Of a DNA stretch of 64,000 nt, positions 1 to 64,000 are shown piece by piece (positions within the stretch are counted from its first letter, which is position 1; the number at the start of each line of letters is the position of its first letter). The DNA comes from a virus (taxonomy: Duplodnaviria; Heunggongvirae; Uroviricota; Caudoviricetes). The notes under the pieces were generated by a model that had not been told where the DNA came from, ran no database searches, and was given only the letters and a program-made list of their open reading frames with translations. Where the stretch lies: IMG/VR virus record IMGVR_UViG_3300029852_000006; one strand, 5' to 3'. The position numbers were made by a program, and so were the translations under genes.

Positions 1-100
1 TGACCCGCACGATTCTGTTATTTACGCAATCGGAAAAGCAGTTGAAAAAGAACTCAAACGCCCCAAAACTCTGATTGTAAATCCCGTTCAGCTGCAAAAA

Positions 101-361
101 ATGAATCAGCTGCAAAAAGCTATCACAAAATACATCGAGTACGCCAAAACCTATCCGCTGAATGATAAGGTAACTTTCAAGCTAATTCCCTATGTAAACC
201 AACATGACGTTGAACTTGTTTTGGTGCTTGATGAATTTTTGCATTTCAAAGATCTGATGCTGCTTGCATTTAATTTGGATATTGATGTTAGAATCGAAAC
301 TTCAAATGAAGATCGCGTCAGAGTCGGCTTTACGATTGAAAACCTTTACGTTGAACCGTAA
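101..361 (+). CDS. hypothetical small protein (86 aa)
   Basis: Clean ORF followed by a bidirectional hairpin terminator; no recognisable motif. Confidence 0.35.
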   Translation: MNQLQKAITKYIEYAKTYPLNDKVTFKLIPYVNQHDVELVLVLDEFLHFKDLMLLAFNLDIDVRIETSNEDRVRVGFTIENLYVEP

Positions 362-392
362 CCGTAACTAATTTCAAAATCGAATCCCAAAC

Positions 393-426
393 CGGAACCG
401 CTTTTCACAAGGCGGTTCCTTTTTTA
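393..426. terminator. Rho-independent terminator (bidirectional) between convergent ORFs
   Basis: ggaaccgc / gcggttcc 8-bp stem followed by TTTTTT on + strand and A-run on the other side. Confidence 0.5.
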
Positions 427-666
427 TTGCTTGTTTTCATCTCTAAGATGAATTTCATATTCCCCACTAATCAACCGCCGTATCATCTGCGGAAACGTGC
501 AATCAAGTTTTGCAAGTATAGCAGAAAGCGCTTCATCATCCTCTTTTACTAAAACAATTTTCCTTTCATTGCGATTTCCCGCAAGTTTTGCGCGCTTTAC
601 ACGATCTCTATTAAGCTGTCTGATATGTTCCAGCTGTTCCTCGGCTGTCTTAAATTGCTTTTCCAT
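424..666 (-). CDS. small ribbon-helix-helix / MobC-like DNA-binding protein (80 aa)
   Basis: Basic N-terminus plus segment 'RKIVLVKEDDEALSAILAKLDCTFPQMIRRLISGE' resembling MobC/CopG-type RHH accessory proteins; only minus-strand ORF here that does not overlap a + gene. Confidence 0.35.
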   Translation of the reverse strand: MEKQFKTAEEQLEHIRQLNRDRVKRAKLAGNRNERKIVLVKEDDEALSAILAKLDCTFPQMIRRLISGEYEIHLRDENKQ

Positions 667-762
667 TCTAAAACCTCTTTTACAACTTGATTTTTATTAC
701 ATTATACCAGAATAAAACTATTTTTACAAATCCAAACCATAAAACGAAAGGAAGCCCCCATC

Positions 763-999
763 ATGAAAAAGCTAACAAAACTTCTCGCCCGCTTCACCCT
801 GTTCAGCGCCGCCGAGTGCGCCATTCTCTTCGGCCTTCCCGCCCTGGCCACTCGCCACCCCTTCATTCTGTTGGCCGTTTCCCTGTCCGTTTTGTTCTGG
901 CCGTGTATGCCATTCACAAACCGGTGGCCAACCCCAAAGCGGCAAAGCACCGCACCGCCACCCACCGCAAAGCGGCCTGACCCCATCATCCCATCATGA
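763..999 (+). CDS. hypothetical small membrane-like protein
   Basis: Hydrophobic N-terminal half; followed by hairpin+T terminator at ~1028-1060; overlapping minus ORFs judged antisense. Confidence 0.25.
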   Translation: MKKLTKLLARFTLFSAAECAILFGLPALATRHPFILLAVSLSVLFWPCMPFTNRWPTPKRQSTAPPPTAKRPDPIIPS

Positions 1000-1027
1000 A
1001 TATCATGAATATTTTTGACCCAGAACA

Positions 1028-1060
1028 AACGCCTTAGCCATTCCGGTTAGGGCGTTTTCT
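1028..1060 (+). terminator. putative Rho-independent terminator
   Basis: aacgcc...ggcgtt stem followed by TTTCTT. Confidence 0.35.
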
Positions 1061-1129
1061 TGTGGGCCAAAACCACAAACAGCCCCCTCTTTGCACGCCT
1101 AAAGCAGTACATAGCAAAGGAGGGATATT

Positions 1130-1309
1130 TTGAAAGTTGTTTGTGAATTATGGACCGGTCTGCCAGGGGAACCCAAAGAACTTCTGACAAAGTACGAAGC
1201 TGAAAACCAAGAGCAAGCGGATGAGTATAAATCTCTGATGATTCAGACCTGTCTGCAAAGCTATAACCCCGCTCTTTGGGAATTCCGTTTCGTTTCGCAA
1301 CCGGTCTGA
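1130..1309 (+). CDS. hypothetical small protein (59 aa, TTG start)
   Basis: RBS AAGGAGGG 7 nt upstream of TTG; ORF ends at strong terminator. Confidence 0.25.
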   Translation: MKVVCELWTGLPGEPKELLTKYEAENQEQADEYKSLMIQTCLQSYNPALWEFRFVSQPV

Positions 1310-1317
1310 CCTGCACC

Positions 1318-1350
1318 ACGCCTTTGATTCAACCGTCAAGGGCGTTTTTT
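1318..1350 (+). terminator. Rho-independent terminator
   Basis: acgcctttgattcaaccgtcaagggcgt hairpin followed by TTTTTT. Confidence 0.55.
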
Positions 1351-1422
1351 CATACCTGCCGCGCTATCTTTGGCGTTACAGATAAATTGAATCGGCTTTG
1401 CCAATGAAAGGAAGTCTCCCAA

Positions 1423-1611
1423 ATGAAACCTCGCCGCATTTTCTCCGCCCTCCTCCTCTCCCTCGGCCTTATCCTCTTGACCTTCGCCGCCACCTGCCGC
1501 CTGGTTATGACCAACATCCAAATTGATTATGACCCGTCCAACCCTGTAACCGTCACCCTCACCGTCTTTGGCCAGTCGGATGAATACGCCCTGGCCATTG
1601 ATGCCGATTGA
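1423..1611 (+). CDS. small secreted/lipoprotein-like protein (62 aa)
   Basis: N-terminal signal-like hydrophobic segment with Cys (LTFAATC); RBS GAAAGGAAG upstream. Confidence 0.4.
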   Translation: MKPRRIFSALLLSLGLILLTFAATCRLVMTNIQIDYDPSNPVTVTLTVFGQSDEYALAIDAD

Positions 1612-1769
1612 ATCCCCTGCCAAAAACAGTTTGAAACCTTTGCCTATCACGCCGTCAACTCTCCCCTGCCCAATGAAAACTTCACAGACCTCAACGCGCT
1701 TGCCGATACCCTCCGCAAGGCCCTGGATGAAGGCACCCAGATTATTCTCTGATGGAAAGGAGTCCCGCA

Positions 1770-2126
1770 ATGAAACTGCAATACCACAAAATCCGCGGCG
1801 TGGATAAGTCCGTCTGCACCGCAGAGCAGAAAATCGCCTATAACATGGCCTCCCGCATCTATGGCGATATCCGTTTTGCCAAAGCCTGGCAGCAGTATGA
1901 TTCCGGCAAGGTCCCCGCCTTCCTCCAAAATGATTGGGAATCCAAAGCGATTCGGGCCTACTTTACCACCTGGCAGCGCGATTATAACAAAGCTTCCGCC
2001 CATTACAACGAAGACGCAATCTTCAGTGCCCTGCGTGCCGGCCTGCATGATTTTATCTGCTACCACGGCCCCATCTTCACCACCTATAAAGAAATCGGCC
2101 AGGCGTTTCCCGCCTACTACCTCTGA
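1770..2126 (+). CDS. hypothetical protein
   Basis: ORF with RBS GGAAAGGAG before ATG 1770 (six-frame ORF begins 1752). Confidence 0.45.
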   Translation: MKLQYHKIRGVDKSVCTAEQKIAYNMASRIYGDIRFAKAWQQYDSGKVPAFLQNDWESKAIRAYFTTWQRDYNKASAHYNEDAIFSALRAGLHDFICYHGPIFTTYKEIGQAFPAYYL

Positions 2127-2156
2127 ATAAATTGAATCATGAAAGGAAGCTGTAAA

Positions 2157-2663
2157 ATGAATACCCCCTACGCTCTCATTCTCACTGATTCCACCCACGC
2201 ACCTACCGTCATCGGCCATTATAACAGCCGCCAAACGACAGATGAAATCCGTTCCGCTATTCGCAGATACTTCACTGATGACGAACCGGTTCTCCCCAAT
2301 GTCCGCCACAGCCCCACCACCGTTTACTCTTACGGCTACAACTACAGCAACGAAGCCATTCACGAAAAAGCTTCTTATCCTTACACCATTGATGATTTCT
2401 TCGCTGACCCTCTTCGCAAGTCTCTGTTCGTCATCGGCTGCTATAACTACCTGCACGATGTTATTGACGGCAAAATCAAACCTACCAAGATGACGGAAGC
2501 CAAAGCCGAAACGAAACCTCTCACTCTCCAGTCCGCCACCACCCTTGCCGCTCCTCCTATCGCACCCACCATTCCCATCACCAAAACGAACACCGTTTCC
2601 TGTTCCGCCACCAAAACCTGCGCTGCCTACAAACCCGTGCCCCAGAGTCCCGCAAAACCGTAA
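2157..2663 (+). CDS. hypothetical protein
   Basis: RBS GAAAGGAAG before ATG 2157 (six-frame ORF begins 2139). Confidence 0.45.
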   Translation: MNTPYALILTDSTHAPTVIGHYNSRQTTDEIRSAIRRYFTDDEPVLPNVRHSPTTVYSYGYNYSNEAIHEKASYPYTIDDFFADPLRKSLFVIGCYNYLHDVIDGKIKPTKMTEAKAETKPLTLQSATTLAAPPIAPTIPITKTNTVSCSATKTCAAYKPVPQSPAKP

Positions 2664-3155
2664 CACAAGCGCAAAACCCGTGCCCATTCCAAACGCCGGA
2701 CGCACCGCCCTCTTATATATCTATCTTTATCTTTATATATAAACGCTATTGACGTGCTGTTTTCAGCCCGATTTTGAACCTTCCTAGTCGTATTGACACG
2801 CAATTTTTAGGCCGTTTTGGAACATTACTTTTACTAACCCACCACTTTACCGGGTTTGTACTGCTCAAAAACGAACATATCTTGTCATCGGCCATGCAAC
2901 ATTCTCACCGCATCAAGCAACATTTTTACGGCTTGAACATTTGCGAAAACTTGTATATAATCAAAATCACAAAGTCACCCGCCAGCATGAAACCGCATCC
3001 CTCTCAGCGCCCCACACAGCCCCTACAGGCCGTGTTTCCTTGTGGCTATGCAGTTTCTCGCCCGTTTTCTTCTCGTTTCTCACAGCGCATCCCAGCCTTA
3101 TTATAATTTGTTCCCCGCCCTGCCCCGTCTGGCAGGTTTTATTTCACCCTGTTAT

Positions 3156-3173
3156 TTACAAGTTTTCGCAAAC
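3156..3173 (+). promoter_or_regulatory. conserved near-palindromic motif TTACAAGTTTTCGCAAAC (copy 1 of 3)
   Basis: Same 18-mer recurs at 26407 and 34343, each ~20-30 nt upstream of an RBS/ATG; core GTTTTCGCAAAC is an imperfect dyad. Confidence 0.45.
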
Positions 3174-3190
3174 AAAAGGAGTTGACCCCC

Positions 3191-3316
3191 ATGTATATCA
3201 TCATCCCCACCCACGGCCATTACGAGATCCGTGACGGTCCCACCTTCATCCAGTCCGCCGATACTTACCGCGAAGCCTGGCATGAACTCGCTTCCCTCAC
3301 CAATTCCCCAACCTAG
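3191..3316 (+). CDS. hypothetical small protein (41 aa)
   Basis: RBS AAAGGAG + ATG just downstream of conserved operator-like motif. Confidence 0.2.
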   Translation: MYIIIPTHGHYEIRDGPTFIQSADTYREAWHELASLTNSPT

Positions 3317-3384
3317 GCAATCGTGCATTCCGCACTTGCAAATATTTTTTACATTGGCTACACGCCAAAGAAAGGACACACATT

Positions 3385-3831
3385 ATGTCTACTGTCAAAA
3401 TCAACGAAACCACCTTCTCCATCACCTCCACCCTGACCATGGCCCAGCTGAAGACCCTCCACACCAAGGCTCCCCAGGCCCTGCAGCTGACCAAGCCCGG
3501 CAAAAAGTCCGGCGATGACGATGAGATCATCTTTGCCATTGCCCCGTCCGCCAAGCAGAGCATGTCCACCTACGGCATCTGCTTCGCCAAGTCCGCCTTC
3601 GGCACCGACAATGCCATCTACGTTGAGGACCTGCCCGCCGACCTCGAAAACATCACCAAGGCCAAGGAGCATGTCGCCGAGCGCATCGGTTTCTCCAAGA
3701 AGCACCTGGATGAAATCGAAACCCAGGCCGCCGCAACCCTGGCTCAGCTCAAGGCCGACCACGATGCCATCATCGCCGGCATTGAAGTTTCCACTCCGGG
3801 CACCCCGGCAAACGACACCGCCGCTCAGTAA
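3385..3831 (+). CDS. hypothetical protein (148 aa)
   Basis: RBS AAAGGACA; codon usage consistent with neighbours. Confidence 0.5.
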   Translation: MSTVKINETTFSITSTLTMAQLKTLHTKAPQALQLTKPGKKSGDDDEIIFAIAPSAKQSMSTYGICFAKSAFGTDNAIYVEDLPADLENITKAKEHVAERIGFSKKHLDEIETQAAATLAQLKADHDAIIAGIEVSTPGTPANDTAAQ

Positions 3832-3937
3832 GCAAAACGGCCGGTGCTCACCCCCACAACAAGCAGCCCGGCCATGATTTTTCTTCCCCAATCCACAATC
3901 CAACACAAAAATATTTCATCATAAGGAGATTTTCACC

Positions 3938-4165
3938 ATGATTAACGTCACTATCGTCGATAACCTGCACCGCAACACCTACCCCGTTGACCCCAACACC
4001 ACCCTGCGCTCCGTCCTGGAAGCTCATGATGTCGATTACACCACCGGCCAGACCAAGCTGGATGGTTCCTCTCTGGCCGCAGGCGACCTGGATAAGACCT
4101 TCGCGGACTTCGGTATCGCGGAAAAGTGCTACATGGTCAACATTGCCAAGCAGGATAACGCCTGA
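3938..4165 (+). CDS. small protein, candidate ubiquitin-like protein (75 aa)
   Basis: 75-aa acidic protein directly upstream of a JAB + E1-like gene pair; does not end in Gly-Gly (ends ...KQDNA), so the Ubl call rests on context only. Confidence 0.35.
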   Translation: MINVTIVDNLHRNTYPVDPNTTLRSVLEAHDVDYTTGQTKLDGSSLAAGDLDKTFADFGIAEKCYMVNIAKQDNA

Positions 4166-4300
4166 TTGATTCCTCTCCGGTGGTGTCTCTTCCCCCACCG
4201 GGGTGCTGCCTTACAGGAACAGCCTCCACGCGGCAGGCAGCGGGCAACGCAAACGCGGCCAATCGTTCCAAATCTAATCAGAAAGGAAAAATGAATCACC

Positions 4301-5641
4301 ATGCCACTCCCCAATTACACCGATATTCTCAACACCATGTCGCCCACCATCACATGGCAGGACAACACCCCATGCCGCACCACTTTCAGAGTAATTTTCA
4401 CCAAGGCTCTGGCCTGCACGGTTTATCCCCGCCTCACCGCAGGCAAAACCCTTGCCATCCTTGGCGATGATTCCGGCCTCCAGCCTTCCACTAACCCGAA
4501 TGAATCCCTTCTGTTCTTTGTCACCGATAAAGCCGCCATCCCCGATTCCATCCAGGAAGTCAAGGATATTGGCGCTTATCTCTCTGATAAGTACAAAGTT
4601 TATCAGGATGCAGTCGCCCGTATCACCATCGTCCAGTTCCAGCGCGACGGCGACCTCTACAGCAGTGTTTTTTACCAGCGTGTTGCCTCAGCCATGCCCC
4701 GCCTGCTGCCCTGGCTCTTCAAGGATCACCCCCTCACCTCCGATGAGCTCGCTTACCTCCGCGCCCTCTCCACCCCGGATACTGGCTCGGAAACCCTCGC
4801 CCGGATGGCGGAGCCTCTTTATAACAAAACCGATCTGCCCTCCAGAGCCGTAGATAAAGCGATTGAATCCCTCTTCAAAGGTACCATTGACCGCCGTAAA
4901 GCGGATCTCAGGCGCTCTATTGAAAACCTTTACCGTCAGTTGAAAGAAACCCGCGCCCGTATCTCTGGAATTTTTACCAACATCACCAGCATCAACTGTG
5001 AGCTGACCGGCCTTGACTCCAAAGATGAATCTACCTTTATCACGGAACTCAAGGATTATCTCCACACCCAAAAAGGTATTTCCGTCGATACTGACGATGG
5101 AGCGCTTCTCCTCACCATCACCACATTCCTCTCCAACTATGACCCGGATGATGTCGAAACCTTTATCTTCAACAGTTACCACCCCTATGAGGATCTTACC
5201 GGCGAAGAAGAACACGATGTCCGCATCCTTTTCCGGGCTGTGTTCATTGACCATATCTTCAAAATCAAACTCGCTGCCACCTATAAGCTTAATTACGACT
5301 GCCATGTCACAGCCATGTCCGATGAAATCAATATGAACGTTGTTCAGGCTGTTCCCAACCCTCACATCAATCATCACTCCTGCCTCGGTAACTATGAACC
5401 CATGCTGGAGGATGCCGAGGATCGCCGAGATTTTATTGCCGCCATTGCCATCTGTCAGCAGAGCGCCAGCAGCATGAACCTCGTCGAAACTATCTCCACC
5501 AAATATTTCTTTAATGATTTTGCCACCGCCTATCACACGGATATCCCCGTCATCCTGACCGCCGCCGGTGAATCCATCACCCCCAAGCAGGCCATTGAAC
5601 AGCTCAAATCCGCAAATGATTCCGTTAAGGAAGGAGAATAA
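4301..5641 (+). CDS. hypothetical protein (446 aa); possible E2-like component
   Basis: Sits at the E2 position between candidate Ubl and JAB/E1. Segment 'PNPHINHHSCLGNYEP' loosely resembles the UBC HPN...C-L active-site region. Speculative. Confidence 0.5.
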   Translation: MPLPNYTDILNTMSPTITWQDNTPCRTTFRVIFTKALACTVYPRLTAGKTLAILGDDSGLQPSTNPNESLLFFVTDKAAIPDSIQEVKDIGAYLSDKYKVYQDAVARITIVQFQRDGDLYSSVFYQRVASAMPRLLPWLFKDHPLTSDELAYLRALSTPDTGSETLARMAEPLYNKTDLPSRAVDKAIESLFKGTIDRRKADLRRSIENLYRQLKETRARISGIFTNITSINCELTGLDSKDESTFITELKDYLHTQKGISVDTDDGALLLTITTFLSNYDPDDVETFIFNSYHPYEDLTGEEEHDVRILFRAVFIDHIFKIKLAATYKLNYDCHVTAMSDEINMNVVQAVPNPHINHHSCLGNYEPMLEDAEDRRDFIAAIAICQQSASSMNLVETISTKYFFNDFATAYHTDIPVILTAAGESITPKQAIEQLKSANDSVKEGE

Positions 5642-5643
5642 CC

Positions 5644-6408
5644 ATGCAAGTTATCCACATTGATCAGACCGCTCTGGATGCCGCCATCGAACTCTATCGC
5701 CAGCAGCTCCTCGCCGGCTCTGTTAAGCTCGCAAAAACCAAAGCAAAAGATAAAATCAACATCAATTTTACCGCCGATGCTTGGGCCAAACAGTCCCGCC
5801 TCATTGATGATTTCACTTCCGAAGTCGCCTGGCACGGCCTCATGCGCCAGCTTTCCCCCACCGAGTATGAAATCTATGATATCCTCGTCTACCCCCAGCA
5901 GGTTACTGGTGTCACCGTCGAAACCGACCAGGATAAATACAACGACTGGCTGCTCTCCCAGCCCGATGAAATCTTCAACAACATCCGCTACCAGGCCCAC
6001 AGCCACGTCAACATGTCCCCTTCCCCTTCCGGCGTTGATGACGAAAACGAGTCCAAAATTGTCAATAAGCTCAAGGGCAATGATTTCTACCTCTTCATGA
6101 TCTGGAACAAGCGCGGCGAGTTCACCGCCCGCCTGTATGACTACGCCGCCAACAAAATCTACGATAAAGATGATATCTCTGTCACCTACACCGATACCCT
6201 CTCCGATTTTGCCGCCACCGCTCAGTCCCTTGTCACCAAAGCTCTGCCCGTCTATTCCGCAGCGCACCCTCCCGTCAAGCCCACCGGCGGTACCGTGCCC
6301 CACGTCGTCTGGGATAACGCCGCCCGCTGCTGGATGGACGATGACGGCAATTATTACGACCACTACCCCACCTATTACGATTATCACACCAACGGAGGTG
6401 CCTTATGA
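5644..6408 (+). CDS. JAB/MPN (JAMM) metallopeptidase-like protein
   Basis: Exact JAMM signature H-S-H-x7-S-x2-D ('HSHVNMSPSPSGVDD') with upstream Glu. Confidence 0.7.
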   Translation: MQVIHIDQTALDAAIELYRQQLLAGSVKLAKTKAKDKININFTADAWAKQSRLIDDFTSEVAWHGLMRQLSPTEYEIYDILVYPQQVTGVTVETDQDKYNDWLLSQPDEIFNNIRYQAHSHVNMSPSPSGVDDENESKIVNKLKGNDFYLFMIWNKRGEFTARLYDYAANKIYDKDDISVTYTDTLSDFAATAQSLVTKALPVYSAAHPPVKPTGGTVPHVVWDNAARCWMDDDGNYYDHYPTYYDYHTNGGAL

Positions 6409-7088
6409 ATCTTGCCAAAAGCCTGGATGTCTTCTCCCCGCATGATGTCAAAGGCCGCATCCACATCATTGGCTGCGGTTCGGTCGGCTCCACCATCGCG
6501 GAGCTTCTTGCCCGCTATGGCCTGACCAACTTCACCCTCTACGATTTTGATACGGTGGAAAAGAAAAACATCGTCAACCAGATGTTTTTTGATCCTCAGG
6601 TCGGCCAGCCCAAAGTGGAAGCCCTCCGCGATATTCTCTGTGCCATCAACCCGGAGGCCAAAAATGATATCCGTTTGGAACCTTCCGGCTGGAACGGCCA
6701 GCCCCTCTCCGGTTACGTTTTTCTTGCCGTGGATAACATCGAGATCCGCCAGAAAATCGTGGATGCCAACCGCTTTAACACCTTCATTAAAGCCATGTTT
6801 GATGTCCGCACTGCCCTCTTTGACGCCCAGCTCTATGCCGCTGATTGGTCAGACCCCAAACAGGTCGCGGAATTTCGCGCCACAATGAACTTCACCCATG
6901 CCGAAGCCACCGCCCAGGTTCCCGTTTCGGCCTGCGGCACTACCCTCGGTGTTGCCCCCACGGTTCGCGTTGCCGCCTGTTATACCGTCACCAACTTCCA
7001 AAACTTCATCAAAAAAGGCGAGCTGATCCATACCGGTCTCTCCGCCCCCTTCAACCTCCAGGGTGAATCCGCTTTCCTCGGTCTGTAA
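6405..7088 (+). CDS. E1-like ThiF/MoeB-family adenylyltransferase
   Basis: Rossmann motif 'IIGCGSVGSTIA' (GxGxxG) followed by 'YDFDTVEKKNIVNQ' matching the ThiF/E1 D-x-D-x-V-x-x-S/K-N-x-x-R/N-Q block. Confidence 0.75.
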   Translation: MNLAKSLDVFSPHDVKGRIHIIGCGSVGSTIAELLARYGLTNFTLYDFDTVEKKNIVNQMFFDPQVGQPKVEALRDILCAINPEAKNDIRLEPSGWNGQPLSGYVFLAVDNIEIRQKIVDANRFNTFIKAMFDVRTALFDAQLYAADWSDPKQVAEFRATMNFTHAEATAQVPVSACGTTLGVAPTVRVAACYTVTNFQNFIKKGELIHTGLSAPFNLQGESAFLGL

Positions 7089-7478
7089 CCCTGTCGTCTT
7101 AGCGTTCCATTAAATTTCGTTTGTGTTGTATACTGTAAGCTTTTTCGCTTCAGGCTCTTCGGTCATATCCAAGAGTACGAATTTGTTACCCCGACCCACC
7201 CCTCCACCTGATCCTGGCCAGCGGATCTGACGGTGACGCCCGAACACATATCGCATCGTCCAAACCTTTTGACACACACCGACTGGTAGAAGAATACTAA
7301 GCCCAATCAATGAAAATTCGAAGATCAGGGTCTAATGGTAGCACAAAGTCCCATCAGAAATCAGTTCAAAAGCTCAACAGTTCAAGGGCATTCTCTTCGG
7401 AATCGGCGACGGAGTCGTTCCTGCAGCCACTATCTCCCATCAGAACACAAACATAACCCTCACATAAGGAGCACTCGT
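7089..7478 (+). ncRNA. candidate structured ncRNA upstream of the reverse transcriptase
   Basis: 390-nt ORF-free stretch in a tightly packed region. Contains the conserved hairpin motif (7155-7185) and a C-rich tract; 9-nt inverted match gtttgtgtt / aacacaaac near its two ends. Confidence 0.3.
7155..7185 (+). repeat. conserved hairpin motif copy 1 (stem ctctt/aagag, loop CGGTCATATCC, then tacGAATTTG)
   Basis: One of 7 copies sharing the loop CGGTYATAYCC closed by co-varying stems. Confidence 0.6.
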
Positions 7479-8669
7479 ATGGTTTACATCACTTATAACT
7501 GCCCGGAACGTTTCCGGGAAATGACGTTTGAAGAACTCCTCCGCGGGGATTTTAACCTCGCAAACCTTTCCACCGGCGGCCACGGTGCTACCCGTACCGT
7601 CATCTGCAACAAAGTTCCTCCCCGCATCATGCGCATCACCAAGGTGGAGCAAATGATCCTCCAGCTCCAGGCGTTCAACCAGCAGTATGAATCCCTTCGC
7701 CTCACCACTCCCCGTTCCAGCCTGTACAACCATTTCCCCATCCCCAAAGCCTCCGGCGGTCTCCGCTGGATCGATGCCCCCAATTCCGACTTAATGAAAG
7801 CCCTCAAGGAACTCAAAACCCTCTTTCAGTCCTGGATGTTTGCCGACCACCACACCTGCGCTTTCGCCTATGTCGAGGACCGCAGCGTCCTCTCCGCCGC
7901 CAAACGTCACCAAAAGTTCGGTGCCTGGTGGTTCGCCCACTTTGATTTCCATGGCTTCTTCCCCTCCACCACGCCGGAGTTTGTCCTCTCCCAGTTTGAA
8001 CTCATTTATCCTTTCAACCTCATCCTTGCCAGCCCCACCGGCCGCGCGGAACTGATCAAAGCCCTTGACCTCTGTTTCCTTAACGGAGCATTGCCGCAGG
8101 GCACCCCCATCTCCCCGCTCATCACCAACATCATGATGATCCCCTTTGACCACGCCTTCGCCAAGGCTGTCAACCATTTTGAATCCGGCAAGCATAACCC
8201 GGACGGAACCCCCATCACCGACCGCCTCTGCTACACCCGCTACGCCGATGATATCATCGTCTCCTGCAAAGTTATCTTCAATTTCCATGCTGTCGAGCGC
8301 CTTATTGTCCAGCTTCTCTCCCAAATGAACGCCCCCTTCACCCTCAATGAAAGCAAAACCCAGTTCCGCTCCCGCGCCGGCCGCAACTGGATTCTTGGCG
8401 TCATGCTCAATAAGGATAACCAAATTACAGTCGGCTACCGCAAAAATAAAATCTTCAAAGCCACCATTGATACCTACTTCCGCGATAAACAAAAGGGCAA
8501 AAAGTGGCCGGATGAAGACCTTCAGTCCTTCCAGGGCAACATTACCTGGTTCAAGGATGTCCAGCCCGATACCACCAAATACATTATCCAAAAGTATAAC
8601 GCCAAATATGGCCTTGACCTTGAATCCTGTATCAAGGCCGATCTCGCCCCGCCCAGCGTAACCGCATAA
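7479..8669 (+). CDS. reverse transcriptase (stand-alone; retron/DRT/Abi-like class undetermined)
   Basis: RT motifs 1 (IPKASGGLRWI), 2 (DFHGFFPS), 4 (LPQGTPISPLITNI), 5 (YTRYADDIIVS), 7 (LNESKT). RBS AAGGAG before ATG 7479 (six-frame ORF extends to 7335). No maturase or endonuclease domain. Confidence 0.85.
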   Translation: MVYITYNCPERFREMTFEELLRGDFNLANLSTGGHGATRTVICNKVPPRIMRITKVEQMILQLQAFNQQYESLRLTTPRSSLYNHFPIPKASGGLRWIDAPNSDLMKALKELKTLFQSWMFADHHTCAFAYVEDRSVLSAAKRHQKFGAWWFAHFDFHGFFPSTTPEFVLSQFELIYPFNLILASPTGRAELIKALDLCFLNGALPQGTPISPLITNIMMIPFDHAFAKAVNHFESGKHNPDGTPITDRLCYTRYADDIIVSCKVIFNFHAVERLIVQLLSQMNAPFTLNESKTQFRSRAGRNWILGVMLNKDNQITVGYRKNKIFKATIDTYFRDKQKGKKWPDEDLQSFQGNITWFKDVQPDTTKYIIQKYNAKYGLDLESCIKADLAPPSVTA

Positions 8670-8740
8670 TCCAAAAAAAAATCAATTTGTTTTCAAAGGT
8701 AAAGTTTCGTTTTGATTTTATTTCAAGTCAAAGCCAAACA

Positions 8741-8771
8741 CCCTCCGGTTATATCCGAGGGTTTGAATTTG
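8741..8771 (+). repeat. conserved hairpin motif copy 2 (stem ccctc/gaggg)
   Basis: Compensatory stem change relative to copy 1, identical loop family, followed by tttGAATTTG. Confidence 0.6.
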
Positions 8772-9231
8772 TCCCCCTGTCCCACCCCCTGGCCAGGACT
8801 CACTCACGTCGCAGCAGCGACTGCATCGAGTCATCGTACTCCCAGACACACGATGGGTCGCCCCACAGCGCATCAGAAAGGGCGGGCCAATGCCCCAGTC
8901 TTTAACAAAATAAGCGAGCAACATCGGAGGCCGCCCCAATCAAACTCAGAAGATCAGTCATCACCACCATCCGATTCCGGTGGCTGCCTCTCATCAGCTT
9001 TCACAAATTGATTTTTATTTTCTCCATTCCGCCCCATGGTTCCGGGGCATTCCCAGGCGCTTCAGTTGTTTCTTCTTTTCTTAGCAGCTCGTTGCGCCCC
9101 CTGTTCGTGCGCCTGGTAAACGCACGGTCATGGTTTTACTTTCCTTTCGCTGGGCCTCCGGCCATCCCAATGGTTGGAGCGCCTGGTAATACCCCGGAAC
9201 CCGCCCACAACAATGAATTCAGGTGATTTTT

Positions 9232-9522
9232 ATGAAACTTATCTCCCCCGGCTCACGGGTCAAATTCTTTACCGTAGGACCAGTTATCAGCCCGGATCAC
9301 AACCCCCTGAAAACTAAATTTCAAATCATCTATCTCTCCGGCACCGTCCAAGAAGATATCGGCAACTGCGTCATCGTCTGGACCGATGATTCCCGCACCT
9401 TCCACGTCCCTCATGGATACATCACCGAAATCCAGGACCCCAACGATCCTTTCACTTATAAGTCTCCCAATACCGTACCTTCCCCAACCGTTTCTTTTGA
9501 TGAAATTATTTCCGCCCTCTAA
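9232..9522 (+). CDS. SFD-L-tail family small protein, paralog 1/13
   Basis: RBS AGGTGA; C-terminus ...VSFDEIISAL. Confidence 0.55.
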   Translation: MKLISPGSRVKFFTVGPVISPDHNPLKTKFQIIYLSGTVQEDIGNCVIVWTDDSRTFHVPHGYITEIQDPNDPFTYKSPNTVPSPTVSFDEIISAL

Positions 9523-9540
9523 TTCATACAGGTGATTCTT

Positions 9541-9804
9541 ATGGACCCTTATTACATTCAACCCGGCACTCCCGTCTATTTTGAAATCAGAACGCTACAT
9601 GGCATAGCCCGTCGTACCCTCCACGGCTTTGTCCAATCTGATACTGGCGCTTATGTCACCGTTATTGTCCCCAGTATGAATAACAAAACATTTATCGCCA
9701 CCCATTCCGCCTTTACTTATGACGATACCCCCGAAGCCGTCACCCCCGCTCCTCTCCCCACTCCTTCCATCTCTTTTGATGAACTTATTTTTCAAGGCAG
9801 GTGA
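9541..9804 (+). CDS. SFD-L-tail family small protein, paralog 2/13
   Basis: RBS AGGTGA; C-terminus ...ISFDELIFQGR. Confidence 0.55.
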   Translation: MDPYYIQPGTPVYFEIRTLHGIARRTLHGFVQSDTGAYVTVIVPSMNNKTFIATHSAFTYDDTPEAVTPAPLPTPSISFDELIFQGR

Positions 9805-9810
9805 TTCCCC

Positions 9811-10107
9811 ATGACCCCCTTCCTCCCCGGCTATGAACCTGGCACCTGGGTCGAGATCGTCTCCGCTCCGGAAATGCTCTGCTCCCTCCAGTATGATTAC
9901 GGCACCACTTTCACCCTCACCGATTCTCTCCCCTATGATCCTATCCTCGGCAAGCAGGGCAAGATCGTTGCCATCCTCGGCAAATCCGGCCTTCTCCGCC
10001 TCTATTTTCCTCACAGCGATTCCTACCACATCATCCCGCCCAGCATGATCTCCCGCACTATCCCCGCTCCGTATCCCAGCTTTGATTCTCTTATCGCAAA
10101 CCTCTAA
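9811..10107 (+). CDS. SFD-L-tail family small protein, paralog 3/13
   Basis: RBS AGGTGA; C-terminus ...PSFDSLIANL. Confidence 0.55.
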   Translation: MTPFLPGYEPGTWVEIVSAPEMLCSLQYDYGTTFTLTDSLPYDPILGKQGKIVAILGKSGLLRLYFPHSDSYHIIPPSMISRTIPAPYPSFDSLIANL

Positions 10108-10133
10108 CCCCCATCACAGAAAGGAAGCCTACC

Positions 10134-10490
10134 ATGAATCCCACCTATAAAGTTGGTGATGTTGTCCAAATCATCTCCGAAGAAGAAGTTCGTTCCCATC
10201 CTACGGATGATTGCGGCAATTTTATTCTTATTCCTTCTATTTACGGCGCAAACGATTCTTTTCACAGAGATAAACTTCCTGTTTGCGGCTGTCCGGCTGT
10301 TATTACCCGCATTTCCAAAGGCAATGAAAGGAACCTATACGATCTCACCCCTCTCTTCGCTGAAGATAGAACCGTTTTTAACTGGAATGACTGGTTTTTC
10401 TCCGCCGCTGAATTTCACCCTCGTGTCGTTTCTCCGCCCCCGGTTCCTTCCATGTCCTTCGATGATCTTCTGAAAGGAGCTGCGCAATGA
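10134..10490 (+). CDS. SFDDLLKG-family small protein, paralog 4/13
   Basis: C-terminus ...MSFDDLLKGAAQ; stop overlaps next start (ATGA). Confidence 0.6.
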   Translation: MNPTYKVGDVVQIISEEEVRSHPTDDCGNFILIPSIYGANDSFHRDKLPVCGCPAVITRISKGNERNLYDLTPLFAEDRTVFNWNDWFFSAAEFHPRVVSPPPVPSMSFDDLLKGAAQ

Positions 10491-10855
10491 ATTTCCCCAC
10501 CTACCCCGTTGGCACCCTCGTTCAAATCATTTCTGACGCAGAGTTTGACGCTCTTCCCAAAAATGATGCTGGCTGTGCGCTGTTTCTCGATCCCCTTCCT
10601 AATGGTAACGCAGATTATATACCCCCTAAACGCCGTTCTCTTTGTGGCAGCATCATGCAAATTGATCGTAAACTTGACGCTTCTGGTTTTTACTTCTTAA
10701 AACCCTACGATCTCTCCACCGCTGTCGATCCCTCCGCAGCTGCCAAATTCTCTTGGAACTCCGCTCTTTTCTCCCCCAATGAATTCCACCCCTATGGTAC
10801 CCCGGTTCCCGTTTCCCCTGTTTCCTTTGACGATTTCCTGAAAGGAGGCATTTGA
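10487..10855 (+). CDS. SFDDLLKG-family small protein, paralog 5/13
   Basis: C-terminus ...VSFDDFLKGGI. Confidence 0.6.
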   Translation: MNFPTYPVGTLVQIISDAEFDALPKNDAGCALFLDPLPNGNADYIPPKRRSLCGSIMQIDRKLDASGFYFLKPYDLSTAVDPSAAAKFSWNSALFSPNEFHPYGTPVPVSPVSFDDFLKGGI

Positions 10856-11239
10856 ATGCCAGCCCCCTACCCCACCTACCACGTCGGTGATCGCGTCATC
10901 GTCCGCCAGTGGGATGATATGATGGAAGAATTCGGCTCCAATCCTTACGGTGATATCACTGTTCATCCCAATAAACTTTCTTTTATTCTTGACATGAAAC
11001 CTTACTGTGGCAAAGAGTTTATTGTTGTCAAAATCGTTCATGATAAAGATCTTCCTGATGAACCCATTTATTTTCTCAATTATTCACCGGATGTTTATGT
11101 AGACCTTAATGATGGTGATTCTCCTCGCGGTTGGTTTTTCACCTCTGCCATGCTTCTCCCCGCAACTCTCCCCAATGAACCCCAAAACCGTATTCCCACC
11201 CCTTCTCTCACCTTCGATGATTTACTTCAAGGAGTCTAA
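10856..11239 (+). CDS. SFDDLLKG-family small protein, paralog 6/13
   Basis: N-terminal 'YPTYHVGDRVIVRQWDDMMEEFG' module; C-terminus ...LTFDDLLQGV. Confidence 0.6.
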   Translation: MPAPYPTYHVGDRVIVRQWDDMMEEFGSNPYGDITVHPNKLSFILDMKPYCGKEFIVVKIVHDKDLPDEPIYFLNYSPDVYVDLNDGDSPRGWFFTSAMLLPATLPNEPQNRIPTPSLTFDDLLQGV

Positions 11240-11244
11240 TAACC

Positions 11245-11601
11245 ATGGATACTACCTTTAACCCCAATGACTATCCTACCTACCAAATTGGCGATCGAGT
11301 TACCATTCGCCAATGGGACGATATGAAGTCAGAATTTGGTTTGAACAGATTTGGTGACATTAAAGTCCCAAAAGCTTGTTTCACAGAGCCTATGAGAAAA
11401 TATTGCGGGAAGACACTCACCATTGTCCGTAAAAACCACCATCTATCTCCGAATTCTGATTGTTACTATTTCGACGGTAGCACAATGGTTTTTACTTCCC
11501 TCATGTTTGAACAATCTTATCCCACAGTTGTCTCCTCCACTCTCTCCTTTGATGATTTGTTGAAAGGAATTACCTCTCAACTGGCAAATCCCCAAGCATA
11601 A
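11245..11601 (+). CDS. SFDDLLKG-family small protein, paralog 7/13
   Basis: N-terminal 'YPTYQIGDRVTIRQWDDMKSEFG'; C-terminus ...LSFDDLLKGITSQLANPQA. Confidence 0.6.
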   Translation: MDTTFNPNDYPTYQIGDRVTIRQWDDMKSEFGLNRFGDIKVPKACFTEPMRKYCGKTLTIVRKNHHLSPNSDCYYFDGSTMVFTSLMFEQSYPTVVSSTLSFDDLLKGITSQLANPQA

Positions 11602-11730
11602 ATACCACGGCGCTTCCATGGCCGATTTTGCCAGCCACACCCCGCCGTGTCCCAACGATCAACCTCAAAAATAAAACAGCTTAACAAGGTAAAGAATCAT
11701 TTGCTGATTATATTTTCAGTTCATGCTTCA

Positions 11731-11762
11731 CTCTTCGGTTATATCCAAGAGTTCGAATTTGT
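11731..11762 (+). repeat. conserved hairpin motif copy 3 (stem ctctt/aagag)
   Basis: First 35 nt nearly identical to copy 1, then diverges into a C-rich tract. Confidence 0.6.
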
Positions 11763-11980
11763 TACCGCCTCCCCCTCCTGGATCGCAGGCGCCTGCTGCA
11801 GACTGAGCGCCTCATCGCGCGCTCGCGATGACACCAAAAGACCCACCACAGAGCCAAAATAAGCGATAACACGTCATGCGCAAGACAAACTTTTGATCCA
11901 CCCCAAAAAGACCGTTTCCCACCAGCTTGTTCCCTGTTTTATTTTGAATCTATTTTTACCATCAGAAAGGATCAACCATT

Positions 11981-12136
11981 ATGACCAAACTTACCTACAC
12001 CCTCGCTATCATCAACGGTACTGTCTGCTATGAATGTCAGCCCTCCACCCCGCACGCCTTCTATTCGGGCGGCGGCTGGTTCGCCCCGTTCTGTACCGTC
12101 CTCGAACTCACCCGCAAAAACACCGTCAAAGCATAA
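11981..12136 (+). CDS. hypothetical small Cys-containing protein (51 aa)
   Basis: RBS GAAAGGA; not in ORF table (<60 aa). Confidence 0.3.
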   Translation: MTKLTYTLAIINGTVCYECQPSTPHAFYSGGGWFAPFCTVLELTRKNTVKA

Positions 12137-12185
12137 CAAATATCCAATATCTATTTATCCCATATCACAGAAAGGAACTTTCAAA

Positions 12186-13622
12186 ATGACTCAAAATCTT
12201 ACCCTTGTTACCCAAAAGCCTTTTGGCTCCCTCACCTGCAACGTCTACCAGGACGAAAACAATAAAAACGAATTCTACATGACAAGGCGTCAAATTGGTG
12301 AAGCACTAGGCTATGTAAAAGCTGATGATGCTATTTGGCAAATTCATGAGCGAAATAAAGATCGCCTTGACTCTTTTTCAGAAACCTCCGTTCTGGGGGT
12401 CGCTGAAGGAAATCGCACGGTACGCCGTGAAATTTGTGTATATACTTTGAGGGGGGTTATGGAAATCTGCCGTTTCTCCCGCCAGCCCAATGCGGATAAA
12501 TTCATGGACTTCGTATGGGACGTTATGGAATCCCTTTACTATGGCCGCAGCGTCCTCGCCACCCCAGACCAAACCTCCGCCGTCGCCATGCAAACCATCC
12601 AGGCTCTTGTTGATTCCACCCTCAAAACCCAGGCCGAAACCACCCGCTGCATGGTCACAATGACCACCACCCTCGCTGCCCTCGCCAACCATTTCACCGG
12701 TGCCGTTCCCGCTCAGCAGCCTGCCCCGCAACCCGTCACCGTCACCCCCAAGGATTATGCCGTCCACGATGACCCCGCCCCCAGTTCCAAAAACGAATCC
12801 ACCCCGGTACCCGCCCCGCAAAAGTCAAGTGTCCCTGTTACTGTAACTCCAAAATCTGCATCCGCCCCCGTTACCTGGCGTGATGAAGTCTACCAAACCA
12901 TGGATAAAATCATCCGCAATGCCCCGGAGCTTTACCCCTCCCGCCGCGATATCCTCAACCAGATCTACGCCAAAATGAAACGGGATTACGGCTTTGTCCA
13001 GGAGCAGGAGCGCATCAACTACCGCAAAGCCCATGCCTGCACCTCCTACCTCTCCACCATCCAAATCATCGGGGCCTCCACCACCTACCGCGAAATCTTT
13101 GATTCCATTTTGAACGATATCTATAACGATGCCATCATCAAGCACGTCCGCAAAAACGATTCCAACCCCAATTCTCAGCTCCCCCTCGGCGTCCAGCGGG
13201 AACTTGGCCTGATTAAAGATGAACCCTGTATTATCAAGTCCCCCACCACCGACCTTGATTCTCAGCCCGTCCCTGCTCCCCTCCCGGACGAACCCAAAAA
13301 CTATAAGCCCATCCCTTCTCAGTCCCTTCTCGATGAACGCGCTGCCGCCATCAATGCCGCCATCGCCAAAGCCGCTGCCATCTACCATGATACCTCCTGC
13401 AACTTCTCCGTCACCTACCGCAACGTCTATAAAAATATGAATACCGATTGGGACGAAGTTCACACCCAGTTCCGTGCCCGCTATCATCGCGGTGCCCAGC
13501 AGCTCAAAACCCTTGTCATGTACAGCGACGTCCTGTTTGATCGCTTCAATGCCGCCGTCAACACTTATATTAACGCCGCATCCAAGCCGGAAGTCGAATC
13601 CGCATCCAAGAAGGAGGCTTAA
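12186..13622 (+). CDS. phage antirepressor-like protein (Bro-N/ORF6N-type N-terminal domain)
   Basis: N-terminal block 'FGSLTCNVYQDENNKNEFYMTRRQIGEALGY...IHERNKDRL' typical of ORF6N/Bro-N antirepressor domains; RBS GAAAGGAAC before ATG 12186. The six-frame ORF start at 12030 overlaps the previous gene. Confidence 0.6.
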   Translation: MTQNLTLVTQKPFGSLTCNVYQDENNKNEFYMTRRQIGEALGYVKADDAIWQIHERNKDRLDSFSETSVLGVAEGNRTVRREICVYTLRGVMEICRFSRQPNADKFMDFVWDVMESLYYGRSVLATPDQTSAVAMQTIQALVDSTLKTQAETTRCMVTMTTTLAALANHFTGAVPAQQPAPQPVTVTPKDYAVHDDPAPSSKNESTPVPAPQKSSVPVTVTPKSASAPVTWRDEVYQTMDKIIRNAPELYPSRRDILNQIYAKMKRDYGFVQEQERINYRKAHACTSYLSTIQIIGASTTYREIFDSILNDIYNDAIIKHVRKNDSNPNSQLPLGVQRELGLIKDEPCIIKSPTTDLDSQPVPAPLPDEPKNYKPIPSQSLLDERAAAINAAIAKAAAIYHDTSCNFSVTYRNVYKNMNTDWDEVHTQFRARYHRGAQQLKTLVMYSDVLFDRFNAAVNTYINAASKPEVESASKKEA

Positions 13623-13624
13623 AT

Positions 13625-14230
13625 ATGTCTACCCTCACCATCCCCGTTCAAACCAAACAAACCCTCACCGGCACCTACGCCAAATCCGGCAATGATCTTT
13701 ATTTTATCTCCGAAGAACCCGACCTCTTTCCTCCCAACCCCCGCACGGATTGGGATTGTTACTCCACATTCTATATCGCCCCCAACCGTTATTTCTCCGG
13801 TGATATACCTGTCAGCGCTTTTGTCCCTGATGTCAAAGCCGGCATCGAACCTGAATACGTCAAACTCCCTATCTATGCCTACGTTCACTCCGCCATCGCT
13901 CTCTCCACCACGCCGTTCCATGATGATTTTGATTCCGGCCTTGCCGGTTTCGCCGTCTGCACCCGCCAGGACGTGGCCGACCTCGGCTACTCCACCCCGG
14001 ACTGGCGCTCCCATGCGGAGAACGTGATCAAAAGTGAGCTTGAACTCTATCAGCAGTACCTCAACGGCGAAGCAAAAGCTCTCACCCTCTATCAATATAA
14101 CCCCGATTCCAATGAGTGGGAAGTAAACAATTCCTGCGGCGGCTGCTATAACATCGAATCCGATCAGGATATGGTTGATGTCTTCTTTTCCAACGCCACC
14201 GCCCTCGACCACCCCGATTTTGAATCCTGA
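13625..14230 (+). CDS. hypothetical protein (201 aa)
   Basis: ORF with coupled start (TAAATATG). Confidence 0.5.
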   Translation: MSTLTIPVQTKQTLTGTYAKSGNDLYFISEEPDLFPPNPRTDWDCYSTFYIAPNRYFSGDIPVSAFVPDVKAGIEPEYVKLPIYAYVHSAIALSTTPFHDDFDSGLAGFAVCTRQDVADLGYSTPDWRSHAENVIKSELELYQQYLNGEAKALTLYQYNPDSNEWEVNNSCGGCYNIESDQDMVDVFFSNATALDHPDFES

Positions 14231-14265
14231 CCCCCCTACATACAAAAAAAAAGGAAGTTGATCTT

Positions 14266-14958
14266 ATGCTTTACACCGTCAACGGTCATGAATATTCTTC
14301 CGATTCCACCCCCAACCAAAAAATTCTCGACCAGCTCATCAACCGTGAAGTCTTCTGCAATATGAACCAGGAAATGGATTTTATCCTCTCTGCCCTCGCT
14401 TATGACGCTAGTATCCCGGAAGATTCTCCTTTCGATGAATCCGATTACGAATCCGCTATCTGTGATGCTTCCTCCCAAACCTGCTCCGAGTGCGGTAATT
14501 CCAGCTATTTTGATGAAGTTGACGTCACGGACCTCGATGATTCCAAATTCCAAAACCCGGATTATGATTCTGACGTCCCGGACACCGTGGACCCCTATAT
14601 CTGCCCCGTCTGCGGCCTCACCTATCCTACTCTCGCCCAAGCCCGTGCCTGCTGCGAGTCCGAAACTGTTCATGTCTGCCAGTGTTGCGGTGCTGTCTAC
14701 AGTGACGATGAATACGATGACCTCGATACCACCCCGCCCGAAATCTTTGAATGGTGGGCGGTCTCCAACTGGTTCGGTGAAAAGCTCAAAGCCCGCGGTG
14801 AAGTCGTTCTTGATTGCTGGGGCAAGTCCTACTGGGGTCGCCAGACCACCGGTCAGCCCATCTCTCTTGATTTCGTTATCGCTTCCATCGCCAAGGAAAT
14901 GCAAATCCTGGATGGCCAGCCCCATTCCTGGGCACCCAAACCCCAGTCCAATCAATGA
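14266..14958 (+). CDS. hypothetical Cys-rich (zinc-ribbon-like) protein
   Basis: Multiple CxxC pairs (CSECG, CPVCG, CQCCG); RBS AAAGGAAG. Confidence 0.5.
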   Translation: MLYTVNGHEYSSDSTPNQKILDQLINREVFCNMNQEMDFILSALAYDASIPEDSPFDESDYESAICDASSQTCSECGNSSYFDEVDVTDLDDSKFQNPDYDSDVPDTVDPYICPVCGLTYPTLAQARACCESETVHVCQCCGAVYSDDEYDDLDTTPPEIFEWWAVSNWFGEKLKARGEVVLDCWGKSYWGRQTTGQPISLDFVIASIAKEMQILDGQPHSWAPKPQSNQ

Positions 14959-14969
14959 GGTGATTTTTT

Positions 14970-15362
14970 ATGACCTTCCAAGACCTCTACCTCGGCCAGC
15001 GCGTCCGCATCCTCTCCTGGGATGAACTCAATCACACCGGCTATCATGATAGTGCCTATGGTATTTACTTGCCGGACAACTCATTCTTTAATAACGGAAT
15101 GAAATACCTCTGCGGTGCCACTCTCACCATCGTAAAAGAACCTTCCTATTCTGACAGCGATGAAGATTATCTTTCTCCCGATATCTTCCAGTTCGATGAT
15201 CCTCTTCTCTCTTTCTCTCGTTCTTATGGCGCCGCCTTCCCTACAATCCGCCACTGGTCCCTATCACCCGCCATGCTCGCCCCTCTTAACGAATCCTCTC
15301 CCGTCATTCCTCCCGCCATCTCTTTTGACCAACTCCTTGCCGGAGGTGAACTCCCTCAATGA
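14970..15362 (+). CDS. SFDDLLKG-family small protein, paralog 8/13
   Basis: C-terminus ...ISFDQLLAGGELPQ; RBS GAGGTGA. Confidence 0.6.
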   Translation: MTFQDLYLGQRVRILSWDELNHTGYHDSAYGIYLPDNSFFNNGMKYLCGATLTIVKEPSYSDSDEDYLSPDIFQFDDPLLSFSRSYGAAFPTIRHWSLSPAMLAPLNESSPVIPPAISFDQLLAGGELPQ

Positions 15363-15694
15363 AACCTCTTAACCCTGCCGATTATCCTACCTACAACGTC
15401 GGAGATAAAGTTACCATCCGTCAGTGGGATGATATGGAATCCGAATTTGGTTTGGACGAATATGGTGGAATCAAAGTCCCAAAAACTTTCACAAAGTTTA
15501 TGAAAAAATATTGCGGACAAACACTTTCCATTGTTCATGTAAACCGCTATCCATCTCCAAAATTTGATTCTTATTTTTTCGACGGTACTTCCGTGGTTTT
15601 TTCTTCCCCTATGTTTGAACAATCCAAACTCCAATCCGTTCCGCCCTCTTCTCTCTCTTTTGATTCTCTTCTCCAAGGTGGTGACTTCTTTTGA
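15359..15694 (+). CDS. SFDDLLKG-family small protein, paralog 9/13
   Basis: 'YPTYNVGDKVTIRQWDDMESEFG'; C-terminus ...LSFDSLLQGGDFF. Confidence 0.6.
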   Translation: MKPLNPADYPTYNVGDKVTIRQWDDMESEFGLDEYGGIKVPKTFTKFMKKYCGQTLSIVHVNRYPSPKFDSYFFDGTSVVFSSPMFEQSKLQSVPPSSLSFDSLLQGGDFF

Positions 15695-16098
15695 TCCCCG
15701 AAACAACCGATCTTTTTTACCCCACCATCCTTCCTAACCAAGAAATTCTCTTTCCCTCCTTCGCTCAATGTAAAGCTCTCTATGATGATTTTCGCCAAAG
15801 CTCTGATCTACGTAAACAATCCGTCGCTCCCTATATGAACTTATCAGCTCGGTTTCATTTCGGTTTCTGTCCTGTTTCTGACGTTACTGCCGTTTCCCGC
15901 GGTGATTTTGATTCCCCTCAAATCGTTACCGCCACAGGTATCTGCAATCAAAATTTCTTTCAGTTCACCACCCAGGATGGCAAAATGTATTACGCTTCAA
16001 AAATTTATGCCGCCTACCAATCTCTTATGGAATCCTCCCCCGTGCCTACTCCTCCCCCTTCCGTTTCCTTTGATGATTTACTTCAAGGTGGTGCTTAA
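15691..16098 (+). CDS. SFDDLLKG-family small protein, paralog 10/13 (TTG start)
   Basis: C-terminus ...VSFDDLLQGGA. Confidence 0.5.
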   Translation: MIPETTDLFYPTILPNQEILFPSFAQCKALYDDFRQSSDLRKQSVAPYMNLSARFHFGFCPVSDVTAVSRGDFDSPQIVTATGICNQNFFQFTTQDGKMYYASKIYAAYQSLMESSPVPTPPPSVSFDDLLQGGA

Positions 16099-16101
16099 CC
16101 T

Positions 16102-16419
16102 ATGCCGTCTTACCCTCACAGATTTCAGCCTGGCGATACGGTCACAATCCGCGCCTGGGATGATATGCTCTCTCAATATGGCAGCTTCAGCGGTGAATTA
16201 GGAATTAAAACCCCTTATATAATCTTTAGCGATAGTATGAAACAGTATTGCGGTCGCTCTTTCAAAGTCAAACATGTCTGGCCATCCATTAACGATAAAT
16301 ATTGGATTTATAAATTGGACTGCTGCTATTTCCCTTTTACTGAAGACATGTTCGTTTTTGCCCCACCTGTTCCTGCTTCTACCATTTCTTTCGACGATCT
16401 TATGAAAGGAGCCACATAA
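16102..16419 (+). CDS. SFDDLLKG-family small protein, paralog 11/13
   Basis: 'GDTVTIRAWDDMLSQYG'; C-terminus ...ISFDDLMKGAT. Confidence 0.6.
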   Translation: MPSYPHRFQPGDTVTIRAWDDMLSQYGSFSGELGIKTPYIIFSDSMKQYCGRSFKVKHVWPSINDKYWIYKLDCCYFPFTEDMFVFAPPVPASTISFDDLMKGAT

Positions 16420-16715
16420 TGAGTTCGTATTTTCCTCAAGTCGGTGATTTTGTTATGATCCGCCCCTGGGATGATATGGTAAAAGAGTTTGGCACTGATT
16501 CCTATGGGGATATCCCAACGCTTCCTGCCGCCATCTTTCAAAGTATGAAACAATATTGCGGTCATTTCTACACTGTTGAACGTGTAACCACTACCGCTGT
16601 TGGCTCCTGGTGCTCTTTTGCGGATGTAAACTATGATTTTCCTGTCTGTTCTCTTGTGTTGCCCGTCTTTGAATCCTCTCTCACCTTTGATGATCTTATG
16701 AAAGGAGCTTCCTAA
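16419..16715 (+). CDS. SFDDLLKG-family small protein, paralog 12/13
   Basis: 'GDFVMIRPWDDMVKEFG'; C-terminus ...LTFDDLMKGAS. Confidence 0.6.
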   Translation: MSSYFPQVGDFVMIRPWDDMVKEFGTDSYGDIPTLPAAIFQSMKQYCGHFYTVERVTTTAVGSWCSFADVNYDFPVCSLVLPVFESSLTFDDLMKGAS

Positions 16716-17050
16716 TGAATTTTAACCCTCGGCCCGGTGATACCGTCACCATCCGTACATGGGATGACATGGCAGAAGAATACGGTTTGAATGAAAGTGG
16801 TGGAATTAAAACTCCGTATATCACCATTTTGCAAGGTATGAAACAATTCTGCGGCTACTCTTACATTGTGAAAGATGTTTACAATACATCTGATAGACGA
16901 ATGTATTCTTTTTACGGTTTCCATTATATCTTCCCTATCTGTGCTCTTGCCAGTTATTCTCCCTCCCTGCAGTCCATTCCCATCCCGCAGTCCATTCCCA
17001 TTTCCTCCATCTCTTTTGATTCCCTCATCCAGCCTCTCACCACCCCCTGA
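16715..17050 (+). CDS. SFDDLLKG-family small protein, paralog 13/13
   Basis: 'GDTVTIRTWDDMAEEYG'; C-terminus ...ISFDSLIQPLTTP. Confidence 0.6.
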   Translation: MNFNPRPGDTVTIRTWDDMAEEYGLNESGGIKTPYITILQGMKQFCGYSYIVKDVYNTSDRRMYSFYGFHYIFPICALASYSPSLQSIPIPQSIPISSISFDSLIQPLTTP

Positions 17051-17063
17051 AAGGACCGCCCCA

Positions 17064-17504
17064 ATGAAACAATTTTTCCAAACTGACCCGGACACCCGCC
17101 AGTTCTGCCGTGCGCTCTCTCCCACTACATACCAGTTCACTGATATCGTTCCTTTTCACTCCAAATCGGCTTCTCCTAACCGCAATTATTATGCCGTTGC
17201 CGCCGAAACGATCGACCTCTCTGCCTATACCATTCGCCAGCTGGAACAAGCCGTTGAACCTTATTACTGTTCTCTGCGCGGTCTTGTTGCCGCCTATGGT
17301 TCTGATACCACCTTGCCGGAAATTCTGCAAATCATCGCGGAATGTGTCTTTGAAAACATCGAAACCCCAAAACTTGTTTCCCCCGCTGCTGATTATCCCC
17401 GTGTTGTCTCCTACCAACGCCAGTGGATCTCCCGTCAGGAATCTACCCCCGGCCTTCCCAAAACGATGTTCAAATCCCTTACCGATTCCGCCGCCGCATC
17501 TTAA
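17064..17504 (+). CDS. hypothetical protein
   Basis: RBS GAAAGGAC before ATG 17064 (six-frame ORF extends upstream). Confidence 0.45.
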   Translation: MKQFFQTDPDTRQFCRALSPTTYQFTDIVPFHSKSASPNRNYYAVAAETIDLSAYTIRQLEQAVEPYYCSLRGLVAAYGSDTTLPEILQIIAECVFENIETPKLVSPAADYPRVVSYQRQWISRQESTPGLPKTMFKSLTDSAAAS

Positions 17505-17517
17505 AGGAGATGATTCC

Positions 17518-17919
17518 ATGTCCTACTTTACCCGCTACACTCTCGATGTCTTCCGCGATGATACCCCCGCTTTTATCCCGGAACCCACCCGCCGTGCCAT
17601 CCAGCATGAACTCCAAACCCTTTACGCCGATGCTTCCCCTTGCCTCAGACCCTTCGATCCTTCCGCCTATTTTTATGATGACGAGAACGATATCCTCACC
17701 TTCGACCCCGAAAACGAATGTCCGTTCGATGTCGCCAACGATATGATTAAACTCTCCCGCTCCTTCCCTTCCCTCACCTTCCGCATTACCTCCAAAGGCG
17801 AATGTGACGATGACTACTGGCGTCAGTATTTTGTCAATGGCAAAACCTGTACCTGCCCCGGCAAAATCGAAATCACTTACGCCCCCTATAATCCCCGCAA
17901 CCTCGAAGCCCCGTACTGA
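17518..17919 (+). CDS. hypothetical protein
   Basis: RBS AAAGGAGA before ATG 17518. Confidence 0.45.
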   Translation: MSYFTRYTLDVFRDDTPAFIPEPTRRAIQHELQTLYADASPCLRPFDPSAYFYDDENDILTFDPENECPFDVANDMIKLSRSFPSLTFRITSKGECDDDYWRQYFVNGKTCTCPGKIEITYAPYNPRNLEAPY

Positions 17920-18014
17920 TAACCGTACCACTTCCCATTTTTGTAATATTTTCCACCACCTCGTTTTACTTTTAACATTGTTCTATAACAAAAATCAAAA
18001 GGAGTTACATAATT

Positions 18015-19151
18015 ATGAAAATCGTCAACACCGGCATCAAGTACCAGATCTACAATGATTCCCTTCGCACCTTCGATTTCCTGCCCGCCGCCACCTACTG
18101 CGTCCGTTTCTCCAAGCTCAGCGGCTTCTACCTGGAATCCCGCCCCAATATGCAGGTCAACGAAACGGTCTATGGCCCGCATGAATCCAAGGTCGAAAAA
18201 GTTATAGCGTCCTACAACGCTTTCCCGCGTTCTCTTGGCGTCATCCTCAGCGGCGCAAAAGGTATCGGCAAGTCCATGTTTGCCCGCCTGCTCTCCACCC
18301 GCGCCATCTCTGCCGGCTTGCCCGTCCTCATTGTCGATGAAGCCATCCCCGGCATCGCCTCCTACCTCGAATCCATCGACCAGGAAGTCATGATCCTCTT
18401 TGATGAATTCGATAAAACCTTCGCTCACCCCTCCGATGATGATAAAACCGATCCTCAGTCCACCATGCTCTCCCTGTTCGATGGCACCTCCAACGGCAAG
18501 CGCCTCTTCGTTGTCACCTGCAATGATCTCAAAGGTCTCAATGATTTCCTTGTCAACCGTCCCGGCCGCTTCCACTACCACTTCCGCTTCGATTACCCCA
18601 CCGCCGATGAAATCCGCACCTACATGCAGGATAAGCTCAAGCCGGAATATTATGACCAGATCGATGCCGTCATCGGTTTTGCCGGTCGCGTTGACCTCAA
18701 TTATGACTGCCTGCGTTCCATCTCCTTTGAACTCAACACCGGCCTGCCTTTCACGGAAGCCATCAAGGATCTGAACATTGTCAACCTCAACGCTGAGCGC
18801 TATAACATCACCATGAAATTCGCAAACGGTATTGTCTATACCGCCAGCAATGTCCGCCGTGATCTCTTTGACCCCTCCTCGGAAGAATACGTTCGCTTCT
18901 TTAACAAAAACGGCGATTTTATCTTCGAAGTCACCTACAACAATGATTCCGTTCAGTTCGATAAAACCTCCGGTACTCCCTTTGTTGAAGGCAAGGACCT
19001 CACATTTGAATACCGCCACATCTCCGATGATGAACTCTCTGACCCGGATGAAAAGGCTTGCTATGACGCCATCACCCAGATCAAATCCACCACTCCCGCC
19101 GCTCTCGCCTTCCGCCGCACTCGCTCCCGCGATATCCACTACGCCGTCTAA
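18015..19151 (+). CDS. AAA+ family ATPase
   Basis: Walker A 'GAKGIGKS', Walker B 'ILFDEFD', sensor/arginine region 'VVTCNDL...NRPGRFH'. Confidence 0.7.
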   Translation: MKIVNTGIKYQIYNDSLRTFDFLPAATYCVRFSKLSGFYLESRPNMQVNETVYGPHESKVEKVIASYNAFPRSLGVILSGAKGIGKSMFARLLSTRAISAGLPVLIVDEAIPGIASYLESIDQEVMILFDEFDKTFAHPSDDDKTDPQSTMLSLFDGTSNGKRLFVVTCNDLKGLNDFLVNRPGRFHYHFRFDYPTADEIRTYMQDKLKPEYYDQIDAVIGFAGRVDLNYDCLRSISFELNTGLPFTEAIKDLNIVNLNAERYNITMKFANGIVYTASNVRRDLFDPSSEEYVRFFNKNGDFIFEVTYNNDSVQFDKTSGTPFVEGKDLTFEYRHISDDELSDPDEKACYDAITQIKSTTPAALAFRRTRSRDIHYAV

Positions 19152-19163
19152 GGGGGTTGTCCC

Positions 19164-20147
19164 ATGTCCGCCACAAATCCGCTTTACGATGAAGAGCTTC
19201 ACTGCCGTCACTGCGCTTATCATGGCATCAAATGTAAGCGTGCCAATAACATCACTGTCAATCTTGTTTCGAATTGCGCCCATCTTCACTACGGTTCCTA
19301 TCAGGGCATTTGTTCTGATTTTGCTCCCAATCCCAATTACCCGTTCTACTTCAAAAACTGGACAAGCTTCCAGGATTATTTTGATCACGCCGCCCCGGAT
19401 ATCCCCCGTCCCAACCTGGCCGACCAAACTGCCGCCGCTGTTTTCTGTTTCAATGGCGATCGCAGCATTCTTTACTTTGTCAGCCAGAACGATTTTATCT
19501 TCGGCAACCTCTATCAGGATGGTAAGCTCCGCACCGTCTATCGCCAGGTCAAAACCAAAAACATTCATTCTTCGTCCGGCTATTCCTATCCAACCGAAGC
19601 CTGTGATTTCATTCCTCTGCCCCAAGGTGCATCCGTTCCGCTGGAAGCTGTCTTCACCACCCAGCCCGCCTATCCGCCTTTAATCTACACCCCGCCTCTT
19701 ACCCCGGAACAGGATTGTCCTTACCCCTATGATGAAACTTTTACCCCAAAAGTATGGGAAGGCAATGATTTCATGCCGCCGCCCACCGTCTGCCCCTGGG
19801 GTTCCAACGTCCACCGCTGGCTCTCTTATTTTGGCGAAGGCTACACCTCAGCAAAGGATGATTCTCCCCTCGATCTCTACTGTTCTCCGTCCGCTGGCAT
19901 CCGCCTGCAAGTTACTGGTCCCTACTTCTACTTAACGGAAACTCACCCCGGTGCCGAGCTTCTTTTTACCAACAATGAATCCCATCGCAACTTTCTGGCT
20001 CAAGCCTGCACTCTTGCCCACCGCGATATGCCCAGGGACCGTGCCCTGCAACTCCTCTCCCGCACAAAACCGGATTGCAAACTCTGGCAGATTTTGCGTG
20101 CTCACTGCCTGCCCCTTGCCCAGTCCGCCTATGATTTCACCCAATAA
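19164..20147 (+). CDS. hypothetical Cys-rich protein
   Basis: N-terminal CxxC...C.C cluster; IS-like element inserted immediately downstream of its stop. Confidence 0.5.
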   Translation: MSATNPLYDEELHCRHCAYHGIKCKRANNITVNLVSNCAHLHYGSYQGICSDFAPNPNYPFYFKNWTSFQDYFDHAAPDIPRPNLADQTAAAVFCFNGDRSILYFVSQNDFIFGNLYQDGKLRTVYRQVKTKNIHSSSGYSYPTEACDFIPLPQGASVPLEAVFTTQPAYPPLIYTPPLTPEQDCPYPYDETFTPKVWEGNDFMPPPTVCPWGSNVHRWLSYFGEGYTSAKDDSPLDLYCSPSAGIRLQVTGPYFYLTETHPGAELLFTNNESHRNFLAQACTLAHRDMPRDRALQLLSRTKPDCKLWQILRAHCLPLAQSAYDFTQ

Positions 20148-20150
20148 ATC

Positions 20151-20367
20151 GGGTATTTGCAAAAATAGGTGGTTTGAATAAAACCATCTGTTTTTACAAA
20201 TACCACAGGCATTTGGATGTTTGTTGCGCCTATCGATTTTCCCAGTTGATAGCTCCGCACGAGTGGCATTGTCTCGTACAATACCGCTCACAGCAAACAC
20301 CCAGCCAAGGGAAACACAACCTCCTGTTTCAGCAGGAGAGACTTACAGTAAAAGGAGGGTAGCGTAT
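20151..20367 (+). ncRNA. candidate omega-RNA of IscB-1
   Basis: Conserved position of the guide/scaffold RNA immediately 5' of iscB; inferred from family knowledge, not folded here. Confidence 0.35.
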
Positions 20368-21906
20368 ATGCCTACTGTATATGTGTTAAACAAAGATGGT
20401 AAACCTTTGATGCCAACGACTCGCTGTATGCATGTGCGCCATCTCCTTAAGAATGGAAAAGCACGAGTCGTAAAATCAAAACCGTTTACTATCCAGTTGC
20501 TTTATGAAACTGATGATGTAGTTCAACCCCTATATTTGGGTATCGACCCTGGTAGGACCAACATCGGCGTTGCCGTTGTCAAAGCAGACGGGGCGGCGGT
20601 CTTTACTGCGCATCTTGAGACCCGCAATAAGGAAGTCCCTAAGCTGATGAAAAAGCGTAAGGAATCACGCTGCGCAAGACGCACCAACGGCAGACGCTGC
20701 CGCCGTCAGCGGAGAGCAAAAACCAACGGCACTATTTCTAAGAAGTGCGTAAAGCAAACCACTGCTCAAAATGGTAGTGTTAGTAAACGTGCAAAAGAAA
20801 TTGGCGTTATCAAGCGCCATCTTCCGGGTTGTGAGAAAGATGTACTTTGCATTGGTATCAAAAACAAAGAGGCAAAGTTCACCAATCGTGCAAGACCGGA
20901 AGGATGGCTTACGCCTACTGCAAATCAGTTGCTACAGACACACATCAACTTGGTGAAGAAAATTCAGAAGTTTCTTCCTATCAGTGATGTTGTGCTTGAA
21001 GTCAACAAATTTGCGTTCATGCAGCTTGACAACCCTAACATTCAGAAATGGCAGTATCAGCAAGGCCCACTCTACCAAAAAGGGAGCCTTGAAAATGCTG
21101 TTTCTGAAATGCAGGAACACCATTGCCTATTTTGTGAGAAGCCCATTGAACATTACCATCATGTAGTACCAAAATCCGAAAACGGTAGCAACACTATCGC
21201 CAATATTGTTGGTCTATGCACGGAGCATCACAATCTCGTTCATAAGGATGCTACCTGGCAAAAGAAACTCGCCAAAGAAAAAGTCGGACTCGTCAAAAAG
21301 TACAGTGCTTTGAGCGTATTGAATCAAATCATTCCGGCATTGACGAAAGAGATGAATTCTCTTTTTCCGAAGCATTTCTTTGTGACCAATGGTAAAAGTA
21401 CCTACGACTATCGTACAGCGCACGGTGTGAGTAAAGACCATTGGCTTGATGCTTATTGCATTGCCTGTTCTGTTTTACCCAACGATGTTTGTGATAGCAA
21501 TATAAACAGCCATGTGCCATACGAATTAAAGCAGTTCCGCCGCCATGATAGAAGAGTGCTACACAAAGCGAACATGAGCCGCGTGTACACACTCAATGGC
21601 AAAACAGTGGCAACGAATCGCCACAAGGCTATTAAACAGACTACCGACAGTTTGGAAGAGTTTCGTCAAAGCCATCCAGGTGATGTTTGCAAGCTCAAGG
21701 TGAAAGAGCATCATCCTGCATATAGAAACTTGAACCGTAACTATCCAGGAAGTGTATTTCTTGTTGACGGGCAAGTTCATGTGATGCAAGGAGTTAGCGG
21801 CTCACATAATGGCAAAGCAGATGGATATTACAATACGAATGGCAACGCATATCCATATTATAAATGTAAATTTGTTGTCAAAAACGAAGGAATTGTATTT
21901 GCATAA
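20368..21906 (+). CDS. iscB: IscB (OMEGA RNA-guided nuclease, Cas9 ancestor)
   Basis: N-terminal PLMP motif (GKPLMPT), RuvC-I 'LGIDPGRTNIGVAVV', HNH 'CLFCEKPIEHYHHVVPKSENGSNTIANIVGLCTEHH', RuvC-III 'HWLDAYCIA'. RBS AAAGGAGGG before ATG 20368. Confidence 0.8.
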   Translation: MPTVYVLNKDGKPLMPTTRCMHVRHLLKNGKARVVKSKPFTIQLLYETDDVVQPLYLGIDPGRTNIGVAVVKADGAAVFTAHLETRNKEVPKLMKKRKESRCARRTNGRRCRRQRRAKTNGTISKKCVKQTTAQNGSVSKRAKEIGVIKRHLPGCEKDVLCIGIKNKEAKFTNRARPEGWLTPTANQLLQTHINLVKKIQKFLPISDVVLEVNKFAFMQLDNPNIQKWQYQQGPLYQKGSLENAVSEMQEHHCLFCEKPIEHYHHVVPKSENGSNTIANIVGLCTEHHNLVHKDATWQKKLAKEKVGLVKKYSALSVLNQIIPALTKEMNSLFPKHFFVTNGKSTYDYRTAHGVSKDHWLDAYCIACSVLPNDVCDSNINSHVPYELKQFRRHDRRVLHKANMSRVYTLNGKTVATNRHKAIKQTTDSLEEFRQSHPGDVCKLKVKEHHPAYRNLNRNYPGSVFLVDGQVHVMQGVSGSHNGKADGYYNTNGNAYPYYKCKFVVKNEGIVFA

Positions 21907-21990
21907 ATTAGTAGACCACCTATTTTCAAATAGAAAATCACCTAATTTTGCAAATACCCAAATCCAACAAGGAGCTGACCCACTCCCTTC

Positions 21991-22197
21991 ATGTCTTCCC
22001 GTCTTGATCCTCTTGCCCGCAATTATTATCGCCGCAACAACTACCGGCAAACAGCCGGCTACCCCAAGCGTGAATGGACGACCGAGGAAATGAATCTTAT
22101 CCTCGTCCACTCCATCCCCGACCGTCAGCTTTCTGCCCGTCTTCAGCGCAGCGTCCAGTCCATCCAGGTCATGCGCTGCCGTCTTCGTTCCAAATAG
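21991..22197 (+). CDS. small putative DNA-binding protein (Myb/sigma-region-4-like helix pattern)
   Basis: 'WTTEEMNLIL...LSARLQRSVQSIQVMRCRL' helix-turn-helix-like pattern; weak. Confidence 0.3.
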   Translation: MSSRLDPLARNYYRRNNYRQTAGYPKREWTTEEMNLILVHSIPDRQLSARLQRSVQSIQVMRCRLRSK

Positions 22198-22231
22198 ATT
22201 TCAATTTTCAAAATCCAAGGAGGTAACAATT

Positions 22232-22615
22232 ATGTTAGGTGGTTTTGGTTTAATTCTCGGTATCGCTGGTTTGTTCGGTTCTGCCGCTGCAGCTGGTTAC
22301 ACATCCAATGATATTAAAGATTTTAATGCCCTCGGTGCCTATCAGCGCTCCATCTCAGAACCCACCCCGGAAGAAAAAGCCATCTATGAAAAATGGCGCG
22401 GCAAAACGTTTAATCAGCGGCATGAAGCTTTTTCAATGCTTGCAGGGGAACATCACGTTGATTGTGCCGATGCCAAACGTATCTGGTGGCAGCATATCTT
22501 CGAGGATGAAAAAGTTGAGGTCAATCCCAACTATCTCGACCGTATCAGCGGCGTGCATGATCGCGCTCTGACCTATAAGGCAGAACAAATCGGCAAAAAG
22601 CGCCGCGGCTGGTAA
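22232..22615 (+). CDS. small membrane-anchored protein
   Basis: N-terminal TM 'LGGFGLILGIAGLFGSAAAAG'; RBS AAGGAGG. Confidence 0.45.
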   Translation: MLGGFGLILGIAGLFGSAAAAGYTSNDIKDFNALGAYQRSISEPTPEEKAIYEKWRGKTFNQRHEAFSMLAGEHHVDCADAKRIWWQHIFEDEKVEVNPNYLDRISGVHDRALTYKAEQIGKKRRGW

Positions 22616-22630
22616 GGCAGGTGAATCCTT

Positions 22631-23041
22631 ATGCCCATCAAATTTCTTCTCCTCCTCTTTATGTTTTTCTCCCACCTCATTGCCGATTACAATCTTCAGG
22701 GCATCCTCGCCGATCTCAAGCAGCGTTTGTGGTGGGACCTCAAGTACTCCAAGGTGTTCGTTCAGGAACACTATCCTGTTGATTACATCACCGCCCTCAT
22801 CGAACATTCCTTCATGTGGTCAACCTGCATTACGATCCCGCTTCTGGTTTACTCTCTGTTCTTCCCCTATAACCCCCATGCAATCGCCTATTTCTGTTCC
22901 TCCATTCTTACTAATACCGGTTTTCATGCTATTATTGACCACCAAAAAGCAAACGAAGGTTCTATCTCTCTTACCACCGACCGGCTCCTTCATACCGGTC
23001 AAATCTTTTTTACCTGGCTGTTCTTCGTTTTGTCCTATTAA
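22631..23041 (+). CDS. integral membrane protein
   Basis: Three or more hydrophobic segments. Confidence 0.45.
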   Translation: MPIKFLLLLFMFFSHLIADYNLQGILADLKQRLWWDLKYSKVFVQEHYPVDYITALIEHSFMWSTCITIPLLVYSLFFPYNPHAIAYFCSSILTNTGFHAIIDHQKANEGSISLTTDRLLHTGQIFFTWLFFVLSY

Positions 23042-23105
23042 AAAAAATAAAAACCAGGGTCGCAAAACCCTGGCGTACATCCTCCCATTCAAAGGAGCGT
23101 TGCTT

Positions 23106-23672
23106 ATGAATTCTATCCCTCAGTCCTCCCAACAGCTTGTTGAACTGCTCAAATCCAAATCTCTTCACATCTCTGCTGCCGTAAGCTGCACCGCCGGCCT
23201 CTTCTCTTCCTCTCTCGCCAGCATCCCCGGCGCATCCAGCGTCATGGAGTATGGCTTTGTCACCTACTCTGCCGCTGCCAAAATGAACCTTGTCTCTGTC
23301 AAACCGGACACCATCAAGAATTACACTGTTTATTCCGGTCCTGTCGCCGCCCAAATGGCAATCGGCGCAGCTCAAAAATCTGGCGCAGAGCTTGGCGTTG
23401 GCATCACCGGCATTGCAGGTCCTCATGCAGAATCTCAGCCTGCCGGCACTGTCTATATCGCCGTGGCCAATTCGGAGATTCAAAATGTTTTCGTCCGCCG
23501 CTATCTTTTTCAGGATCACGACCGCAACATCATCCGCCAAAAAGCCGTCCTTGCTGCCATGGATCTTGTCACCGCCGTCATCACTTCCACCGGCCGCCAG
23601 CCCCACTTTGCCTGGTCTTGCAGCTCTGCTATCATCCATACCGTAACCGAATCCAAAACCCACTCATTCTAA
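23106..23672 (+). CDS. CinA C-terminal domain / PncC-like NMN deamidase
   Basis: 'ISAAVSCTAGL...SSVMEYGFVTYSAAAK...ELGVGITGIAGP...GTVYIA' matches the CinA-C/PncC family. RBS AAAGGAG before ATG 23106 (six-frame ORF extends upstream to 22680). Confidence 0.6.
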   Translation: MNSIPQSSQQLVELLKSKSLHISAAVSCTAGLFSSSLASIPGASSVMEYGFVTYSAAAKMNLVSVKPDTIKNYTVYSGPVAAQMAIGAAQKSGAELGVGITGIAGPHAESQPAGTVYIAVANSEIQNVFVRRYLFQDHDRNIIRQKAVLAAMDLVTAVITSTGRQPHFAWSCSSAIIHTVTESKTHSF

Positions 23673-23701
23673 TCACTATATAATAAGGTAGGTAATTTGC
23701 T

Positions 23702-23977
23702 ATGAATAGAGAACGCCGCTCCAGAATTCGCAGTCTTATCAAGGCTTTCAAGGATCTCTCCTCCACCATCCAGGACGATCTTTCCTCCCAGGTTCAAGAC
23801 CTGCATGATCTTGAGGAAGAAGCCTTCGATAATATGCCGGAGTCTATGCAGGATTCCGACCGCGGCATCGCCATGCAGGATGCCATGGATGAACTTCAGT
23901 CCGCTGTTGATCTCTGTTCCGAAGCCTCCGATGCCATTTATTCTATCGTGGATTCTTTACAGTCCGCTGCAGGATGA
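23702..23977 (+). CDS. small acidic hypothetical protein
   Basis: ORF with strongly acidic composition. Confidence 0.4.
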   Translation: MNRERRSRIRSLIKAFKDLSSTIQDDLSSQVQDLHDLEEEAFDNMPESMQDSDRGIAMQDAMDELQSAVDLCSEASDAIYSIVDSLQSAAG

Positions 23978-24195
23978 TTTTCCCTCCCCATCAGGTAGTC
24001 TACTGTGCAGTGCATCTCGTCCGCCAATACACCCAGCGCCCAAAACCCTGGGTAATTGATTCCGTTCTCCCACCCCATCACGGTGTGGGTTCCGCATCGC
24101 AGTCGCTCTGCCAGTTCCCGCTGGCTTATCCCGTTTGCCTTGCGCCACTCTCGTATAATTTGCCCAATCTCCATATTTTCGTGTCCTCTTTTCAA
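23938..24195 (-). CDS. XRE-family HTH transcriptional regulator (Cro/CI-like)
   Basis: 'IREWRKANGISQRELAERLRCGTHTVMGWENG' classic XRE HTH; divergent from + strand genes, sharing a promoter region (24196-24344) with an extended -10 TGTGCTATACT. Confidence 0.7.
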   Translation of the reverse strand: MKRGHENMEIGQIIREWRKANGISQRELAERLRCGTHTVMGWENGINYPGFWALGVLADEMHCTVDYLMGRENHPAADCKESTIE

Positions 24196-24344
24196 TGTTA
24201 GTACAGGTTTCCGTTCTAGTATCTTGAATTCCTTTGTGCTATACTCGCATTATACAACAAATGGTTGTCAATTACAACTATTGGGATTAAATTCTCACCA
24301 TTTTCCAGTCCATCTTTTCGGACGTCAATGAATAAGGAGGAGCC

Positions 24345-24680
24345 ATGAACACACAAACTATCACCCTTGCCCAGCTTGCCACCGCCTGCCAAAACGCAGC
24401 CTACATCAATGTCCACCTCTACACCCCGGCCATGTCTTCCCTCTCCACCTTCAAGCCAGATCAAATCCGCTTCATGTCCGCCTCCACCGGCGTCCCGCTG
24501 CTTCGCTTCCAAAGCAAAACCAGCACAATCGTCCTGCAGGCTCTCAGCATTCAGGCCGCCGTCACCCCCAGCACCCCCGGCAACGAGATCCCTTTTGGCC
24601 GTTGTACCTACTCCTACACCACTTATGATTTCGCCTTAGATGGTGTAAATTATTCCGTAAATATTTTTCAAAAATCTTGA
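24345..24680 (+). CDS. hypothetical protein (111 aa)
   Basis: RBS AAGGAGGAG. Confidence 0.45.
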   Translation: MNTQTITLAQLATACQNAAYINVHLYTPAMSSLSTFKPDQIRFMSASTGVPLLRFQSKTSTIVLQALSIQAAVTPSTPGNEIPFGRCTYSYTTYDFALDGVNYSVNIFQKS

Positions 24681-24764
24681 ATTTTACTGTTGACTTCTTG
24701 TAAGTAACGTGGTATGATAATATCACAAGGTAAGCAATAAATAAGTAAAGGAGGTTTCCCCGCT

Positions 24765-25184
24765 ATGTTCAAACCCAGTACCTCGGTTCCCAAATTTGGC
24801 GAAATCCGGCTGGGCTGTGCTCCGCAAGACCATGCCCTGCTCGGTACGCACAAGTACGTTGGTATTCATCCCTATCTGGTCGTCAGCAATGATGTTTATA
24901 ACAAATTCAGCGGCCAGTGTGATGTCATCCCCTTCACCACCAAGCGCTTTGCAAGTGCCAGTCCAACGCATGTTGATTACCCAGCCGGTTCCATCCGCGG
25001 CCTAACGCGGGATTCTACCCTCGTGGTCGAAGCGCGGGATACCCTCCTGAACTCTCAGCTTGGTGAACCGATTGCCCGCTTCTCGGATGAAAACTGGCAG
25101 CGGGCCAAAAAAGCTTTCCTCACTCAAAATCCATTCCTTACCCGCTGGATCATCCCGGAACCCCGCCCAACACCGGTTGCATAG
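24765..25184 (+). CDS. MazF/PemK/EndoA-family endoribonuclease toxin-like protein
   Basis: Aligns by eye to B. subtilis EndoA: 'GIHPYLVVSNDVYNKFSGQCDVIPFTT...SPTHVDYPAGSIRGLTRDSTLVVEARDT' vs 'RPVLVIQNDIGNRFSPTAIVAAIT...[27 protein letters not shown]'. Preceded by strong promoter TTGACT-17-TATGATAAT. Confidence 0.75.
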   Translation: MFKPSTSVPKFGEIRLGCAPQDHALLGTHKYVGIHPYLVVSNDVYNKFSGQCDVIPFTTKRFASASPTHVDYPAGSIRGLTRDSTLVVEARDTLLNSQLGEPIARFSDENWQRAKKAFLTQNPFLTRWIIPEPRPTPVA

Positions 25185-25247
25185 TTTTTCTTTGCATTTC
25201 CTGTCTACATACGTTATACTATAAATAACTAGAAAGGCAGGATCTGT

Positions 25248-26357
25248 ATGGGCAAAACTATTATCGATCGGTATAACAATGATTCTGTTCGTATTGATCG
25301 TTATCAGCAACTTATCTCTGATATTACCAATGCTTATATTACGGTCAATCACGGCAAAACCGTTCCGCAGTATATCCAAAAAATCATTCCCCGGCTTTCC
25401 TACACGCTCGAAACATATGAGCATCAGTACGGCACCCGGTTTGAATCCTTTTCCTATCAGCAGTACGCATCGTTTTATAAGCAGGCAATCATCGGCAACT
25501 CGGCAAGTGCAGTTATCAACCGCAACAAGCTGGTCCTTCTCTCCTGTTACCTGGATTACCTGGTTCTTCAAAACGTTATCACACTGGATCAGTCAACAGG
25601 TCATCCGTTCCGTCAGTTTCTTCAGATGTCACCGGCTGATAATGAGGACGATTCTCAAATTCCGTCCAAGCCATCCCTCACTACCGTTTCCAATCCCAGC
25701 AAACCCACTCTGCAGCAGTCCCTTGATTCCTATTCTCAGCAGATGCTCTTTTCTGATGAAGAATTTGAATCTCTGCTGGAAGCTATCTTTAATAACAGCG
25801 ATCTGGACTGTATGCCCCGTGCAATCTATACCCTTGCCTGGTGCGGTGTGGAGGTCAAAAACATTGCTCTTATCAAAAAAGCGGATGTCGATCTTACCCG
25901 TATGGTAATTTACGCCACCGAACAAAATCACCTCCCGCAGGATATTGTGATTTCTTCCTCTTTCTGCTGTATCAACCTTGAAAAAGCCATGCTTGCGCAA
26001 GGTATCCTGGTACCCAATCGTACCGGTATGCGTGAAGTATCGTTTTTTGGCCGCGATGATTATGTGATCCGCGGTGTAAAAGGCGCCAACAAGGCCGAAA
26101 CGCCGGACCCGGACGCCAGCGGTTTTTATATCGTCAATAACATCAACCGCGTCTATTCTCAGCGCCAAGAACAGCTCCCGGTGAACAATCCCTTCAAAAA
26201 CAAAAAAGTTCTCGTCAGCTCTTGTTATAAATCCGGCCGGTTCCTGCGGCTCTTCAAAACACAACAGCTGTCAGAAAAACTCTGGGGCGTTTATAGCAAT
26301 GATTTCGTTTACTCTTACAAAAAGTGGCTGTCTTACAAGCAGCTCAACTTAAAATAA
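25248..26357 (+). CDS. hypothetical protein; weak resemblance to tyrosine-recombinase N-terminal/core-binding region
   Basis: 'LAWCGVEVKNIALIKKADVDL' arm-like segment but no R..HxxR..Y catalytic motifs found. Confidence 0.4.
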   Translation: MGKTIIDRYNNDSVRIDRYQQLISDITNAYITVNHGKTVPQYIQKIIPRLSYTLETYEHQYGTRFESFSYQQYASFYKQAIIGNSASAVINRNKLVLLSCYLDYLVLQNVITLDQSTGHPFRQFLQMSPADNEDDSQIPSKPSLTTVSNPSKPTLQQSLDSYSQQMLFSDEEFESLLEAIFNNSDLDCMPRAIYTLAWCGVEVKNIALIKKADVDLTRMVIYATEQNHLPQDIVISSSFCCINLEKAMLAQGILVPNRTGMREVSFFGRDDYVIRGVKGANKAETPDPDASGFYIVNNINRVYSQRQEQLPVNNPFKNKKVLVSSCYKSGRFLRLFKTQQLSEKLWGVYSNDFVYSYKKWLSYKQLNLK

Positions 26358-26406
26358 TTTTTCTCATCGTGGGGCATCGTCGTCCCACATTTTTACGGGC
26401 GCTATA

Positions 26407-26424
26407 TTACAAGTTTTCGCAAAC
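26407..26424 (+). promoter_or_regulatory. conserved motif TTACAAGTTTTCGCAAAC (copy 2 of 3)
   Basis: Identical 18-mer to 3156-3173, 24 nt upstream of RBS of gene 26448. Confidence 0.45.
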
Positions 26425-26447
26425 ACTATTTTCAGGAGGTTTTTCCC

Positions 26448-27098
26448 ATGACTACCGAATCCATGTCCATTCACCGCGCTCTGGTGGAACTCAAAACTAT
26501 TGATTCCCGGATCATCAAAAAGATCGATTCCGCCAAGTTCTGTGTCGCCGCCAAAGCCAAAGCTACCAAGCTCGGTGCAATCACGGTGGATGAATTCAAA
26601 ACATCTGCTCAGGCCAGTTATGATTCCGCTATGGATCTCATCAATCGCCGCAACGCCATCAAGGCCGCTGTCTCAAAGTCCAACGCGGTCACAGAAATTT
26701 CAGTGAACAATAAAACTTATACCGTGGCCGAAGCCATCTCTCTCAAGCAGCACGGCATGGAATACCTGGACTACCTGCGCAGCCATATTCAGGCCCAGTA
26801 TTCAAACGAAACCTCTCAGATCACCTCCGCCAATCTCCGTGTGGAAGCCAAGGCCGATGATATGGTCAAATCGATCTGCGGCGGCGATTCCAAAACCAAG
26901 GATGCCGATCCTGAAACTGTCGCCAAGATCCGCAACACCTATCTTGAACAGAACTCCATGGAGCTGGTCGATGGCCTCACCAAAGGCTGTACTCAAATCA
27001 TTGAAGACCTGCAGTCCCAGATCAATTCCTTCAACAACGAAATTGATTCCGCCCTCTCTGTTTCCAACGCCATTACCCAGATCACATTCAGCTACTAA
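26448..27098 (+). CDS. hypothetical protein (216 aa)
   Basis: RBS AGGAGG. Confidence 0.5.
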   Translation: MTTESMSIHRALVELKTIDSRIIKKIDSAKFCVAAKAKATKLGAITVDEFKTSAQASYDSAMDLINRRNAIKAAVSKSNAVTEISVNNKTYTVAEAISLKQHGMEYLDYLRSHIQAQYSNETSQITSANLRVEAKADDMVKSICGGDSKTKDADPETVAKIRNTYLEQNSMELVDGLTKGCTQIIEDLQSQINSFNNEIDSALSVSNAITQITFSY

Positions 27099-27503
27099 GC
27101 TGTTTTGATACCATTTGCCTGTATACCGAAAGCGTCAAACCACAAGCCGCTTTGTCCGCTGTGGAATAATGACAAAGTTAAAACTATAAACACCTGTTCC
27201 ACGATCATTAGAATTATGATAAAAATATTGGTTCATTCTTTGTGGCTGCATTTTTGTATGCCCAGCCCATCAGAATGAATGTTTTGCCCGGAAAGTTTAA
27301 TGCTTAACGCTTAAACCTCAACGCTCAAATTTCAAACCTTATTTTTCATCAAAGTTTATTCTTCAACCCCCAAGGCTCAAGGCTCTATTAAATCCTTGGC
27401 GCAAGGTCATGTGCATGGCTGTGTCGGCACCTCGCTGTCCTCAAGGCTGGTACATGGGCAACGTGCGAAGGCGGTAGCACGTTAAAACAATCCGCCCTGG
27501 TAA

Positions 27504-27578
27504 GCGGCTGTCGTACAACGGCCAGTATACAAGCCTTCCAAGCTTGGGATGGGGGTTCGACACCCCTCAGCCGCTCCA
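27504..27578 (+). tRNA. tRNA-Gly (anticodon UCC)
   Basis: Hand-folded cloverleaf: acceptor gcggctg/cagccgc, D-stem gtac/gtat, anticodon stem caagc/gcttg with loop cuUCCaa, T-loop ttcgaca, encoded 3' CCA. Confidence 0.65.
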
Positions 27579-27670
27579 CAACAGAATAACTTCATTTTGG
27601 TTTCACACCGTAAAGTCCCGTCACACCGGCGCGGCCGTGGATTGGCGGCACCGGGTAGCAAACGGCTCCA

Positions 27671-27693
27671 CACCTCGGTCATATCCAGTGGTC
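27671..27693 (+). repeat. conserved hairpin motif, partial copy (loop CGGTCATATCC)
   Basis: Loop conserved; lacks the GAATTTG tail. Confidence 0.4.
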
Positions 27694-27857
27694 AGCGGCT
27701 TTTTCGAAGTTCTTGCTTCCATTCAGTTCAAACAGTTTGTCGAGCTGTCTGCGGCTGAAAATGTTCTGTTCGTATTTCCAAATGAACTGCGAAAAGCTTA
27801 TGCCCTCTTTGTTATCAAACGCAAGCCACTTGTCGTAAATGGCGTTGTTACAATTTT

Positions 27858-27890
27858 CCTGTGACTGCGTATATCCAGGTGTTTGAATTT
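27858..27890 (+). repeat. conserved hairpin motif copy 4 (...gcgTATATCCaggtgtttGAATTTG)
   Basis: Shares ATATCC loop core and GAATTTG tail; ~85 nt upstream of tRNA-Thr. Confidence 0.5.
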
Positions 27891-27973
27891 GAATCTATGT
27901 ACCCGTCACCAGTACAAATATATGTACCATATCGCGGGGTGTCGTCTCCATCATGAATTTATTCTGTTATTAT

Positions 27974-28050
27974 GCCAGGTTAGCTCAATTAGGTAGAGCA
28001 GCCGTTTTGTAAGCGGCAGGTTGTGGGTTCAAGTCCCCCACCTGGCTCCA
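27974..28050 (+). tRNA. tRNA-Thr (anticodon UGU)
   Basis: Acceptor gccaggt/acctggc, D-stem gctc/gagc, anticodon stem gccgt/gcggc with loop uuUGUaa, T-loop ttcaagt, encoded CCA; one T-stem mismatch. Confidence 0.65.
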
Positions 28051-28835
28051 CCGTTCCGGTTCATACCGGGGCGTCATGGCTCCCAGCGCCGGTCAAGTCT
28101 GGGGTACGCGGAGGGCAATCTCTCCGTCAAATCAGTGGGTGAAATAAACTCGCTGGACGCTTTATTCTGGTCTAACCCCCAGATGCTAAAGCAATGGCAG
28201 AGCAGCGGCACACTGCCTCAAAACTATTCCGTTGGCACCTTCGGGCAGGTAACAGTCCACCTTGCCGGGTTCAAAGCCGTCTTTACGGCAGTCTTAACAC
28301 GCAGCACCCAGCATGAAACCGATCGGCAGAACTTTTGGTCAGCTTCCAAACATCTTTCTGGCCAATGACAAGATGGGAAAGTCCTCCGGGCTGCGGCGAG
28401 TAATAAGCAGCGGTAAGTACCTATCGACATATGGTGAGACGGCTAAGCACGTCACTGGTACCTCAAGGGTGGGATGCCCTTTCACACGGAGCAATACTCA
28501 AGCTGGTTTAAGAGGCGTCCCTGCTAAGGACGTAGCCAACAACCCCGCCTAAACCGGTCCTCCGGTTATAGATGGGATTTACGGGGAAACTCGTAAGTCC
28601 GGTTGGTTAGCCTAAGTCTGCTGCTCCGGCAACAGGAAACTACGTTGTGTACCAATAATATAGGCACCTTACTCATGCTCCACAAGTGGTAAGCTCTGCG
28701 GACGGCTCGTTAAACATCTCTGAGGGTAGGAGAAGTGCGAACGTCATGTCGAAAGGCTAAAACGGTATAACAACATTGGCGATGTGGACCACAGGGCGCA
28801 AGCCCTGACTTATTGATTTATTATTTACGAAAGGG
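28051..28835 (+). ncRNA. long ORF-free structured region between tRNA-Thr and iscB; expected location of the IscB-2 omega-RNA
   Basis: 785 nt with only short ORFs, GC-rich with many local hairpins; IscB omega-RNAs are encoded immediately 5' of iscB (family knowledge). Confidence 0.35.
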
Positions 28836-30242
28836 GTGCCTTGCATGAGCACTTGTGCTTGTGTTTTCAGTAAAAGCGGCAAACGCCTGATGCCGACCAT
28901 CCGTCTTGGCAAGGTGCGCCATCTTCTGAAAGACGGAAAGGCAAAAATTATTAAGCATCATCCGTTTACCATCCAGTTGCTGTATGACAGCGAAACGAAT
29001 ATTCAACCCATCGAAATCTGCGAGGATGTGGGTTACAACTACATTGGCATCAGCGTGAAAAGCCAATCTCACGAATATGTGTCTGTACAATATGATACAT
29101 TGCAGGATGAGAAAGACTGCCACGATAGTTGTCGTAAGATGCGCCGCATCCGTAGAAACAGGTTACGTTACCGCAAGCCGCGTTTCGACAATCGTAAGCG
29201 TAATAAAGGTTGGCTTGCGCCCTCTCTTGAACATAAGAAAGAACTCAATGTTAATGTCATCAAGATGTATTGCAAGGTAGTTCCTATTACGCATGTAACT
29301 GTTGAAGTTGGTTCTTTCGACACAATGCTTGTAAAAGCCATCCAAGAGGGTAAAGCTATACCGGAAGGCGCAGATTATCAAAAAGGCCCTCGCTACAATT
29401 TGGCCACACTACGTGAAGCGGTTTTTTATCGCGATAAATATACCTGCCAAGTTTGCGGGCGCAAGGCTAATGAAGGTGCAATTCTGCATGTGCATCACAT
29501 GTTCTACTGGAAGGGTCGTCACGGCAATAGTCTCAGCGAACTTCTTACTGTGTGTGAAAAATGCCATACACCGGCTAACCACCAACAAGGCGGCAAGCTC
29601 TACAGATTTGGTGAAAATATAAAGTTCGCCAATCTTTCCGGTGCGGCATTTATGAATACTGTGCGCTGGCAAATCGTCAATGAACTTTACACTGCTTTTG
29701 GCAAGCTGTTCGTCACATTCACTTATGGTGCGATGACCAAGGAAAAGCGGATTGCCTTTCATCTTGAAAAGTGTCATAACAACGATGCGTATGCAATGGG
29801 GAACTTTCATCCAGTTGACCGCTGCGCGTTTGAACATTATAAAAAGGTGAAACGCAATAACCGCATTCTCGAAAAATTTCATGACTCCCAGTACATTGAC
29901 ATCCGCACCGGCAAAGTGGCTAACGGCAGAAGCCTCTTTAACGGTAGAATCAACCGCAGCCATAAAAAGAATTCCGAGAACCTGCACAAGTATCGTGGGA
30001 AAAGGACTCGTAAAGGCTACCGTGCTCTACGCCGCAAAAAGGTAGCCCTCAATCCCGGTGACTTGGTTTCTCTTAACGGAGAAATTCTTGTTGTCCATAG
30101 CACTCATGCCGGAAAGAATGGTTATGTAGGCGTAGAATTCAAAGCTCCATCAAAAAGCGGCAAAAAGTCTGCCAGTCTCAAAAAACTAAAAATTGTTAAA
30201 ACATCAAACTCCATGCGCTCTGCGTGGACTAAAGTATCTTAA
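28836..30242 (+). CDS. iscB: IscB (OMEGA RNA-guided nuclease), second copy
   Basis: PLMP-like 'GKRLMPT', RuvC-I-like 'DVGYNYIGISV', HNH 'CQVCGRK...HVHHMFYWKGRHGN...CEKCH', RuvC-III 'HNNDAYAMGNF'; basic C-terminus. Confidence 0.8.
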   Translation: MPCMSTCACVFSKSGKRLMPTIRLGKVRHLLKDGKAKIIKHHPFTIQLLYDSETNIQPIEICEDVGYNYIGISVKSQSHEYVSVQYDTLQDEKDCHDSCRKMRRIRRNRLRYRKPRFDNRKRNKGWLAPSLEHKKELNVNVIKMYCKVVPITHVTVEVGSFDTMLVKAIQEGKAIPEGADYQKGPRYNLATLREAVFYRDKYTCQVCGRKANEGAILHVHHMFYWKGRHGNSLSELLTVCEKCHTPANHQQGGKLYRFGENIKFANLSGAAFMNTVRWQIVNELYTAFGKLFVTFTYGAMTKEKRIAFHLEKCHNNDAYAMGNFHPVDRCAFEHYKKVKRNNRILEKFHDSQYIDIRTGKVANGRSLFNGRINRSHKKNSENLHKYRGKRTRKGYRALRRKKVALNPGDLVSLNGEILVVHSTHAGKNGYVGVEFKAPSKSGKKSASLKKLKIVKTSNSMRSAWTKVS

Positions 30243-30336
30243 AAACGTTTGTACTTACCAAGTATACCTCAAATATACTCTTGGCCAGCGCATTCCTCAC
30301 CGCCTAAGTCGCAGGTGACTATAGACGGTATAACAT

Positions 30337-30429
30337 GCTCCCATATCTCAATGGTAGAGAAGCGGCCTTATAGCCCGCCTAGCACCAGATTAGTGCGTAA
30401 TCCCTGTTCAAGTCAGGGTGGGGGTACCA
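30337..30429 (+). tRNA. type-II (long variable arm) tRNA with atypical anticodon arm; identity uncertain
   Basis: Acceptor gctccca/tgggggt (two G-U), D-stem tctc/gaga, variable arm gcac/gtgc, T-arm ccctg-ttcaagt-caggg, 3' CCA. Anticodon stem has only 4 clean pairs around the sequence ccttatagc. Confidence 0.45.
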
Positions 30430-30580
30430 GCCTTACGGACTTGCCGTAAGGGATTGAAACCGTTTTTTGACGGTTTATCGGTGATAACATAAAAACCACC
30501 GTTTCGGTATGGCAGCACCGATCAATGGCCAAACCTGCCACCCAATCATCCCGCTGGTAAAACCGTGCTCTAGCACCGCA

Positions 30581-30602
30581 CTCCGGTCATATCCGAGCGC
30601 TT
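30581..30602 (+). repeat. conserved hairpin motif, partial copy (stem ctc/gag, loop CGGTCATATCC)
   Basis: Loop identical to copies 1/5. Confidence 0.4.
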
Positions 30603-30755
30603 ATCCAAGTCGGCTGGGTTCTGTGATAGACAATCACTTCAACTGCGGTGGGATGATTTTTTTTCTTTGGTGTCTCGCCTTTCACGGCGTTTCATATTCC
30701 CGGCAAAGTCCCTGGTACCTACAGGCACCGCCTTCACGGCCTGCCCCGCATACCG

Positions 30756-30786
30756 CTTCCCGGTCATACCCGGAAGATTGAATTTC
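30756..30786 (+). repeat. conserved hairpin motif copy 5 (stem cttcc/ggaag, loop CGGTCATACCC, then attGAATTTc)
   Basis: Compensatory stem; sits 6 nt upstream of the start of gene 30792. Confidence 0.55.
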
Positions 30787-30791
30787 CTAAG

Positions 30792-31115
30792 ATGATGTCA
30801 TCATACAAGTTCTCGCTATGCCGGCTCGAACTTGTCGTTTGCCGGGATTTTATTTTTGATTCTATTCAGGGGGAATTTATCTTGTTATATACAAAACAGG
30901 AAATTCAATCTTTCTCTGATGAATTTATTTATTCTCGTATGAAAGAACTATTATCCTCTCCTCTTTGTCGTGACATTCCTGAATCTGAACAAGTGGACTG
31001 TTTGTTTTGTCTTGAACGTTATGACTGTGCAAATTCTATCCCGCCAGAATTTTTTCAGCTTAATGATGAATTTCAACGGAGAAGATATATAAATCGAAGG
31101 AGATCCGTCAAATGA
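30792..31115 (+). CDS. hypothetical protein (107 aa)
   Basis: ORF with Cys pairs. Confidence 0.4.
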   Translation: MMSSYKFSLCRLELVVCRDFIFDSIQGEFILLYTKQEIQSFSDEFIYSRMKELLSSPLCRDIPESEQVDCLFCLERYDCANSIPPEFFQLNDEFQRRRYINRRRSVK

Positions 31116-31651
31116 AATCCCGTCCCACTCCTGCCAACCTTTATACCACCCGCCGCACCGGCCTTTCCCATTATAAAGATCCTGAATCCAAAACCCTTTT
31201 CTCTCAGGGCAAATACCCCACTAAACTAACCTATCAGGATCTTCCCGGCTGTTTTCTTTCCGGCACTTACTATGGCGCAAGGGGTTATCTCCGCACGGAT
31301 TCAATCAAAGGTCTCTGGTATAAGCCCTGTTATCATACCAATCACATGTTTAAGGACGATTTCCTTTACATCTCTTATCAACATCCCACTTCATCTTTCC
31401 CTTTATTAGATATATACCTCTCCTCCCCTGATTCCAGGCTTTATGATGAAGTTATTTTCGGCGGCATCATCCCCCGTTTCCTCCGCTTCGCAGAGCAGTA
31501 TTCCCAGTATGATTGCACTTCCATCTGGTCACAGATCGAAGAAAAACGTGCCTGGTTCAAAGCCAATTATCCTACAGACTATCAGCATGAAGTTTTAATC
31601 CCCGATGCCGAAACGTTTTCCGGCCACTATCACAAAATTAAAATTCCCTGA
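31112..31651 (+). CDS. hypothetical protein (179 aa)
   Basis: Coupled start ATGA; RBS GGAG. Confidence 0.45.
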   Translation: MKSRPTPANLYTTRRTGLSHYKDPESKTLFSQGKYPTKLTYQDLPGCFLSGTYYGARGYLRTDSIKGLWYKPCYHTNHMFKDDFLYISYQHPTSSFPLLDIYLSSPDSRLYDEVIFGGIIPRFLRFAEQYSQYDCTSIWSQIEEKRAWFKANYPTDYQHEVLIPDAETFSGHYHKIKIP

Positions 31652-31663
31652 ATCCTCATTCAC

Positions 31664-32338
31664 TGAATTCTTATTCAGCAAAAAAGCCATAAAGCATCCT
31701 TCGAAGTCCCGTCCAATGATGGCAAAGGTCTCACGGTCGATATGACTTTTACCTACCGTTTTGATCCCGATCAGGTCGCTGATACCTTTACCCGTTTCAA
31801 GGGTCAGTCCGGCAAGGACGTCAAAGAGATTTTCATCAAGCCCAACATCATGTCCTGGACCAAAGAGGTCACGGCCAAGTATTCCGTTATTGATCTGCTT
31901 GGCGACCAGCGTGCTTCCCTCAACTCGGAACTCACCGCCTACCTCAAGGATAAATTCGAGCCTTACGGCATCATCATTGAATCCGTTTCTCTGATCAATA
32001 TCGACCCCGATGACGAAACCCGTGCAGCCGTTCAGAAAAAAGTCAACGCTCAGCAGGATCTGGAGCTGGCAAAGATCGAGCAGCAGACCGCCAATGTCAA
32101 TGCCGAAAAAGAAAAAGAAGTCGCTATCACGAAAGCCAACCAGGAAAAAGAAACCGCTCAGATCAACGCCGAAGCCAAACTGATCGAAGCCCAGGCTCAG
32201 GCCGATGCCAACCGTCTGATCTCTCAGTCCCTCACCCCGGAACTGATCCAGCAGCAGATGTATGAAAAATGGAATGGTCAGCTTCCCACTGTCCAGTCCG
32301 GCTCCGATACCCCCATTATTGTTGATACCACCAACTAA
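31664..32338 (+). pseudogene. 5'-truncated SPFH/band-7 (HflK/C-like) domain gene
   Basis: SPFH beta-strand region 'EVPSNDGKGLTVDMTFTYRFDPDQV' and coiled-coil tail present in frame. Frame opens only 12 nt after previous gene, with no TM/N-terminal part and no start codon before ATG 31742. Confidence 0.5.
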
Positions 32339-32366
32339 ATCCTGTTCCGCATTTGGAGGTGTTCTC

Positions 32367-32483
32367 ATGGTCATTCTTAATTCCGGTACCTTATTGTTTC
32401 TTGTCCTGCTTGCTTTTGCTGCCGGCTTCCTTGTTGATGCCGCCATCGGTGTCCGCGCCCATCTTCATGATAAGGAGGACTAG
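32367..32483 (+). CDS. small single-TM protein (38 aa)
   Basis: 'VILNSGTLLFLVLLAFAAGFLV' TM; position typical of small membrane partners following SPFH genes. Confidence 0.3.
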   Translation: MVILNSGTLLFLVLLAFAAGFLVDAAIGVRAHLHDKED

Positions 32484-32486
32484 ATC

Positions 32487-32855
32487 ATGAACACTTCCAA
32501 ACCTAACCCGCACACCATCACCCCCACCACCGTCATGGAATCTGAATTTGATGAACCCACGCCTCACCGCAAACCCGGTAAATCCACCGGTCGTCCCCGC
32601 TCTCGGCATAAGCACATGTATACCCCCGGCTGGGCCTCTTATACTTTCGCTTCTCATCTTACCGGCAAAACGTTCACCCGCTACCTGCCCGTCAATTATT
32701 GCACCATCTGCGGCCGTCTCGGTGGCGTGTCAGTTCCCCAATTTACCGGTAAAGAACCCAAAGTCCCTCCCATTGGCTCCAAGGTGTTTGTTGTGCCGTC
32801 TTTCGGCACCAACGCTTTAGATCTTAATAATTTTATCATTTTCAAAGGAGAATAA
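32487..32855 (+). CDS. hypothetical protein (122 aa)
   Basis: RBS AAGGAGGAC. Confidence 0.45.
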   Translation: MNTSKPNPHTITPTTVMESEFDEPTPHRKPGKSTGRPRSRHKHMYTPGWASYTFASHLTGKTFTRYLPVNYCTICGRLGGVSVPQFTGKEPKVPPIGSKVFVVPSFGTNALDLNNFIIFKGE

Positions 32856-32857
32856 TT

Positions 32858-33613
32858 ATGAAACCTAAGTTCCATCCTGGCGATCGTGTCACCGTCATCA
32901 AACCTTATGTTGCCCCCATCCCCGATTATGTCAAGGACAGCGAAATTTTCAACGATCTGTACAAGGTTTTTGGCTTGGATAAAGATATCCGTGGTGTCAA
33001 GCCCGGTGATACTTATACCATCATTGAAGCCGAATCCAAACCTCGCACCCGTTCCGACGGCAAAACTGTTTATGCCTATTCTTACCAGGGCAAAAGCGGC
33101 AAGCGTTCCGATTTTGTCTTGTGGGAAGATGAAATCAAGCTGATCGAAGCCACCAAGCCCGCCCCGGAAGACGATGACGAAGAGCCGGATACCGTCACCA
33201 TCGAGATCGAAGTCTCCCTGGACGACAAGGCCGAAGCTCACCGCATCGCTCACAAAGCTGTCGAGCTGGCTTTCAAGTCCTATGCCGCTATCACCAAGGC
33301 CACCAATGATCCCGCTTCCATCACCTGGACTGATGACGAAATCGCAGCAGCCCGCAAAAAGGTTGTTGAACTGTCCTCCCGCGTCACGGAACAGGGCGGC
33401 GATATGATCTTCCAGCGTTCCGGCAATACCGTATGCTGCATGGTTTACACCTCCAGCTTTGACGATGAATTCGCTTCCAAAGGTTTCGCCAAGCCCTTCG
33501 ATCACGACCCCTTCAATGAATGGATCGGCAAGTGTGTCGCCGCCTGCAAAGCTATGGGTGAACCCATCCCCGGCTTCATCGCCCACAAAAACACCAAACA
33601 GGATGCTGCGTGA
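32858..33613 (+). CDS. hypothetical protein (251 aa) with acidic linker
   Basis: RBS AAAGGAGAA. Confidence 0.5.
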   Translation: MKPKFHPGDRVTVIKPYVAPIPDYVKDSEIFNDLYKVFGLDKDIRGVKPGDTYTIIEAESKPRTRSDGKTVYAYSYQGKSGKRSDFVLWEDEIKLIEATKPAPEDDDEEPDTVTIEIEVSLDDKAEAHRIAHKAVELAFKSYAAITKATNDPASITWTDDEIAAARKKVVELSSRVTEQGGDMIFQRSGNTVCCMVYTSSFDDEFASKGFAKPFDHDPFNEWIGKCVAACKAMGEPIPGFIAHKNTKQDAA

Positions 33614-33849
33614 TGGGCACAGCACATGAATTTACCACCCGCATCCGCAGCTTTGCCGAGTGCCAGCGTCTTAACCAGGTCTCCAAAGAATGCGGCCAGG
33701 TCGTTGTCATCGACCGCAACGGCAACCAGGCCAACGCCAAAAGCCTGCTCTCCCTTATGAGCCTGGATTATTCCGCATCGGTTCGCATTGTTGCCTCCAC
33801 AGCGGAAGAACTCTTCGCCCTGCATACCGCCCTTCTCGCCTTGAAATGA
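33610..33849 (+). CDS. HPr-like (phosphocarrier-fold) small protein lacking the catalytic His
   Basis: 'VVVIDRNGNQANAKSLLSLMSLDYSASVRIVASTAEE' parallels HPr 'GKSVNLKSIMGVMSLGI.KGAEITISASG'; regulatory Ser46-like 'KS' present, His15 position not His. Confidence 0.4.
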   Translation: MMGTAHEFTTRIRSFAECQRLNQVSKECGQVVVIDRNGNQANAKSLLSLMSLDYSASVRIVASTAEELFALHTALLALK

Positions 33850-33956
33850 TTTGTCAGGAGGTGTCCGCCACGTTCATCCTACCGCGCTCCCCGCCCCCGT
33901 TTTTTCGTCAACCACCGCAATCATTTTTTCACTTATCTTAACGGGGGTGTTCTTAC

Positions 33957-34310
33957 ATGTTTATCTGCAATGTCTGCAAAAAGATTTTTCCTGATTTCAA
34001 AAGTTACGGTATGCGCATGAACTACCGCTTCGGCTATGGCTCCGAAAATGACGGCGATATCTTTGACCTCACCGTCTGCGATTCCTGTGCCGATACTGTT
34101 GCCAACGCCATTGAATCCGTCTGTGCCATCAACCCCCATCTCACCGTCGATGATGCCTTCTTCCCCTGCGATGAACCGTGTTCCGGCGATTGCTCTAACT
34201 GCTCCGGTGATTGTGCCGCCTCCCAGGACGATGAATCCTATGATTTCGAGGATGACGAGACCGATGAAGACGATGACGATGACGATTCCGACCTTGATTT
34301 TGGCGGCTGA
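33957..34310 (+). CDS. zinc-ribbon protein with poly-acidic C-terminal tail
   Basis: CNVC...CDSC plus 'DEDDDDDDSDLDFGG' tail. Confidence 0.45.
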   Translation: MFICNVCKKIFPDFKSYGMRMNYRFGYGSENDGDIFDLTVCDSCADTVANAIESVCAINPHLTVDDAFFPCDEPCSGDCSNCSGDCAASQDDESYDFEDDETDEDDDDDDSDLDFGG

Positions 34311-34342
34311 TTAACCCTGCCTTTTTATTTTTTCTTATCTAA

Positions 34343-34359
34343 TTACAAGTTTTCGTAAA
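34343..34359 (+). promoter_or_regulatory. conserved motif TTACAAGTTTTCGtAAAt (copy 3 of 3)
   Basis: 16/18 match to the 18-mer at 3156 and 26407; 24 nt upstream of gene 34383. Confidence 0.4.
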
Positions 34360-34382
34360 TATGCCATATTAAGGAGTCCTCT

Positions 34383-35507
34383 ATGCCTAAAAAAAACAAC
34401 ACCATCACCTTCAACTTTGTTGGTGATTTTACTCCTTCCACCAAAAATGATCTGTTTACCTCCACCCCGGCTACTTACGGCGGCATGTCTGATACCCGCC
34501 TCCAGCTCAGCTTTGGTGTCAAGGTCGGCAGCAGCGTTCAGTTCGTCTCTCTGCTGGATACTTCTCGCTCTGGCGATGTCATCAAAACTTACGACCGGGA
34601 TAATAACCCCATTGACGTCCGCTGGTCTGACCGCCTTGACCCCGATGTTATTTCCAAGGTTGCTCCCTACCGCACCTACCGCACCAACATCGGCTCGGAT
34701 GAAACAAAAACCTTCATCACCGGCTATGACCTGGCTGAATATCTGGCCGAAGCTCTCAAAAACTACACCGGCCGCATCACTGTCAATGGCCGTATGGTCC
34801 TCCGTTACGATTCCAAAGGCATCCTGCGTCGCAACTTCAACATTGATTCCGTTTGGAAACCCCTGCTCGATAAAGACGGCGAACCGGTCGAAAAACCCAA
34901 GCTGGCCATCATGGTCCCCTTCATCTTCAACAAGGATTGTATCGACAAAGCCGACCTCAAGGAAACCGGCAAGATCTACGTCAACGGCTATGTTGAATCC
35001 TACATCAACAAGGACGAAGGCGATAAGTATCTGCCCTTGCAGATGATTTTCAATACTGCCGTCTACAACATGGATGACCCTGGTGAAAAGTCCACTTATG
35101 AGTACCGCATGGGCGAGCTGGATACCAAAGCCAAAACGATGTTCTGCATGATGTGGGAAGGCCGTGTTGTCAACGGTGCTGAAGAAAAGCCGTTCGATGA
35201 ATCCTGCCTCACTCCCTTCCAGCTGCGTTCCATCAAGGCCGGCAACGCCACCCTCAATGATTTCCGTCCCCGCGGCTCCATCTACGGCAACCGTGTTCAG
35301 GAACTCCGCCTCATGCGTCCCATGCCCCGCGATGATTTCAAGGATGGCCCGATCGACCTCGGCCTCAAGAATTCCGAGTTTGTTGACCTGATCTACACTC
35401 CCACGAAGGATGAATCGGTTGCCGATATGGAAAAGTCCGCCAAAAAAGAGCCGGAAACTCCGCCCTTCACCGCCCCCACCTCGCGGGATGAAGACGAGCT
35501 GTTTTAA
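34383..35507 (+). CDS. hypothetical protein, possible ssDNA-binding protein (SSB-like acidic C-terminal tip ...DEDELF)
   Basis: Position directly upstream of Sak4-like ATPase and C-terminal acidic/aromatic tip reminiscent of SSB-Ct; fold not verified. Confidence 0.3.
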   Translation: MPKKNNTITFNFVGDFTPSTKNDLFTSTPATYGGMSDTRLQLSFGVKVGSSVQFVSLLDTSRSGDVIKTYDRDNNPIDVRWSDRLDPDVISKVAPYRTYRTNIGSDETKTFITGYDLAEYLAEALKNYTGRITVNGRMVLRYDSKGILRRNFNIDSVWKPLLDKDGEPVEKPKLAIMVPFIFNKDCIDKADLKETGKIYVNGYVESYINKDEGDKYLPLQMIFNTAVYNMDDPGEKSTYEYRMGELDTKAKTMFCMMWEGRVVNGAEEKPFDESCLTPFQLRSIKAGNATLNDFRPRGSIYGNRVQELRLMRPMPRDDFKDGPIDLGLKNSEFVDLIYTPTKDESVADMEKSAKKEPETPPFTAPTSRDEDELF

Positions 35508-35538
35508 TTAACTACCAACACAAAAGGAGCGTGAACCT

Positions 35539-36642
35539 ATGGCATTCAAAATGAATCAGATCAGCTGTGATCTTGCCAGCTACCCCTATTACATGCTGCT
35601 GTCCCCGCGTAAATTCGGCAAAACAACCTGGTGGCGCAACCTCGTTGTCGCCGCCTGGGGCAATGCCTCCAAGGGTCTGCTCATCTCCTGCGGCACCGAG
35701 TCCGGCTTCCACCACCTCGATAACCTCCAGGTCGAAGAAGCCCTCACCTGGGACGATGATTACGATGAAGAAACCGGCCACCGCGGCCTTGTCCAGATCG
35801 TCGATGATCTGATCGAAAACAATGCTGACTACGGCATCAAGGGCGTCTGCTTTGATACTTTTGATACCCTCTTTGATATCGCCACCGATGAAGTCATGAG
35901 GGAATCCCGTCGTGAAACCGGCAAGTCCTGCAAATCCATCAATGATGCTTTCGGCGGCTACAACCGCGGCTCTGACCGCCTGATTAAAATCATCAACGAT
36001 CAGCTCTCCCGCATCCGCAACGCCGGCATCGCCGTCTTCATCCTGTCCCATACCAAGTTTAAGGAGCGCACGGACCCCCTCACCGGCGAAAAGTATGAGC
36101 AGCTCACAAACCTCATGCAGGACCGTACATACAGCGCCATTGCCGATAACGCCCAGATGGTCATGGTTGGCACCATCGAGCGCGATATCGCATCTGGCAA
36201 AATCGAAAACGAAAAGCGCGTCATCCATCTGCGCGGCACCTCCACCATTGATGCCGGTTCCCGCTTCAATGACCTGCCCGAAACGATCACCCTTGATCCG
36301 CAGGATTTCCTCGCCGCCTTCAAACAGGGTGTCGCCGGTGCTCACACGGTTGCTCCGGTTACGGATAAGCAGATCGATGCTGCCGCCAAGGCCGAGCAGA
36401 AAGCCGCCGCCAAACAGGCAGCCGTAGCCCGCAAAAAGGAGGAAGCCGAAAAGCAGGCTGAACAGGACGAATCTCACCGTGATGAATATTACAACACCAT
36501 CGTCAATGGCTTCTCCAACGCCTCGGATGAAATCAAGGCCAAAGCCAAGGAATTGTTGGCCGCCACCGGTGAACCCAAGTTCTCCTCCCCCAACATCCCG
36601 GCTGCAACCCTGCGCCAGATCGCTGACCTCTTCGCAGCGTAA
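35539..36642 (+). CDS. Sak4-like / AAA_24-family RecA-like ATPase (phage recombination)
   Basis: P-loop 'SPRKFGKTT', overall RecA-like core, basic/alanine-rich C-terminal tail; typical neighbour of SSB and helicase in phage replication modules. Confidence 0.6.
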   Translation: MAFKMNQISCDLASYPYYMLLSPRKFGKTTWWRNLVVAAWGNASKGLLISCGTESGFHHLDNLQVEEALTWDDDYDEETGHRGLVQIVDDLIENNADYGIKGVCFDTFDTLFDIATDEVMRESRRETGKSCKSINDAFGGYNRGSDRLIKIINDQLSRIRNAGIAVFILSHTKFKERTDPLTGEKYEQLTNLMQDRTYSAIADNAQMVMVGTIERDIASGKIENEKRVIHLRGTSTIDAGSRFNDLPETITLDPQDFLAAFKQGVAGAHTVAPVTDKQIDAAAKAEQKAAAKQAAVARKKEEAEKQAEQDESHRDEYYNTIVNGFSNASDEIKAKAKELLAATGEPKFSSPNIPAATLRQIADLFAA

Positions 36643-36656
36643 AGGTGGTGTCAAAT

Positions 36657-37178
36657 ATGGCAGCACCCAAAGTCCGTAAAGGCCGCCGCGTCATCTGTCA
36701 CGCCACCGGCATCTATGGCAATTCGCTGGACTATTTCAAGGCCCCGGATGGTTTTTATTATCAAACCAAAGAGCTGTATGAGCAAAAAAAGCAGGAATCT
36801 GATTATTACCGTCAGGTCGTTACCCGCATGGCCTCCTATATGGGCTATGAGCCGGGCGATGTTTTCCCAACAGTCATCACCCGCGGCCTCATGCAATTCA
36901 AGCATTACGGCTATGCCGCTGTCCTTGCCACCATGGAGGAATGCCAGTCCAAAATTGAATACGCTCTGGCTTCCCGCTCTTTCGGTTCGGACTATCAAAA
37001 AGCCTCCTACCTCATGGCCATCCTTACCAACAATATCAACGATGTTGCCCGCCGCCTCAAATCTCAGCAGGAATTTGAATCCCGTCAGGCTGCACCCCAA
37101 CCGGCTCCGCCCCCACAGGATTTCACTTCCGCTGCTCAGCCCAAAGATATCACAGATTTTCTGGAAGGCGGTGACTAA
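36657..37178 (+). CDS. hypothetical replication-module protein
   Basis: RBS AAAGGTGG before ATG 36657. Confidence 0.45.
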   Translation: MAAPKVRKGRRVICHATGIYGNSLDYFKAPDGFYYQTKELYEQKKQESDYYRQVVTRMASYMGYEPGDVFPTVITRGLMQFKHYGYAAVLATMEECQSKIEYALASRSFGSDYQKASYLMAILTNNINDVARRLKSQQEFESRQAAPQPAPPPQDFTSAAQPKDITDFLEGGD

Positions 37179-37270
37179 ATATCGAACTCCAAACCTGTCT
37201 TGATAAAATCAATACCTCCCGCGCTCAAGACGAAGCCTCTTTTGTCTTCTGCCTCTGGAAAGAACCGGTT

Positions 37271-38662
37271 TTGTTTGGCGAGTACGATCAGGTCAACTTC
37301 GGAAATGATTTAACCATCAAAACCAAAGATGCCCTCTTCTACTACCAGCTTGGCCGCGGCATGTATGATTCTGGCTTCCGCAATTTCGACAGCATTTCGG
37401 TCGATACTTACCTTTCGGATAAAGCCGATACCCGCAAAGTCTTCTCGGCCTACGGCGGCTACCCGGAAGTCGAAAAGCTCAAATCCCTTGTGGATGTTGA
37501 TAACGTCGAAGCCTATTTTGACCGCATCTCCAAGCTCAACACCCTCTCCGATCTCTGCGAGCAGTTTTTCAAAACTTTCCAGGATACCTCCCGCTTTGAT
37601 TCCATGTCCAACTCCCAAGTCTACGATTTTTTCGACTATCAGCTTAACACCATCAGCATGAACTCCACACGCGATATAAAAGTCGAATCTGTCGCCTTTG
37701 ATGAATCGTATATCACAGAGCTGGATAAGGGCGAAACGGTCGGTCTGAATTACGGTAAAAACTGCCCCCGCCTCAACTGGGCTACTCTCGGCCTCCCCCT
37801 TGGTGATCTTTACATGCTGGGCGGTTTCTCCGGCACTGGCAAAACCTCTTTCGTGTTTGAAAATATGATCCTGCCTTTAACCGAATCCGGTGTCAAGTGC
37901 TGCATCATTTCAAACGAAATGCAGGTCCGTGCCTACAAACAGCTGCTCACCATCCATATCCTCACCAATGATCTCGGCTACTGGAAAATGACTCGCAAGC
38001 ATCTCAAGGTCGGTAAGTTCACGGATGAACAAAAAGAAATGCTGCTTAAAGCGGCAGCCATCAGCCAAAAGAAATACTCTTCCATCCGCTTCATCAAAAT
38101 GTTCGATAACGACACCTCCCGCGTCATCAAGTCGGTTCGCAAATATTCCAAACTCGGCTACCAGATGTTCCTGTGGGACACCATGAAGTCGGACGACGAC
38201 GGCGGCAATATGGAAATGTATCGCCAGCTCTTGCAGTCCTCGCGCAAAATTTTCCAGTGTGCCAGCCGGGAAAACGTCTCCATCGTCTGTACCTATCAGC
38301 TGGCCCTTTACATGAAAAACCAGCGCTTTCTCGATGCCTCCACCCTTTCCAACGGCAAGCAAATCAAAGAGGTCTTTTCCGAAATGATTTATATCCGGGA
38401 ACTTTGGCAGGATGAATACACCGGCGAAAAATGTGATTGTCACGCATACACCCGCACCCGCAAACCGGATGGCACCTGGGAAAAATTCACCACCCCCATC
38501 ACGCTGGATAAAACCAAAAAGTACATCGTCGCCTTTCTCGATAAAACCCGTAACGATGAAGACGGTCAGCAATTTTTGTATGAAGCAAACCTCAGCTGGA
38601 ACAACTGGAAAGAGGTCGGCTATTGTACCATCCGCAATGACCATGTAGCCATCGGCCGTTAA
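37271..38662 (+). CDS. DnaB-like replicative helicase (RecA-like C-terminal domain)
   Basis: Walker A 'GGFSGTGKTSF', DnaB C-domain layout; no in-frame ATG upstream, so TTG 37271 or translational coupling is assumed. Confidence 0.65.
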   Translation: MFGEYDQVNFGNDLTIKTKDALFYYQLGRGMYDSGFRNFDSISVDTYLSDKADTRKVFSAYGGYPEVEKLKSLVDVDNVEAYFDRISKLNTLSDLCEQFFKTFQDTSRFDSMSNSQVYDFFDYQLNTISMNSTRDIKVESVAFDESYITELDKGETVGLNYGKNCPRLNWATLGLPLGDLYMLGGFSGTGKTSFVFENMILPLTESGVKCCIISNEMQVRAYKQLLTIHILTNDLGYWKMTRKHLKVGKFTDEQKEMLLKAAAISQKKYSSIRFIKMFDNDTSRVIKSVRKYSKLGYQMFLWDTMKSDDDGGNMEMYRQLLQSSRKIFQCASRENVSIVCTYQLALYMKNQRFLDASTLSNGKQIKEVFSEMIYIRELWQDEYTGEKCDCHAYTRTRKPDGTWEKFTTPITLDKTKKYIVAFLDKTRNDEDGQQFLYEANLSWNNWKEVGYCTIRNDHVAIGR

Positions 38663-38675
38663 AGGGGGTGCGCCC

Positions 38676-39695
38676 ATGAATGCGGCACTCCTCTCCCAGC
38701 GCCTGATCGGCCACTCGGATGATATCTACGCCATCCTCGAAACCCTCGGCTATGAAAACATTACGTTTAATTCAGCCAAAGCCCAGTTCCGCTTTTCACG
38801 GGCGGACGGCACCAACCCTACCAGCATTGTTCTGGATGTTGATTCTTTACGGTTTTATTGCTTTTCCACCAACGGCAAAGGCAATCTTTTCACCCTCATC
38901 ATGTCGCGCCTGAACTGCACTTTCCCGGACAGCTTAACCTTTGTCACCACCGTTCTGGATCTCGACCAAAATGATTTCTCGGCCAAAGTTCACTACCCCT
39001 TCGGCGGCTTCTACCGCAAGCTTCTCCCTGATCAGCCGGAGGATTACTCCGTGCCTCCCATCCCAGAGGAAACTTTGCAGCCATACTTGGGCAAGTACAA
39101 CCAGATGTTCTTCCGTGATGGCATTGATTATGTAACGCAGGAAAAATTTCAGGTTGGTTATGATTTTCTTTCCAACCGTATCACCATCCCGGAGCGCAAT
39201 TTTGATGGCCAGCTCTGCGGTATCATGGGTCGTTCCAATGACCCCAACTGCCCCCATCAGGACCGCTGGTATCCCATCGTCAGCTGCCCGCGCAGCAAAA
39301 CCCTGTTCGCCCTGCAGCAAAACTACCAGCGCATCATCGAAACCCAGAACGTGGTCCTTTTTGAATCGGAAAAAGCCCCCATGCAGTGCGCATCATTCGG
39401 TGCCCATATCTCGCTCGGTCTCTGCGGCTGCCATGTCTCCCAGGCCCAGCGCAGCATGATTTTTTCTCTTCGCCCCAAAACTATCGTTCTCGCTCTCGAT
39501 GAAGGATTAGAAGAAGACGCTATCCGTGAAGAAGCCGCTAAGCTTGTCCAGAACAATTTAATCTTAACTACCAGGGTCGGCTATGTCTGGGACCCTGACC
39601 ACGATATTATCCCCGCAGGCAGCAAACAAAATCCCGCCGACCTTGGCCGCGATGCCTATGTCGCCTGCCTGCAAACGAAAGTGAGGTGGTTATAA
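38676..39695 (+). CDS. DnaG-like primase (TOPRIM domain)
   Basis: TOPRIM-like 'VVLFESEKA ... IVLALDEGLEED' (E...DxD). Confidence 0.5.
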   Translation: MNAALLSQRLIGHSDDIYAILETLGYENITFNSAKAQFRFSRADGTNPTSIVLDVDSLRFYCFSTNGKGNLFTLIMSRLNCTFPDSLTFVTTVLDLDQNDFSAKVHYPFGGFYRKLLPDQPEDYSVPPIPEETLQPYLGKYNQMFFRDGIDYVTQEKFQVGYDFLSNRITIPERNFDGQLCGIMGRSNDPNCPHQDRWYPIVSCPRSKTLFALQQNYQRIIETQNVVLFESEKAPMQCASFGAHISLGLCGCHVSQAQRSMIFSLRPKTIVLALDEGLEEDAIREEAAKLVQNNLILTTRVGYVWDPDHDIIPAGSKQNPADLGRDAYVACLQTKVRWL

Positions 39696-40789
39696 TCGAA
39701 CGCGCCAAAGACCCCCGCCTGCAAGAACTTTTCAATGCCGGCGTAAATGTATACAGTTTTTCCAAATTAGGAACCATTGAGCAGTGCCAACTCCAGGCGT
39801 GGTACTCCTACATCAAACATGAAGAAGGAATCGACGGTATTTATTCACGGTTAGGTGGCTCTATGCACGATGTTCTGGAACAGTTGATTCACCAGCGAGC
39901 AACCTGTGATGACCTTCTTCCAGCCCTACATAATGCCCTGGATGAATGTGAAACCCTCGGCCTTACCTTTCCTAAGGATTTTCGCGGCAATGACTCCATC
40001 AAAGAGAAATGGGTCAAGGATATGACCCACTTCTGCCAGAACTTTTACCCGCCTAGGGGCGAGTTCAAAACAGAACAGCTGCTTATCTACCGCGTCAGTC
40101 CTACCCGCGCCATTCAAGGTTACATTGACCTGATGAAATTGGAACCCGATGGCTCTGTGTCGGTTTACGACTGGAAAACGAGCACACGATTCGCCCCATC
40201 TACCCTATTAGAGCATGGTCGCCAGCTCGTGATCTACGCTATGGCATTGGAACAGGCCGGTTATACAGTCAAAAATCTCGCCTGGATCATGCTCAAGTAT
40301 GTCGAGATCCGTTACACCTGGTACGCTACATCCCGTTCGCGCAACAAAACCCAGTGTATCCGCATCGTCAACCGCTCTAAAATTTACGATACCATCGCCC
40401 CCGCGGTCGAATCCGCCTGCCGCGATGCCGGTATGGATGAAGCCGAGATTGAATTTGCCATGCTGGATTTCAAAGAAACAAATCTTCTCGGTCCCAGGTT
40501 CCCCATGTCGGTCGCCCAGCAGTTCATTATCAAACCTTTTGTAGAGCCTTACCCCTACACCCCGGAACTCAAGCAGGAAGCTCTTACTTACATCAACAAG
40601 GTCGCCGATGTCTATGAGTCTCTGCCCCAGGATGAAACCACTCCCTGGCCTGCCCGCAAGGTCGATAAGGAATGCGCTTTCTTCTGTAATAACCTCTGCA
40701 ATTACCGCAAAATCTGCCCCGCCATCCGGGATTATAACGCCCAGGCCCTTATCGCAGACCCGCCCAAAACCGAAGCTGATTTGTTCTAA
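39686..40789 (+). CDS. Cas4/RecB-family PD-(D/E)XK exonuclease with C-terminal Fe-S Cys cluster
   Basis: 'GYIDLMKLEPDGSVSVYDWKTS' (D...D-x-K), C-terminal 'CAFFCNNLCNYRKIC' four-Cys cluster; GTG start. Confidence 0.65.
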   Translation: MVIIERAKDPRLQELFNAGVNVYSFSKLGTIEQCQLQAWYSYIKHEEGIDGIYSRLGGSMHDVLEQLIHQRATCDDLLPALHNALDECETLGLTFPKDFRGNDSIKEKWVKDMTHFCQNFYPPRGEFKTEQLLIYRVSPTRAIQGYIDLMKLEPDGSVSVYDWKTSTRFAPSTLLEHGRQLVIYAMALEQAGYTVKNLAWIMLKYVEIRYTWYATSRSRNKTQCIRIVNRSKIYDTIAPAVESACRDAGMDEAEIEFAMLDFKETNLLGPRFPMSVAQQFIIKPFVEPYPYTPELKQEALTYINKVADVYESLPQDETTPWPARKVDKECAFFCNNLCNYRKICPAIRDYNAQALIADPPKTEADLF

Positions 40790-40859
40790 CCAAGGAGCCG
40801 CCCATGACAACCCGTTCCCCGCCCCCGCAGGGCTTTTGAAATAAATTACAGGAGGTGAA

Positions 40860-41473
40860 TAAAAACGCCATCAATTTATGATCATTCAAGAGATATAACT
40901 CATTTTAATACAAAAAGAAATTCATATGTCTTATCTGACGATGGAACATATTATATCGGTACAACCCGTGCTGGTTATGAATTTTATTTTTCCAAAGAAG
41001 ATTATTCCCTTATCTCTTCGTACTGTTGGCATAAACATCAAGATGGTTATTTACGAACTCTTTATACTTATTATCTTGACGAAAATAATATTCGGCATAA
41101 TCACTACGTCTTGATGCATCGGCTTTTATTTGGAGAGGAAAATATTCCGGCCAAAATGGAAATTGATCATATTAACGGCAAGCCATACGATAACCGACGT
41201 TCAAATTTGCGGTTAGTTACACATGCCGATAATATGAAAAACCAAGCAATGCGTGCGGACAATAAAAGCGGTTATGCCGACGTCTGGGAAAATAAAGGCT
41301 GGGGCAAACCGTGGACAGCACAAATTACCTGTAATGGCATTCGGCATTACCTTGGCCATTTTGATACTCCAGAAGAAGCTGCAAAAGCAGTGGCTGCAGA
41401 ACGAGAACAATCTTTTGCTGAGTTCTCACGAGCATCGGAGGATATGTTCAATGGTACACGGAGGCCATGCTAA
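40860..41473 (+). CDS. HNH (HNH_3) + AP2-domain homing endonuclease; start codon unclear, possibly decaying
   Basis: 'DGTYYIGTTRAGYEFYFSKEDYSLISSYCWHK ... MEIDHINGKPYDNRRSNLRLVTHADN' (HNH_3) followed by AP2 'SGYADVWENKGWGKPWTAQITCNGIRHYLGHFDTPEEAAKA'. Continuous frame from TGA at ~40857 has no ATG until TTG/ATG at 41111; the ATG at 40926 is in a different frame. Confidence 0.6.
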
Positions 41474-44400
41474 TGCAGAACTACCATAAGCACACCTGCT
41501 GCTCCAACATCTATACCCCCGATTCTCCCGCCACCTATGAACAATATGCTAAACGCGCTGTTGAACTCGGTCAGAACATCCTTTGCTCTTTGGAACACGG
41601 ATGGCAGGGTAAATATCATGAATGCCGTGAAATCGCTATCAAGTATGGCCTCAAGTTTATCTTTGGCACCGAAGCTTACTGGGTCAAAGACCGGCACGAA
41701 AAAGACCGTACCAACTGCCATATTGTTCTTCTCGCCAAAAACGAAAACGGTCGTCAGTGGATCAACGAAGTTCTATCTACCGCCAATGAGGACGGTTATT
41801 ACTATCGCCCACGTCTGGATGAAGAACTCCTGTTCCAACTGCCGCCCAACGATGTTTTTGTTACTTCTGCCTGCGTTGCATTCTGGCATTATGAACCTAA
41901 TTATGTTGAAAATCTTGTCCTTCGCCTACATAACCATTTTAAGGATAACTTCATGCTTGAAATTCAGGCTCATAATACCGATAAGCAAAAGCAGCTAAAC
42001 GCAAGAATCTTGGAGCTTTCCAAAAAGTACGGTATCCAGATGATTGTTGGCCTTGACAGCCACTATATCTACCCGGAACAATCTGTTGAACGTGATGCTC
42101 TTCTTGCCGCCAGTGATACCCACTATGACGACGAGGATGGCTGGTATATGGACTATCCAAATGAAGCTACCGTTCGCCAGCGTTTTGCCGAACAGGGCGT
42201 CGTCCCGCCAGAATCAGTTGACCAGGCCATTCGCAACACAGATCTGATTTGTGATTTTGAAGATTATGATAGCGAGGTTTTTCAAACCAACCGCAAACTT
42301 CCCACCCTGTACCCGGATAAAACCCCAGAGGAAAAATATCAAATCTACAATCGCTTAATCAGTTCCAAATTCCGCGAGTACATGAAACACGTTCCGCTAG
42401 AGGATTATCAGCGTTACTTTGATGGCGTCAAGATGGAAGTTCATACTTACCGCGATACCGGCATGGTGGATTATCCACTAATTGACTATCAAATCGTCAA
42501 ACGCGGCATTAAATATGGTGGCATCATCACAAACACTGGCCGTGGTTCTGCTGTCAGCTACTTTACCAATACCCTCTGTGGTTTCAGTAAAGTTGACCGT
42601 TTCAAATCTCCCATTCGTCTGTACCCAGAACGATTCCTCTCTACTACTCGTATTATTCAGACGAACAGCCTGCCCGATATCGACCAGAATATCAGTGCGC
42701 AGGAACCATTCGAGCGTGCCCAGCGCGAAATCCTCGGTGCAGACCATGCTTACCCCATGATTGCCTTTGGCACCATGAAAAAGAAAGCTGCATTTAAGAT
42801 GTACGCCCGTGCTCAAAGGCTGGACTTTGAAACTGCCAATAAAATCAGCGACCAGCTTGAAAAGTACGAAGTTGCTCTCAAATATGCCGATGATGACAAT
42901 AAAGCCGATATCAGTATCTACGATTACGTTGACCCAGAATATCAGGATCTTGTCAAACGCAGCGAGGTTTACTGGGGCTTAATTGTATCCAAATCAAAAG
43001 CTCCCTGTGCCTATCTTCTTTATCAGGGCAGCATCCGCCGCCAGATTGGTCTTATCAAATGTAAAAGTGAAACAACCAAAAAGGAATATATTACCACTGT
43101 CATTGATGGCGCTGTGGCTGAAAAATATAAGTTCCTTAAAAATGACTGGCTGATTGTTGATACCGTAGCTCTTACCGCAGCAGTATTCAAGCGTATCGGC
43201 ATGGAACCTCTGACCGTTGATGAACTATCAGAAAAAGTCAAGGATAATCCAGCCGTCTGGAATATCTATGCCAGCGGTCTCACCTGCGGTGTCAACCAGT
43301 GCGAAAAAGCTTCCACCACTCAAAAACTCATGCGTTACAAACCACAAAACGTTTCTGAGCTGTCCGCTTTTGTTGCTGCCATCCGCCCCGGTTTCAAGTC
43401 CATGTATCCCACATTTGAGCGCCGCGTTCCGTTTGATTACGGCGTTCCTGTCATTGACAACCTGATTCAAACAAAAGAGTTCCCATACTCCTTTATTCTG
43501 TATCAGGAAAATTTGATGACGATTCTGAACTTTGCCGGCTTCCCCATGGACCAGTGTTACGGCATCATCAAGGATATTGCCAAAAAGCATCCTGAAAAGG
43601 TTAAGCCGTTAAAGGCACAGTTTATCTCCGGCCTCTGTGATAAGCTTCAAGGCCAATGTCCACCGGGCAAAGAGCCGGTTGAAATCGCAAATCAGATTTG
43701 GCAGATTATTAACGACGCTACAGCGTACAGTTTCAACTCATCGCATTCAGCCTGTATGGCCTATGATTCCCTCTATAATGCCTGGCAGAAAGCCACATAT
43801 CCCTATGAGTTTTACGAGGTCTGCCTGCAGCACTTCTCCAATAAAGGCAAAAAGGAAAAAGTAGCTGCTCTCAAAGCTGAAATGCTCCGCGGTTTTGGTA
43901 TTCATGAAGGCCCTATCCTGTGGGGGCATGATAACCGCAAGTTTACCGCTGATAAAGAAAACCACGCCATTGACCCTTCGCTTCTTTCCATCAAAGGTTT
44001 AAGCCAAGGTTGTGCCAATGACCTCTGGAAAATGTATCAGTCCGGTAAATTCACCGATTTTTACTCTCTCTGGAAAGAAATGTCCCATACCCGCAGCTTA
44101 AACTCCGCCAAGATCGAAACGCTTGTCCTGCTGGATTATTTTAAGCCATTCGCTGGCGGCAATAAGATTCTCAAGTTTATCAGTGCGTGTAATGACCTCT
44201 ATGGCCGTTCTCAATTTCCAAAGGACACTAAGTCTTCGTACAAACCTTATATTGAAGCTTATTCCACCACATCTGACCAGCTTAAAACCTATAAAGATTT
44301 CCAGTATGATTCTGCTCTTCAAGCCATCTGGAATGATCTGCCGGATGAACCGCTGCATGTTAAGCAGGTCTTAGATGCCCAGAGCGAGTACCTTGGCTGC

Positions 44401-44685
44401 CTCCAATACCAAAACCCTTCTCTCGCTTCCACCTACCACTACATTCTCTCTATTGACGGCAAATATAAAAACAAGACCATCGCACTGTACCAGCTTGCAA
44501 CCGGTCAAACCGTTAATTTCAAAATCCGTCCCTCCACCATGGATCAAAACCCCATCGCCAAAGGCGATATCATCAAGGTTCTTGGCACCAAGCAGGAGGG
44601 CAAGTGGTCCCGCACCGATGCCGGTTGGGTCCAGTCCACAACGGATTTCAACACCTTCCTTTATAAATACAGCCATGTACGTTAA
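41467..44685 (+). CDS. DNA polymerase III alpha-like (DnaE/PolC family) replicative polymerase
   Basis: N-terminal PHP domain 'YHKHTCCSNIYTPDS', >1000 aa, polymerase core composition; overlaps stop of HNH gene. Confidence 0.8.
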   Translation: MLMQNYHKHTCCSNIYTPDSPATYEQYAKRAVELGQNILCSLEHGWQGKYHECREIAIKYGLKFIFGTEAYWVKDRHEKDRTNCHIVLLAKNENGRQWINEVLSTANEDGYYYRPRLDEELLFQLPPNDVFVTSACVAFWHYEPNYVENLVLRLHNHFKDNFMLEIQAHNTDKQKQLNARILELSKKYGIQMIVGLDSHYIYPEQSVERDALLAASDTHYDDEDGWYMDYPNEATVRQRFAEQGVVPPESVDQAIRNTDLICDFEDYDSEVFQTNRKLPTLYPDKTPEEKYQIYNRLISSKFREYMKHVPLEDYQRYFDGVKMEVHTYRDTGMVDYPLIDYQIVKRGIKYGGIITNTGRGSAVSYFTNTLCGFSKVDRFKSPIRLYPERFLSTTRIIQTNSLPDIDQNISAQEPFERAQREILGADHAYPMIAFGTMKKKAAFKMYARAQRLDFETANKISDQLEKYEVALKYADDDNKADISIYDYVDPEYQDLVKRSEVYWGLIVSKSKAPCAYLLYQGSIRRQIGLIKCKSETTKKEYITTVIDGAVAEKYKFLKNDWLIVDTVALTAAVFKRIGMEPLTVDELSEKVKDNPAVWNIYASGLTCGVNQCEKASTTQKLMRYKPQNVSELSAFVAAIRPGFKSMYPTFERRVPFDYGVPVIDNLIQTKEFPYSFILYQENLMTILNFAGFPMDQCYGIIKDIAKKHPEKVKPLKAQFISGLCDKLQGQCPPGKEPVEIANQIWQIINDATAYSFNSSHSACMAYDSLYNAWQKATYPYEFYEVCLQHFSNKGKKEKVAALKAEMLRGFGIHEGPILWGHDNRKFTADKENHAIDPSLLSIKGLSQGCANDLWKMYQSGKFTDFYSLWKEMSHTRSLNSAKIETLVLLDYFKPFAGGNKILKFISACNDLYGRSQFPKDTKSSYKPYIEAYSTTSDQLKTYKDFQYDSALQAIWNDLPDEPLHVKQVLDAQSEYLGCLQYQNPSLASTYHYILSIDGKYKNKTIALYQLATGQTVNFKIRPSTMDQNPIAKGDIIKVLGTKQEGKWSRTDAGWVQSTTDFNTFLYKYSHVR

Positions 44686-44744
44686 TTTTTTTCTGGTTAT
44701 GGCGGTTCTCAATACTGCCATCAGTGTTATTGCCACTATTTTCG

Positions 44745-44880
44745 GTAACGTCACCAAAAGTTCGATGTTTGGTGATACGCCCATTTTGATTTCCACGGCT
44801 TCTTCCCCTCCCAGTTTGAACTCATCTATCCCTTCAACCTCATTCTCGCCTGGCCGGTGGAACGGTTCAAAGCCCTCAAC
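44745..44880 (+). pseudogene. degenerate fragment homologous to an internal part of the RT gene (RT 7903-8070)
   Basis: ~85% nt identity incl. 'aacgtcaccaaaagttcg' and 'ttgatttccacggcttcttcccctcc...cagtttgaactcat.tatcc.ttcaacctcat'. In-frame 24-nt deletion relative to RT gives HFDFHGFFPS-QFELIYPFNLILA; no complete ORF. Confidence 0.5.
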
Positions 44881-45085
44881 CAATGACAATCGGTTTTTTT
44901 TATCTCGTGATGCCTTGTACAAACTCTATCTCACAGCCATCGTTTTCAGCTTGTTTTGGTGGTTCCTCTCCTAAGGGGGTGATGTTATCGAACCAGTCTT
45001 TGTTAAATCCGCCCTTGAAACTTTTACTATCCTGATTGATACCCGTGAGCACGAAACCTCGGCGCTCACTCAACGCATTCAGCAA

Positions 45086-45505
45086 ATGGGCTGCCCAGTC
45101 GAACGGCAAAAGCTCAATTTTGGCGATTATTCTGCCAAGGTCATCTTGCCCACCAGCGTTCCCTACAGCCTGGAAAATATCGTCGTGATCGAACGGAAGA
45201 TGTCCAGCGACGAAATCGCAAATTGCTTCACCTCCCAGCGTGCTCGCTTTACCCGTGAATTTGAACGCGCCAAAGCAGCCGGTGCCCGTACCTATCTGCT
45301 TGTTGAGCGCACTACCTGGGAAATGCTTTACGCCGGTACATACCGCAGCAAAATGTCCCCTGTCGCCATGGTGGCCAGCCTCACAACCTGGCTTGCCCGC
45401 TATGACTGCAAGCTCATTTTCTGCGAACCTCAAACCTCCGGCAAGCTCATCCATGATATCCTCTACCGCGAAATGAAACAGCACCTGGAGGGGGTTCAGC
45501 CATGA
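45086..45505 (+). CDS. ERCC4-type (XPF/Mus81-like) nuclease, putative junction resolvase
   Basis: 'GDYSAKVI ... VVIERKMSSDEIANCFTS' matches ERCC4 GDx(n)ERKxxxD motif. Confidence 0.55.
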   Translation: MGCPVERQKLNFGDYSAKVILPTSVPYSLENIVVIERKMSSDEIANCFTSQRARFTREFERAKAAGARTYLLVERTTWEMLYAGTYRSKMSPVAMVASLTTWLARYDCKLIFCEPQTSGKLIHDILYREMKQHLEGVQP

Positions 45506-45696
45506 TGCAAGCCGTCCTATTTTCCAATTATCCATCCGTTTCTCCCCTGCTCCGTGCCCGCCGCAGCTACCAGGTCGTCACCCGCCTTCAAATCGGTTGC
45601 TTCGTCCTCGCTGCCGGCCGCCTGGTCTTTCTTCCGGCCGCCCTCCAGGGCAAAACCTACCTTCTCGTTAAAGGAGTTGATCCACCGCCCCCATGA
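45502..45696 (+). CDS. hypothetical small protein
   Basis: Coupled ATGA start. Confidence 0.3.
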   Translation: MMQAVLFSNYPSVSPLLRARRSYQVVTRLQIGCFVLAAGRLVFLPAALQGKTYLLVKGVDPPPP

Positions 45697-45875
45697 ATAC
45701 TACCCGTGAACTCCACCGCAAAGAGCGCGCCAAGGCAGAGCTTGAATCTATCTGCCGCAGTTATGCTTCCAAATGTTCCGCTCTCATCATTACCTATAAC
45801 ATCAATGATCTAACACCCGCCCAGCGTGCAGCGTTCAATGCCCGCCAACCTTTTCACTCTTACCAAAGCAGGTGA
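45693..45875 (+). CDS. hypothetical small protein
   Basis: Coupled start. Confidence 0.3.
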   Translation: MNTTRELHRKERAKAELESICRSYASKCSALIITYNINDLTPAQRAAFNARQPFHSYQSR

Positions 45876-46230
45876 TCTTATCAAAAACAAAGCAATCGCA
45901 AACGCCGTCAATATCAAACGTAACGGCAAAGCCATCGCCTGGCTCTATCAGAACACCGGCAATATCCTGGATTACAAAGATGGCGATAAAGTCAAGTTCG
46001 ATCTCACCGCTATCCAAAACGATCCCGATTGGCCTATCCTTCGCCAGGACTATAAAGACTTCATTCTCTCCAATGCGGATACCGTTTTTACTCTGGAGTT
46101 TGAACCTCGTTTCCGCAAAAACCACACTCTTGCCTGCCTGAAAGAAGATCCCGTCACCCCTAAGCGCCTGTTCTGGATCGGCCATCTTATCAAGCAGCGC
46201 GAACCCGAACAGGAGGCCGCCCATGACTGA
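45826..46230 (+). CDS. hypothetical protein (134 aa)
   Basis: ORF; start uncertain. Confidence 0.4.
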   Translation: MQRSMPANLFTLTKAGDLIKNKAIANAVNIKRNGKAIAWLYQNTGNILDYKDGDKVKFDLTAIQNDPDWPILRQDYKDFILSNADTVFTLEFEPRFRKNHTLACLKEDPVTPKRLFWIGHLIKQREPEQEAAHD

Positions 46231-46459
46231 ACCTATTACCGATGCCATTGGCCGCGAAATCCATGTCGGCGATACCGTTGCCTATGCGCAGACGGATAAA
46301 AACAGCGGCATCAACTGGAACACTTATGTTGTAATCGGTTTCACTTCTTACCGCGTCAAAGTTTCCAACCCTACCTACCGCGGTTATGCCTGGAAGAAAG
46401 ATTATATCCTTCTCTACCCATCCAACTGCGTCATCTTACAGGAGGCACCCACAGAATGA
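46223..46459 (+). CDS. hypothetical small protein
   Basis: Coupled start. Confidence 0.4.
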   Translation: MTEPITDAIGREIHVGDTVAYAQTDKNSGINWNTYVVIGFTSYRVKVSNPTYRGYAWKKDYILLYPSNCVILQEAPTE

Positions 46460-47076
46460 AAATTATCCCTCAATCCCACGAATGGATCACCCCGCTCAAC
46501 CGTGATGTCACCATGCAGCGTATCGAGCGCATCGCCCGCACCTGCTATCAAAGCGAGGATGCTATCAAGCCCGGCAGTGATTCCAAAATGGTCGCCATGC
46601 TCTGCAAAAATCATCATTACGCCATGATCGAGCATATCAGCCTGACCATTAAATTCATCACCGACCGCGGCGTTGCCAACGAGATCGTCCGTCACCGTAT
46701 CGGCTCCTATGCCCAGGAATCCACCCGCTACTGCAATTACAACAAAGATAAGTTCGGCAATGAAATCACAGTCATTGACCATGGCTATACCGGCAGGAAA
46801 CGCATTTCCTGGAAAAACTATTGTGGCTTTGCTGAAACAGGCTATCGTGACATGTTGAATGCTGGTGCCACCCCAGAAGAAGCCCGCGATGTCCTGCCTC
46901 TTTGCCTTAAAACCGAGATCGTCTGCACCTGGAACCTGCGCGAATGGCATGAAGTCCTCCGCCTTCGTACCGCTAAGGATGCCCACCCCGCTATCCGCGC
47001 CCTCATGATTCCTGTCCTCAAGGAGCTGCAGACTGTCTACCCTGAAATTTTCAATGATATCGAGGCGTCCGAATGA
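46456..47076 (+). CDS. thyX: flavin-dependent thymidylate synthase ThyX
   Basis: Exact ThyX signature RHRxxSxxxxSxRY: 'RHRIGSYAQESTRY'. Confidence 0.85.
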   Translation: MKIIPQSHEWITPLNRDVTMQRIERIARTCYQSEDAIKPGSDSKMVAMLCKNHHYAMIEHISLTIKFITDRGVANEIVRHRIGSYAQESTRYCNYNKDKFGNEITVIDHGYTGRKRISWKNYCGFAETGYRDMLNAGATPEEARDVLPLCLKTEIVCTWNLREWHEVLRLRTAKDAHPAIRALMIPVLKELQTVYPEIFNDIEASE

Positions 47077-47564
47077 CCCAAGAAGAAATCCGCAAGCTCC
47101 TCAAAACTTACGAGTTACATATCAACCAGGTGGAAGACGATGAAACTGCTCTTCGGGACTTGTCCGAAGTTGTCCATAAAGTCCTCACTGATTCCACCCG
47201 CACTGTAAAGCTTAACGCCTGCGCCGTTGCTGCCTGGGCTTTGCACATCCCCGTCTGGGGGTTCGCCGCATCCAAACTTTGGAACTGGTTTTTAGCCATT
47301 GGCCCTATCCCCACCATCGGCGTCTTTCATGCAGCCGGTATCGGCCTGGCTCTTGAATTTATCGTTGATACCACCGGCATCCCCCACAAAATCCCCCTGC
47401 AGAATGATGTTCAAAACGTCATTGACGGCAAATCCAGCTGCTTTGATTCCTGGTCTTTGCCGGATGGTTTGTGTGTTTTCCTCGGCACTTTTGCCGGTCT
47501 CTGCCCGCCCGCGTTGGTCGCCCTCTTTGCCGGCTGGCTAATTAAATTTTTTATGTATCTATAA
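47073..47564 (+). CDS. membrane protein (163 aa)
   Basis: Multiple hydrophobic helices. Confidence 0.45.
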   Translation: MTQEEIRKLLKTYELHINQVEDDETALRDLSEVVHKVLTDSTRTVKLNACAVAAWALHIPVWGFAASKLWNWFLAIGPIPTIGVFHAAGIGLALEFIVDTTGIPHKIPLQNDVQNVIDGKSSCFDSWSLPDGLCVFLGTFAGLCPPALVALFAGWLIKFFMYL

Positions 47565-47576
47565 GGAGGTTACTTC

Positions 47577-48014
47577 ATGAATGATGTTCAGCGCTTTGGT
47601 CGCATCCAGGTTGAAATGTGCGATACCTTCAAATCCAAAAACGCAGATTACGGCAATTCCTTCTCCCAGCTCTATCAGGAGTTTGGCGATAACGGCATCA
47701 TCACCGCCGCCGTCCAGATCTCCCATAAGTACCACCGCTTCATGAATCTTATCAAGGGCACCCCCGCCAAGGTCAATGAATCTCTGCGCGATACTCTGTT
47801 GGATCTCGCCAACTACTGCGTCCTCACCGTCATGGAGCTGGATAAGGCCAAAGAAAAAGCAAACGCTTCAAGCTCCTCTGCCTTCGCTCAGGCTGCTTCT
47901 GCCGTTACATATCGTACAACTCCGCAGTTTGATTACAGCAAGTATATCTCTGACGACACCCTCCTCACCTCTCGTGATGCTCCCGCCGCCACATTGAAGG
48001 GAGATGCCGAATGA
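47577..48014 (+). CDS. nucleotide-metabolism-associated protein (MazG-like/DUF1599-like pattern)
   Basis: 'KNADYGNSF...HKYHRFMNLIKG...NESLRDTLLDLANYCVL' pattern recalled from phage nucleotide-modification-associated domains next to thyX; not verified. Confidence 0.35.
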   Translation: MNDVQRFGRIQVEMCDTFKSKNADYGNSFSQLYQEFGDNGIITAAVQISHKYHRFMNLIKGTPAKVNESLRDTLLDLANYCVLTVMELDKAKEKANASSSSAFAQAASAVTYRTTPQFDYSKYISDDTLLTSRDAPAATLKGDAE

Positions 48015-48118
48015 ACATCATTATGTATACAACCCATTGCCCGCGCTGTCACAGTCACACTCGATAAGAACAGCCGCCAAGCAGCAACAGAAAAATTGTT
48101 TATTTACAAGGAGGGTTT

Positions 48119-48322
48119 ATGGAAAATGTAATTCTCTACACCACGCATTGTCCGCGCTGTCTGATTCTGGCAAACAAACTGCAGGAAAAAGGCATCCACT
48201 ATACAGAGTTTACCGATGTACAGAAAATGCTTGAAATGGGCATGGATATGATGCCTGTTCTGCAGGTGGGCGAACAGCAGTATGGATTCAAAGAAGCAAT
48301 CAAAATCGTAGGAGGTATGTAA
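48119..48322 (+). CDS. nrdH: NrdH/glutaredoxin-like redoxin
   Basis: 'LYTTHCPRCLILANKL' CxxC thioredoxin-fold motif, 67 aa, immediately upstream of nrdD. Confidence 0.65.
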   Translation: MENVILYTTHCPRCLILANKLQEKGIHYTEFTDVQKMLEMGMDMMPVLQVGEQQYGFKEAIKIVGGM

Positions 48323-50157
48323 TGGCTATCGAACAATATGAAAAATATCAGCCGTATCTTGACTTTATCAAGGAGTATGCCGCATCCAGCAACGCAGCCA
48401 CTGGCAGTAAGGTTGATGCGAACGCGAATGTGGAATGCAAGAATGTCACCACTTTGACTGGTGAACTTTATAAAAAAGATGGTATCGGCATCAACCGTCT
48501 GCGTATGTGGCAAAAAATCAAAGAGCTGTACGGTCAGGAGTATGCCGACAAGTACATTTACCAGCTTGACCATCATTTTATTTACCGCCATGACGAAACA
48601 AATCCGTGCCTGCCGTACTGCGTCTCCATTACCATGTATCCGTTTCTGTTCAATGGTCTGGAAAGCATCGGCGGCGGCTCATCTGCTCCTCACAACCTTG
48701 ATTCCTTCTGCGGTGAATTTATCAACCTGTGCTTTGCCATTGCATCTCAGTTTGCCGGTGCAGTTGCCACCCCTGAGTTTATCCCCTATCTTGATTACTT
48801 TATCCGCAAGGACTATGGCGACGATTATTACCTGCACGCTGATAAGGTAGTTGATCTTTCCAGCCGTCATCGCACCATCGACAAGGTTATTACTGACCAG
48901 TTTGAGCAGGTCGTCTATTCCCTGAATCAGCCTGCCGCTGCCCGTAATTTCCAGTCCATCTTCTGGAACTGCGCATACTTCGATAAGCCGTATTTTGAGG
49001 GCATGTTCTCTGATTTTGTATTCCCTGATGGCACAGAAATGCAGTGGGAGTCCGTGTCCTGGCTGCAAAAGCGCTTTATGGAATGGCTGAATCAGGAGCG
49101 TCTGAAGAAGATTCTTACCTTCCCTGTCGAGACTCTGAACCTGCTGGATGATGGCACTGATTATGTCGATAAGGAATGGGCTGACAATGCTGCCGAAATG
49201 CTTTCTAAAGGCCATAGCTTCTTTATCTATCGTTCCAATAGTGTGGACTCTCTGGCATCCTGCTGCCGTTTGCGCAATGAAATGAGCGACAATACCTTTA
49301 GTTATACTCTTGGTGCTGGCGGCGTGGCTACTGGGTCTAAGGGTGTTATCACCATCAATATGAATCGCCTAATCCAGACTGCTGTTGCCAATGGCCGTGA
49401 TATTTGCGAGGCCGTTCGTGAACAAGTCAAAGATATCCATGTTTACCTCAAGGCATGGAACGCAATTTTGAAAGACGAATTCAATGCAAAGCTGCTCCCT
49501 ATCTACGATGCCGGATATATCTCTTTGGATAAGCAGTTCCTGACCATTGGCATTAACGGCTTTGTTGAGGGCTGTGAATTTCTTGGCTACACCATCTCCC
49601 CGGACGATCAAAACTATGTTGATTTTACGAACAAAGTGCTCAAGGTCATCTATGACGAGAACAAGGCAGATCGCTCTGACGGCATTATGTTTAACACAGA
49701 ATATGTCCCCGCTGAAAACCTTGGTGTCAAGAACGCAAAGTGGGATAAGCAGGATGGCTTCGTAGTTCCGCGTGACTGCTACAACAGTTACTTCTATGTT
49801 GTCGAAGATCCTACCAAGCCGCTTGATAAATTCATGCTTCACGGCTCCAAAATGACGCAGTATCTGGACGGCGGCAGCGCTCTGCATTTGAATCTGGAGG
49901 AACATCTGGATAAGGAGCAGTACCGCAAACTGATGGATGTGGCCATCAAGACTGGGTGCCCCTACTGGACGGTGAATGTGCCGAATACCATCTGCAATGA
50001 CTGCGGACACATTTCTAAACACCACCTGCATAAATGCCCTAAGTGCGGCAGTGAAAACCTGGACTATGCAACCCGTGTCATTGGTTATCTCAAGCGCGTA
50101 TCCAGCTTCTCCGAAGCCCGTCAAAAGGAGGCAGCGAAGCGCTATTATGCAGACTGA
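48322..50157 (+). CDS. nrdD: anaerobic ribonucleoside-triphosphate reductase NrdD
   Basis: C-terminal Zn ribbon 'CNDCGH...CPKCGS' and glycyl-radical motif 'RVIGYLKR'. Confidence 0.85.
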   Translation: MAIEQYEKYQPYLDFIKEYAASSNAATGSKVDANANVECKNVTTLTGELYKKDGIGINRLRMWQKIKELYGQEYADKYIYQLDHHFIYRHDETNPCLPYCVSITMYPFLFNGLESIGGGSSAPHNLDSFCGEFINLCFAIASQFAGAVATPEFIPYLDYFIRKDYGDDYYLHADKVVDLSSRHRTIDKVITDQFEQVVYSLNQPAAARNFQSIFWNCAYFDKPYFEGMFSDFVFPDGTEMQWESVSWLQKRFMEWLNQERLKKILTFPVETLNLLDDGTDYVDKEWADNAAEMLSKGHSFFIYRSNSVDSLASCCRLRNEMSDNTFSYTLGAGGVATGSKGVITINMNRLIQTAVANGRDICEAVREQVKDIHVYLKAWNAILKDEFNAKLLPIYDAGYISLDKQFLTIGINGFVEGCEFLGYTISPDDQNYVDFTNKVLKVIYDENKADRSDGIMFNTEYVPAENLGVKNAKWDKQDGFVVPRDCYNSYFYVVEDPTKPLDKFMLHGSKMTQYLDGGSALHLNLEEHLDKEQYRKLMDVAIKTGCPYWTVNVPNTICNDCGHISKHHLHKCPKCGSENLDYATRVIGYLKRVSSFSEARQKEAAKRYYAD

Positions 50158-50653
50158 TTGCAAACCGCTTCTGTATAGCCACTATGATGTAACATTCCAA
50201 GAGGTCCCCGGCGAAATAAGCCTTGTGTTTGATATTACAGGCTGTCCGCATCACTGCCCTGATTGCCACTCCAAATTCTTATGGGAGTATAGCGGCAACC
50301 CATTGCTGGAGAATCTTCCATCGGTTATCAATAAATACCGGTCCATGATTACCTGCGTGTGTTTTATGGGCGGCGACCAGAACAAAATCGAACTGCTGAA
50401 AGCATGCGAAATCGCACATCGGTACAACTTGAAAACATGCCTCTACACAGGTCTTGACTACCCAAGTTTTGTTCACCTGATGTATGACAATGAACCGCGC
50501 GATTACGGCGCATACTTCAATTTTATCAAGGTTGGCCCGTATGTCTCTGAATTCGGCGGCCTTGACAATCCAAAAACGAATCAACGTTTTTATGAACTCA
50601 AAGGAAATGTACCGATTGATAAAACAATCCTGTTTCAAAAGGAGTACAAATGA
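50147..50653 (+). CDS. nrdG: anaerobic RNR activating protein NrdG (radical SAM)
   Basis: 'ITGCPHHCPDCHS' CxxxCxxC radical-SAM cluster; ATG 50147 overlaps nrdD stop. Confidence 0.8.
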   Translation: MQTDCKPLLYSHYDVTFQEVPGEISLVFDITGCPHHCPDCHSKFLWEYSGNPLLENLPSVINKYRSMITCVCFMGGDQNKIELLKACEIAHRYNLKTCLYTGLDYPSFVHLMYDNEPRDYGAYFNFIKVGPYVSEFGGLDNPKTNQRFYELKGNVPIDKTILFQKEYK

Positions 50654-50838
50654 AAATTATTACAAACCCCAGCTGGACAAAAGAAGAGGTCGAAGAATTC
50701 CGCGCCTCCATCAAATCCAATAACGGCTATTGTCCCTGTCGCATTGAGCATATCCCGGCCAACAAATGTATGTGTCAGGAATTTCGTTCTCAGGTTTCCG
50801 GCCAGTGCCATTGCGGCCTCTACCTCAAGGAGGATTAA
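50650..50838 (+). CDS. ferredoxin-thioredoxin reductase catalytic-subunit-like small Cys protein
   Basis: 'CPCR...CMC...CHCGLY' spacing matches the FTR-beta CPC/CxC/CHC pattern. Confidence 0.45.
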   Translation: MKIITNPSWTKEEVEEFRASIKSNNGYCPCRIEHIPANKCMCQEFRSQVSGQCHCGLYLKED

Positions 50839-50840
50839 CT

Positions 50841-51449
50841 ATGAATCTTAATAAATGCAACAAACTTTTTCGCTTTGGCGTGCTCTTCTCAGCGTTCTTC
50901 ACGGCGCTTGTTCTGATTGTTTTCTGCCCTCGGCTCAGCGCCACCGCCTATGCTGAGTCTTCCACGCCCGAAACCGCCGTCACTACTTACACCGTTACCT
51001 ATCACGCCAATGGCGGCTGCTGGTGGAGCAACTGGTCCCGCCCGACTTATTCTTTCGCCACTAAAAAGTATGAGCAGGAGGAAGGCAAAACCTATCAGAT
51101 CATTGATTCCAAGCCCACCTACGGTGCCAACACCTTCAACGGCTGGAACACAGAGTCCGACGGCTCCGGCACCTGGTATTCCCCCCATCAGGAATATGTC
51201 TGTACCGGTAATATGGACCTCTACGCTCAGTGGCTCGGCCCCGTTCCTGCGCCCACCGCTGAACCTACTGCCACACCGGAACCTACCCCGGAACCAACTG
51301 TTGCGCCCACAGCGACTCCGGCACCGACCGCAACTCCCGAACCCGTGACCACTCCGGCACCCGTTCCCTCGGCCAAGCCCAATTACCGCGCCATGTGCCG
51401 CGCCTGGTTCCGCTATCTTCGCCGCCAGATGATTGGTCTGTATAAGTAA
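50841..51449 (+). CDS. secreted/cell-surface protein with Listeria-Bacteroides (Flg_new) repeat and Pro/Thr-rich linker
   Basis: Signal peptide 'LFRFGVLFSAFFTALVLIVF', 'YTVTYHANGG...GWNTESDGSG...LYAQW' repeat, then (PT)-rich tract and basic C-terminus. Confidence 0.6.
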   Translation: MNLNKCNKLFRFGVLFSAFFTALVLIVFCPRLSATAYAESSTPETAVTTYTVTYHANGGCWWSNWSRPTYSFATKKYEQEEGKTYQIIDSKPTYGANTFNGWNTESDGSGTWYSPHQEYVCTGNMDLYAQWLGPVPAPTAEPTATPEPTPEPTVAPTATPAPTATPEPVTTPAPVPSAKPNYRAMCRAWFRYLRRQMIGLYK

Positions 51450-51461
51450 AGGAGGTACTTT

Positions 51462-52043
51462 ATGCACTATGAAACTCCGTATGTAAACTATACCTACCCC
51501 ATCTATGATACAAAAGTCGACCATCTCGGTGAAATCGTGTCTACTGGTACAGTCCTGGATGAAGGCGATGTCGTTTTTAAGGATGAACTTTCCGTCAAAC
51601 CTCTTGCCCCCGACATCCCCCTCCCTTCCTATGCTCACCCCACGGACGCCGGCCTGGATCTGCACGCCATCAGTGTGGAAGCACCCGGTACCGTTATCGT
51701 TGCCACCTGTATTATTCAGCCTGGCATGACCGCCAAAGTACATACCGGCATCGCCATCAAGCTGCCCCACGGCACATTCGGCGCTGTCTATCCCCGCAGC
51801 GGCCTTGCCACCAAAACCGGCCTCGCCCCCGCCAATATGGTTGGTGTTATTGATGAAAACTATACTGGCGAAATCATTGTGGCCTTACATAACTACAGCA
51901 ATGAACCTCAGGCGTTCGCTATCGGGGATCGTATCGCCCAGCTGGTCATCCAACCCGTTGTCCACTGCACCGTCACCCAGGTCACAGAACTCCCTGATAC
52001 CGACCGCGGCAGCGGCGGATTTGGCAGCACAGGAGAACAGTGA
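51462..52043 (+). CDS. dut: dUTPase
   Basis: dUTPase motifs 'AGLDL', 'YPRSGLA', 'GVIDENYTGE', 'GDRIAQLV', 'RGSGGFGSTG'. Confidence 0.85.
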   Translation: MHYETPYVNYTYPIYDTKVDHLGEIVSTGTVLDEGDVVFKDELSVKPLAPDIPLPSYAHPTDAGLDLHAISVEAPGTVIVATCIIQPGMTAKVHTGIAIKLPHGTFGAVYPRSGLATKTGLAPANMVGVIDENYTGEIIVALHNYSNEPQAFAIGDRIAQLVIQPVVHCTVTQVTELPDTDRGSGGFGSTGEQ

Positions 52044-52435
52044 TGCACAAGTTTTATCATATGAATTGCTTCTTGGATTTAGGTAGTAGCAACCGTTCTA
52101 TTTACAACAACTATATTTTCAAAGAAGGTGCGCCGCCTCCCTATTTCAAAAGTTTTCATACTTTTGAAGAACTTTATGATTTTGCTTCTTCTTCTGATTG
52201 TTCATTTTGCAGCACTGGCAACTCCTTGCTTTATGATAAATTTGTTACGTTTCATTGTACTGAAGATAATCTAACAATCACAGCCAAAACCTTCAAAGCT
52301 CCTGTTATCATCCGGGCGCAATACAAAGAATGTTCCACCAAGGATTATAACTTTGATTTCTTCAAAGAAAACTTATCCATGGACGACTTTATCATCTTTC
52401 TGCAAGAGCACGGTCTTATCGGAGGCAACACTTAA
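52040..52435 (+). CDS. hypothetical protein
   Basis: Lower-GC ORF, coupled start. Confidence 0.4.
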   Translation: MMHKFYHMNCFLDLGSSNRSIYNNYIFKEGAPPPYFKSFHTFEELYDFASSSDCSFCSTGNSLLYDKFVTFHCTEDNLTITAKTFKAPVIIRAQYKECSTKDYNFDFFKENLSMDDFIIFLQEHGLIGGNT

Positions 52436-52818
52436 TGAATCTTACTTTTGTTCCAAACGCCCTTGAAAAAATCTCTCCCACCTGGGTTATGTCAGACATT
52501 ACATACCCCGATGGTATCATAACCCGCACCGAGGACGATTACCTTCACCGCATCGGCAGCACCTTCAAGGGTATTTCTTTCCTTGGCCCCGGCTATCCTG
52601 CCTGGTTTGAATACTCCAAAGATAACCTCGGCGCTTCCAAGTCTGGCTTCTTACATACCAGCCTTGTTAAAGAGCTTGAAATTATCCTAGATATAGGTTA
52701 TGCCAAGCTTGCCATCACAACCGAACATAGCATTTTCTTTCTGGAATCCGCAGAACCCGTTCAGGAAACCGCTGAAATTCGTGAGCTGATGGATCAAATC
52801 AACGCTCTAAATAAGTAA
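52435..52818 (+). CDS. hypothetical protein
   Basis: Coupled start. Confidence 0.4.
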   Translation: MNLTFVPNALEKISPTWVMSDITYPDGIITRTEDDYLHRIGSTFKGISFLGPGYPAWFEYSKDNLGASKSGFLHTSLVKELEIILDIGYAKLAITTEHSIFFLESAEPVQETAEIRELMDQINALNK

Positions 52819-52874
52819 CAAAAACATTAAAGGTTGCGCTCTTAACGCGCGGGTGGGTATGGGGTTTACTATTT

Positions 52875-53114
52875 ATGACATTATCAGAAAAATCAGAACT
52901 GCTACGCCTATTACAGCTCTATCAGGACGATCTTTTGCGTAAAAACCGTGAGAATATTCAAACAGCTGATGCTGTTGCCAAAGATAACCTGTCCTTTATG
53001 GATGCTTCTTATTTTTACGGTATTAAGGCTCAGTACAACCACGCCCGCCTGATTGCTCGTAAGTTATCAGTTGAAATCAGTAAAGATGTCAAATCTTACT
53101 GGGAGCTGTCCTGA
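52875..53114 (+). CDS. hypothetical small protein
   Basis: ORF. Confidence 0.35.
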   Translation: MTLSEKSELLRLLQLYQDDLLRKNRENIQTADAVAKDNLSFMDASYFYGIKAQYNHARLIARKLSVEISKDVKSYWELS

Positions 53115-53162
53115 TTCACAAAAAAAACCGTGCAGGCACAACCACCCACACGGTCCATCCTA

Positions 53163-53513
53163 TTACTTTAATTTTTCCAAAATCTCATCAGCACTCATGC
53201 CGTTCGCCAGCAGCTGGTTGATCATTTCCTGCGCCTGAATTTTCTTCGCTTCCGCCTCAGCAGCAATGTCCGCCTTGGCCTTTTTCTCTTCCAGCTTGGT
53301 CAGCTTTTTCTCCGCGGCCTTCACATCCGCCTTCTGCATTTTCAAGGTTTCTTTCATGGATTGCAGGTCAGTTTTCAGCTCCTCAATGCTGGCATTGGTC
53401 TTGGCAACTTCGGCTTCCGCCTCTTCCTTTTCTTTCTGAGCAGCAGCAATCAGGTTTTCGTAATCAACACCGGCAGCTTTTACTTTATTCTTGCTTCCCT
53501 TGGTTCTCGGCAT
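53163..53513 (-). CDS. Lys/Ala/Glu-rich coiled-coil, histone-H1-like small protein
   Basis: 'MPRTKGSKNK' basic N-terminus followed by KAE-rich coiled coil; minus strand with RBS GGAGG. Confidence 0.5.
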   Translation of the reverse strand: MPRTKGSKNKVKAAGVDYENLIAAAQKEKEEAEAEVAKTNASIEELKTDLQSMKETLKMQKADVKAAEKKLTKLEEKKAKADIAAEAEAKKIQAQEMINQLLANGMSADEILEKLK

Positions 53514-54852
53514 AGTGCTAACCTCCTACAAAATATTTTATGCGCTTAGTATATCACAGCGGTTTTCAAACTGCAATAGACGTTCAAAGGGGGAATTCTC
53601 TCTGCTTATTTTTTATGATACCTGCGCCCTGCTCAATATGGGCGCACATGTTGTCGATCGTCCATTTATTATCTCCGTCCAAACCCTACTGGAGCTGGAA
53701 TCCATCAAAACCAGCCGCACCAAAGATGAATCCGTTCGTTATCGTGCCCGCCAAATGGCTCACTATCTCGATAGCGCCCACGATTCCGACCTTTATCATG
53801 TCTCCAATGCTACCGATTATCTGAACGATGATACCTGCCCGTTTCGCAGCACACTGCCCAACACCCCGGATTCCATCATCATTTATGCGGCCTGGAAAAC
53901 ATACAGCCAAAACCAGGATATGATCTTCTGCACGGACGATCTTTGCTGTAAACACCTGGCCTCTTCCCTCGCCCACCTGCCCGTCTGTTCTTCCAAGGAT
54001 CTTCTCCCCCGCCAAAGCTATACCGGCTTCCTGGAAGTCACTCCAACCGATGAGCAATACGCTGCCCTCTATGAACAGCCGGAACGAAATACCTTTGGCC
54101 TTATCCCCAATCAATATCTTATCGCTCACAGCCCCGCAGACAGCTCCGTACAGGCGTTTAAGTGGGTAGACGGTAAACATGTCGCGGTGGATTATAAGCC
54201 CTTCAAAACGCAGGCATTTGGCGCTGTCAGGGCCAAAGAGAAAGATATCTACCAGATGCTCGCCTTTGACAGCCTCTTACATAACCAAATCACCATGCTG
54301 TGCGGTCCTGCCGGTACTGGCAAAAGCTATCTGGCTCTGGCTCATATGTTCAAGCTGCTGGAAACCCACAAGATTGATAAAATTATCGTGTTCACCAACC
54401 CCTGTGCCACATCCGGCGCTGCCCGCCTTGGCTTTTACCCCGGCACCCGCGATGAAAAGCTGCTTGACAGCCAAATCGGCAACATGCTCGGCGCTAAACT
54501 CGGCGATACCATGGAACTCCAGCGCTATATTGACGCCAACAAAATCCAGCTTCTCCCCTTCTCAGACCTGCGCGGCTTTGATACCACCGGCATGAACTGC
54601 GCCGTCTATATTACCGAGGCCCAGAACCTTGATATTGAAATGATGCGGCTTGCTCTTCAGCGTATCGGCGAAGATTCCATCTGTATCATTGATGGTGATT
54701 ATGACGCCCAGGTCGATCTCGATATCTACTCTGGCGATAACAACGGCATGCGCCGCCTCTCCCAGGTCTTCCGCGGTCAGGATTTCTATGGCGAGGTCAA
54801 GCTCCAAAAAATCTACCGTTCCCGTATCGCCGCACTTGCACAGGAGATGTAA
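53491..54852 (+). CDS. PhoH-like ATPase with N-terminal PIN domain
   Basis: PIN 'LLIFYDTCALLNM', Walker A 'LCGPAGTGKSYLA', PhoH core; true start uncertain because the ATG at 53491 overlaps the convergent gene by 23 nt. Confidence 0.7.
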   Translation: MLPLVLGIVLTSYKIFYALSISQRFSNCNRRSKGEFSLLIFYDTCALLNMGAHVVDRPFIISVQTLLELESIKTSRTKDESVRYRARQMAHYLDSAHDSDLYHVSNATDYLNDDTCPFRSTLPNTPDSIIIYAAWKTYSQNQDMIFCTDDLCCKHLASSLAHLPVCSSKDLLPRQSYTGFLEVTPTDEQYAALYEQPERNTFGLIPNQYLIAHSPADSSVQAFKWVDGKHVAVDYKPFKTQAFGAVRAKEKDIYQMLAFDSLLHNQITMLCGPAGTGKSYLALAHMFKLLETHKIDKIIVFTNPCATSGAARLGFYPGTRDEKLLDSQIGNMLGAKLGDTMELQRYIDANKIQLLPFSDLRGFDTTGMNCAVYITEAQNLDIEMMRLALQRIGEDSICIIDGDYDAQVDLDIYSGDNNGMRRLSQVFRGQDFYGEVKLQKIYRSRIAALAQEM

Positions 54853-54855
54853 TCA

Positions 54856-55119
54856 ATGACAGCTAATACAGATAAACTTCTTTCAATTCTTACCGGCATT
54901 CTTATTACCGTTCTGGTTTATTTTTTGGTCTTTTGGTTTCACCTGGCTCTCGCCAAGTTTATTTTGGTGCCTATGTTTGGCACCGCCATCTGCTCCACAT
55001 TGAACCAATTATTCAACACCGCATCCTTCACCCCGCAAATGCTGCCCTCTACATATGCCTGGGCCTGCCTGATCGGCGGCATCTTCTTCTGGCCTCATAT
55101 CAGCAGCAGTAAACATTAA
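54856..55119 (+). CDS. small membrane protein
   Basis: Two TM helices. Confidence 0.4.
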   Translation: MTANTDKLLSILTGILITVLVYFLVFWFHLALAKFILVPMFGTAICSTLNQLFNTASFTPQMLPSTYAWACLIGGIFFWPHISSSKH

Positions 55120-55131
55120 GGAGTACACGCC

Positions 55132-55584
55132 ATGAAAAAATATACCGCACAAACGCTCACTGATGAAGGCTACACCATTGAGAACGCTCAGATTACAAAC
55201 GTATCTCTTTCAACCACAAATTATTGCTGTCTCTCTCTTGATCTTACTCTCAAAGCTGCCAGTTGGGATGTTGTTTACGGCGGTTACTGCCTTGGCAAAG
55301 TCTACCCCGACAGCTATGAAAAAGATTCTTACGAGGGTTCTGCCATCGGTATGGAGGCTATCATGCGCATCATGGATGTCGTCGGTGTTTCCCGTCTGGA
55401 AGACATGAAAGGTAAATACATTCGTGTCGCTACCAAGGGCTGGGGCAGCACCGTTAAAATTATCGGCAATATCATCAACAACCGCTGGTTCGATTATGAC
55501 TCTTTCTTCAAAGATAAGGAATCAGCCTCTGTTCAAGACGCAATCGCAAAACTCGTTACCGTTTCAGCCGACCTGGCGGATTGA
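55132..55584 (+). CDS. hypothetical protein (150 aa)
   Basis: RBS AAGGAG. Confidence 0.45.
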   Translation: MKKYTAQTLTDEGYTIENAQITNVSLSTTNYCCLSLDLTLKAASWDVVYGGYCLGKVYPDSYEKDSYEGSAIGMEAIMRIMDVVGVSRLEDMKGKYIRVATKGWGSTVKIIGNIINNRWFDYDSFFKDKESASVQDAIAKLVTVSADLAD

Positions 55585-55881
55585 TTACTTTCTTCGTCTT
55601 ACCACCACTCGCGGCTGTGCATGTTCAAACAAACTCCGCTTCGGCACTTCAAACGCTGTTTCAAACTCCTCGTCAAATTTGGCCCGCACCTTAAAATAGT
55701 CTGTGATTTTTGCCTGGATCTCCCGCAGCGCCTGCTGTTCCTTTTCAATCTGGATGTATTGTTCTTTTGTGCAGCTGTCCCCTTCCTGTATCCGCTGTTT
55801 CCATTCGTTCAGGGTATCCTCCTGGTAGCCGCACAGCTCCAGCATCTCATTGCAAAATCTTACGCTTGTCGGTCCTGCCAT
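55585..55881 (-). CDS. hypothetical small protein (minus strand)
   Basis: RBS AAGGAGTGG on minus strand; no + gene overlaps. Confidence 0.4.
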   Translation of the reverse strand: MAGPTSVRFCNEMLELCGYQEDTLNEWKQRIQEGDSCTKEQYIQIEKEQQALREIQAKITDYFKVRAKFDEEFETAFEVPKRSLFEHAQPRVVVRRRK

Positions 55882-55937
55882 TCATAACCACTCCTTGCCT
55901 TTTTCTTTTATCTTACCATATCAGAGGTGATTTCACT

Positions 55938-56510
55938 ATGAATTTCTTTACTGCTGACCTTCATTTTTCTCACCGTAACATTATCCGCTTCGATGACCGT
56001 CCGTTTCCTGACCTGCCCTCTATGCACGCGGAGCTTATCAAGCGCTGGAACAGCGTTGTCTCTCCGGATGATAATGTTTATGTCATTGGCGATATGTTCT
56101 GGGACCCGTCCGAAGCTCCTATGATCCTTGAACAGCTCAATGGCCATATCCATCTCATCAAGGGCAACCACGATAAAATCTCACCGGAAATGATGCGCTA
56201 CTTTTCTTCCATCAAGGGCTATGATGAACTCACAGCCGGCAAATACAAACTTATTCTCTGCCACTACCCTATCATGTTCTACAACCACTCCTATTCGCCG
56301 GAGTGCTACATGCTCTGCGGCCACGTCCATAACACCCGTGAGAACGCCTATCTCGCCAAGTGGAAAGCAGAACTGCGCGATAATGCGGTCGGTATCGCCA
56401 GTAACAAGGGCAACATCATCAACGTTGGCTGTATGCTGCATGATTATACCCCCAAAACCCTTAACCAGCTCATTACCTGGGATAAGGAAGGAGGCTGGAA
56501 AGTTGAGTAA
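55938..56510 (+). CDS. calcineurin-like metallophosphoesterase
   Basis: 'FFTADLHFSH', 'VYVIGDMFWD', 'IKGNHD', 'CGHVH' phosphoesterase motifs. Confidence 0.7.
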   Translation: MNFFTADLHFSHRNIIRFDDRPFPDLPSMHAELIKRWNSVVSPDDNVYVIGDMFWDPSEAPMILEQLNGHIHLIKGNHDKISPEMMRYFSSIKGYDELTAGKYKLILCHYPIMFYNHSYSPECYMLCGHVHNTRENAYLAKWKAELRDNAVGIASNKGNIINVGCMLHDYTPKTLNQLITWDKEGGWKVE

Positions 56511-56707
56511 AACAATCTTTACCTTTACAGAAGAATTTGATGATGCCGGCCATCTCATCAAACGCACCATCACAACCGAACAGGGCGAAACAATTTTGCC
56601 GGTAACGCCAAACACCAAGCCGATTGATAACATGCCGTTTATCCCCACTCCAACCCCCTGGATAGCGCCGCCTGATATGACTTGTAATTCTACTGGAGGT
56701 ATCGTCC

Positions 56708-56974
56708 ATGAATCCTAAAGAATTTGAACTGGCTGCCTGCACCGCCATCTCCCGCTACTTCAATGATAACGCTGATGTAACTGGTGTCTATCTGTCACCG
56801 GATGATATCTACACCGTCTGGTCGTGCAAAACTCTTCAAAACAATAAAGGTCTTTTCACCACCCCTGTCAAAGACGGCCTGTATTACGAAGTTATCTATA
56901 ACGGCGATAAACAGGAACTCTACATTGACTGTTATCAAAAGCTTAAAAACTTTGCAGTAAAAATCAGCGAATAA
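56708..56974 (+). CDS. hypothetical small protein
   Basis: ORF. Confidence 0.4.
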   Translation: MNPKEFELAACTAISRYFNDNADVTGVYLSPDDIYTVWSCKTLQNNKGLFTTPVKDGLYYEVIYNGDKQELYIDCYQKLKNFAVKISE

Positions 56975-57023
56975 AACAACAAAGCCCCTATCCACTGTCA
57001 CCCAGTGGACGGGGGCTATCTTT

Positions 57024-57476
57024 TTAGTTCAGGCCAAAATCAGCGAACAACGGGTTCTTCAACAGCATCCCCACAATCACATACCGGTAAGATTTCACAC
57101 TGCCGTCATAGTAAAGGGTTCCTCGTATCCTCTGCTTTTTCACCAGTCCGGCCATGAACTCTGCCTGCTCTTTTGTAAAGTACAAAGAAACCTGCGGGTA
57201 GTTCTTGTCATCCAGCCGCGTTGTAATGTGCCGGTTGATTTCCAGTTCTGTCGGTAGCACATAGCTTCCTTCCAGGTGCGGCATCAAAGCCCGGTATTCT
57301 TTGGTATCTTTCATCACGCAGCGGTCGGCACCCACCGCCATCATCCTGCCAAGCTCTTCCTGCAATAGCCGGTTTGTCACGGTTCCAATGCGGGTATCTT
57401 CAACCTCGGCCTCATCGTTCAGCACCTCGCGTACACGCATACTCAGCCGCAGGTTGATTTTCACTTCCTTTGCCAT
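57024..57476 (-). CDS. hypothetical protein (minus strand, co-oriented with parAB)
   Basis: ORF downstream of parB in same orientation. Confidence 0.45.
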   Translation of the reverse strand: MAKEVKINLRLSMRVREVLNDEAEVEDTRIGTVTNRLLQEELGRMMAVGADRCVMKDTKEYRALMPHLEGSYVLPTELEINRHITTRLDDKNYPQVSLYFTKEQAEFMAGLVKKQRIRGTLYYDGSVKSYRYVIVGMLLKNPLFADFGLN

Positions 57477-58669
57477 TACTTAACCGTCTCCAGCAGCTCT
57501 TTCAGCTTCGCAGCTTTTTCAATCAGCTCTGTCAGCGTCTTAATGTCTTCTGCCCGCTGTTCCTGGCTCATCTTTTTCAGTCCTCTCTTATATGCCGGCG
57601 TTGCAATCTTCTTACCAATCTTACCGGCCAGCGGCTGTAAAGTTTTCTGAACAAATGTTTTGGTTTCGGCTTTCTTTTCAGCTACCTCCACCTCGCGTTC
57701 AAGTGCAGCCTGTTTTTCAGTTTCCTCAGTTGCGTTTTCCGTTTCTTTTTCAACCAGTGTTTTAATTCCGTTTTTCAGCTCTGTCAGTACATCTTCAAAA
57801 AGTTGGTCGCGCTCTTCCGTTGAGCCGCCTTTCCAAACGTTTTTCAACCCTGCCATAACTTCATTCTTAATCTCGTCTTGTAGATCTTTTACCTCTGGGT
57901 TTTCAATGGCAAAAAGTTCCTCAAACAAAGAACCAATTCTCTGTTGCTGTTCCTGGTTGAGCCTTGTTAATTCTTCGCCTTCATTTCGTGTCAGATACTT
58001 TTCATCTAACATTTGCAGCAGCTGCTTATTTAACGTATGTTCAATTCGTATGTCTTTATCAATCGTCCGCCCAACTGCACCACTGATTTCCTTCAGGGCT
58101 TTCTTGGCCTCGGCCTGGTTCATGTTATATGGCTCTTTTTGCAGACACTCAATAAATTCAACTGTTGCCTTGCGCCGGATCATTTCATCACCAAAACCAC
58201 CACGCACCTGCAGGTTCGCGCTGTACAAAATAACTTTCTTTTCATTGGGGGATAGGGGAGTGGTAACTACATTACAGTTCTTGGCCGCATTCCAGGTCGC
58301 ATCCTGTTCCTGCAACAGCATCAATGCCCGGTATCTCCGCTCGCCAGAAAGCAAAACATATACCGTCTTACCATCTTCCTGCTCCGGGAACATGACCAGG
58401 TTGTGCAGCAGGCCATTGCGCTTAATGTCTTCGGCTAATATTTCAATATCTTCTCCATTGTCATTCTGGCGAAAAATCTCGTTGTCTGGGTTCAGCCGGA
58501 TATCTGCCAGGCTGATATCCTTATTTTCAAACTCAATGGTCTTATTACCAACGATCTTTCCAACCAGGGCACGGCCGGCATCGTTATCGTTCACTTCTTT
58601 TGCTGCACTGCTGGTAGGAATGTTCAGTTTCTTTTCATTGCCTTTCTTCGGCTTCGATTTCAAACCCAT
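57476..58669 (-). CDS. parB: ParB-like partition protein (ParB/Srx N-terminal domain)
   Basis: 'GLLHNLVMFPE...VYVLLSGERRYRALMLL' ParB box; start placed at MGLKSK after RBS AAGGAGG. Confidence 0.7.
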   Translation of the reverse strand: MGLKSKPKKGNEKKLNIPTSSAAKEVNDNDAGRALVGKIVGNKTIEFENKDISLADIRLNPDNEIFRQNDNGEDIEILAEDIKRNGLLHNLVMFPEQEDGKTVYVLLSGERRYRALMLLQEQDATWNAAKNCNVVTTPLSPNEKKVILYSANLQVRGGFGDEMIRRKATVEFIECLQKEPYNMNQAEAKKALKEISGAVGRTIDKDIRIEHTLNKQLLQMLDEKYLTRNEGEELTRLNQEQQQRIGSLFEELFAIENPEVKDLQDEIKNEVMAGLKNVWKGGSTEERDQLFEDVLTELKNGIKTLVEKETENATEETEKQAALEREVEVAEKKAETKTFVQKTLQPLAGKIGKKIATPAYKRGLKKMSQEQRAEDIKTLTELIEKAAKLKELLETVK

Positions 58670-58670
58670 C

Positions 58671-59525
58671 TCACTTTTCCTCCTTGTCCAGTTTTTCAAG
58701 CCTCTGTTTTAGCTCTTTATAAGCCGCCACATAGCTCCTGCCAATCGGCTGGGTCTTAGCAGAATAACATACCGGTACACATCTTCTTACCGATGTTTTC
58801 ACAGCCAAAGCGCTGGGTATTTCAGTCTTGAACAGGGTAGAGCCAAGCACTCTCTGGCATTCTTCCCGCGTCTCTCTCGTGGCCGCGCCCTTGTCCACCA
58901 TGGTCAAAATCACGCCGATTCCTTTCAGGTTCGTCTTTGGGTTCTTGCGCAGCTCATTGCAGATGGAATAAGTTCTAAATGCCGAATCCTCAGAGAACGA
59001 ATCACACATCATTGGGATCAATACATAATCCGCTGCCACCAATGCGTTTGAAAGGATCATACTGTCACGGGTTGGCTGGGTATCCACAATGATATAATCA
59101 TAGTTTTCCCGCACCTGGTTCAAAAAGTATAGCAAAAAGTCGGCCGTAGATTCCAACCGTCTTGGGTCGCCCACATCATACTGCTGCGCATCAGCCAATA
59201 GGTCCGGCAGCCGCTTGTTGATCCGCGGTGTCTGGCTGCTTGCCGGGATCATATCAACATTCTCATACTCTGTCCCCACAATATATTCCTTCGTGGAGGT
59301 ATACTTGAACCCGTCAAACATATCATACAGTGCTTTGCGGGAATAGGCATTGCTCGTGATTGTATTGCCGCCGCTCAACGCAAAGGTCAGGTTGCCCTGT
59401 GGGTCAGTGTCCACACACAAAACCTTTTTTCCTTCATCTCCCATTAAGTAAGCAAGGTTAGAAGCAGTAACTGTTTTACCAGAGCCGCCCTTTTCAATCG
59501 CAATCGTAATAATTTTTGCAGCCAT
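58671..59525 (-). CDS. parA: ParA-family partition ATPase
   Basis: Deviant Walker A 'KGGSGKT'; start at MAAKIITIA after RBS GGAGGG. Confidence 0.8.
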   Translation of the reverse strand: MAAKIITIAIEKGGSGKTVTASNLAYLMGDEGKKVLCVDTDPQGNLTFALSGGNTITSNAYSRKALYDMFDGFKYTSTKEYIVGTEYENVDMIPASSQTPRINKRLPDLLADAQQYDVGDPRRLESTADFLLYFLNQVRENYDYIIVDTQPTRDSMILSNALVAADYVLIPMMCDSFSEDSAFRTYSICNELRKNPKTNLKGIGVILTMVDKGAATRETREECQRVLGSTLFKTEIPSALAVKTSVRRCVPVCYSAKTQPIGRSYVAAYKELKQRLEKLDKEEK

Positions 59526-59680
59526 ATACAGCCCTCCATGTAAAAGAACCAATTCTTTGTTGCTATTTTAATTTCATTATAACACATCAACACTCAAAGT
59601 CAACAAGCAAAAGAATCAGTTCTTTGTTGCTGTAATAAAGTTAAAAATAGGGGAGCCACCTCGTCAGCAGCTCCCCCTGG

Positions 59681-61234
59681 TTATTCTTCAAATGTTGTTT
59701 CATCCAGCCGGAACATCGGCTCTTTGCCGTCCTGTCCCATCCGCCGTTTTCCGCTTTCAATGATCGTGGCGGAATTTTCTACAATGTCGCTGTACACCAC
59801 CGTGCGGTAATACTGCGCAGATTTCTTTTCCACATCCTGCCTCAGCATCACGCTAAACTTTTCCAGTTCACCCAACGCCCAGCTTTTCAACCCGTGGTTA
59901 TTCTGGATGATTCCATTCAGCGCTTCCAGTGTTTCTTCAGCCTGGTCTTGTTTGTTCTGGTTAGTCAATATCTTGGCCGCATAAGTAAACACATTTGCCA
60001 AAACATTCCGCTCTTCTACGGTCAGCTCCTTCTTGTAGCCCGCATATCCAGCCCGGTCTTCTATCTCGCCCCGCGCCTTGCGGAACGTCATTCTCATCAC
60101 AGCCGGGGGCAGGGGAGAGACCTCTCCGGTTTCAGCCGCCAACACAGCTTGTTTCTTCGCCTTTTGTTGGCGTGCCACCTCCTGGTCATTGCGCTGGTTC
60201 GCGCTCAAAAACGCCCGCACCTTCTCCATCTCTTTGCGTGATTTGTACTTGATAAAAATATACAGATGGGTGTATTTCCGCACGCCTTTGGTTCGCACCG
60301 GCTCATAGTCAAACCACAGGTCTGTCATCTCGTTGATTTCATTTTTTACCAGCTTCAAAACATTGCGTTCAAAGTCTGAAAAATTCGGGTACTTTTCTGT
60401 CAACGGTTTTTCGCGGTCATACTTGTTATCCACATCGGACTTTTTGCGGTTCATACCGCGCTCTTCTTTGGTCGGTACAGACAGCAGGTTTTTGAAATCA
60501 TCAATGCCAAACTTTTTGTACTTGTATCCGCGCAGCTGGCTCCGCTTGGCGGGGAACATCCCCAGCACCTCGTCCGTCACCGGCTCAAACACCAGCCCAT
60601 TGGCGTATTCGTAGTCCCGGTTGCCGTTATCATAAGATAAGATAATTTCATACACACGCATAGAATAGGTGCTCTGCATCATCAGCAAGTATTCAATACT
60701 GTAAGATGTGTAGTTGCTTGTCAGCTGGGCAATGTCTTTCCAAATGTCCTCATTAAACCGCATACTGATGGTTTTGCCCTCAGTATCAATAATCGAACCT
60801 TTGCGTACCCAGCTCATGCTCTTGTACTTGGTCGGGGCAATCGGCACCCAAAATGTCCGGTTCTCCAAATTTTCAATCGTGTGCTGCAAATATGCCACAT
60901 AGGCCGGCTTTTCCGCGTTCACACCAGTCAGTTTTGAAAAGTCGCTGAACGTAATCGTGTAATACTTCGAAGCATCCGTGTCATTTTTCTGGTCAATTTT
61001 GGAAAGCAGCATGAACAAAATTTTCTGCTCGTTGCGCGGCAGGGAATACTTGGTCTTCTGGATCAGGTCATTGCTCTTGGTGATGTAAGAGCCAACGGCA
61101 AAAGGGGAGCCGGTCTTCTTTTCCTGCTCCTTTTTCGCCTTAACCTCTTCGTCCGTCATCACCTCTCCGGTAATCGCCGTTCCTGTGCCTGCACGGTTTA
61201 CTTTTTGGTCTTTCATCATTCTGTTCGCCCGCAT
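59681..61234 (-). CDS. plasmid-type replication initiator (Rep_3/RepB-like)
   Basis: 'YSLPRNEQKILFMLLSKIDQKN...YTITFSDFSKLTG...YLQHTIENLENRTFWV' matches Rep_3 initiator pattern; adjacent iteron array. Confidence 0.55.
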   Translation of the reverse strand: MRANRMMKDQKVNRAGTGTAITGEVMTDEEVKAKKEQEKKTGSPFAVGSYITKSNDLIQKTKYSLPRNEQKILFMLLSKIDQKNDTDASKYYTITFSDFSKLTGVNAEKPAYVAYLQHTIENLENRTFWVPIAPTKYKSMSWVRKGSIIDTEGKTISMRFNEDIWKDIAQLTSNYTSYSIEYLLMMQSTYSMRVYEIILSYDNGNRDYEYANGLVFEPVTDEVLGMFPAKRSQLRGYKYKKFGIDDFKNLLSVPTKEERGMNRKKSDVDNKYDREKPLTEKYPNFSDFERNVLKLVKNEINEMTDLWFDYEPVRTKGVRKYTHLYIFIKYKSRKEMEKVRAFLSANQRNDQEVARQQKAKKQAVLAAETGEVSPLPPAVMRMTFRKARGEIEDRAGYAGYKKELTVEERNVLANVFTYAAKILTNQNKQDQAEETLEALNGIIQNNHGLKSWALGELEKFSVMLRQDVEKKSAQYYRTVVYSDIVENSATIIESGKRRMGQDGKEPMFRLDETTFEE

Positions 61235-61374
61235 AGCCTGTCCGCCATGTCAAGCTCAACCTCCAAATCACAGTGTATGTATCGCATCGCACAGGTGGGT
61301 ATACCTAACGCATTATATCTTTATCTTACCCTATTTTTATCCGCTCGTCAAGCCTGATTTTTTTGCGCTTTTCT

Positions 61375-62062
61375 TCAAAACAAAACTCGTAGTAAAATTT
61401 TTTGCGCTTATTATTATTTATTATTTATATTTTATATTTATATTATATAAGGTATATTGCGAGTTTCTTTTACACAAGCTGCGAGGTTCTTTTATTCTAC
61501 ATACGAGTTTCTTTTATACGGGCTACGAGTTTCTTTTATTCTTGCTACGAGTTTCTTTTACGCAAAATCCTGCCTTTCGCTGTCAAACAACCTCGTAATT
61601 GCCATCAAAAAATCTCGCAGTTCGCATCAAACAATCTCGTAATTCACGTTAAATTTTTTATTTCCTGCGCTTTTCGTCAAACAAACTCGTAGTTTTAAGC
61701 CAAACGGATAGGGTAGGGGAGTGGTCCCGCCCCTGGTTTTTTACGCCTTTTCAAATCAAAAAAACTCGTAGTTAATTCCGCTGCATCAACCATCCATATC
61801 TGGCCGTCTGAACCATATTTTTTCAATCTTTTGGTCAAACAAACTCGTAATTCTGGCTATGGGTGGTCATAAATCAACTTCAAGTCCTGCCATGCGCCGC
61901 CCGTCCATACCATCCTGGCTTTATTACAATCGGTATTTTTTGCACTTTTTCACCGTAAAAGAAACTCGTAGTTCAGCTCTAAATGCTCTGCTCATCAATC
62001 GGCAGCAGGGGAGAGGGGGCTGATTTTTTTGCAGTTTTCGGCGTAAAACAAACTCGTAATAG
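61375..62062. repeat. iteron array / putative origin
   Basis: ~9 dispersed direct copies of (C)AAACAAACTCGTA(G/A)T on the top strand. Five 21-22-nt tandem copies of its reverse complement (CGAGTTTCTTTTA) at 61459-61560, preceded by a 60-nt AT-rich tract (61400-61460). Confidence 0.7.
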
Positions 62063-62242
62063 CTGCAGCAGCCAGCGCCGGTCGGATTCAATCTTGTCGC
62101 ATGTATCATCTATCAATTCATAAACCGTTCATATTGGCCGTTTTCCCAGTTTCACACCCCATAAACCCATATACCAAAAAGTATACACCCCACATGCCGG
62201 CAGTTCAACAAAAATCAATCCCGTCAACCAAATAATAACCGC

Positions 62243-62318
62243 GTACACATTCTTGGGTATAACTTTGTACAACCTGCCTATTGTATTCGTACCCATAAAT
62301 GTGTACAATAAGGTCAAT
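62243..62318. promoter_or_regulatory. cluster of TGTACA palindromes upstream of the HTH gene
   Basis: gcGTACAca, ttGTACAac, gtGTACAat within 75 nt; candidate operator. Confidence 0.3.
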
Positions 62319-62346
62319 CTAAAAAGCAAATCAGGAGGGAACAAAC

Positions 62347-63036
62347 ATGGAAATCAAACCTATGGGTAATACAGAACAGGAAAAAATGTCCAGCTTGTGG
62401 GGTTATTTCATCGCGTGCTGCAAAATTCTTGATGATGTTACAATCGAGTATCAAGAACCCTGTGTGTCGGATTACTACCTCAATCACATTAGCGTCATGC
62501 AAAGCAAAACAATCCTTTCCGGCATGGAAAAATTTCATACCCTTGCTAATGAGCGTGTGGTTAAAATGCCCTCTAAACTCTATCCTCAAGGCAAAGCCGT
62601 TCTGGATGTAATGACTGCTATTGTTGCCGCCAGCGGAAAATACCCGATTGCCAAAACCAGAATCGCAGATCTGCATGAATTTGAGCTTCTGGCTCGTGCG
62701 ACAATCGGTACCTGCTGGAGAGAGGGTAATATGCTCAAGGTTGTCCGCAATCTGGAGGGTATCTCCCTACAAAAACTGGCGGAAAAAAGCGGCGTCAGCA
62801 AAAACACAATTTTCCGCATTGAGAACAACCAGTCTATCCCGCGCATTGATGTTCTGCGTAAGCTTGCTGATGCTCTGGAAGCCCCTCTGGAACTTGTAGC
62901 CATTGGCATTGGTAAAACCGAACCGGAAACAGCCCCTGAAGAAGAAGTTCCTAACCCCCATGCCCCTAAATTGCCAAGCGTTTACGATAGCCAGGATCGT
63001 AGCGCCGACGATGAAATCAAAGCTTTTCAAGAATAA
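62347..63036 (+). CDS. XRE-family HTH regulator (C-terminal HTH)
   Basis: 'ISLQKLAEKSGVSKNTIFRIENNQSIPRIDVLRKLADAL' HTH_XRE. Confidence 0.65.
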   Translation: MEIKPMGNTEQEKMSSLWGYFIACCKILDDVTIEYQEPCVSDYYLNHISVMQSKTILSGMEKFHTLANERVVKMPSKLYPQGKAVLDVMTAIVAASGKYPIAKTRIADLHEFELLARATIGTCWREGNMLKVVRNLEGISLQKLAEKSGVSKNTIFRIENNQSIPRIDVLRKLADALEAPLELVAIGIGKTEPETAPEEEVPNPHAPKLPSVYDSQDRSADDEIKAFQE

Positions 63037-63051
63037 AAAAGGTAAATCACA

Positions 63052-63792
63052 ATGCCTCAAAAATTAGAAATTGCACCCAACACTGTTTTTGATCAGTGGA
63101 CCGTCATCGGCCGTTCTAAAGACCCGGCAAAAGCGAAAAAGGGATATCTTGAATGCCGTTGTTCTTGCGGAACTGTTTCTGATGTTTCCGGGCACTCACT
63201 CATTAGCGGGAAAAGTAAATCATGCAAAAAATGCGGGTATGCAAGATCGGCGCTTACTAAATTAGAAGCAAACACTAAAAATTCAAAAAAAAAATATGAA
63301 GGCAAAACAATCAACGGTTTTTTTATAAAAAAGATTGTTGATAAAGAAAAAAGCGGCACCTGTACCAGATGTATTGCAATTTGTCCCAAGTGTGGGCGCG
63401 AATTCACAACGCGGTTGTCAAGCATAAAGAATTTACAATTCTGTGGTCATTGCGAACGAGACAAAAAAGAACTATTGGAAATAACCAGAAAAGTCGTAAA
63501 CGTGGATGGAACCGACTTGTCAAAAATTCGTTCGCGCATAAACGGAACAGTAAATAAAAACTCTAAAACCGGAGTAAACGGTGTTGCACTTACCCAAAAA
63601 GGAACCTACAAAGCATATATTAACTTTAAGCATAAACGCATTCACCTTGGCTTCTTCACCAATCTAAAAGACGCAGCCGCTGCCAGAAAAGAAGCCGAAG
63701 AAATTCTTTACAATAAATTTTTAGACGATAACGCCGGTTGGGAACAGCGCCTGGCAGACGCAATGGCCGAATACAAAAAGAATAAGAAATAA
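63052..63792 (+). CDS. zinc-finger + AP2-domain protein (homing-endonuclease-associated DNA-binding module)
   Basis: Several CxxC pairs and C-terminal AP2 'TGVNGVALTQKGTYKAYINFKHKRIHLGFFTNLKDAAAARKEAEE'. Confidence 0.55.
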   Translation: MPQKLEIAPNTVFDQWTVIGRSKDPAKAKKGYLECRCSCGTVSDVSGHSLISGKSKSCKKCGYARSALTKLEANTKNSKKKYEGKTINGFFIKKIVDKEKSGTCTRCIAICPKCGREFTTRLSSIKNLQFCGHCERDKKELLEITRKVVNVDGTDLSKIRSRINGTVNKNSKTGVNGVALTQKGTYKAYINFKHKRIHLGFFTNLKDAAAARKEAEEILYNKFLDDNAGWEQRLADAMAEYKKNKK

Positions 63793-64000
63793 CCGCCAAC
63801 TTCGCTAAAGCTTAATTTAGCGAAATATAGGTGACCCAATAAAATTTTCAAAACCTCCTTGACATATGACACAAAATGTCGTGTCCTATAACCAAAGGAA
63901 CGACATAAAACGTCATGTGAACAGGAGGCTTTCTTATGGCTCTTACTACGGAACAGGTTTTTGCACTGGGTATTCTTTATAACAAGCTCGCCACGATTGT

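Follow-up and report, generated by a model that had tools for sequence, protein, structure and literature searches.

Two questions are raised by the genome of a tailed phage (IMG/VR record IMGVR_UViG_3300029852_000006): whether a cluster of four of its genes encodes a ubiquitin-like (Ubl) conjugation pathway, and whether the reverse transcriptase (RT) gene lying beyond the cluster belongs to it. Within the window, that is, the whole 64,000-nucleotide stretch of this DNA that was analysed, the four open reading frames were found on the plus strand with exactly the sizes and positions given in the original prediction. They encode a 75-aa protein in the Ubl slot (3938-4165), a 446-aa protein in the E2 slot, here named E2L (4301-5641), a 254-aa JAB/JAMM metallopeptidase (5644-6408), and a 227-aa single-domain E1 of the ThiF type (6405-7088). 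The gap between the E2L and JAB genes is 2 nt, and the JAB and E1 genes overlap by 4 nt. The cassette is larger than was first stated, and further includes an upstream partner protein (P148), a spacer RNA, and a retron-like ncRNA.

The JAB and E1 assignments are solid, as both domain profiles and invariant motifs back them. The E1 matched ThiF (PF00899) with an E value of 2e-22 and carries the predicted Rossmann motif IIGCGSVGSTIA together with the D-x-D-x-V block (DFDTV). It consists of one domain of roughly 225 aa, and the GxGxxG motif, D47, D49, N55, K70, D110, R135, and C177 are invariant in 74 of 74 distinct relatives, while the canonical ATP-binding Arg of N-x-x-R-Q is replaced by an equally invariant Asn58. 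Cys177 (in VSAC), the catalytic cysteine expected in the crossover-loop region, sits at the position of MoeB C187 and ThiF C184 as read from the sequences, the printed MoeB alignment spanning residues 17-84 only. The JAMM signature H-x-H-x7-S-x2-D predicted for the JAB protein is present (HSHVNMSPSPSGVDD), and residues E60, H119, S120, H121, S129, and D132 are invariant in all 102 distinct relatives. The best PDB profile match of the JAB protein was Rpn11, spanning about 120 residues; the Prok-JAB profile matched four of seven members, and the PADLOC JAB models gave an E value of 8e-4. Given the ThiF and JAB profile matches, the invariant motif residues, and the recurrence of the same gene order in more than 150 independent phage contigs, the cassette is not a product of chance.

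In PADLOC the E1 matched CBASS E1-E2 (Cap2-type) models best, and its best NCBIfam and single-sequence PDB matches were ThiF and MoeB. The latter would suit a sulfur-carrier or other non-conjugating adenylation system resembling ThiS/ThiF or MoaD/MoeB, in which a thiocarboxylate is made for cofactor, tRNA, or DNA modification and the 446-aa protein, whose E2 fold is unproven, is not an E2. We consider this highly improbable: the E1 family profile slightly favoured UBA5 (58 bits) and Uba1 (56 bits) over MoeB (49 bits) and ThiF (35 bits), a comparison covering the Rossmann part only; the E1 lacks a CxxC zinc site; no rhodanese/sulfurtransferase domain or Gly-Gly end accompanies it; and no biosynthetic genes are conserved near the cassette among the compared loci. 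The presence of a JAMM peptidase and of precursor-type Ubl tails and fusions also argues against it. Neither of the two outcomes on which the original prediction was to be given up, a 75-aa protein lacking a beta-grasp fold together with a 446-aa protein lacking a conjugation-related fold, and an E1 grouping with MoeB/ThiF, was observed.

The 75-aa protein is net acidic, as predicted (11 D/E vs 6 K/R), and was found to have the beta-grasp fold of ubiquitin-like modifiers. No match above threshold was obtained with it in Pfam, NCBIfam, PHROGs, or PADLOC, and a PDB profile search gave coiled-coil or noise matches only; the only recurrent weak match was DUF2604, seen for 11 of 17 members (best E 0.005). 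According to the list of open reading frames the protein ends in NIAKQDNA, and the Gly(-Gly) C-terminus expected of ubiquitin-like modifiers is absent. This unusual end, pointed out in the original prediction, is real and conserved: homologues share K-x-D-N-A, with variable extensions beyond the Ala in about one third of them. From this sequence pattern, the mature C-terminus is likely Ala75, within a tail that is flexible in the predicted structure (pLDDT 54). The papers on Bil systems hold a C-terminal Gly to be obligatory, and the Ala end counts against a conjugation reading on that standard.

The protein in the E2 slot was originally described as having a loose UBC-like patch, PNPHINHHSCLGNY. 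The patch is present, but no significant sequence or Foldseek match to E2s accompanies it: E2L had no match above threshold in Pfam, NCBIfam, PHROGs, or PADLOC, PDB profiles gave coiled-coil or noise matches only, and a Foldseek search of the E2L model against the PDB returned nothing at E <= 0.001. When the C-terminal domain was compared by hhalign with four human E2s, the probability was 0.08%; the best path in that comparison pairs NPHI...CLG with HPNI...CL. Indirect evidence points to three parts: an alpha/beta domain at the N-terminus, followed by a long coiled coil and, at the C-terminus, a UBC/RWD-like domain in which Cys361 is the candidate catalytic residue. Cys361 is invariant in 283 of 283 distinct E2L sequences, with conserved His and Asn residues adjacent. 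It is preceded by N353-P354-H355, in a motif that reads PNPH rather than HPN, and the eight residues from N353 to Cys361 equal the spacing in UbcH5. Members of the family are 446-510 aa long and fall into about 1,700 clusters, which are unmodelled.

Just upstream of the Ubl gene, a conserved partner protein of about 132-148 aa, designated P148, is encoded at 3385..3831 (plus strand). It precedes Ubl in nearly all loci, and its family comprises 972 clusters, with no match in Pfam or the PDB, nothing above threshold in NCBIfam, PHROGs, or PADLOC, and no invariant Lys. In three loci (L048, L049, and L050), P148 is joined in frame to the Ubl C-terminus, with ...KADNA running directly into AYIKIAG; the fused P148 part was matched by hhalign at 97% (E 8.5e-11). 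A 209-aa protein (P0302) was considered as a further fusion and rejected, since its start is simply over-extended.

The natural linear Ubl-P148 fusion, together with the non-Gly terminus and the altered E1 active site (Arg to Asn), would also fit a cascade in which Ubl is joined to a non-lysine acceptor, such as msDNA/ncRNA or the P148 N-terminus, or one that ends at the E1, with E2L serving as scaffold or target. One locus (L093) keeps Ubl, E1, and RT while E2L and JAB are missing, and the RT/ncRNA always adjoins the cassette in RT-seeded loci; both count in its favour. Against this stands Cys361: present in every one of the E2L sequences and next to a conserved His and Asn, it is best explained as a catalytic centre. 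The literature searched likewise offered no precedent. We regard such a scheme as very improbable.

The spacer between the Ubl and E2L genes contains a putative HDV-like self-cleaving ribozyme (4205..4270, plus strand) of the F. prausnitzii type. It matched the full RF02682 model with 39.2 bits (E 1e-4 on 6.8 kb), which is under the Rfam gathering threshold of 44, and P1, P3, and P4 are kept by compensatory changes. A homologue in a related locus (L003) scored 35.2 bits against the same threshold, and its P1 and P4 stems also carry compensatory changes. Directly 5' of the predicted cleavage site lies a hairpin, CCGGTGG...CCACCGG (4178..4201, plus strand), which is kept in L003 with a compensatory change (CCAGTGG/CCACTGG). 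The ribozyme core motif occurs in one copy per locus, in the Ubl-E2L spacer every time, and in other relatives a tRNA-Leu(UAA) occupies the spacer in its place; one or the other was found in 59 of 91 distinct spacers. This swap at one operon position represents a compact natural case of transcript punctuation. We know of no description of an HDV-like ribozyme as intra-operon punctuation interchangeable with a tRNA.

Downstream of the cassette, the RT named in the original prediction is real, matching RVT_1 (9.5e-15), the retron St85 family model NF038233 (2.6e-49; 168 bits, below the cutoff of 235), and PADLOC RT_II-A (9.9e-44). Its reading frame is open from 7335, and, by comparison with relatives, Met49 (7479) is the probable start codon, which places the gene at 7479..8669 on the plus strand. 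The description of this RT as stand-alone was not borne out: it travels with the cassette and is preceded by a conserved retron-like ncRNA (7119..7452, plus strand), recognised by its inverted repeat and covariation. The terminal stem of 9 bp pairs 7119-7127 with 7444-7452, and 5' hairpins lie around 7133-7176. Across 12 divergent loci, 90.3% of cells were paired, compared with 37-46% when the partners were slid, and compensatory changes were found in 16 of 22 pairs, a level reached by none of 500 shuffles. A G directly follows the 5' arm in 12 of 12 loci (G7128 here) and is a putative branch point, so that the terminal inverted repeats, msr hairpins, and branching G of a contiguous retron ncRNA are all represented. 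The retron RT motifs read differently, with T-S-A-F-A for NAXXH and I-T-V-G for VTG, and no long hairpin of the msd stem-loop kind appeared in the MFE fold (z -0.04). Rolling-circle coding of the DRT2/Neo type was rejected, as no consistent stop-free concatemer frame exists between the ncRNA arms.

The RT lies less than 3 kb beyond the E1 in 95 of 99 loci, and all RT-seeded loci with enough upstream DNA carry the cassette. A BLASTP comparison of 15 divergent loci found the same six genes in 14 or 15 of them, with a lower count for P148, which HMM searches recovered from every locus. Genes on either side, up to 9 kb away, vary and recur in no more than 7 of the 15; identity among loci was 20-30% for E2L and 43% for the RT. 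The order P148–Ubl–E2L–JAB–E1–ncRNA–RT is a conserved island amid variable flanks. All loci may come from one phage lineage, in which case the adjacency could partly reflect shared ancestry. Phage collections yielded only one match, an unannotated 35-kb faecal phage record, and plasmid collections yielded none. The original prediction had also pointed to a nearby array of small proteins with a C-terminus resembling a processable Ubl-style tail; the array members compared by BLASTP occurred in no more than one of 15 further representative loci, and therefore give no evidence that the array supplies substrates.

The coupling in both directions over deep divergence, and the turnover of the flanks around six linked genes, bear on whether the cassette and the RT are two independent neighbours: a self-contained Ubl cassette and a separate RT/ncRNA, for example defence or superinfection-exclusion cargo, in an order inherited by the lineage. 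These observations argue against independence. On its side are loci with the cassette and no RT (L009/L105 and L032), an unrelated ORF of 268-291 aa that lies between E1 and RT in many loci (total gap up to about 2.3 kb), an ncRNA that could have its own promoter, and the survey of Mestre et al. (2020), in which no retron type is assigned a ThiF, JAB, or ubiquitin partner. On balance, we judge independence to be unlikely.

Conjugation is backed by the Ubl fold, the processing-type C-terminus, the in-frame Ubl-P148 fusion, the JAMM and E1 motifs, and the tight E2L-JAB-E1 spacing. The shared gene set, the linkage of RT and cassette, the ncRNA covariation with its invariant G, and the ribozyme or tRNA in the Ubl-E2L spacers further favour the module. 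Counted against a single module are the lack of a significant match for E2L, Asn58 of the E1, the lack of an invariant Lys in P148, the Ala end of the Ubl, the loci lacking RT or E2L-JAB, the RT without NAXXH, and the ncRNA without a long msd hairpin. Weighing both, we lean towards a phage-encoded Ubl conjugation pathway forming one conserved module with P148 and the downstream retron-like ncRNA and RT.

From the observed folds, motifs, conservation, synteny, and RNA covariation, we infer the chemical steps, target, and biological role of this pathway as follows. The P148-Ubl part of the transcript would be severed from the enzyme genes, by the HDV-like ribozyme in this phage and through tRNA processing in its relatives, which would allow the modifier to be produced in excess. 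Judging from the behaviour of its family, the JAB would trim Ubl precursors, whether they carry variable tails or are fused to P148, so that Ala75 becomes the exposed end; it would probably also reverse conjugates. The minimal E1, of the homodimer type, would adenylate the Ala75 carboxylate and then load Ubl onto Cys177, from which it would move to Cys361 of the large E2L; choice of the target would fall to the N-terminal domain and coiled coil of E2L. Candidate targets are P148 (possibly at the N-terminus, an arrangement mimicked by the natural fusion), the RT/msDNA complex, and host proteins. By analogy with the regulation of CD-NTases by Cap2/Cap3 in type II CBASS, the RT/ncRNA may act in concert with the cascade, whether by sensing, as a partner under its control, or as its target. 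More tentatively, the block of seven parts (P148, Ubl, the ribozyme or tRNA, E2L, JAB, E1, and the retron-like ncRNA with its RT) may be a single machine and a core feature of a large gut Clostridia phage lineage. The RT/ncRNA would then be regulated by, or be a substrate of, an Ala-ended Ubl cascade with a new giant E2-like family. If so, it would represent a new retron type, and we know of no earlier case of a phage that encodes a full Ubl conjugation pathway to serve its own needs.

The complete prokaryotic Ubl-E1-E2-DUB pathways described so far are, to our knowledge, bacterial anti-phage systems (Bil, Bub, and CBASS Cap2/3), and the cassette is none of Bil, Bub, CBASS, or PRTRC. Its gene order matches the Ubl-E2-JAB-E1 order of BilABCD (Hor et al. 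2023 preprint; Chambers et al. 2023 preprint), and the Bil JAB pre-processes Ubls with short C-terminal overhangs comparable to the tails seen here. In contrast, the Bil E1 combines two adenylation domains (IAD and AAD) with a zinc site and a CYS insertion domain; BilB is a compact E2 with its catalytic Cys at residue 138 and a CEHH motif in type II, unlike the coiled-coil E2L with its N-P-H...C motif; BilA ends in an invariant Gly; and Bil is a bacterial defence, whereas phages carry the module described here, in linkage with P148 and an RT. Membership of Bil type I or II was rejected on the E1 domains, E2L size, and Ala end. In Bub (Ye et al. 2024 preprint, PMC11601596), the Ubl is made fused to a pathway protein and freed by the pathway peptidase, comparable to the Ubl-P148 fusions; Bub differs in its oxyester (Ser) intermediates without catalytic cysteines, where Cys177 and Cys361 are invariant here, and in its peptidase-E1 fusion and Ser-His protease. 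A PRTRC cassette was rejected, since among models A, B, C, E, F, and ThiF only PRTRC_ThiF was matched (23 bits vs a cutoff of 144.75) and the other proteins had no PRTRC match. ThiS/ThiF and MoaD/MoeB pairs share a beta-grasp protein and a single-domain ThiF-fold enzyme with a Cys; in place of their Gly-Gly, sulfurtransferase, and zinc site, the cassette has a JAB, precursor tails, and an E2-like protein.

Among retrons, type II-A/St85-like systems (Mestre et al. 2020) are the closest, as retron models give the RT its highest scores and the ncRNA lies immediately upstream; the differences are the absence of NAXXH/VTG, a score below the NCBIfam retron cutoff, and no obvious long msd hairpin. 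A Ubl cascade, the conserved neighbour here, is listed in that survey for no retron type, and no prior description of the cassette combined with a retron-type RT was found in the literature. The cassette is a variant of known Ubl conjugation operons, and its coupling to a retron may be new. Type II CBASS, with a single-adenylation-domain E1 and a JAB beside a nucleotide/nucleic-acid enzyme, offers a design analogy for a conjugation-regulated RT, with the differences that CBASS has no free Ubl and uses the CD-NTase C-terminus as substrate, that its Cap2 is an E2-E1 fusion whereas E2L and E1 are separate genes here, and that no CD-NTase or effector was matched among the cassette proteins by Pfam, NCBIfam, or PADLOC profiles. 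Being phage-borne and conserved in hundreds of contigs from gut phages, the pathway suggests that viruses of bacteria use ubiquitin-style tagging. To the known systems it would add a Ubl with a reactive Ala end instead of Gly, an E1 without the canonical Arg, and a large E2-like family, and would tie conjugation to a retron-type RT.

Four open reading frames, at exactly the positions and on the + strand given in the original prediction, encode a 75-aa small protein ending in NIAKQDNA (Ubl, 3938-4165), a 446-aa E2-like protein containing PNPHINHHSCLGNY (E2L, 4301-5641), a 254-aa JAB protein containing HSHVNMSPSPSGVDD (JAB, 5644-6408), and a 227-aa E1-like protein containing IIGCGSVGSTIA and DFDTV (E1, 6405-7088). 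The last three genes lie close together: 2 nt separate E2L from JAB, and JAB overlaps E1 by 4 nt. Their reading as a Ubl-(E2-like)-JAB-E1 cassette holds in its core.

Neither Ubl nor E2L matched Pfam, NCBIfam, PHROGs or PADLOC. The Ubl homologues (n = 243) are nearly all 75-76 aa long and about 60% identical, a conservation far above that of the cassette enzymes. An AlphaFold2 model built from 32 homologues (pLDDT 91.3) has the order b-b-a-b-b-(3-10)-b with a disordered final six residues and agrees with ubiquitin; by its predicted fold the small protein is a Ubl, as its slot had implied. The non-GG end noted earlier is a family trait: 96 of 158 distinct C-termini stop exactly at K-x-D-N-A, about 50 run 1-14 variable residues past the Ala (A, R, V, AA, CQG and AEAIAAM among them; 37 are only 1-2 aa long), and two more carry longer tails. 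A conserved end with disposable tails is the mark of Ubl precursors. The same has been reported for BilA in the Bil papers (Hor et al. 2023; Chambers et al. 2023). Removal of the Ala may expose Asn74 as the mature end, by analogy with Gly97-Ala98 of E. aridi BilA. Ala75 is the most economical mature terminus, since most copies stop there and the next residue varies.

The JAB protein matched the JAB models of PADLOC (8e-4) and, weakly, Prok-JAB. E60, H119, S120, H121, S129 and D132 are invariant in all 102 distinct relatives, and the best PDB match of the family profile was Rpn11, with about 120 residues aligned and both motif blocks included, which bears out the JAMM assignment. Rpn11 is a proteasomal deubiquitinase. 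The ThiF/E1 assignment was likewise confirmed by a PF00899 match (2e-22), and E1 also matched the Cap2-type E1-E2 models of PADLOC. GxGxxG, D47, D49, N55, Q59, K70, D110, R135 and Cys177 are invariant in 74/74 distinct relatives. The printed MoeB alignment spans residues 17-84 only, and by our reading of the sequences Cys177 would stand at the position of MoeB Cys187 and ThiF Cys184. E1 comprises one adenylation domain (223-229 aa) with no CxxC zinc site, second (inactive) domain or inserted CYS domain, and an invariant Asn58 replaces the canonical Arg of N-x-x-R-Q. The family profile scored 58 bits with UBA5, 56 with Uba1, 51 with TcdA, 49 with MoeB and 35 with ThiF, all over the Rossmann half; because the alignments reach only this half, the family is best seen as a branch of its own.

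A profile of 14 E2L relatives found 1,695 cluster representatives, mostly of 450-510 aa, and ten sampled ones had no match in Pfam or NCBIfam. Among 283 distinct sequences of 20-30% identity, Cys361 is invariant, His355 and Gly363 are each kept in 279, Pro137 in 278, and Asn353 in 252, with Gln instead in 23. Cys361 lies eight residues after Asn353 and is followed by a Leu in most relatives, a spacing identical to that of Asn77...Cys85-Leu86 in UbcH5, although the motif is P-N-P-H rather than H-P-N. In the AF2 model (pLDDT 75.7; 80-90 across most of 241-440), an N-terminal alpha/beta domain and a 45-residue helix are followed by a helix, two strands, a two-helix insert, two strands, the N-P-H...C loop and several helices, an order that, as modeled, is UBC topology plus an insert. 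Against this, Foldseek with the model gave no match, PDB sequence profiles gave only coiled coils, and hhalign with four human E2s was insignificant. E2L is therefore treated as a probable thioester carrier, short of proof.

To define the extent of the module, 203 fetched loci (designated L003 and so on) were annotated with HMMs built in this analysis; they included 80 Ubl-seeded IMG/VR contigs of 109 relatives found by scan, 79 RT-seeded contigs of 221, and, as the remainder, 35 genome-collection contigs together with contigs retrieved through protein identity. The order P148-Ubl-E2L-JAB-E1-RT, in which P148 is a 148-aa protein and RT a reverse transcriptase, was almost universal. Six module genes were common to 14-15 of the 15 others among 16 divergent representatives (P148 to fewer by BLASTP, to all by HMM), whereas genes flanking the module up to 9 kb away on each side were common to at most 7 and usually 1-4; the module is therefore a conserved island, more than part of a collinear genome. 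It is also larger than originally described, with P148, RNA elements and the RT added. The RT is absent from the module in L009/L105 and L032, L093 (4132-6535) has P148-Ubl-E1-RT without E2L and JAB, and all module genes of L124 (8700-11300) are fragmented and apparently decayed. Extra ORFs of 268-291 aa between E1 and the ncRNA (L065 12502-13308, L104 12376-13251) and of 182 aa between JAB and E1 (L006 10907-11455) each occur in only 3/15 representatives.

The RT had been taken to stand alone, which no longer holds: of the 99 loci with enough sequence, 95 have it no more than 3 kb downstream of E1, the cassette is present in every RT-seeded locus having enough upstream DNA, and the E1-to-RT spacer is predicted to fold as a retron-like ncRNA. 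A 9-bp stem (7119-7127 with 7444-7452) has two hairpins after its 5' arm. Across 12 divergent loci, 90.3% of cells pair, versus 37-46% with slid partners, and compensatory changes occur in 16/22 pairs, a level reached by 0/500 shuffles. A G directly follows the 5' arm in 12/12 loci, the place of the branching G in the retron literature; no long msd hairpin was seen in the fold. The RT scores highest on retron models, but it falls under the retron cutoff of the NCBIfam model and has T-S-A-F-A for NAXXH and I-T-V-G for VTG. A DRT2-like concatemer ORF in this region was unsupported. In many related phages the RT is followed, a few kb further on, by a large cluster of 7-13 tRNA genes (L058 7737-9138, L087 7168-8528, L065 16115-17478, L104 15539-17288); an Rfam search of window 2600-9400 found no such cluster.

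The Ubl-to-E2L spacer contains a match to the full HDV-like ribozyme model RF02682 (4205-4270, +; 39.2 bits, E 1e-4), just under the gathering score of 44. Its homologue in L003 (9906-9970; 35.2 bits), where E2L is 52% identical, keeps P1 and P4 by two compensatory changes, which support the putative HDV-like fold. A further copy lies in the same spacer of L017 (701-766), and a simple core pattern was found in 70/203 loci, once per locus and always in this spacer. Other branches have a tRNA there instead, mostly tRNA-Leu(UAA) (L065 9271-9355, L055 9297-9373, L006 8309-8393, L087 325-406, L058 1034-1116, L060 3733-3815); among 91 distinct spacers, a tRNA is present in 32 and the ribozyme core in 27, while the other 32 have neither. 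Because the tRNA stands where the ribozyme does, two different RNA-cleavage elements occupy one operon position. Both kinds are excised from transcripts, and their shared role would likely be to keep the message for P148 and Ubl apart from that for the enzymes.

P148 (3385-3831, upstream of Ubl) belongs to an orphan family of 972 clusters, about 132 aa long and with no invariant lysine. The free-standing gene is missing in L048, L049 and L050, where the Ubl ORF reads in frame past ...KADNA straight into a homologue of P148 (AYIKIAG...; 6462-7082, 6443-7063 and 4945-5565, respectively; hhalign 97%, E 8.5e-11). A cut after Ala75 of the fusion would yield a P148 whose start resembles that of the free form after Met excision (AKITIAG). 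Through this Rosetta-stone fusion P148 is tied to the pathway, whether as a substrate, a cofactor or a co-released product.

Replication genes of phage type are present in the window (PolIII alpha, DnaB-like helicase, primase, exonuclease, NrdD, PhoH), as is an anti-repressor gene. Relatives are IMG/VR contigs 60-150 kb long, some of which encode integrases. The genome-collection matches consist solely of MAG contigs, most of them from bins of gut Clostridia (Oscillospiraceae, Lachnospiraceae, Ruminococcus); one of 141.6 kb has a Ubl 99% identical to that of the window. Almost all window genes are on the + strand. This strand shows a persistent excess of C over 1-64000, with a GC skew of about -0.15 to -0.35 in almost all 2-kb bins. 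Two paralogous RRXRR-HNH endonuclease genes (PF14239 + PF01844; 20221-21906 and 28836-30242, +) sit where this skew relaxes and may be mobile insertions. The replication region also holds a Rep3-type plasmid initiator (59681-61234, -), an AAA/nSTAND-like ATPase (18015-19151, +) and a member of a PHROG "tail fiber protein" family (26448-27098, +). An array of ~100-135-aa paralogues (9223-11601 and 14970-16098, +), ending in P-x-x-SFD(D/E/S)(L/I)(L/I)x(G)(G) plus 0-10 residues, had been noted for a C-terminus that looks like a processable Ubl-style tail; of the 15 other loci with the module, at most one shares the compared members, so the array and the Ubl module do not co-occur. Two tested members had no Pfam or PHROG match.

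The chemistry and the target of the cassette are inferred, as is its purpose, which may be to replicate the phage, take over the host or exclude rivals. Mestre et al. (2020), in their retron classification, do not mention ThiF, JAB or ubiquitin partners, and full-text literature searches pairing retrons with ubiquitin-like or ThiF turned up nothing relevant. The PRTRC models do not match the cassette. The gene order is that of Bil, and Ubl resembles BilA, but the features that define Bil (its E1 architecture, its compact E2 and a C-terminal Gly on the Ubl) are absent here. Bub differs in its Ser/oxyester chemistry (Ye et al. 2024, PMC11601596). CBASS has no free Ubl, whereas the cassette has one, and sulfur-carrier pairs lack the JAB, E2-like protein and precursor tails that the cassette combines. 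This phage-encoded cassette is set apart by its Ala-ended Ubl, its minimal Arg-less E1 and its new large E2-like family, and further by the extra partner P148, the ribozyme or tRNA punctuation, and its tight coupling, in evolution, with a retron-like RT/ncRNA.

Follow-up and report, generated by a model that had tools for sequence, protein, structure and literature searches.

The window analysed here, a 64,000-nucleotide stretch of predicted phage DNA, probably carries a retron-like reverse-transcription module in which a single reverse transcriptase (RT) would serve several non-coding templates. Judged by its sequence, the RT gene is intact and of the retron type, and the stretch that the enzyme is predicted to copy coincides with a stretch that is hypervariable among near-identical genomes. 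Bacteria are known to carry retrons as defence cargo; in the present case, large gut phages of a very abundant group have a retron-like module as a fixed component, with several putative templates per enzyme and a ubiquitin-like (Ubl) conjugation operon as its constant neighbour. The combination of a retron-type RT, hypervariable putative templates and a Ubl-conjugation operon does not seem to have been described: our literature search found no description of an RT with ThiF/JAB, a retron with ThiF, a hypervariable msd or phage-encoded retrons. The locus offers a natural system for asking to what use phages put reverse-transcribed DNA, and whether local hypermutation can be driven by an RT outside the diversity-generating retroelements (DGRs).

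An intact RT of the retron type

The open reading frame 7335-8669 is genuine and its conserved start is the ATG at 7479, with AAGGAG ahead of it; since the N-terminus from this ATG is kept across all homologous loci, the RT is 396 aa long and intact. The catalytic motifs listed in a sequence-only reading of this DNA were all recovered (FPIPKASGGLR, DFHGFFPS, QGTPISP and YADD), together with a Pfam RVT_1 match (E 7.5e-15), and profile searches revealed no maturase, endonuclease or Avd-type feature, as that reading had also stated. Its retron assignment was upheld by the best matches in three collections. The top PADLOC matches are retron RT_II-A (6.8e-44), RT_I-A and RT_III-A, the PDB sequence matches are retron RTs in 13 of 13 cases (best E 4.5e-17), and the top NCBIfam match is retron_St85_RT at 168.6 bits, a score below the family cut-off of 235 that points to a distinct branch. 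Among retrons, the nearest RTs are those of the St85/Ec86 type II-A and Ec78/Ec83 type I-A groups. The DRT2/UG class, proposed alongside, had to be abandoned, with NCBIfam Drt2 (NF041746) scoring 38.6 bits against a cut-off of 390, and a group II intron RT was rightly discounted, given 56 bits against a cut-off of 300 for group_II_RT_mat (TIGR04416) and no Rfam intron match.

At two signature positions the family departs from retron RTs. The NAxxH motif, said to have been named as a retron RT signature by Mestre and colleagues in 2020, reads AAKRH/DAxKRH. The 'VTG' of RT motif 7, which is regarded as a retron signature (review PMC8632793), is replaced by ILG in the window RT and by NLG in most relatives. 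More than 3000 homologues of the RT were found, many of them on contigs of 90-225 kb; a search for a cultured or annotated phage relative returned none.

Several non-coding units with a common plan

The flanks of the RT gene (7089-7478 and 8670-9222) hold short overlapping ORFs only, in a region where neighbouring genes abut or overlap, which agrees with the ORF-free flanks and tight gene packing reported earlier. The hairpin noted in both flanks is indeed present, at 7155-7175 and 8741-8761, with GAATTTG after each copy, and it occurs also at 11731-11751. The window contains seven copies in all, of which five are exact; no shuffle gave as many. These data uphold the proposal of cis non-coding RNAs, as predicted from sequence, at both RT flanks on a presumed phage. 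The single ncRNA that had been envisaged gives way to three units and an atypical fourth between two tRNAs (Table 1).

The units are 280-350 nt long and share one plan, comprising a 5' arm (a1), a G, two covarying stem-loops, a conserved linear motif, a variable stretch ending in a conserved ..AG, and a 3' arm (a2) located about 25 nt ahead of the next start codon. In unit 1, 26 nt separate the a2 arm from the RT ATG that follows it, and a homologous a1 arm in the 62% tier reads TGTTTGTGAT, with ATCACAAACA as its partner. The ends of unit 2 form an 18-nt inverted repeat, 94% complementary and with an exact run of 14 nt. Neither in unit 2 nor in unit 3 does a G directly follow the outer a1 arm. 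The ends of the fourth unit (27580-27600 with 27948-27968) are 86% complementary, no G stands immediately 3' of its a1, and it encloses two copies of stem-loop 2, at 27671 and 27861, the latter followed by GAATTTG.

Table 1. Coordinates of the module, its neighbouring operon and related elements in the window
Feature	Position	Strand	Remarks
75-aa ubiquitin-like candidate, first operon gene	3938-4165	+	Conservation, weak fold model
Protein X, 446 aa, E2/RWD-like candidate, fast evolving	4301-5641	+	
JAB/JAMM metalloprotease	5644-6408	+	Motif; PADLOC JAB models, E 8e-4
E1-like ThiF adenylyltransferase	6405-7088	+	Pfam ThiF, E 2e-22
Unit 1	7119-7452	+	
Unit 1, a1 arm (GTTTGTGTT)	7119-7127	+	Pairs with 7444-7452
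Unit 1, G directly 3' of a1	7128	+	Candidate branching/priming G; priming role putative
Unit 1, stem-loop 1 (CTGTAAGC/GCTTCAG)	7133-7153	+	Sequence variable, pairing kept
Unit 1, stem-loop 2 (7155-7175), GAATTTG (7179-7185) and C-rich tract	7155-7202	+	Covarying stem
Unit 1, hypervariable msd-like stretch HV1	7203-7431	+	30 distinct sequences in 31 genomes
Unit 1, conserved ..CCCATCAG, then a2 arm (7444-7452, AACACAAAC)	7432-7452	+	a2 pairs with a1
Retron-type reverse transcriptase, 396 aa	7479-8669	+	Motifs, profile matches, conserved start
Unit 2	8673-9020	+	a1 8673-8690, stem-loop 2 8741-8761, GAATTTG 8765-8771, HV2 8790-8982, a2 9003-9020
Separate structured element	9038-9201	+	26-bp closing helix, two pyrimidine tracts; MFE z-score -3.9
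Unit 3	11667-11946	+	a1 11667-11679, stem-loop 2 11731-11751, GAATTTG 11755-11761, HV3 ~11780-11930, a2 11934-11946
Atypical fourth unit	27580-27968	+	Fills the gap from tRNA-Gly to tRNA-Thr; 21-nt inverted repeat
Decayed second RT gene fragment	44747-44876	+	~88% identical to 7903-8035, with deletions and stop codons

Pairing and covariation

Pairing of the a1 and a2 arms was evaluated in 26 anchored units from 13 loci, using the first 8 bp beside the G and 2000 partner shuffles. In the true partners 97.6% of the cells are paired, compared with 64.7 +/- 2.6% (maximum 76%) in the shuffles, and each of the eight positions shows two to seven different canonical or G-U pair types. All 26 anchored units have a G immediately after a1. 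The longest exact complementary run between the 5' and 3' flanks of the same unit averages 9.15 nt, versus 6.51 nt for non-partners (p = 8e-13). Two other procedures served less well: RNAduplex gave only p = 0.04 on wide windows, where G+C-rich chance duplexes dominate, and in a gap-free pairing count that allowed G-U the background was too high.

Stem-loop 1 is a different small hairpin in each unit, with pairing always kept, whereas the stem of stem-loop 2 covaries within and between lineages, with double changes at six of its six RNAalifold pairs. The units therefore share with retron ncRNAs both the complementary 5'/3' ends (a1/a2) and short msr-like stem-loops with compensatory changes. 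The earlier description of the leader as structured is true of the initial ~85 nt and of the closing helix; it fails for the ~230-nt core, which is hypervariable instead. From the motif to the RT ATG, RNAalifold returned no consensus structure and the mean MFE z-score over 29 alleles was ~0, and the variable stretch has neither a single long msd hairpin nor an excess of folding energy. An Rfam scan at E <= 5 gave nothing relevant, and scans for sigma-70 promoters and terminators stayed at chance level.

Hypervariable stretches

The variable stretches diverge by 27-37%, compared with 8.8% at four-fold sites, which is ~4-5 times the four-fold divergence, or 3-4 times if raw values are compared. 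In HV1, whose boundaries are sharp, pairs of genomes differ on average by 0.37, against 0.088 at four-fold sites; for HV2 the mean difference is 0.31. The spectrum of changes is flat and rich in transversions, which account for ~50% of changes as opposed to 17% at four-fold sites, whereas the genomic background is dominated by C<->T. Even among close alleles the transition fraction is 0.44-0.57, compared with 0.83 at four-fold sites. All four bases vary about equally (majority fraction 0.69-0.83 per base), and rare variants are strand-symmetric. The closest pair of genomes differs by six isolated substitutions in 554 hypervariable positions, versus five isolated ones in the ~10.8 kb elsewhere, and isolated point changes are present in HV1, HV2 and HV3 alike.

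Linkage of the units to the RT

Stem-loop 2 and its motif lie 238-304 nt upstream of the RT ATG in 12 of the 14 loci scanned. Downstream copies are found 53-113 nt past the RT stop in seven loci and 366-465 nt past it in six, and in the 37% tier a compact a1/a2 element directly follows the RT. In one locus (L092) a unit remains beside the RT even though the operon is absent there. Copies of stem-loop 2 with the motif are also present at 27861 and 30756, remote from the RT.

A model of the module and its alternatives

In the reading that we favour, a retron-like module with several templates, the units would be transcribed from the + strand and stem-loop 2 with its motif would be bound by the RT. 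The a1/a2 helix would bring the 2'-OH of the G (7128 in unit 1) beside the template, and the RT would copy unit 1 leftwards from ~7443 to ~7203, giving a branched, RNA-linked cDNA of ~240 nt; the other units could be copied likewise in trans. Either the sequence of the cDNA would be under diversifying pressure, or it would be rewritten through error-prone reverse transcription. If the module has a partner or effector, the foremost candidate is the Bil/CBASS-type operon of Ubl, E2-like, JAB and E1 genes. The most likely role of the module, and this is a guess, is in phage-host or phage-phage conflict.

A distinctly improbable alternative is that the units template nothing and instead serve early operons as regulatory or processing leaders, such as nut/put-like antitermination sites or cassettes cut out by RNase III or tRNA-processing enzymes, while the RT uses another template or none. 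Units 2 and 3 precede genes other than the RT, and stem-loop 2 with the motif occurs away from the RT, without recognisable a1/a2 just before a gene (30756), and before a tRNA (27861), so that a leader role is conceivable. It would also suit the unit ends, which fall 20-45 nt ahead of a ribosome-binding site or of the next unit, and the tRNAs that flank some a1/a2 elements. A processing stem, however, has no need of an invariant G at the helix edge or of the ..AG before a2, both retron hallmarks; some units stand in tandem without an intervening ORF (L080 d1-d2, L040 d1-d2), and in every lineage they cluster tightly at the RT, beside which they persist in L092. Leaders would, moreover, leave the above-synonymous substitution rate and the differing mutation spectrum unexplained. 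That the locus is instead a DGR, a group II intron or a DRT2/UG-type single-gene system is hardly credible. As in DGRs, an RT adjoins fast-varying, sharply bounded DNA in phages, but here all four bases vary about equally with strand-symmetric rare variants, the variable DNA is non-coding, there is no adenine bias, template/variable repeat pair within the window or Avd, and the RT falls outside the DGR clade; this candidate was rejected. The combination of one RT with an ncRNA of ~300 nt ahead of it is reminiscent of DRT2 (UG2) and other ncRNA-dependent defence RTs, in which that RNA is the template, but the phage RT belongs to another clade and has several units with a retron-like a1/a2-plus-G anatomy. 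DRT2 and the group II intron were both rejected on the profile scores given above.

As regards the origin of the variation, it is quite possible, though we would sooner bet against it, that the hypervariable stretches are cassettes of an ordinary kind, whose diversity is maintained by balancing selection and by recombination between co-circulating phages, and that the RT has no part in this; an example would be RNAs that determine the specificity of immunity or exclusion, like P1/P7 c4 or P4 CI RNA. The alleles of the three units indeed reassort independently of one another and of their flanks (correlations 0.09-0.52; between L016 and L030 the flanks differ by 1.1% and HV2 by 51%), they group into families, the conserved flanks would favour exchange, and an anti-repressor-like gene follows unit 3. 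Yet the genomic spectrum at 37% divergence would give a transition fraction of ~0.76 by a Kimura two-parameter estimate, well above the one observed, and the changes in the closest pair are isolated points in all three stretches, with no tracts. HV1, HV2 and HV3 also show no similarity to one another, and their alleles have no match in the rest of the window beyond one marginal one of 20 nt (E 0.003). Somewhat unlikely, in our view, is that the RT itself writes the variation, with error-laden cDNA returning by recombination to the locus from which it came while the phage genome replicates. Such self-directed retro-conversion would keep diversifying a non-coding template without adenine bias or a separate template repeat. 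It fits the data because the variable stretch is the predicted copied stretch, with sharp edges and ~4-5 times the four-fold divergence, and because the spectrum is flat and transversion-rich, with isolated point changes in all three units. It also fits in that engineered retron cDNA ('recombitrons') is able to edit phage genomes. No single-strand annealing protein was identified in the ten large ORFs scanned. If true, this would be a second, mechanistically distinct natural generator of diversity driven by an RT.

The neighbouring ubiquitin-like conjugation operon

The RT had been taken to stand alone, but an operon with Ubl, putative E2-like (protein X), JAB and E1 genes lies upstream of it in 84 of 85 loci, the exception being L092, where X, JAB and E1 are not next to the RT. 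The E1-like protein matches the PADLOC CBASS E1-E2 models (E 1.3e-17) and the NCBIfam ThiF and 6A-MBL cap2_3 families, and the invariant JAB residues E..HSHVNMx3PSxVD agree with E...HxHx7Sx2D, so that both a ThiF-type E1 and a JAB deubiquitinase of the BilABCD kind are present, and E1 and JAB alike match the models of type II CBASS (Cap2/Cap3). Protein X has no match among Pfam, PHROG, NCBIfam or PDB sequences. The Ubl candidate found no family in profile searches that included NCBIfam and PADLOC; it is 59-61% identical between lineages whose RTs share only 47%, its C-terminus ..KADNA is conserved, with an additional GNDV tail in one lineage, and a weak single-sequence AF2 model (pLDDT 53) has an element order, b-b-a-b-a-b, compatible with a beta-grasp.

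The gene order Ubl, E2-like, JAB, E1 equals that of BilA-B-C-D, in which the Ubl consists of two fused ubiquitin domains with a Gly end (10.1101/2023.09.04.556158). The phage candidate, in contrast, is a single 75-aa domain ending in ..DNA, with Ala in place of Gly, the E1 has only 227 aa, and the operon is phage-encoded and fixed beside an RT.

Comparison with retrons

The module resembles retrons in the sequence class of its RT, in a predicted ncRNA whose ends are complementary and whose 5' arm is bordered by a G, in short 5' stem-loops and in an adjoining, putatively accessory operon; as in classical msr-msd-ret operons, the a2 arm (here that of unit 1) shortly precedes the RT gene. It differs in its location, being conserved within a phage genome of ~140 kb rather than forming a bacterial island, and in that one RT has three or four ncRNA units. 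The phage units, at 280-350 nt, are about twice the usual length of retron ncRNAs and are devoid of a long msd hairpin, the RT lacks both VTG and the N of NAxxH, and the predicted template stretch is hypervariable among near-identical genomes. To our knowledge, a Ubl-conjugation set is not among the known retron effector types. A phage-like element carrying a retron is also seen in retronphage phiR73 and the P4 type, but in those cases a small satellite prophage carries the retron as cargo, whereas the present module is conserved in large phages across RT lineages down to 37% identity. Compact modular units, with a constant 5' handle and a freely variable insert of ~200 nt, are also of clear interest for retron-based DNA production and editing.

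Other elements of the window

The separate element at 9038-9201 is among the best-conserved segments of 13 kb, with an identity of 0.991 over 9079-9178, and its closing helix shows four double compensatory changes and no broken pairs relative to the 62% tier. The decayed second RT gene fragment lies within a 901-nt region (44400-45300) that is 96% identical in a related genome.

The reverse transcriptase and its class

The RT gene occupies a long ORF at 7335-8669, with its conserved start at the ATG at 7479, AAGGAG just upstream and an N-terminus (M-V/I-Y-I-T) common to all homologous loci. The 396-aa product matches Pfam RVT_1 and contains IPKASGGLR, DFHGFFPS, QGTPISP and YADD, which confirms the full set of catalytic motifs noticed in the sequence-only reading. 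The top PADLOC models are retron RTs (RT_II-A at 6.8e-44, next RT_I-A and RT_III-A), 13 of 13 PDB matches are retron RTs, and the best NCBIfam match is retron_St85_RT at 168.6 bits, below the family cut-off of 235. In HMMER alignments the retron VTG position reads ILG in the window and NLG in most relatives, the NAxxH position reads AAKRH/DAxKRH, and a family-specific N-terminal extension of ~70 aa is present. Given the first rank of the retron models, the missed St85 cut-off, the two replaced motifs and the extension, the RT is, judged by its sequence, retron-like, yet on a separate branch. Against the NCBIfam group II model it scored 56 bits (cut-off 300), in line with the earlier view that it is not of the group II intron type, and against Drt2 38.6 bits (cut-off 390), so that the DRT2/UG class proposed at that stage is not upheld. 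DGR, group II intron and DRT2 were each rejected on tests of their defining features.

The gap following the gene for DNA polymerase III alpha contains, at 44747-44876, the decayed remnant of a second RT gene, broken by stop codons and by deletions of 24 nt or less; the 901 nt around this remnant (44400-45300) are 96% identical in one related genome.

Anatomy of the candidate ncRNA units

As had been anticipated, the regions on either side of the RT (7089-7478 and 8670-9222) hold nothing but short overlapping ORFs, adjacent genes abut or overlap, and both flanks carry the hairpin motif. In the window the motif consists of CGGTYATATCC enclosed by a variable stem of 5 bp, then GAATTTG three bases on, with further copies at 11731, 27671, 27861, 30579 and 30756, all on the + strand; in other lineages it is an 8-bp stem of lineage-specific sequence, then AAGTAACAAYTTG. 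Stem and motif lie 238-304 nt upstream of the RT ATG in 12 of the 14 loci scanned, and downstream copies 53-113 nt past the RT stop in seven loci and 366-465 nt in six. The hairpin shows compensatory double changes at 6/6 RNAalifold pairs.

Read across lineages, each unit, as we call the candidate ncRNA, is closed by an inverted repeat with a 5′ arm, a1, ending 36-50 nt 5′ of the hairpin's 3′ end, and a 3′ arm, a2, forming the conserved 3′ end of the unit (..TAG then ATTACA in most lineages, ..ATCAG then AACACAAAC in the window). The longest exact complementary run averages 9.15 nt between a unit's own flanks versus 6.51 nt between non-partner flanks (p = 8e-13). With units anchored on two features that do not depend on the pairing (the last base ahead of the invariant G and the first one behind ..AG), the first eight a1/a2 positions were paired in 97.6% of cells, compared with 64.7 +/- 2.6% (maximum 76%) in partner shuffles. 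At each of these positions 2-7 pair types occur, canonical or G-U, and in all 26 anchored units a1 is immediately followed by a G. Between this G and the conserved hairpin stands a second small hairpin, its sequence unique to each unit and its pairing always kept. In units 2 and 3 of the window no G stands right behind the outer a1 arm. Since a1 covaries with a2 and sits 5′ of the conserved hairpin, transcription must begin before a1. This makes the hairpin an element of the RNA; a promoter role was rejected on this ground.

Coordinates of the candidate ncRNA units in the window
Unit	Extent	a1	G	Stem-loop 1	Stem-loop 2	Motif (GAATTTG)	Variable stretch	a2	Strand	Remarks
1		7119-7127	7128	7133-7153	7155-7175	7179-7185	7203-7431	7444-7452	+	precedes RT ATG (7479)
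2		8673-8690			8741-8761	8765-8771	8790-8982	9003-9020	+	
3		11667-11679			11731-11751	11755-11761	~11780-11930	11934-11946	+	
4 (atypical)	27580-27968									occupies whole tRNA-Gly to tRNA-Thr gap; 21-nt closing inverted repeat abuts both tRNAs

A review of retrons (PMC8632793) gives their ncRNAs ends that are complementary, a conserved G that serves as primer, short stem-loops in the msr and an msd upstream of the RT, and the units share this anatomy in their ends, G, short stem-loops and, for unit 1, placement upstream of the RT. However, classical retrons have a long msd hairpin, and none was found here, as the variable stretch shows neither a consensus structure nor excess stability. 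The earlier proposal of a retron-like ncRNA beside the RT thus stands for a1/a2, the G and the stem-loops, but the structured leader does not extend to the variable stretch.

The inverted repeat abutting both tRNAs suggests that the fourth unit is excised by tRNA-processing enzymes; it is paralleled in the 37% tier (tiers being classes of RT identity) by a compact a1/a2 element between two tRNAs just 3′ of the RT. The gap of the fourth unit (27580-27968) and a second one (30430-30791), both non-coding, ~360-390 nt long and beside tRNA genes, each contain two copies of stem-loop 2. Separately, a 164-nt element at 9038-9201 has a 26-bp closing helix and a pair of pyrimidine tracts (TTTCTTCYTTTCTT). 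In the 13 kb surrounding the RT it belongs to the most strongly conserved segments (identity 0.991 at 9079-9178), and its helix shows four compensatory changes relative to the 62% tier, where its counterpart lies directly 3′ of the RT stop.

Hypervariable stretches

Among 24 genomes with RTs 96-98% identical (the window and 23 IMG/VR loci; 31 genomes in a narrower +/-1.5-kb alignment), genes and structured parts of the units show 93-99% column-by-column identity, whereas the stretches 3′ of the motif are far less conserved. Mean pairwise difference is 0.37, 0.31 and 0.27 in the stretches of units 1, 2 and 3 (HV1-HV3), compared with 0.088 at 635 four-fold sites of four neighbouring genes. The transition fraction is 0.44, 0.57 and 0.56 among close alleles (pairs <=12% divergent, realigned pairwise) and 0.83 at the four-fold sites (C<->T alone 0.77), and by our own Kimura two-parameter estimate the genomic spectrum would still give ~0.76 at 37% divergence. 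The stretches have sharp edges. Their four bases are about equally variable and rare variants are strand-symmetric, which rules out DGR-type adenine mutagenesis. We found no similarity among HV1, HV2 and HV3, and no match to the remaining window beyond one marginal 20-nt hit (E 0.003). The 62% tier and a single unit of the L080 lineage show hypervariability too; in the 37% tier it is mild.

Alleles of the three stretches reassort independently. In the closest non-identical pair of loci (L029 and L032), the 554 variable positions contain 6 isolated substitutions, which fall in all three units; the ~10.8 kb elsewhere contain 5 isolated substitutions and a single tract of 15 changes within a paralogous gene. 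The variation may be produced by the RT, or it may only be selected and exchanged. We lean towards a local mutational process, to which the mutation spectrum and this pair would point; allele families and reassortment, as read from the alignments, show that exchange between alleles also occurs.

In three genomes chosen for identical RT protein (L080-L082), a choice that biases the comparison, positions 6900-9500 are 99-100% identical over a 269-aa ORF, unit 1, the RT and unit 2, with few isolated differences; the flanks differ by 3-7% and the next unit by 12-27%, an abrupt switch worthy of note.

Proposed working, distribution and role

The region is probably best read as a retron-like module in which one RT would serve several ncRNA units. 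In unit 1, the RT would prime at the G adjoining a1, begin copying just upstream of a2 and proceed as far as the C-rich tract 3′ of the motif; this predicted copied stretch coincides with the hypervariable one. The units could instead be regulatory or processing leaders, given that they also sit 5′ of non-RT genes and that stem-loop 2 is also present elsewhere, but this seems unlikely to us, because leaders leave the invariant G, the ORF-less tandem units and the tight linkage of units to the RT unexplained.

The RT of the retron-like module has more than 3000 homologues, many on contigs of 90-225 kb. IMG/VR yielded 79 RT loci, in tiers of 98, 62, 42-47 and 37-40% identity; matches in genome collections are only MAG contigs, binned to Lachnospiraceae, Clostridia and Oscillospiraceae (one of 141.6 kb), and no related cultured phage was found. 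The RT had been described as stand-alone, which does not hold: homologues of protein X (an E2/RWD-like candidate), a JAB protein and an E1 precede it in the same order in 84 of the 85 loci with sufficient upstream sequence. The sole exception, L092, has LRR and Ros/MucR genes in place of the operon and keeps the ncRNA unit. The E1, a ThiF protein, matches CBASS E1-E2 models, the JAB protein retains E...HxHx7Sx2D, and a 75-aa Ubl candidate is strongly conserved, with a C-terminus ..DNA and, in one lineage, a four-residue tail. The order Ubl, E2-like (candidate), JAB, E1 is identical to that of BilABCD (10.1101/2023.09.04.556158). Protein X (4301-5641), in which a 45-residue coiled coil separates two alpha/beta domains, evolves far faster than its neighbours (closest database homologues found <=89% identical; RT 98-99%), and early-type and replication genes surround the module. 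This setting, the constant Bil/CBASS-like conjugation operon and the fast-evolving protein X and templates suggest a possible conflict function, either competitor exclusion or counter-defence. In the literature searched, we found no published account that links an RT to ThiF/JAB genes, reports hypervariable msd regions or describes retrons as a conserved component of large phages.

Other features of the window

A HEARO (omega) RNA that reaches the Rfam gathering score (28535-28794) is followed by an IscB-like HNH protein (28836-30242), with a second IscB-like ORF (20221-21906) 8 kb upstream. Small paralogous genes (~100-130 aa) that form two clusters (9223-11601 and 14970-17140) share a WDDM core and a C-terminal SFDDLLKG; their copy number differs among near-identical genomes, and a gene-conversion-like tract lies at 11307-11361. 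The + strand is strongly enriched in C (GC skew between -0.1 and -0.39 nearly throughout), which, with the 77% C<->T at four-fold sites, points to a strand-specific mutational bias or base modification. Four tandem repeats of 22 nt (CGAGTTTCTTTTA..) at 61460-61569 and five copies of a 25-nt motif ending AAACTCGTAGTT, spaced 50-121 nt, at 61620-61973 form an iteron-like arrangement that may be a replication origin.

Follow-up and report, generated by a model that had tools for sequence, protein, structure and literature searches.

The hairpin motif that recurs in a 64,000-nt stretch of DNA from a virus of the Caudoviricetes (IMG/VR record IMGVR_UViG_3300029852_000006), referred to here as the window, looks like one stem-loop (P2) of a larger repeated RNA unit built like the msr-msd RNA of retrons, and about six such template-like RNAs apparently serve a single reverse transcriptase (RT) that adjoins the first copy. 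On balance we lean towards a retron-like RT, borne by a phage or phage-plasmid, whose several template or leader RNAs are paralogues of one another. Retrons are bacterial anti-phage defence systems of one RT, one template RNA and one effector, in which the msd region is canonically a long stable stem-loop, and they have been used for genome editing since the interior of the template is swappable. To our knowledge they are known only with a single template.

The loop consensus CGGTYATAYCC has six exact matches on the + strand of the window (7160, 8746, 11736, 27676, 30584 and 30761), where shuffles give 0.04 by chance and none of 100 attained six. The stem closing the loop pairs CTCTT with AAGAG at 7155 and 11731, CCCTC with GAGGG at 8741, CTTCC with GGAAG at 30756 and, for the copy at 27671 as found intact in relatives, CACCT with AGGTG; the stem at 30579 (CACTC/GAGCG) has one mismatch. 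Within the loop a bulged C is followed by an inner GG/CC stem formed by the loop itself. Over nine paralogues plus orthologues 95.8% of cells are paired and both sides have changed in five of the eight pairs. The covariation score was attained by none of 500 shuffles, and slid registers were only 26-56% paired. The original prediction of a repeated hairpin with a co-varying stem was confirmed by these tests, its reading of selection for structure over sequence is supported, and the stems co-vary in homologous genomes too.

Other details of that prediction needed revision. It had counted seven copies, of which those at 27671 and 27858 are halves of one hairpin, so that there are six units and not seven, and it had called partial the hairpin at 30579-30599, which is complete and has no GAATTTG. 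The GGTAAAG reported about 30 nt upstream is present, but only in copies 2 and 3, where it ends 36 nt before the stem, and copies 1 and 3, described as identical over ~35 nt, differ at 2 of 36 positions. Downstream, nnnGAATTTG and a C-rich tract hold for copies 1-3, whereas copy 5 reads ATTGAATTTC at that place. Searching the entire window with a covariance model, filters disabled, gave no further convincing copies; a 17-bit match on the - strand (63451-63499) pairs poorly, lies inside an ORF and was taken as chance.

P2 lies within a unit of 115-340 nt that is present six times in the window (Table 1) and has the order a1, G, a variable hairpin (P1), P2, a linear TAnCnAYTTG, a variable core of 50-260 nt, G and a2. 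At the outset it had been seen that copies flank the RT, but not that the hairpin belongs, as one of several stem-loops, to a larger unit beside the RT. The closing inverted repeat, a1/a2, varies in sequence from unit to unit with its complementarity kept, and within one genome the outer stem of P2 co-varies while the apical part is fixed. P1 and P2 occur in all full units, P1 differing in sequence and folding in each, and RNAalifold on 16 orthologues of unit 1 recovers a1/a2, P1 and P2. The a1/a2 pairs were tested as exact complements against controls; RNAduplex on long segments gave nothing informative. Units 2-4 deviate, in that an internal loop is needed in a1/a2 or the flanking G is absent. 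A further helix, P3, would pair TAnCnAYTTG with a complement lying downstream of it (7178/7314 in the window, also L137 and L140); it is lost in unit-1 orthologues and is not claimed.

The copies were correctly placed in long ORF-free stretches, which are non-coding leaders preceding genes: a ribosome-binding site and a gene come after a2 in many units, and in most the site and the ATG of unrelated genes lie 5-25 nt after it. In unit 3 a ribosome-binding site and then ATG 11981 lie downstream. Units 5 and 6, with a closing helix and a terminal T-run as in ordinary small RNAs, look like stand-alone small RNAs, and a reading once offered for the whole family suits these two. Unit 4 carries a ~190-nt insertion bounded by the direct repeat ATATCCAG (27681-27688 and 27871-27878). 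In the relatives L029, L036 and L081 its hairpin is intact, reading CACCT-CGGTCATATCC-AGGTG-TTTGAATTTG, and in the last two a1 and a2 are the same as in the window, 10-11 nt long, with a span of ~200 nt. A HEARO match at 28535-28794 belongs to the IscB gene and not to the motif.

Table 1. Positions of the repeated units, their parts and the RT-associated genes in the window
Feature	Position	Strand	Parts	Basis
446-aa protein of no assigned function	4301-5641	+		Syntenic with RT across clades
Weak JAB-like protein	5644-6408	+		Weak PADLOC JAB match; syntenic with RT across clades
ThiF/E1-like adenylyltransferase	6405-7088	+		Pfam ThiF 2e-22, PADLOC E1-E2; syntenic with RT across clades
Unit 1, RT-proximal retron-like ncRNA	7119-7452	+	a1 GTTTGTGTT 7119-7127; G 7128; P1 7133-7153; P2 7154-7176 (originally noted motif); conserved linear and C-rich segment 7177-7201; hypervariable core ~7202-7428; conserved CTCCCATCAG 7434-7443, last base G7443 opposite G7128; a2 AACACAAAC 7444-7452	a1/a2 and opposing Gs, RNAalifold, conservation profile
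Retron-type RT, 396 aa	7479-8669	+		Pfam RVT_1, PADLOC, NCBIfam, PDB
Unit 2	8677-9016	+	a1 8677-8690 and 8695-8698; G 8699; P1 8704-8739; P2 8740-8762; TTGAATTTG 8763-8771; variable core ~8785-8984; G 8997; a2 8998-9001 and 9003-9016	14-nt exact complement (attained by 1/200 controls), fold z = -3.2, conservation profile
Unit 3	11668-11945	+	a1 11668-11679 and 11684-11688; G 11689; P1 11694-11729; P2 11730-11752; TCGAATTTG 11755-11763; variable core ~11775-11914; G 11925; a2 11926-11930 and 11934-11945	12-nt exact complement (attained by 4/200 controls), sequence and fold, conservation profile
Unit 4, between tRNA-Gly and tRNA-Thr	27580-27968	+	a1 AACAGAATAA 27580-27589; P2 5' half and loop 27670-27688; insertion ~190 nt, 27689-27870 plus repeat copy; P2 3' half 27871-27882; TTGAATTTG 27883-27891; a2 TTATTCTGTT 27959-27968	Intact with same a1/a2 in relatives
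Unit 6, short form	30544-30667	+	a1 AATCATCCC 30544-30552; P2 30579-30599 (CACTC / loop / GAGCG, without GAATTTG); a2 GGGATGATT 30650-30658, then T-run	Covariance model 44.6 bits
Unit 5, short form	30698-30858	+	a1 TCCCGGCAAA 30698-30707; G 30708; P2 30756-30776; ATTGAATTTC 30777-30786; G then a2 TTTGCCGGGA 30838-30847, then T-run	a1/a2 and G tests; covariance model 52.7 bits

The RT starts at ATG 7479 (MVYIT...) behind AAGGAG, as in its homologues, the mechanical ORF start at 7335 being wrong, and a2 of unit 1 ends 26 nt before it. Its best matches are PADLOC RT_II-A (1e-44) and the PDB chains of the Ec78/Ec83 RTs (1e-13 to 1e-17); against NCBIfam retron_St85_RT it scores 168 bits, under the curated cutoff of 235, and the closest models are of type I-A/II-A, e.g. 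Ec78/Eco7 and St85/Sen2. Aligned to the Ec78 RT, NAAAH becomes AAKRH and VTG becomes ILG, with the H and G kept and the N, V and T changed. The H of NAxxH and the G of VTG are the most conserved residues of those motifs, and the VTG region steers a retron RT to its own msr (Mestre et al. 2020, PMC7736814). By tblastn, the genes for the 446-aa, JAB-like and ThiF/E1-like proteins adjoin the RT in 24, 51 and 54 distant loci respectively, and those at 4301-7088 are candidate partner genes of the RT module. We know of no effector of a published retron type that the E1-like/JAB-like neighbours match.

The unit layout was also found upstream of RT homologues 36-60% identical in other phage contigs and in Clostridia MAG contigs. 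In the window, in 11 viral loci (L129, L132, L134, L137, L139-L143, L145 and L176) and in four MAG loci (L188, L191, L192 and L194), the unit nearest the RT stops 6-33 nt short of the RT start; the RTs of these viral and MAG loci are 42-49% identical to that of the window. All distant loci were retrieved through the RT, which biases the sample, and such units may occur as well in phages that lack it. A strict hallmark, defined as an a1 of at least 7 nt then G, with the exact reverse complement downstream preceded by G, was found in 28 of 39 distinct units compared with 246 of 1950 controls (12.6%), and G7128 is kept in 34 of 35 orthologues. Across clades the outer stems of P2 add CTTCT/GGAAG, CTTTT/GAAAG, CTGTT/GACAG, CTCCG/CGGAG, CAGTG/CACTG and CTTGC/GCAAG. 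There is one P2 apex per genome, common to all units there; it differs among RT clades, and similar apices pair with more similar RTs (the window with L188, L143 with L191). No INPHARED phage matched 6000-14000 by megablast, and tblastn with DnaE gave only matches of <45% identity, from gut 'Bacteriophage sp.' records and Bacillus/Geobacillus phages.

Among near-identical phages identity in unit 1 is 0.974 for the scaffold, 0.60 for the core and 0.957 from a2 to the RT start, compared with 0.913 at RT third codon positions, and the core diverges ~4 times faster than the latter. Units 2 and 3 have a like profile, which fits a scaffold plus a free template. The core is rich in C and A (A 0.30, C 0.325, G 0.20, T 0.17), with a transversion-rich substitution spectrum; variable columns (A 20/62, C 23/61, G 21/47, T 26/41) are not adenine-specific. 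No exchange of cores between units was found except in a deletion hybrid in L059. Structure beyond that of shuffles was absent from the cores of 16 unit-1 orthologues (mean z +0.1), and over 21 units the mean z was -0.86 with only five below -2; the core being no more structured than shuffles, the canonical long msd stem is missing. Neither strand of the core has a conserved frame that stays open throughout. A proline-rich leader peptide starting at the TTG of GAATTTG was rejected, the frame having 15, 80 and 15 codons in units 1-3 and only 3-6 in other clades, as was a cDNA-encoded protein of the DRT2 kind, for which no frame is consistently open on either strand.

Unit 1 would be the cognate RNA of the RT that starts 26 nt beyond its a2, and the other five units would be paralogues that have retained its P2 apex. 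The same RT may recognise all six in trans via P2 and, by analogy with retrons, would prime at the G that follows a1 and reverse-transcribe the core into cDNA, beginning beside a2. cDNA synthesis or RT binding may also control the gene behind each leader, as in type VI retron hybrid RNAs, a possibility raised by the position of a2, in many units 5-25 nt before a ribosome-binding site. Only tentatively do we go further and suggest a natural multi-template retron 'regulon', in which the RT of a Clostridia phage or phage-plasmid would serve at least six template-RNA leaders of different operons and be coupled to the conserved E1-like/JAB-like module, with cores diversifying several-fold faster than synonymous sites. 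In that reading the fast change of the core could come about through error-prone cDNA recombined back into the phage genome, or because the cDNAs or RNAs act as sensors or decoys in an escalating contest with the defences of the host.

The units may instead be a cis-regulatory leader or processing module independent of the RT, the P2 apex being bound by some other phage protein (a lambda N/boxB-type antiterminator, a translational repressor or an endoribonuclease), the RT being just one of several leader-bearing genes and the core a Rho-loading or ribosome-standby region. This we regard as rather unlikely, though it must be taken seriously. It agrees with the ribosome-binding sites and start codons of unrelated genes behind most units, with the CA-rich unstructured core expected of Rho utilisation sites, with units 4-6 lying among tRNA genes or ending in T-runs, and with L059, from which the RT is absent and in which the next downstream unit is retained. 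However, it leaves unexplained why the units have the hallmarks of a retron RNA, namely inverted repeats at the ends, a pair of opposing Gs and short hairpins of the msr type, and why a retron-type RT always has a unit directly beside it over RT identities of 36-100%; a candidate RNA-binding regulator was not identified in the window, and a core that outpaces third codon positions ~4 times is not accounted for by relaxed constraint alone. The reading of the motif at the level of DNA, as a phage-specific promoter, a hairpin promoter of the N4 virion RNA polymerase type or a protein operator with TAnCnAYTTG recognised, is improbable. All copies are oriented as the downstream genes, the linear segment is conserved at a fixed distance from the hairpin and AT-rich -10-like hexamers lie upstream of copies 1-3, but a1/a2 bracket the hairpin in every unit, with a1 upstream of the hexamers and a2 up to 340 nt off, a pairing sensible only in a transcript; if a1 and a2 pair in RNA, TATACT/TATATT lie inside it. 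Moreover, unit 2 starts 8 nt past the RT stop codon and unit 1 30 nt past the preceding gene, the arms of an operator would be conserved and not co-varying, and neither a phage RNA polymerase nor a sigma factor turned up in the proteins scanned. A scan of 6900-12200 for sigma-70-type -35 and -10 hexamers with 16-18 nt spacing found five sites against 4.9 expected, none at motif copies, and the promoter suggested in the original prediction was not upheld.

A diversity-generating retroelement, with the cores as variable or template repeats mutated by the RT, is very improbable: an RT does adjoin a hypervariable segment with a transversion-rich spectrum, yet it is retron-type and not DGR-type, variation is spread about equally over the four bases, no target gene holds a variable copy matched by an invariant template copy, and neither strand of the variable segment has a conserved reading frame. 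Least probable is a mobile element of a MITE or IS family, in which a1/a2 would be the terminal inverted repeats and the motif would form part of the end. Inverted repeats of 9-18 nt do bracket non-coding segments of 115-340 nt and one unit has an insertion between 8-nt direct repeats, but that insertion is at one site only, and the inverted repeats vary among units yet stay complementary, where an end recognised by a transposase would be conserved. Units occupy the same orthologous positions in ~35 relatives, cores are not exchanged between units, no target-site duplications were seen around units, and the same unit with the same ends was not seen at unrelated sites with such duplications; the units are not the terminal repeats of an IS or MITE. 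No Rfam family matches, in line with the original prediction, which knew of no named element: at the units Rfam gave nothing at gathering score, retron msr (RF00170) included, and in 6900-12100 no relevant match up to E = 5. Among the papers searched for retrons encoded by phages or having several ncRNAs, none describes such an arrangement.

If the retron-like reading is true, one phage retron-type RT with several leaders that share a conserved handle, have a fast-evolving interior and precede different genes would widen the roles of retron enzymes, possibly to phage gene control, counter-defence or targeted diversification, and would offer a natural multiplexed scaffold ready for use. Several templates for one RT would be unusual compared with the known single-template retrons, and the hypervariable cores are a testable sign of conflict or programmed mutation in gut phages. 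Should the link to the RT be wrong, the units still constitute a widespread, well-supported new family of structured leader RNAs in Clostridia phages.

Comparison with canonical retrons reveals both likeness and departure. Shared are the retron-clade RT directly downstream of a non-coding RNA, the a1/a2 duplex of the unit ends with two opposing G residues flanking it, two short msr-type hairpins (the norm for an msr being one to three) and an interior free to vary. By contrast, one RT here has six or more units in its genome, scattered across 24 kb and many of them leading other genes, the core is without a long stable msd stem-loop, the RT has AAKRH and ILG in place of NAxxH and VTG, and the carrier is a large Clostridia phage or phage-plasmid. 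DRT2-type defence RTs likewise combine an RT with an ncRNA of ~300 nt in which a template segment is joined to a conserved scaffold, but the RT of the window is in another clade (the Drt2 model gives only 38 bits) and, with no open frame through the core, a cDNA-encoded protein is unlikely. Lambda nut sites resemble P2 and its flank in having a short hairpin with a conserved loop, a variable 5-bp stem and an adjoining conserved linear element, repeated at several operon starts of one phage; they differ in having no long-range closing helix, opposing Gs or link to an RT, and the order in the window is hairpin then linear element, with no N-like protein identified there. A precedent for a template that leads a gene is the hyRNA of type VI retrons, where the template is joined to a gene under translational control and, for Retron-Vpa2, cDNA synthesis derepresses translation (bioRxiv 10.1101/2025.10.22.683967). 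In both, a reverse-transcription template and a downstream coding sequence share one structured transcript; Retron-Vpa2 is a bacterial defence in which a single hyRNA goes with one small toxin and an HTH partner protein, whereas the window has several leaders ahead of unrelated genes, any translational repression there being hypothetical.

The repeated hairpin predicted in the window, here termed P2, is real and is more structured than the original prediction had it. Its 11-nt loop, CGGTYATAYCC, was found six times, on the + strand only (7160, 8746, 11736, 27676, 30584 and 30761), against 0.04 matches expected from shuffles, and the closing 5-bp stem varied in sequence among the six copies while complementarity was kept. 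The loop interior contains a bulged C and then an inner GG/CC stem, so that the hairpin reads 5'-YYYYY-C-GG-TYATAY-CC-RRRRR-3', often with one extra outer pair. An ungapped alignment of nine sequences, paralogues and orthologues, bore out the compensatory stem changes that had been proposed: 95.8% of cells were paired, both sides had changed in 5 of 8 pairs, the covariation score was reached by none of 500 shuffles and pairing fell to 26-56% once the register was slid. A covariance model built from the P2 copies and searched across the whole window with filters off recovered five full copies at 45-62 bits, together with two halves of the copy at 276xx/278xx. An extra 17-bit match was discounted, as its pairing was poor and it lay within an ORF.

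The repeat had been counted as seven copies, and it is this number that has to be revised. In relatives the hairpin of unit 4 is intact (CACCT-CGGTCATATCC-AGGTG-TTTGAATTTG); the copies at 27671 and 27858 are thus two halves of one hairpin, and there are six units, not seven. Its loop in the window holds an insertion of ~190 nt (27689-27878) bounded by an 8-nt direct repeat, ATATCCAG, which was present in the window and seven relatives, at one site only, and missing from others. The - strand of the insertion has an open frame of 66-70 codons, ending in …YTQSQENCNNAIYDKWLAFDNKEGISFSQFIWKYEQNIFSRRQLDKLFELNGSKNFEKAADHWI at the stop, with no ATG, GTG or TTG start.

Each P2 is part of a larger unit. 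A small hairpin, P1, different in sequence in each unit, lies 5' of P2; 5' of P1 is a segment, a1, that is matched 150-356 nt downstream by its exact reverse complement, a2, with one G directly after a1 and another directly before a2. The GGTAAAG that had been noted upstream of the hairpin does exist as sequence, and is really the a1/a2 extension of units 2 and 3 (AAAG/CTTT and ACAAG/CTTGT, with opposing Gs). RNAalifold on 16 unit-1 orthologues recovered a1/a2, P1 and P2, all helices being invariant in these close relatives. As the a1/a2 sequences differ among units they are not transposon ends. A long inverted repeat with 27-nt arms, 89% complementary and 110 nt apart, spans the gap from the unit-2 a2 to the first small gene (ATG 9233) and apparently forms a long stable stem-loop, yet it is outside the a1/a2 bracket of unit 2.

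Features of the window, with mean pairwise identity among 32 close relatives where given
Feature	Position (strand)	Remarks
Unknown 446-aa protein, weak JAB-like protein, ThiF/E1-like protein	4301-7088 (+)	three genes 5' of unit 1
Unit 1	a1 7119-7127, a2 7444-7452 (+)	G7128 opposite G7443
Unit 1, P2 and conserved segment	7155-7200	identity 0.974
Unit 1, core	7205-7440	identity 0.60
Unit 1, a2 to RT start		identity 0.957
Reverse transcriptase (RT) gene	7479-8669 (+)	identity 0.963 (all positions), 0.913 (third codon positions)
Unit 2	(+)	14-nt a1/a2, internal loop, then AAAG/CTTT and opposing Gs; length reached by 1/200 controls
Long inverted repeat	9038-9201
Array of small genes	9233-11601
Unit 3	(+)	12-nt a1/a2, internal loop, then ACAAG/CTTGT and opposing Gs; length reached by 4/200 controls
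IscB-type genes (RRXRR + HNH)	20221-21906; 28535-30242
Unit 4	tRNA-Gly end to tRNA-Thr start (+)
HEARO/omega RNA	28535-28794	83.4 bits
tRNA-Ile (anticodon TAT)	30337-30429	93 nt
Unit 5	(+)	150 nt; a2, then T-run at 3' end
Unit 6	(+)	115 nt; a2, then T-run at 3' end
Rep3-type initiator and ParB-N protein	57476-61234 (-)

The ORF at 7335-8669 was retron-type according to every library searched. Its true start is the ATG at 7479, with AAGGAG ahead; homologues share the N-terminus MVYIT... and align only from this ATG onward, not from 7335. When aligned with the Ec78 RT, NAxxH is replaced by AAKRH and VTG by ILG, retaining the H and G that are the most conserved residues of these motifs (Mestre et al. 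2020, PMC7736814). Comparison of RT homologues at 36-49% identity, taken with their flanking DNA, revealed a repeated hairpin on both sides of the RT in one clade after another. The outer stem resembles that of the window (CTTCT/AGAAG, CTTTT/GAAAG and others), with many double compensatory changes across clades, the apex is clade-specific (C-GCC-AAA-GGC, GCT-GTY-AGC, CGCG-TTC-CGCG or CTTTTGAT-TAC-ATCAAAAG), and TA(A/C)C(A)AYTTG, whose window counterpart is TACGAATTTG, invariably follows on the 3' side. A strict hallmark (an exactly complementary a1/a2 pair, a1 being 7 nt or longer, and both Gs) was found in 28 of 39 distinct units, compared with 246 of 1950 controls (12.6%) in which the same upstream segments were matched with random downstream segments. 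A scan of the upstream regions alone of further RT homologues covered 14 more loci and found it in nine, four of them MAG contigs; in eight of the nine a2 ended 6-33 nt ahead of the RT start. No such unit was found upstream of the RT in a large clade (L150-L172, RT 36-41% identical to that of the window), where coding sequence apparently extends to the RT start and a tRNA gene lies 3' of the RT; any ncRNA of this clade must be placed elsewhere or differ in appearance.

Between the conserved flank of P2 and a2 lies a variable segment, the core, which diverges far more than its surroundings while its length is almost constant among relatives; units 2 and 3 have the same conservation profile as unit 1. 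Even in pairs with RT genes 97-98% identical, cores averaged only 64% identity. Variable columns made up 39-43% of the core within allele groups, with transitions about as frequent as transversions, compared with 9-10% of columns and a transition bias of 5-8:1 in the RT gene. As A, C, G and T are affected about equally the variation is not DGR-like, and a reading of the cores as diversity-generating templates failed specific tests. A search for exchange of cores between units found none. The cores are CA-rich and fold no better than shuffles from P2 to a2, and neither of their strands carries a conserved reading frame. Their borders are conserved, with TTACCCCGACCCACCC after P2 and TCYCAYCAG before a2, the positions at which a retron RT would stop and start copying.

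The window (48.5% G+C, genes mostly on the + strand) encodes a DnaE-type polymerase, NrdD, a DnaB-like helicase, a PD-(D/E)XK nuclease, PhoH, a Rep3 initiator, a ParB-like protein, a Bro-N protein, three tRNAs, the RT and two IscB-type (RRXRR+HNH) proteins, one with a HEARO RNA. No close relative was found among deposited phages; ~35 IMG/VR contigs of 85-150 kb and a 141.6-kb contig of a Lachnospiraceae MAG bin were near-identical, and more distant RT homologues occurred in Clostridia MAGs. The Rep3-type initiator and ParB-N protein adjoin phage replication genes and suggest a phage-plasmid lifestyle. The HEARO/omega RNA is ahead of the second IscB-type gene, in an island between tRNA-Thr and tRNA-Ile; the latter, called by ARAGORN and absent at the Rfam tRNA gathering score, is unusually long and may be insertion-bearing or a false call. 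The array downstream of unit 2 comprises about eight paralogous genes (90-127 aa) sharing a 3'-terminal DNA block with TTYGATGA (…CCTTCGATGATCTT…) ~35 nt before each stop, and two of them had no Pfam or NCBIfam match. The genes for the 446-aa, JAB-like and E1-like proteins were syntenic with the RT in 24, 51 and 54 distant phage and MAG loci, respectively, and the E1-like protein was better conserved than the RT. They are obvious candidate partners or effectors of the RT; this pairing is not known from the published retron types.

On the most economical reading unit 1 would be the cognate ncRNA of the RT and the other five units paralogues, recognised via the common P2 apex, so that one RT would serve several templates or leaders. 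We infer the action of the RT on the units. Each genome has one apex, common to all its units and different between RT clades, and similar apices accompany more similar RTs (the window with locus L188, L143 with L191), the correlation being loose only. The main rival, an RT-independent leader bound by some other factor, is less likely; it draws on the distant loci having all been retrieved through the RT, and on a natural variant (IMGVR_UViG_3300045988_160459, equivalent to window 7204-8742) that has lost the RT and still has the next unit downstream. In this variant the scaffolds of units 1 and 2, homologous over ~47 nt, appear to have recombined: the core of unit 1, the RT and the 5' portion of unit 2 are deleted, and the hybrid unit left behind has a mismatched a1 and a2. 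Readings of the motif as a promoter and of the units as a MITE failed specific tests. Even if the link to the RT fails, the units are a well-supported new structured RNA family.

Retron msr-msd transcripts are described as having terminal inverted repeats that pair with each other, a conserved branching G for priming (two opposing Gs are drawn in Figure 2B), an msr of one to three short hairpins and, contiguous with the RT, an msd folded into a long stable stem-loop (Mestre et al. 2020, PMC7736814). The units share the complementary ends, the opposing Gs and the short hairpins but have no long stable msd stem-loop, and since the core folds no better than shuffles they are called retron-like rather than canonical. 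With moderate confidence they are regarded as a retron variant that is phage-borne and multi-unit, without an msd stem and with hypervariable cores. The operon 5' of unit 1 brings to mind ubiquitin-like conjugation modules of the Cap2/Cap3 or Bil type, in this case phage-borne and RT-linked. In many units a2 adjoins a ribosome-binding site, which recalls the hybrid RNA of type VI retrons, whose translation is derepressed by cDNA synthesis (bioRxiv 10.1101/2025.10.22.683967).
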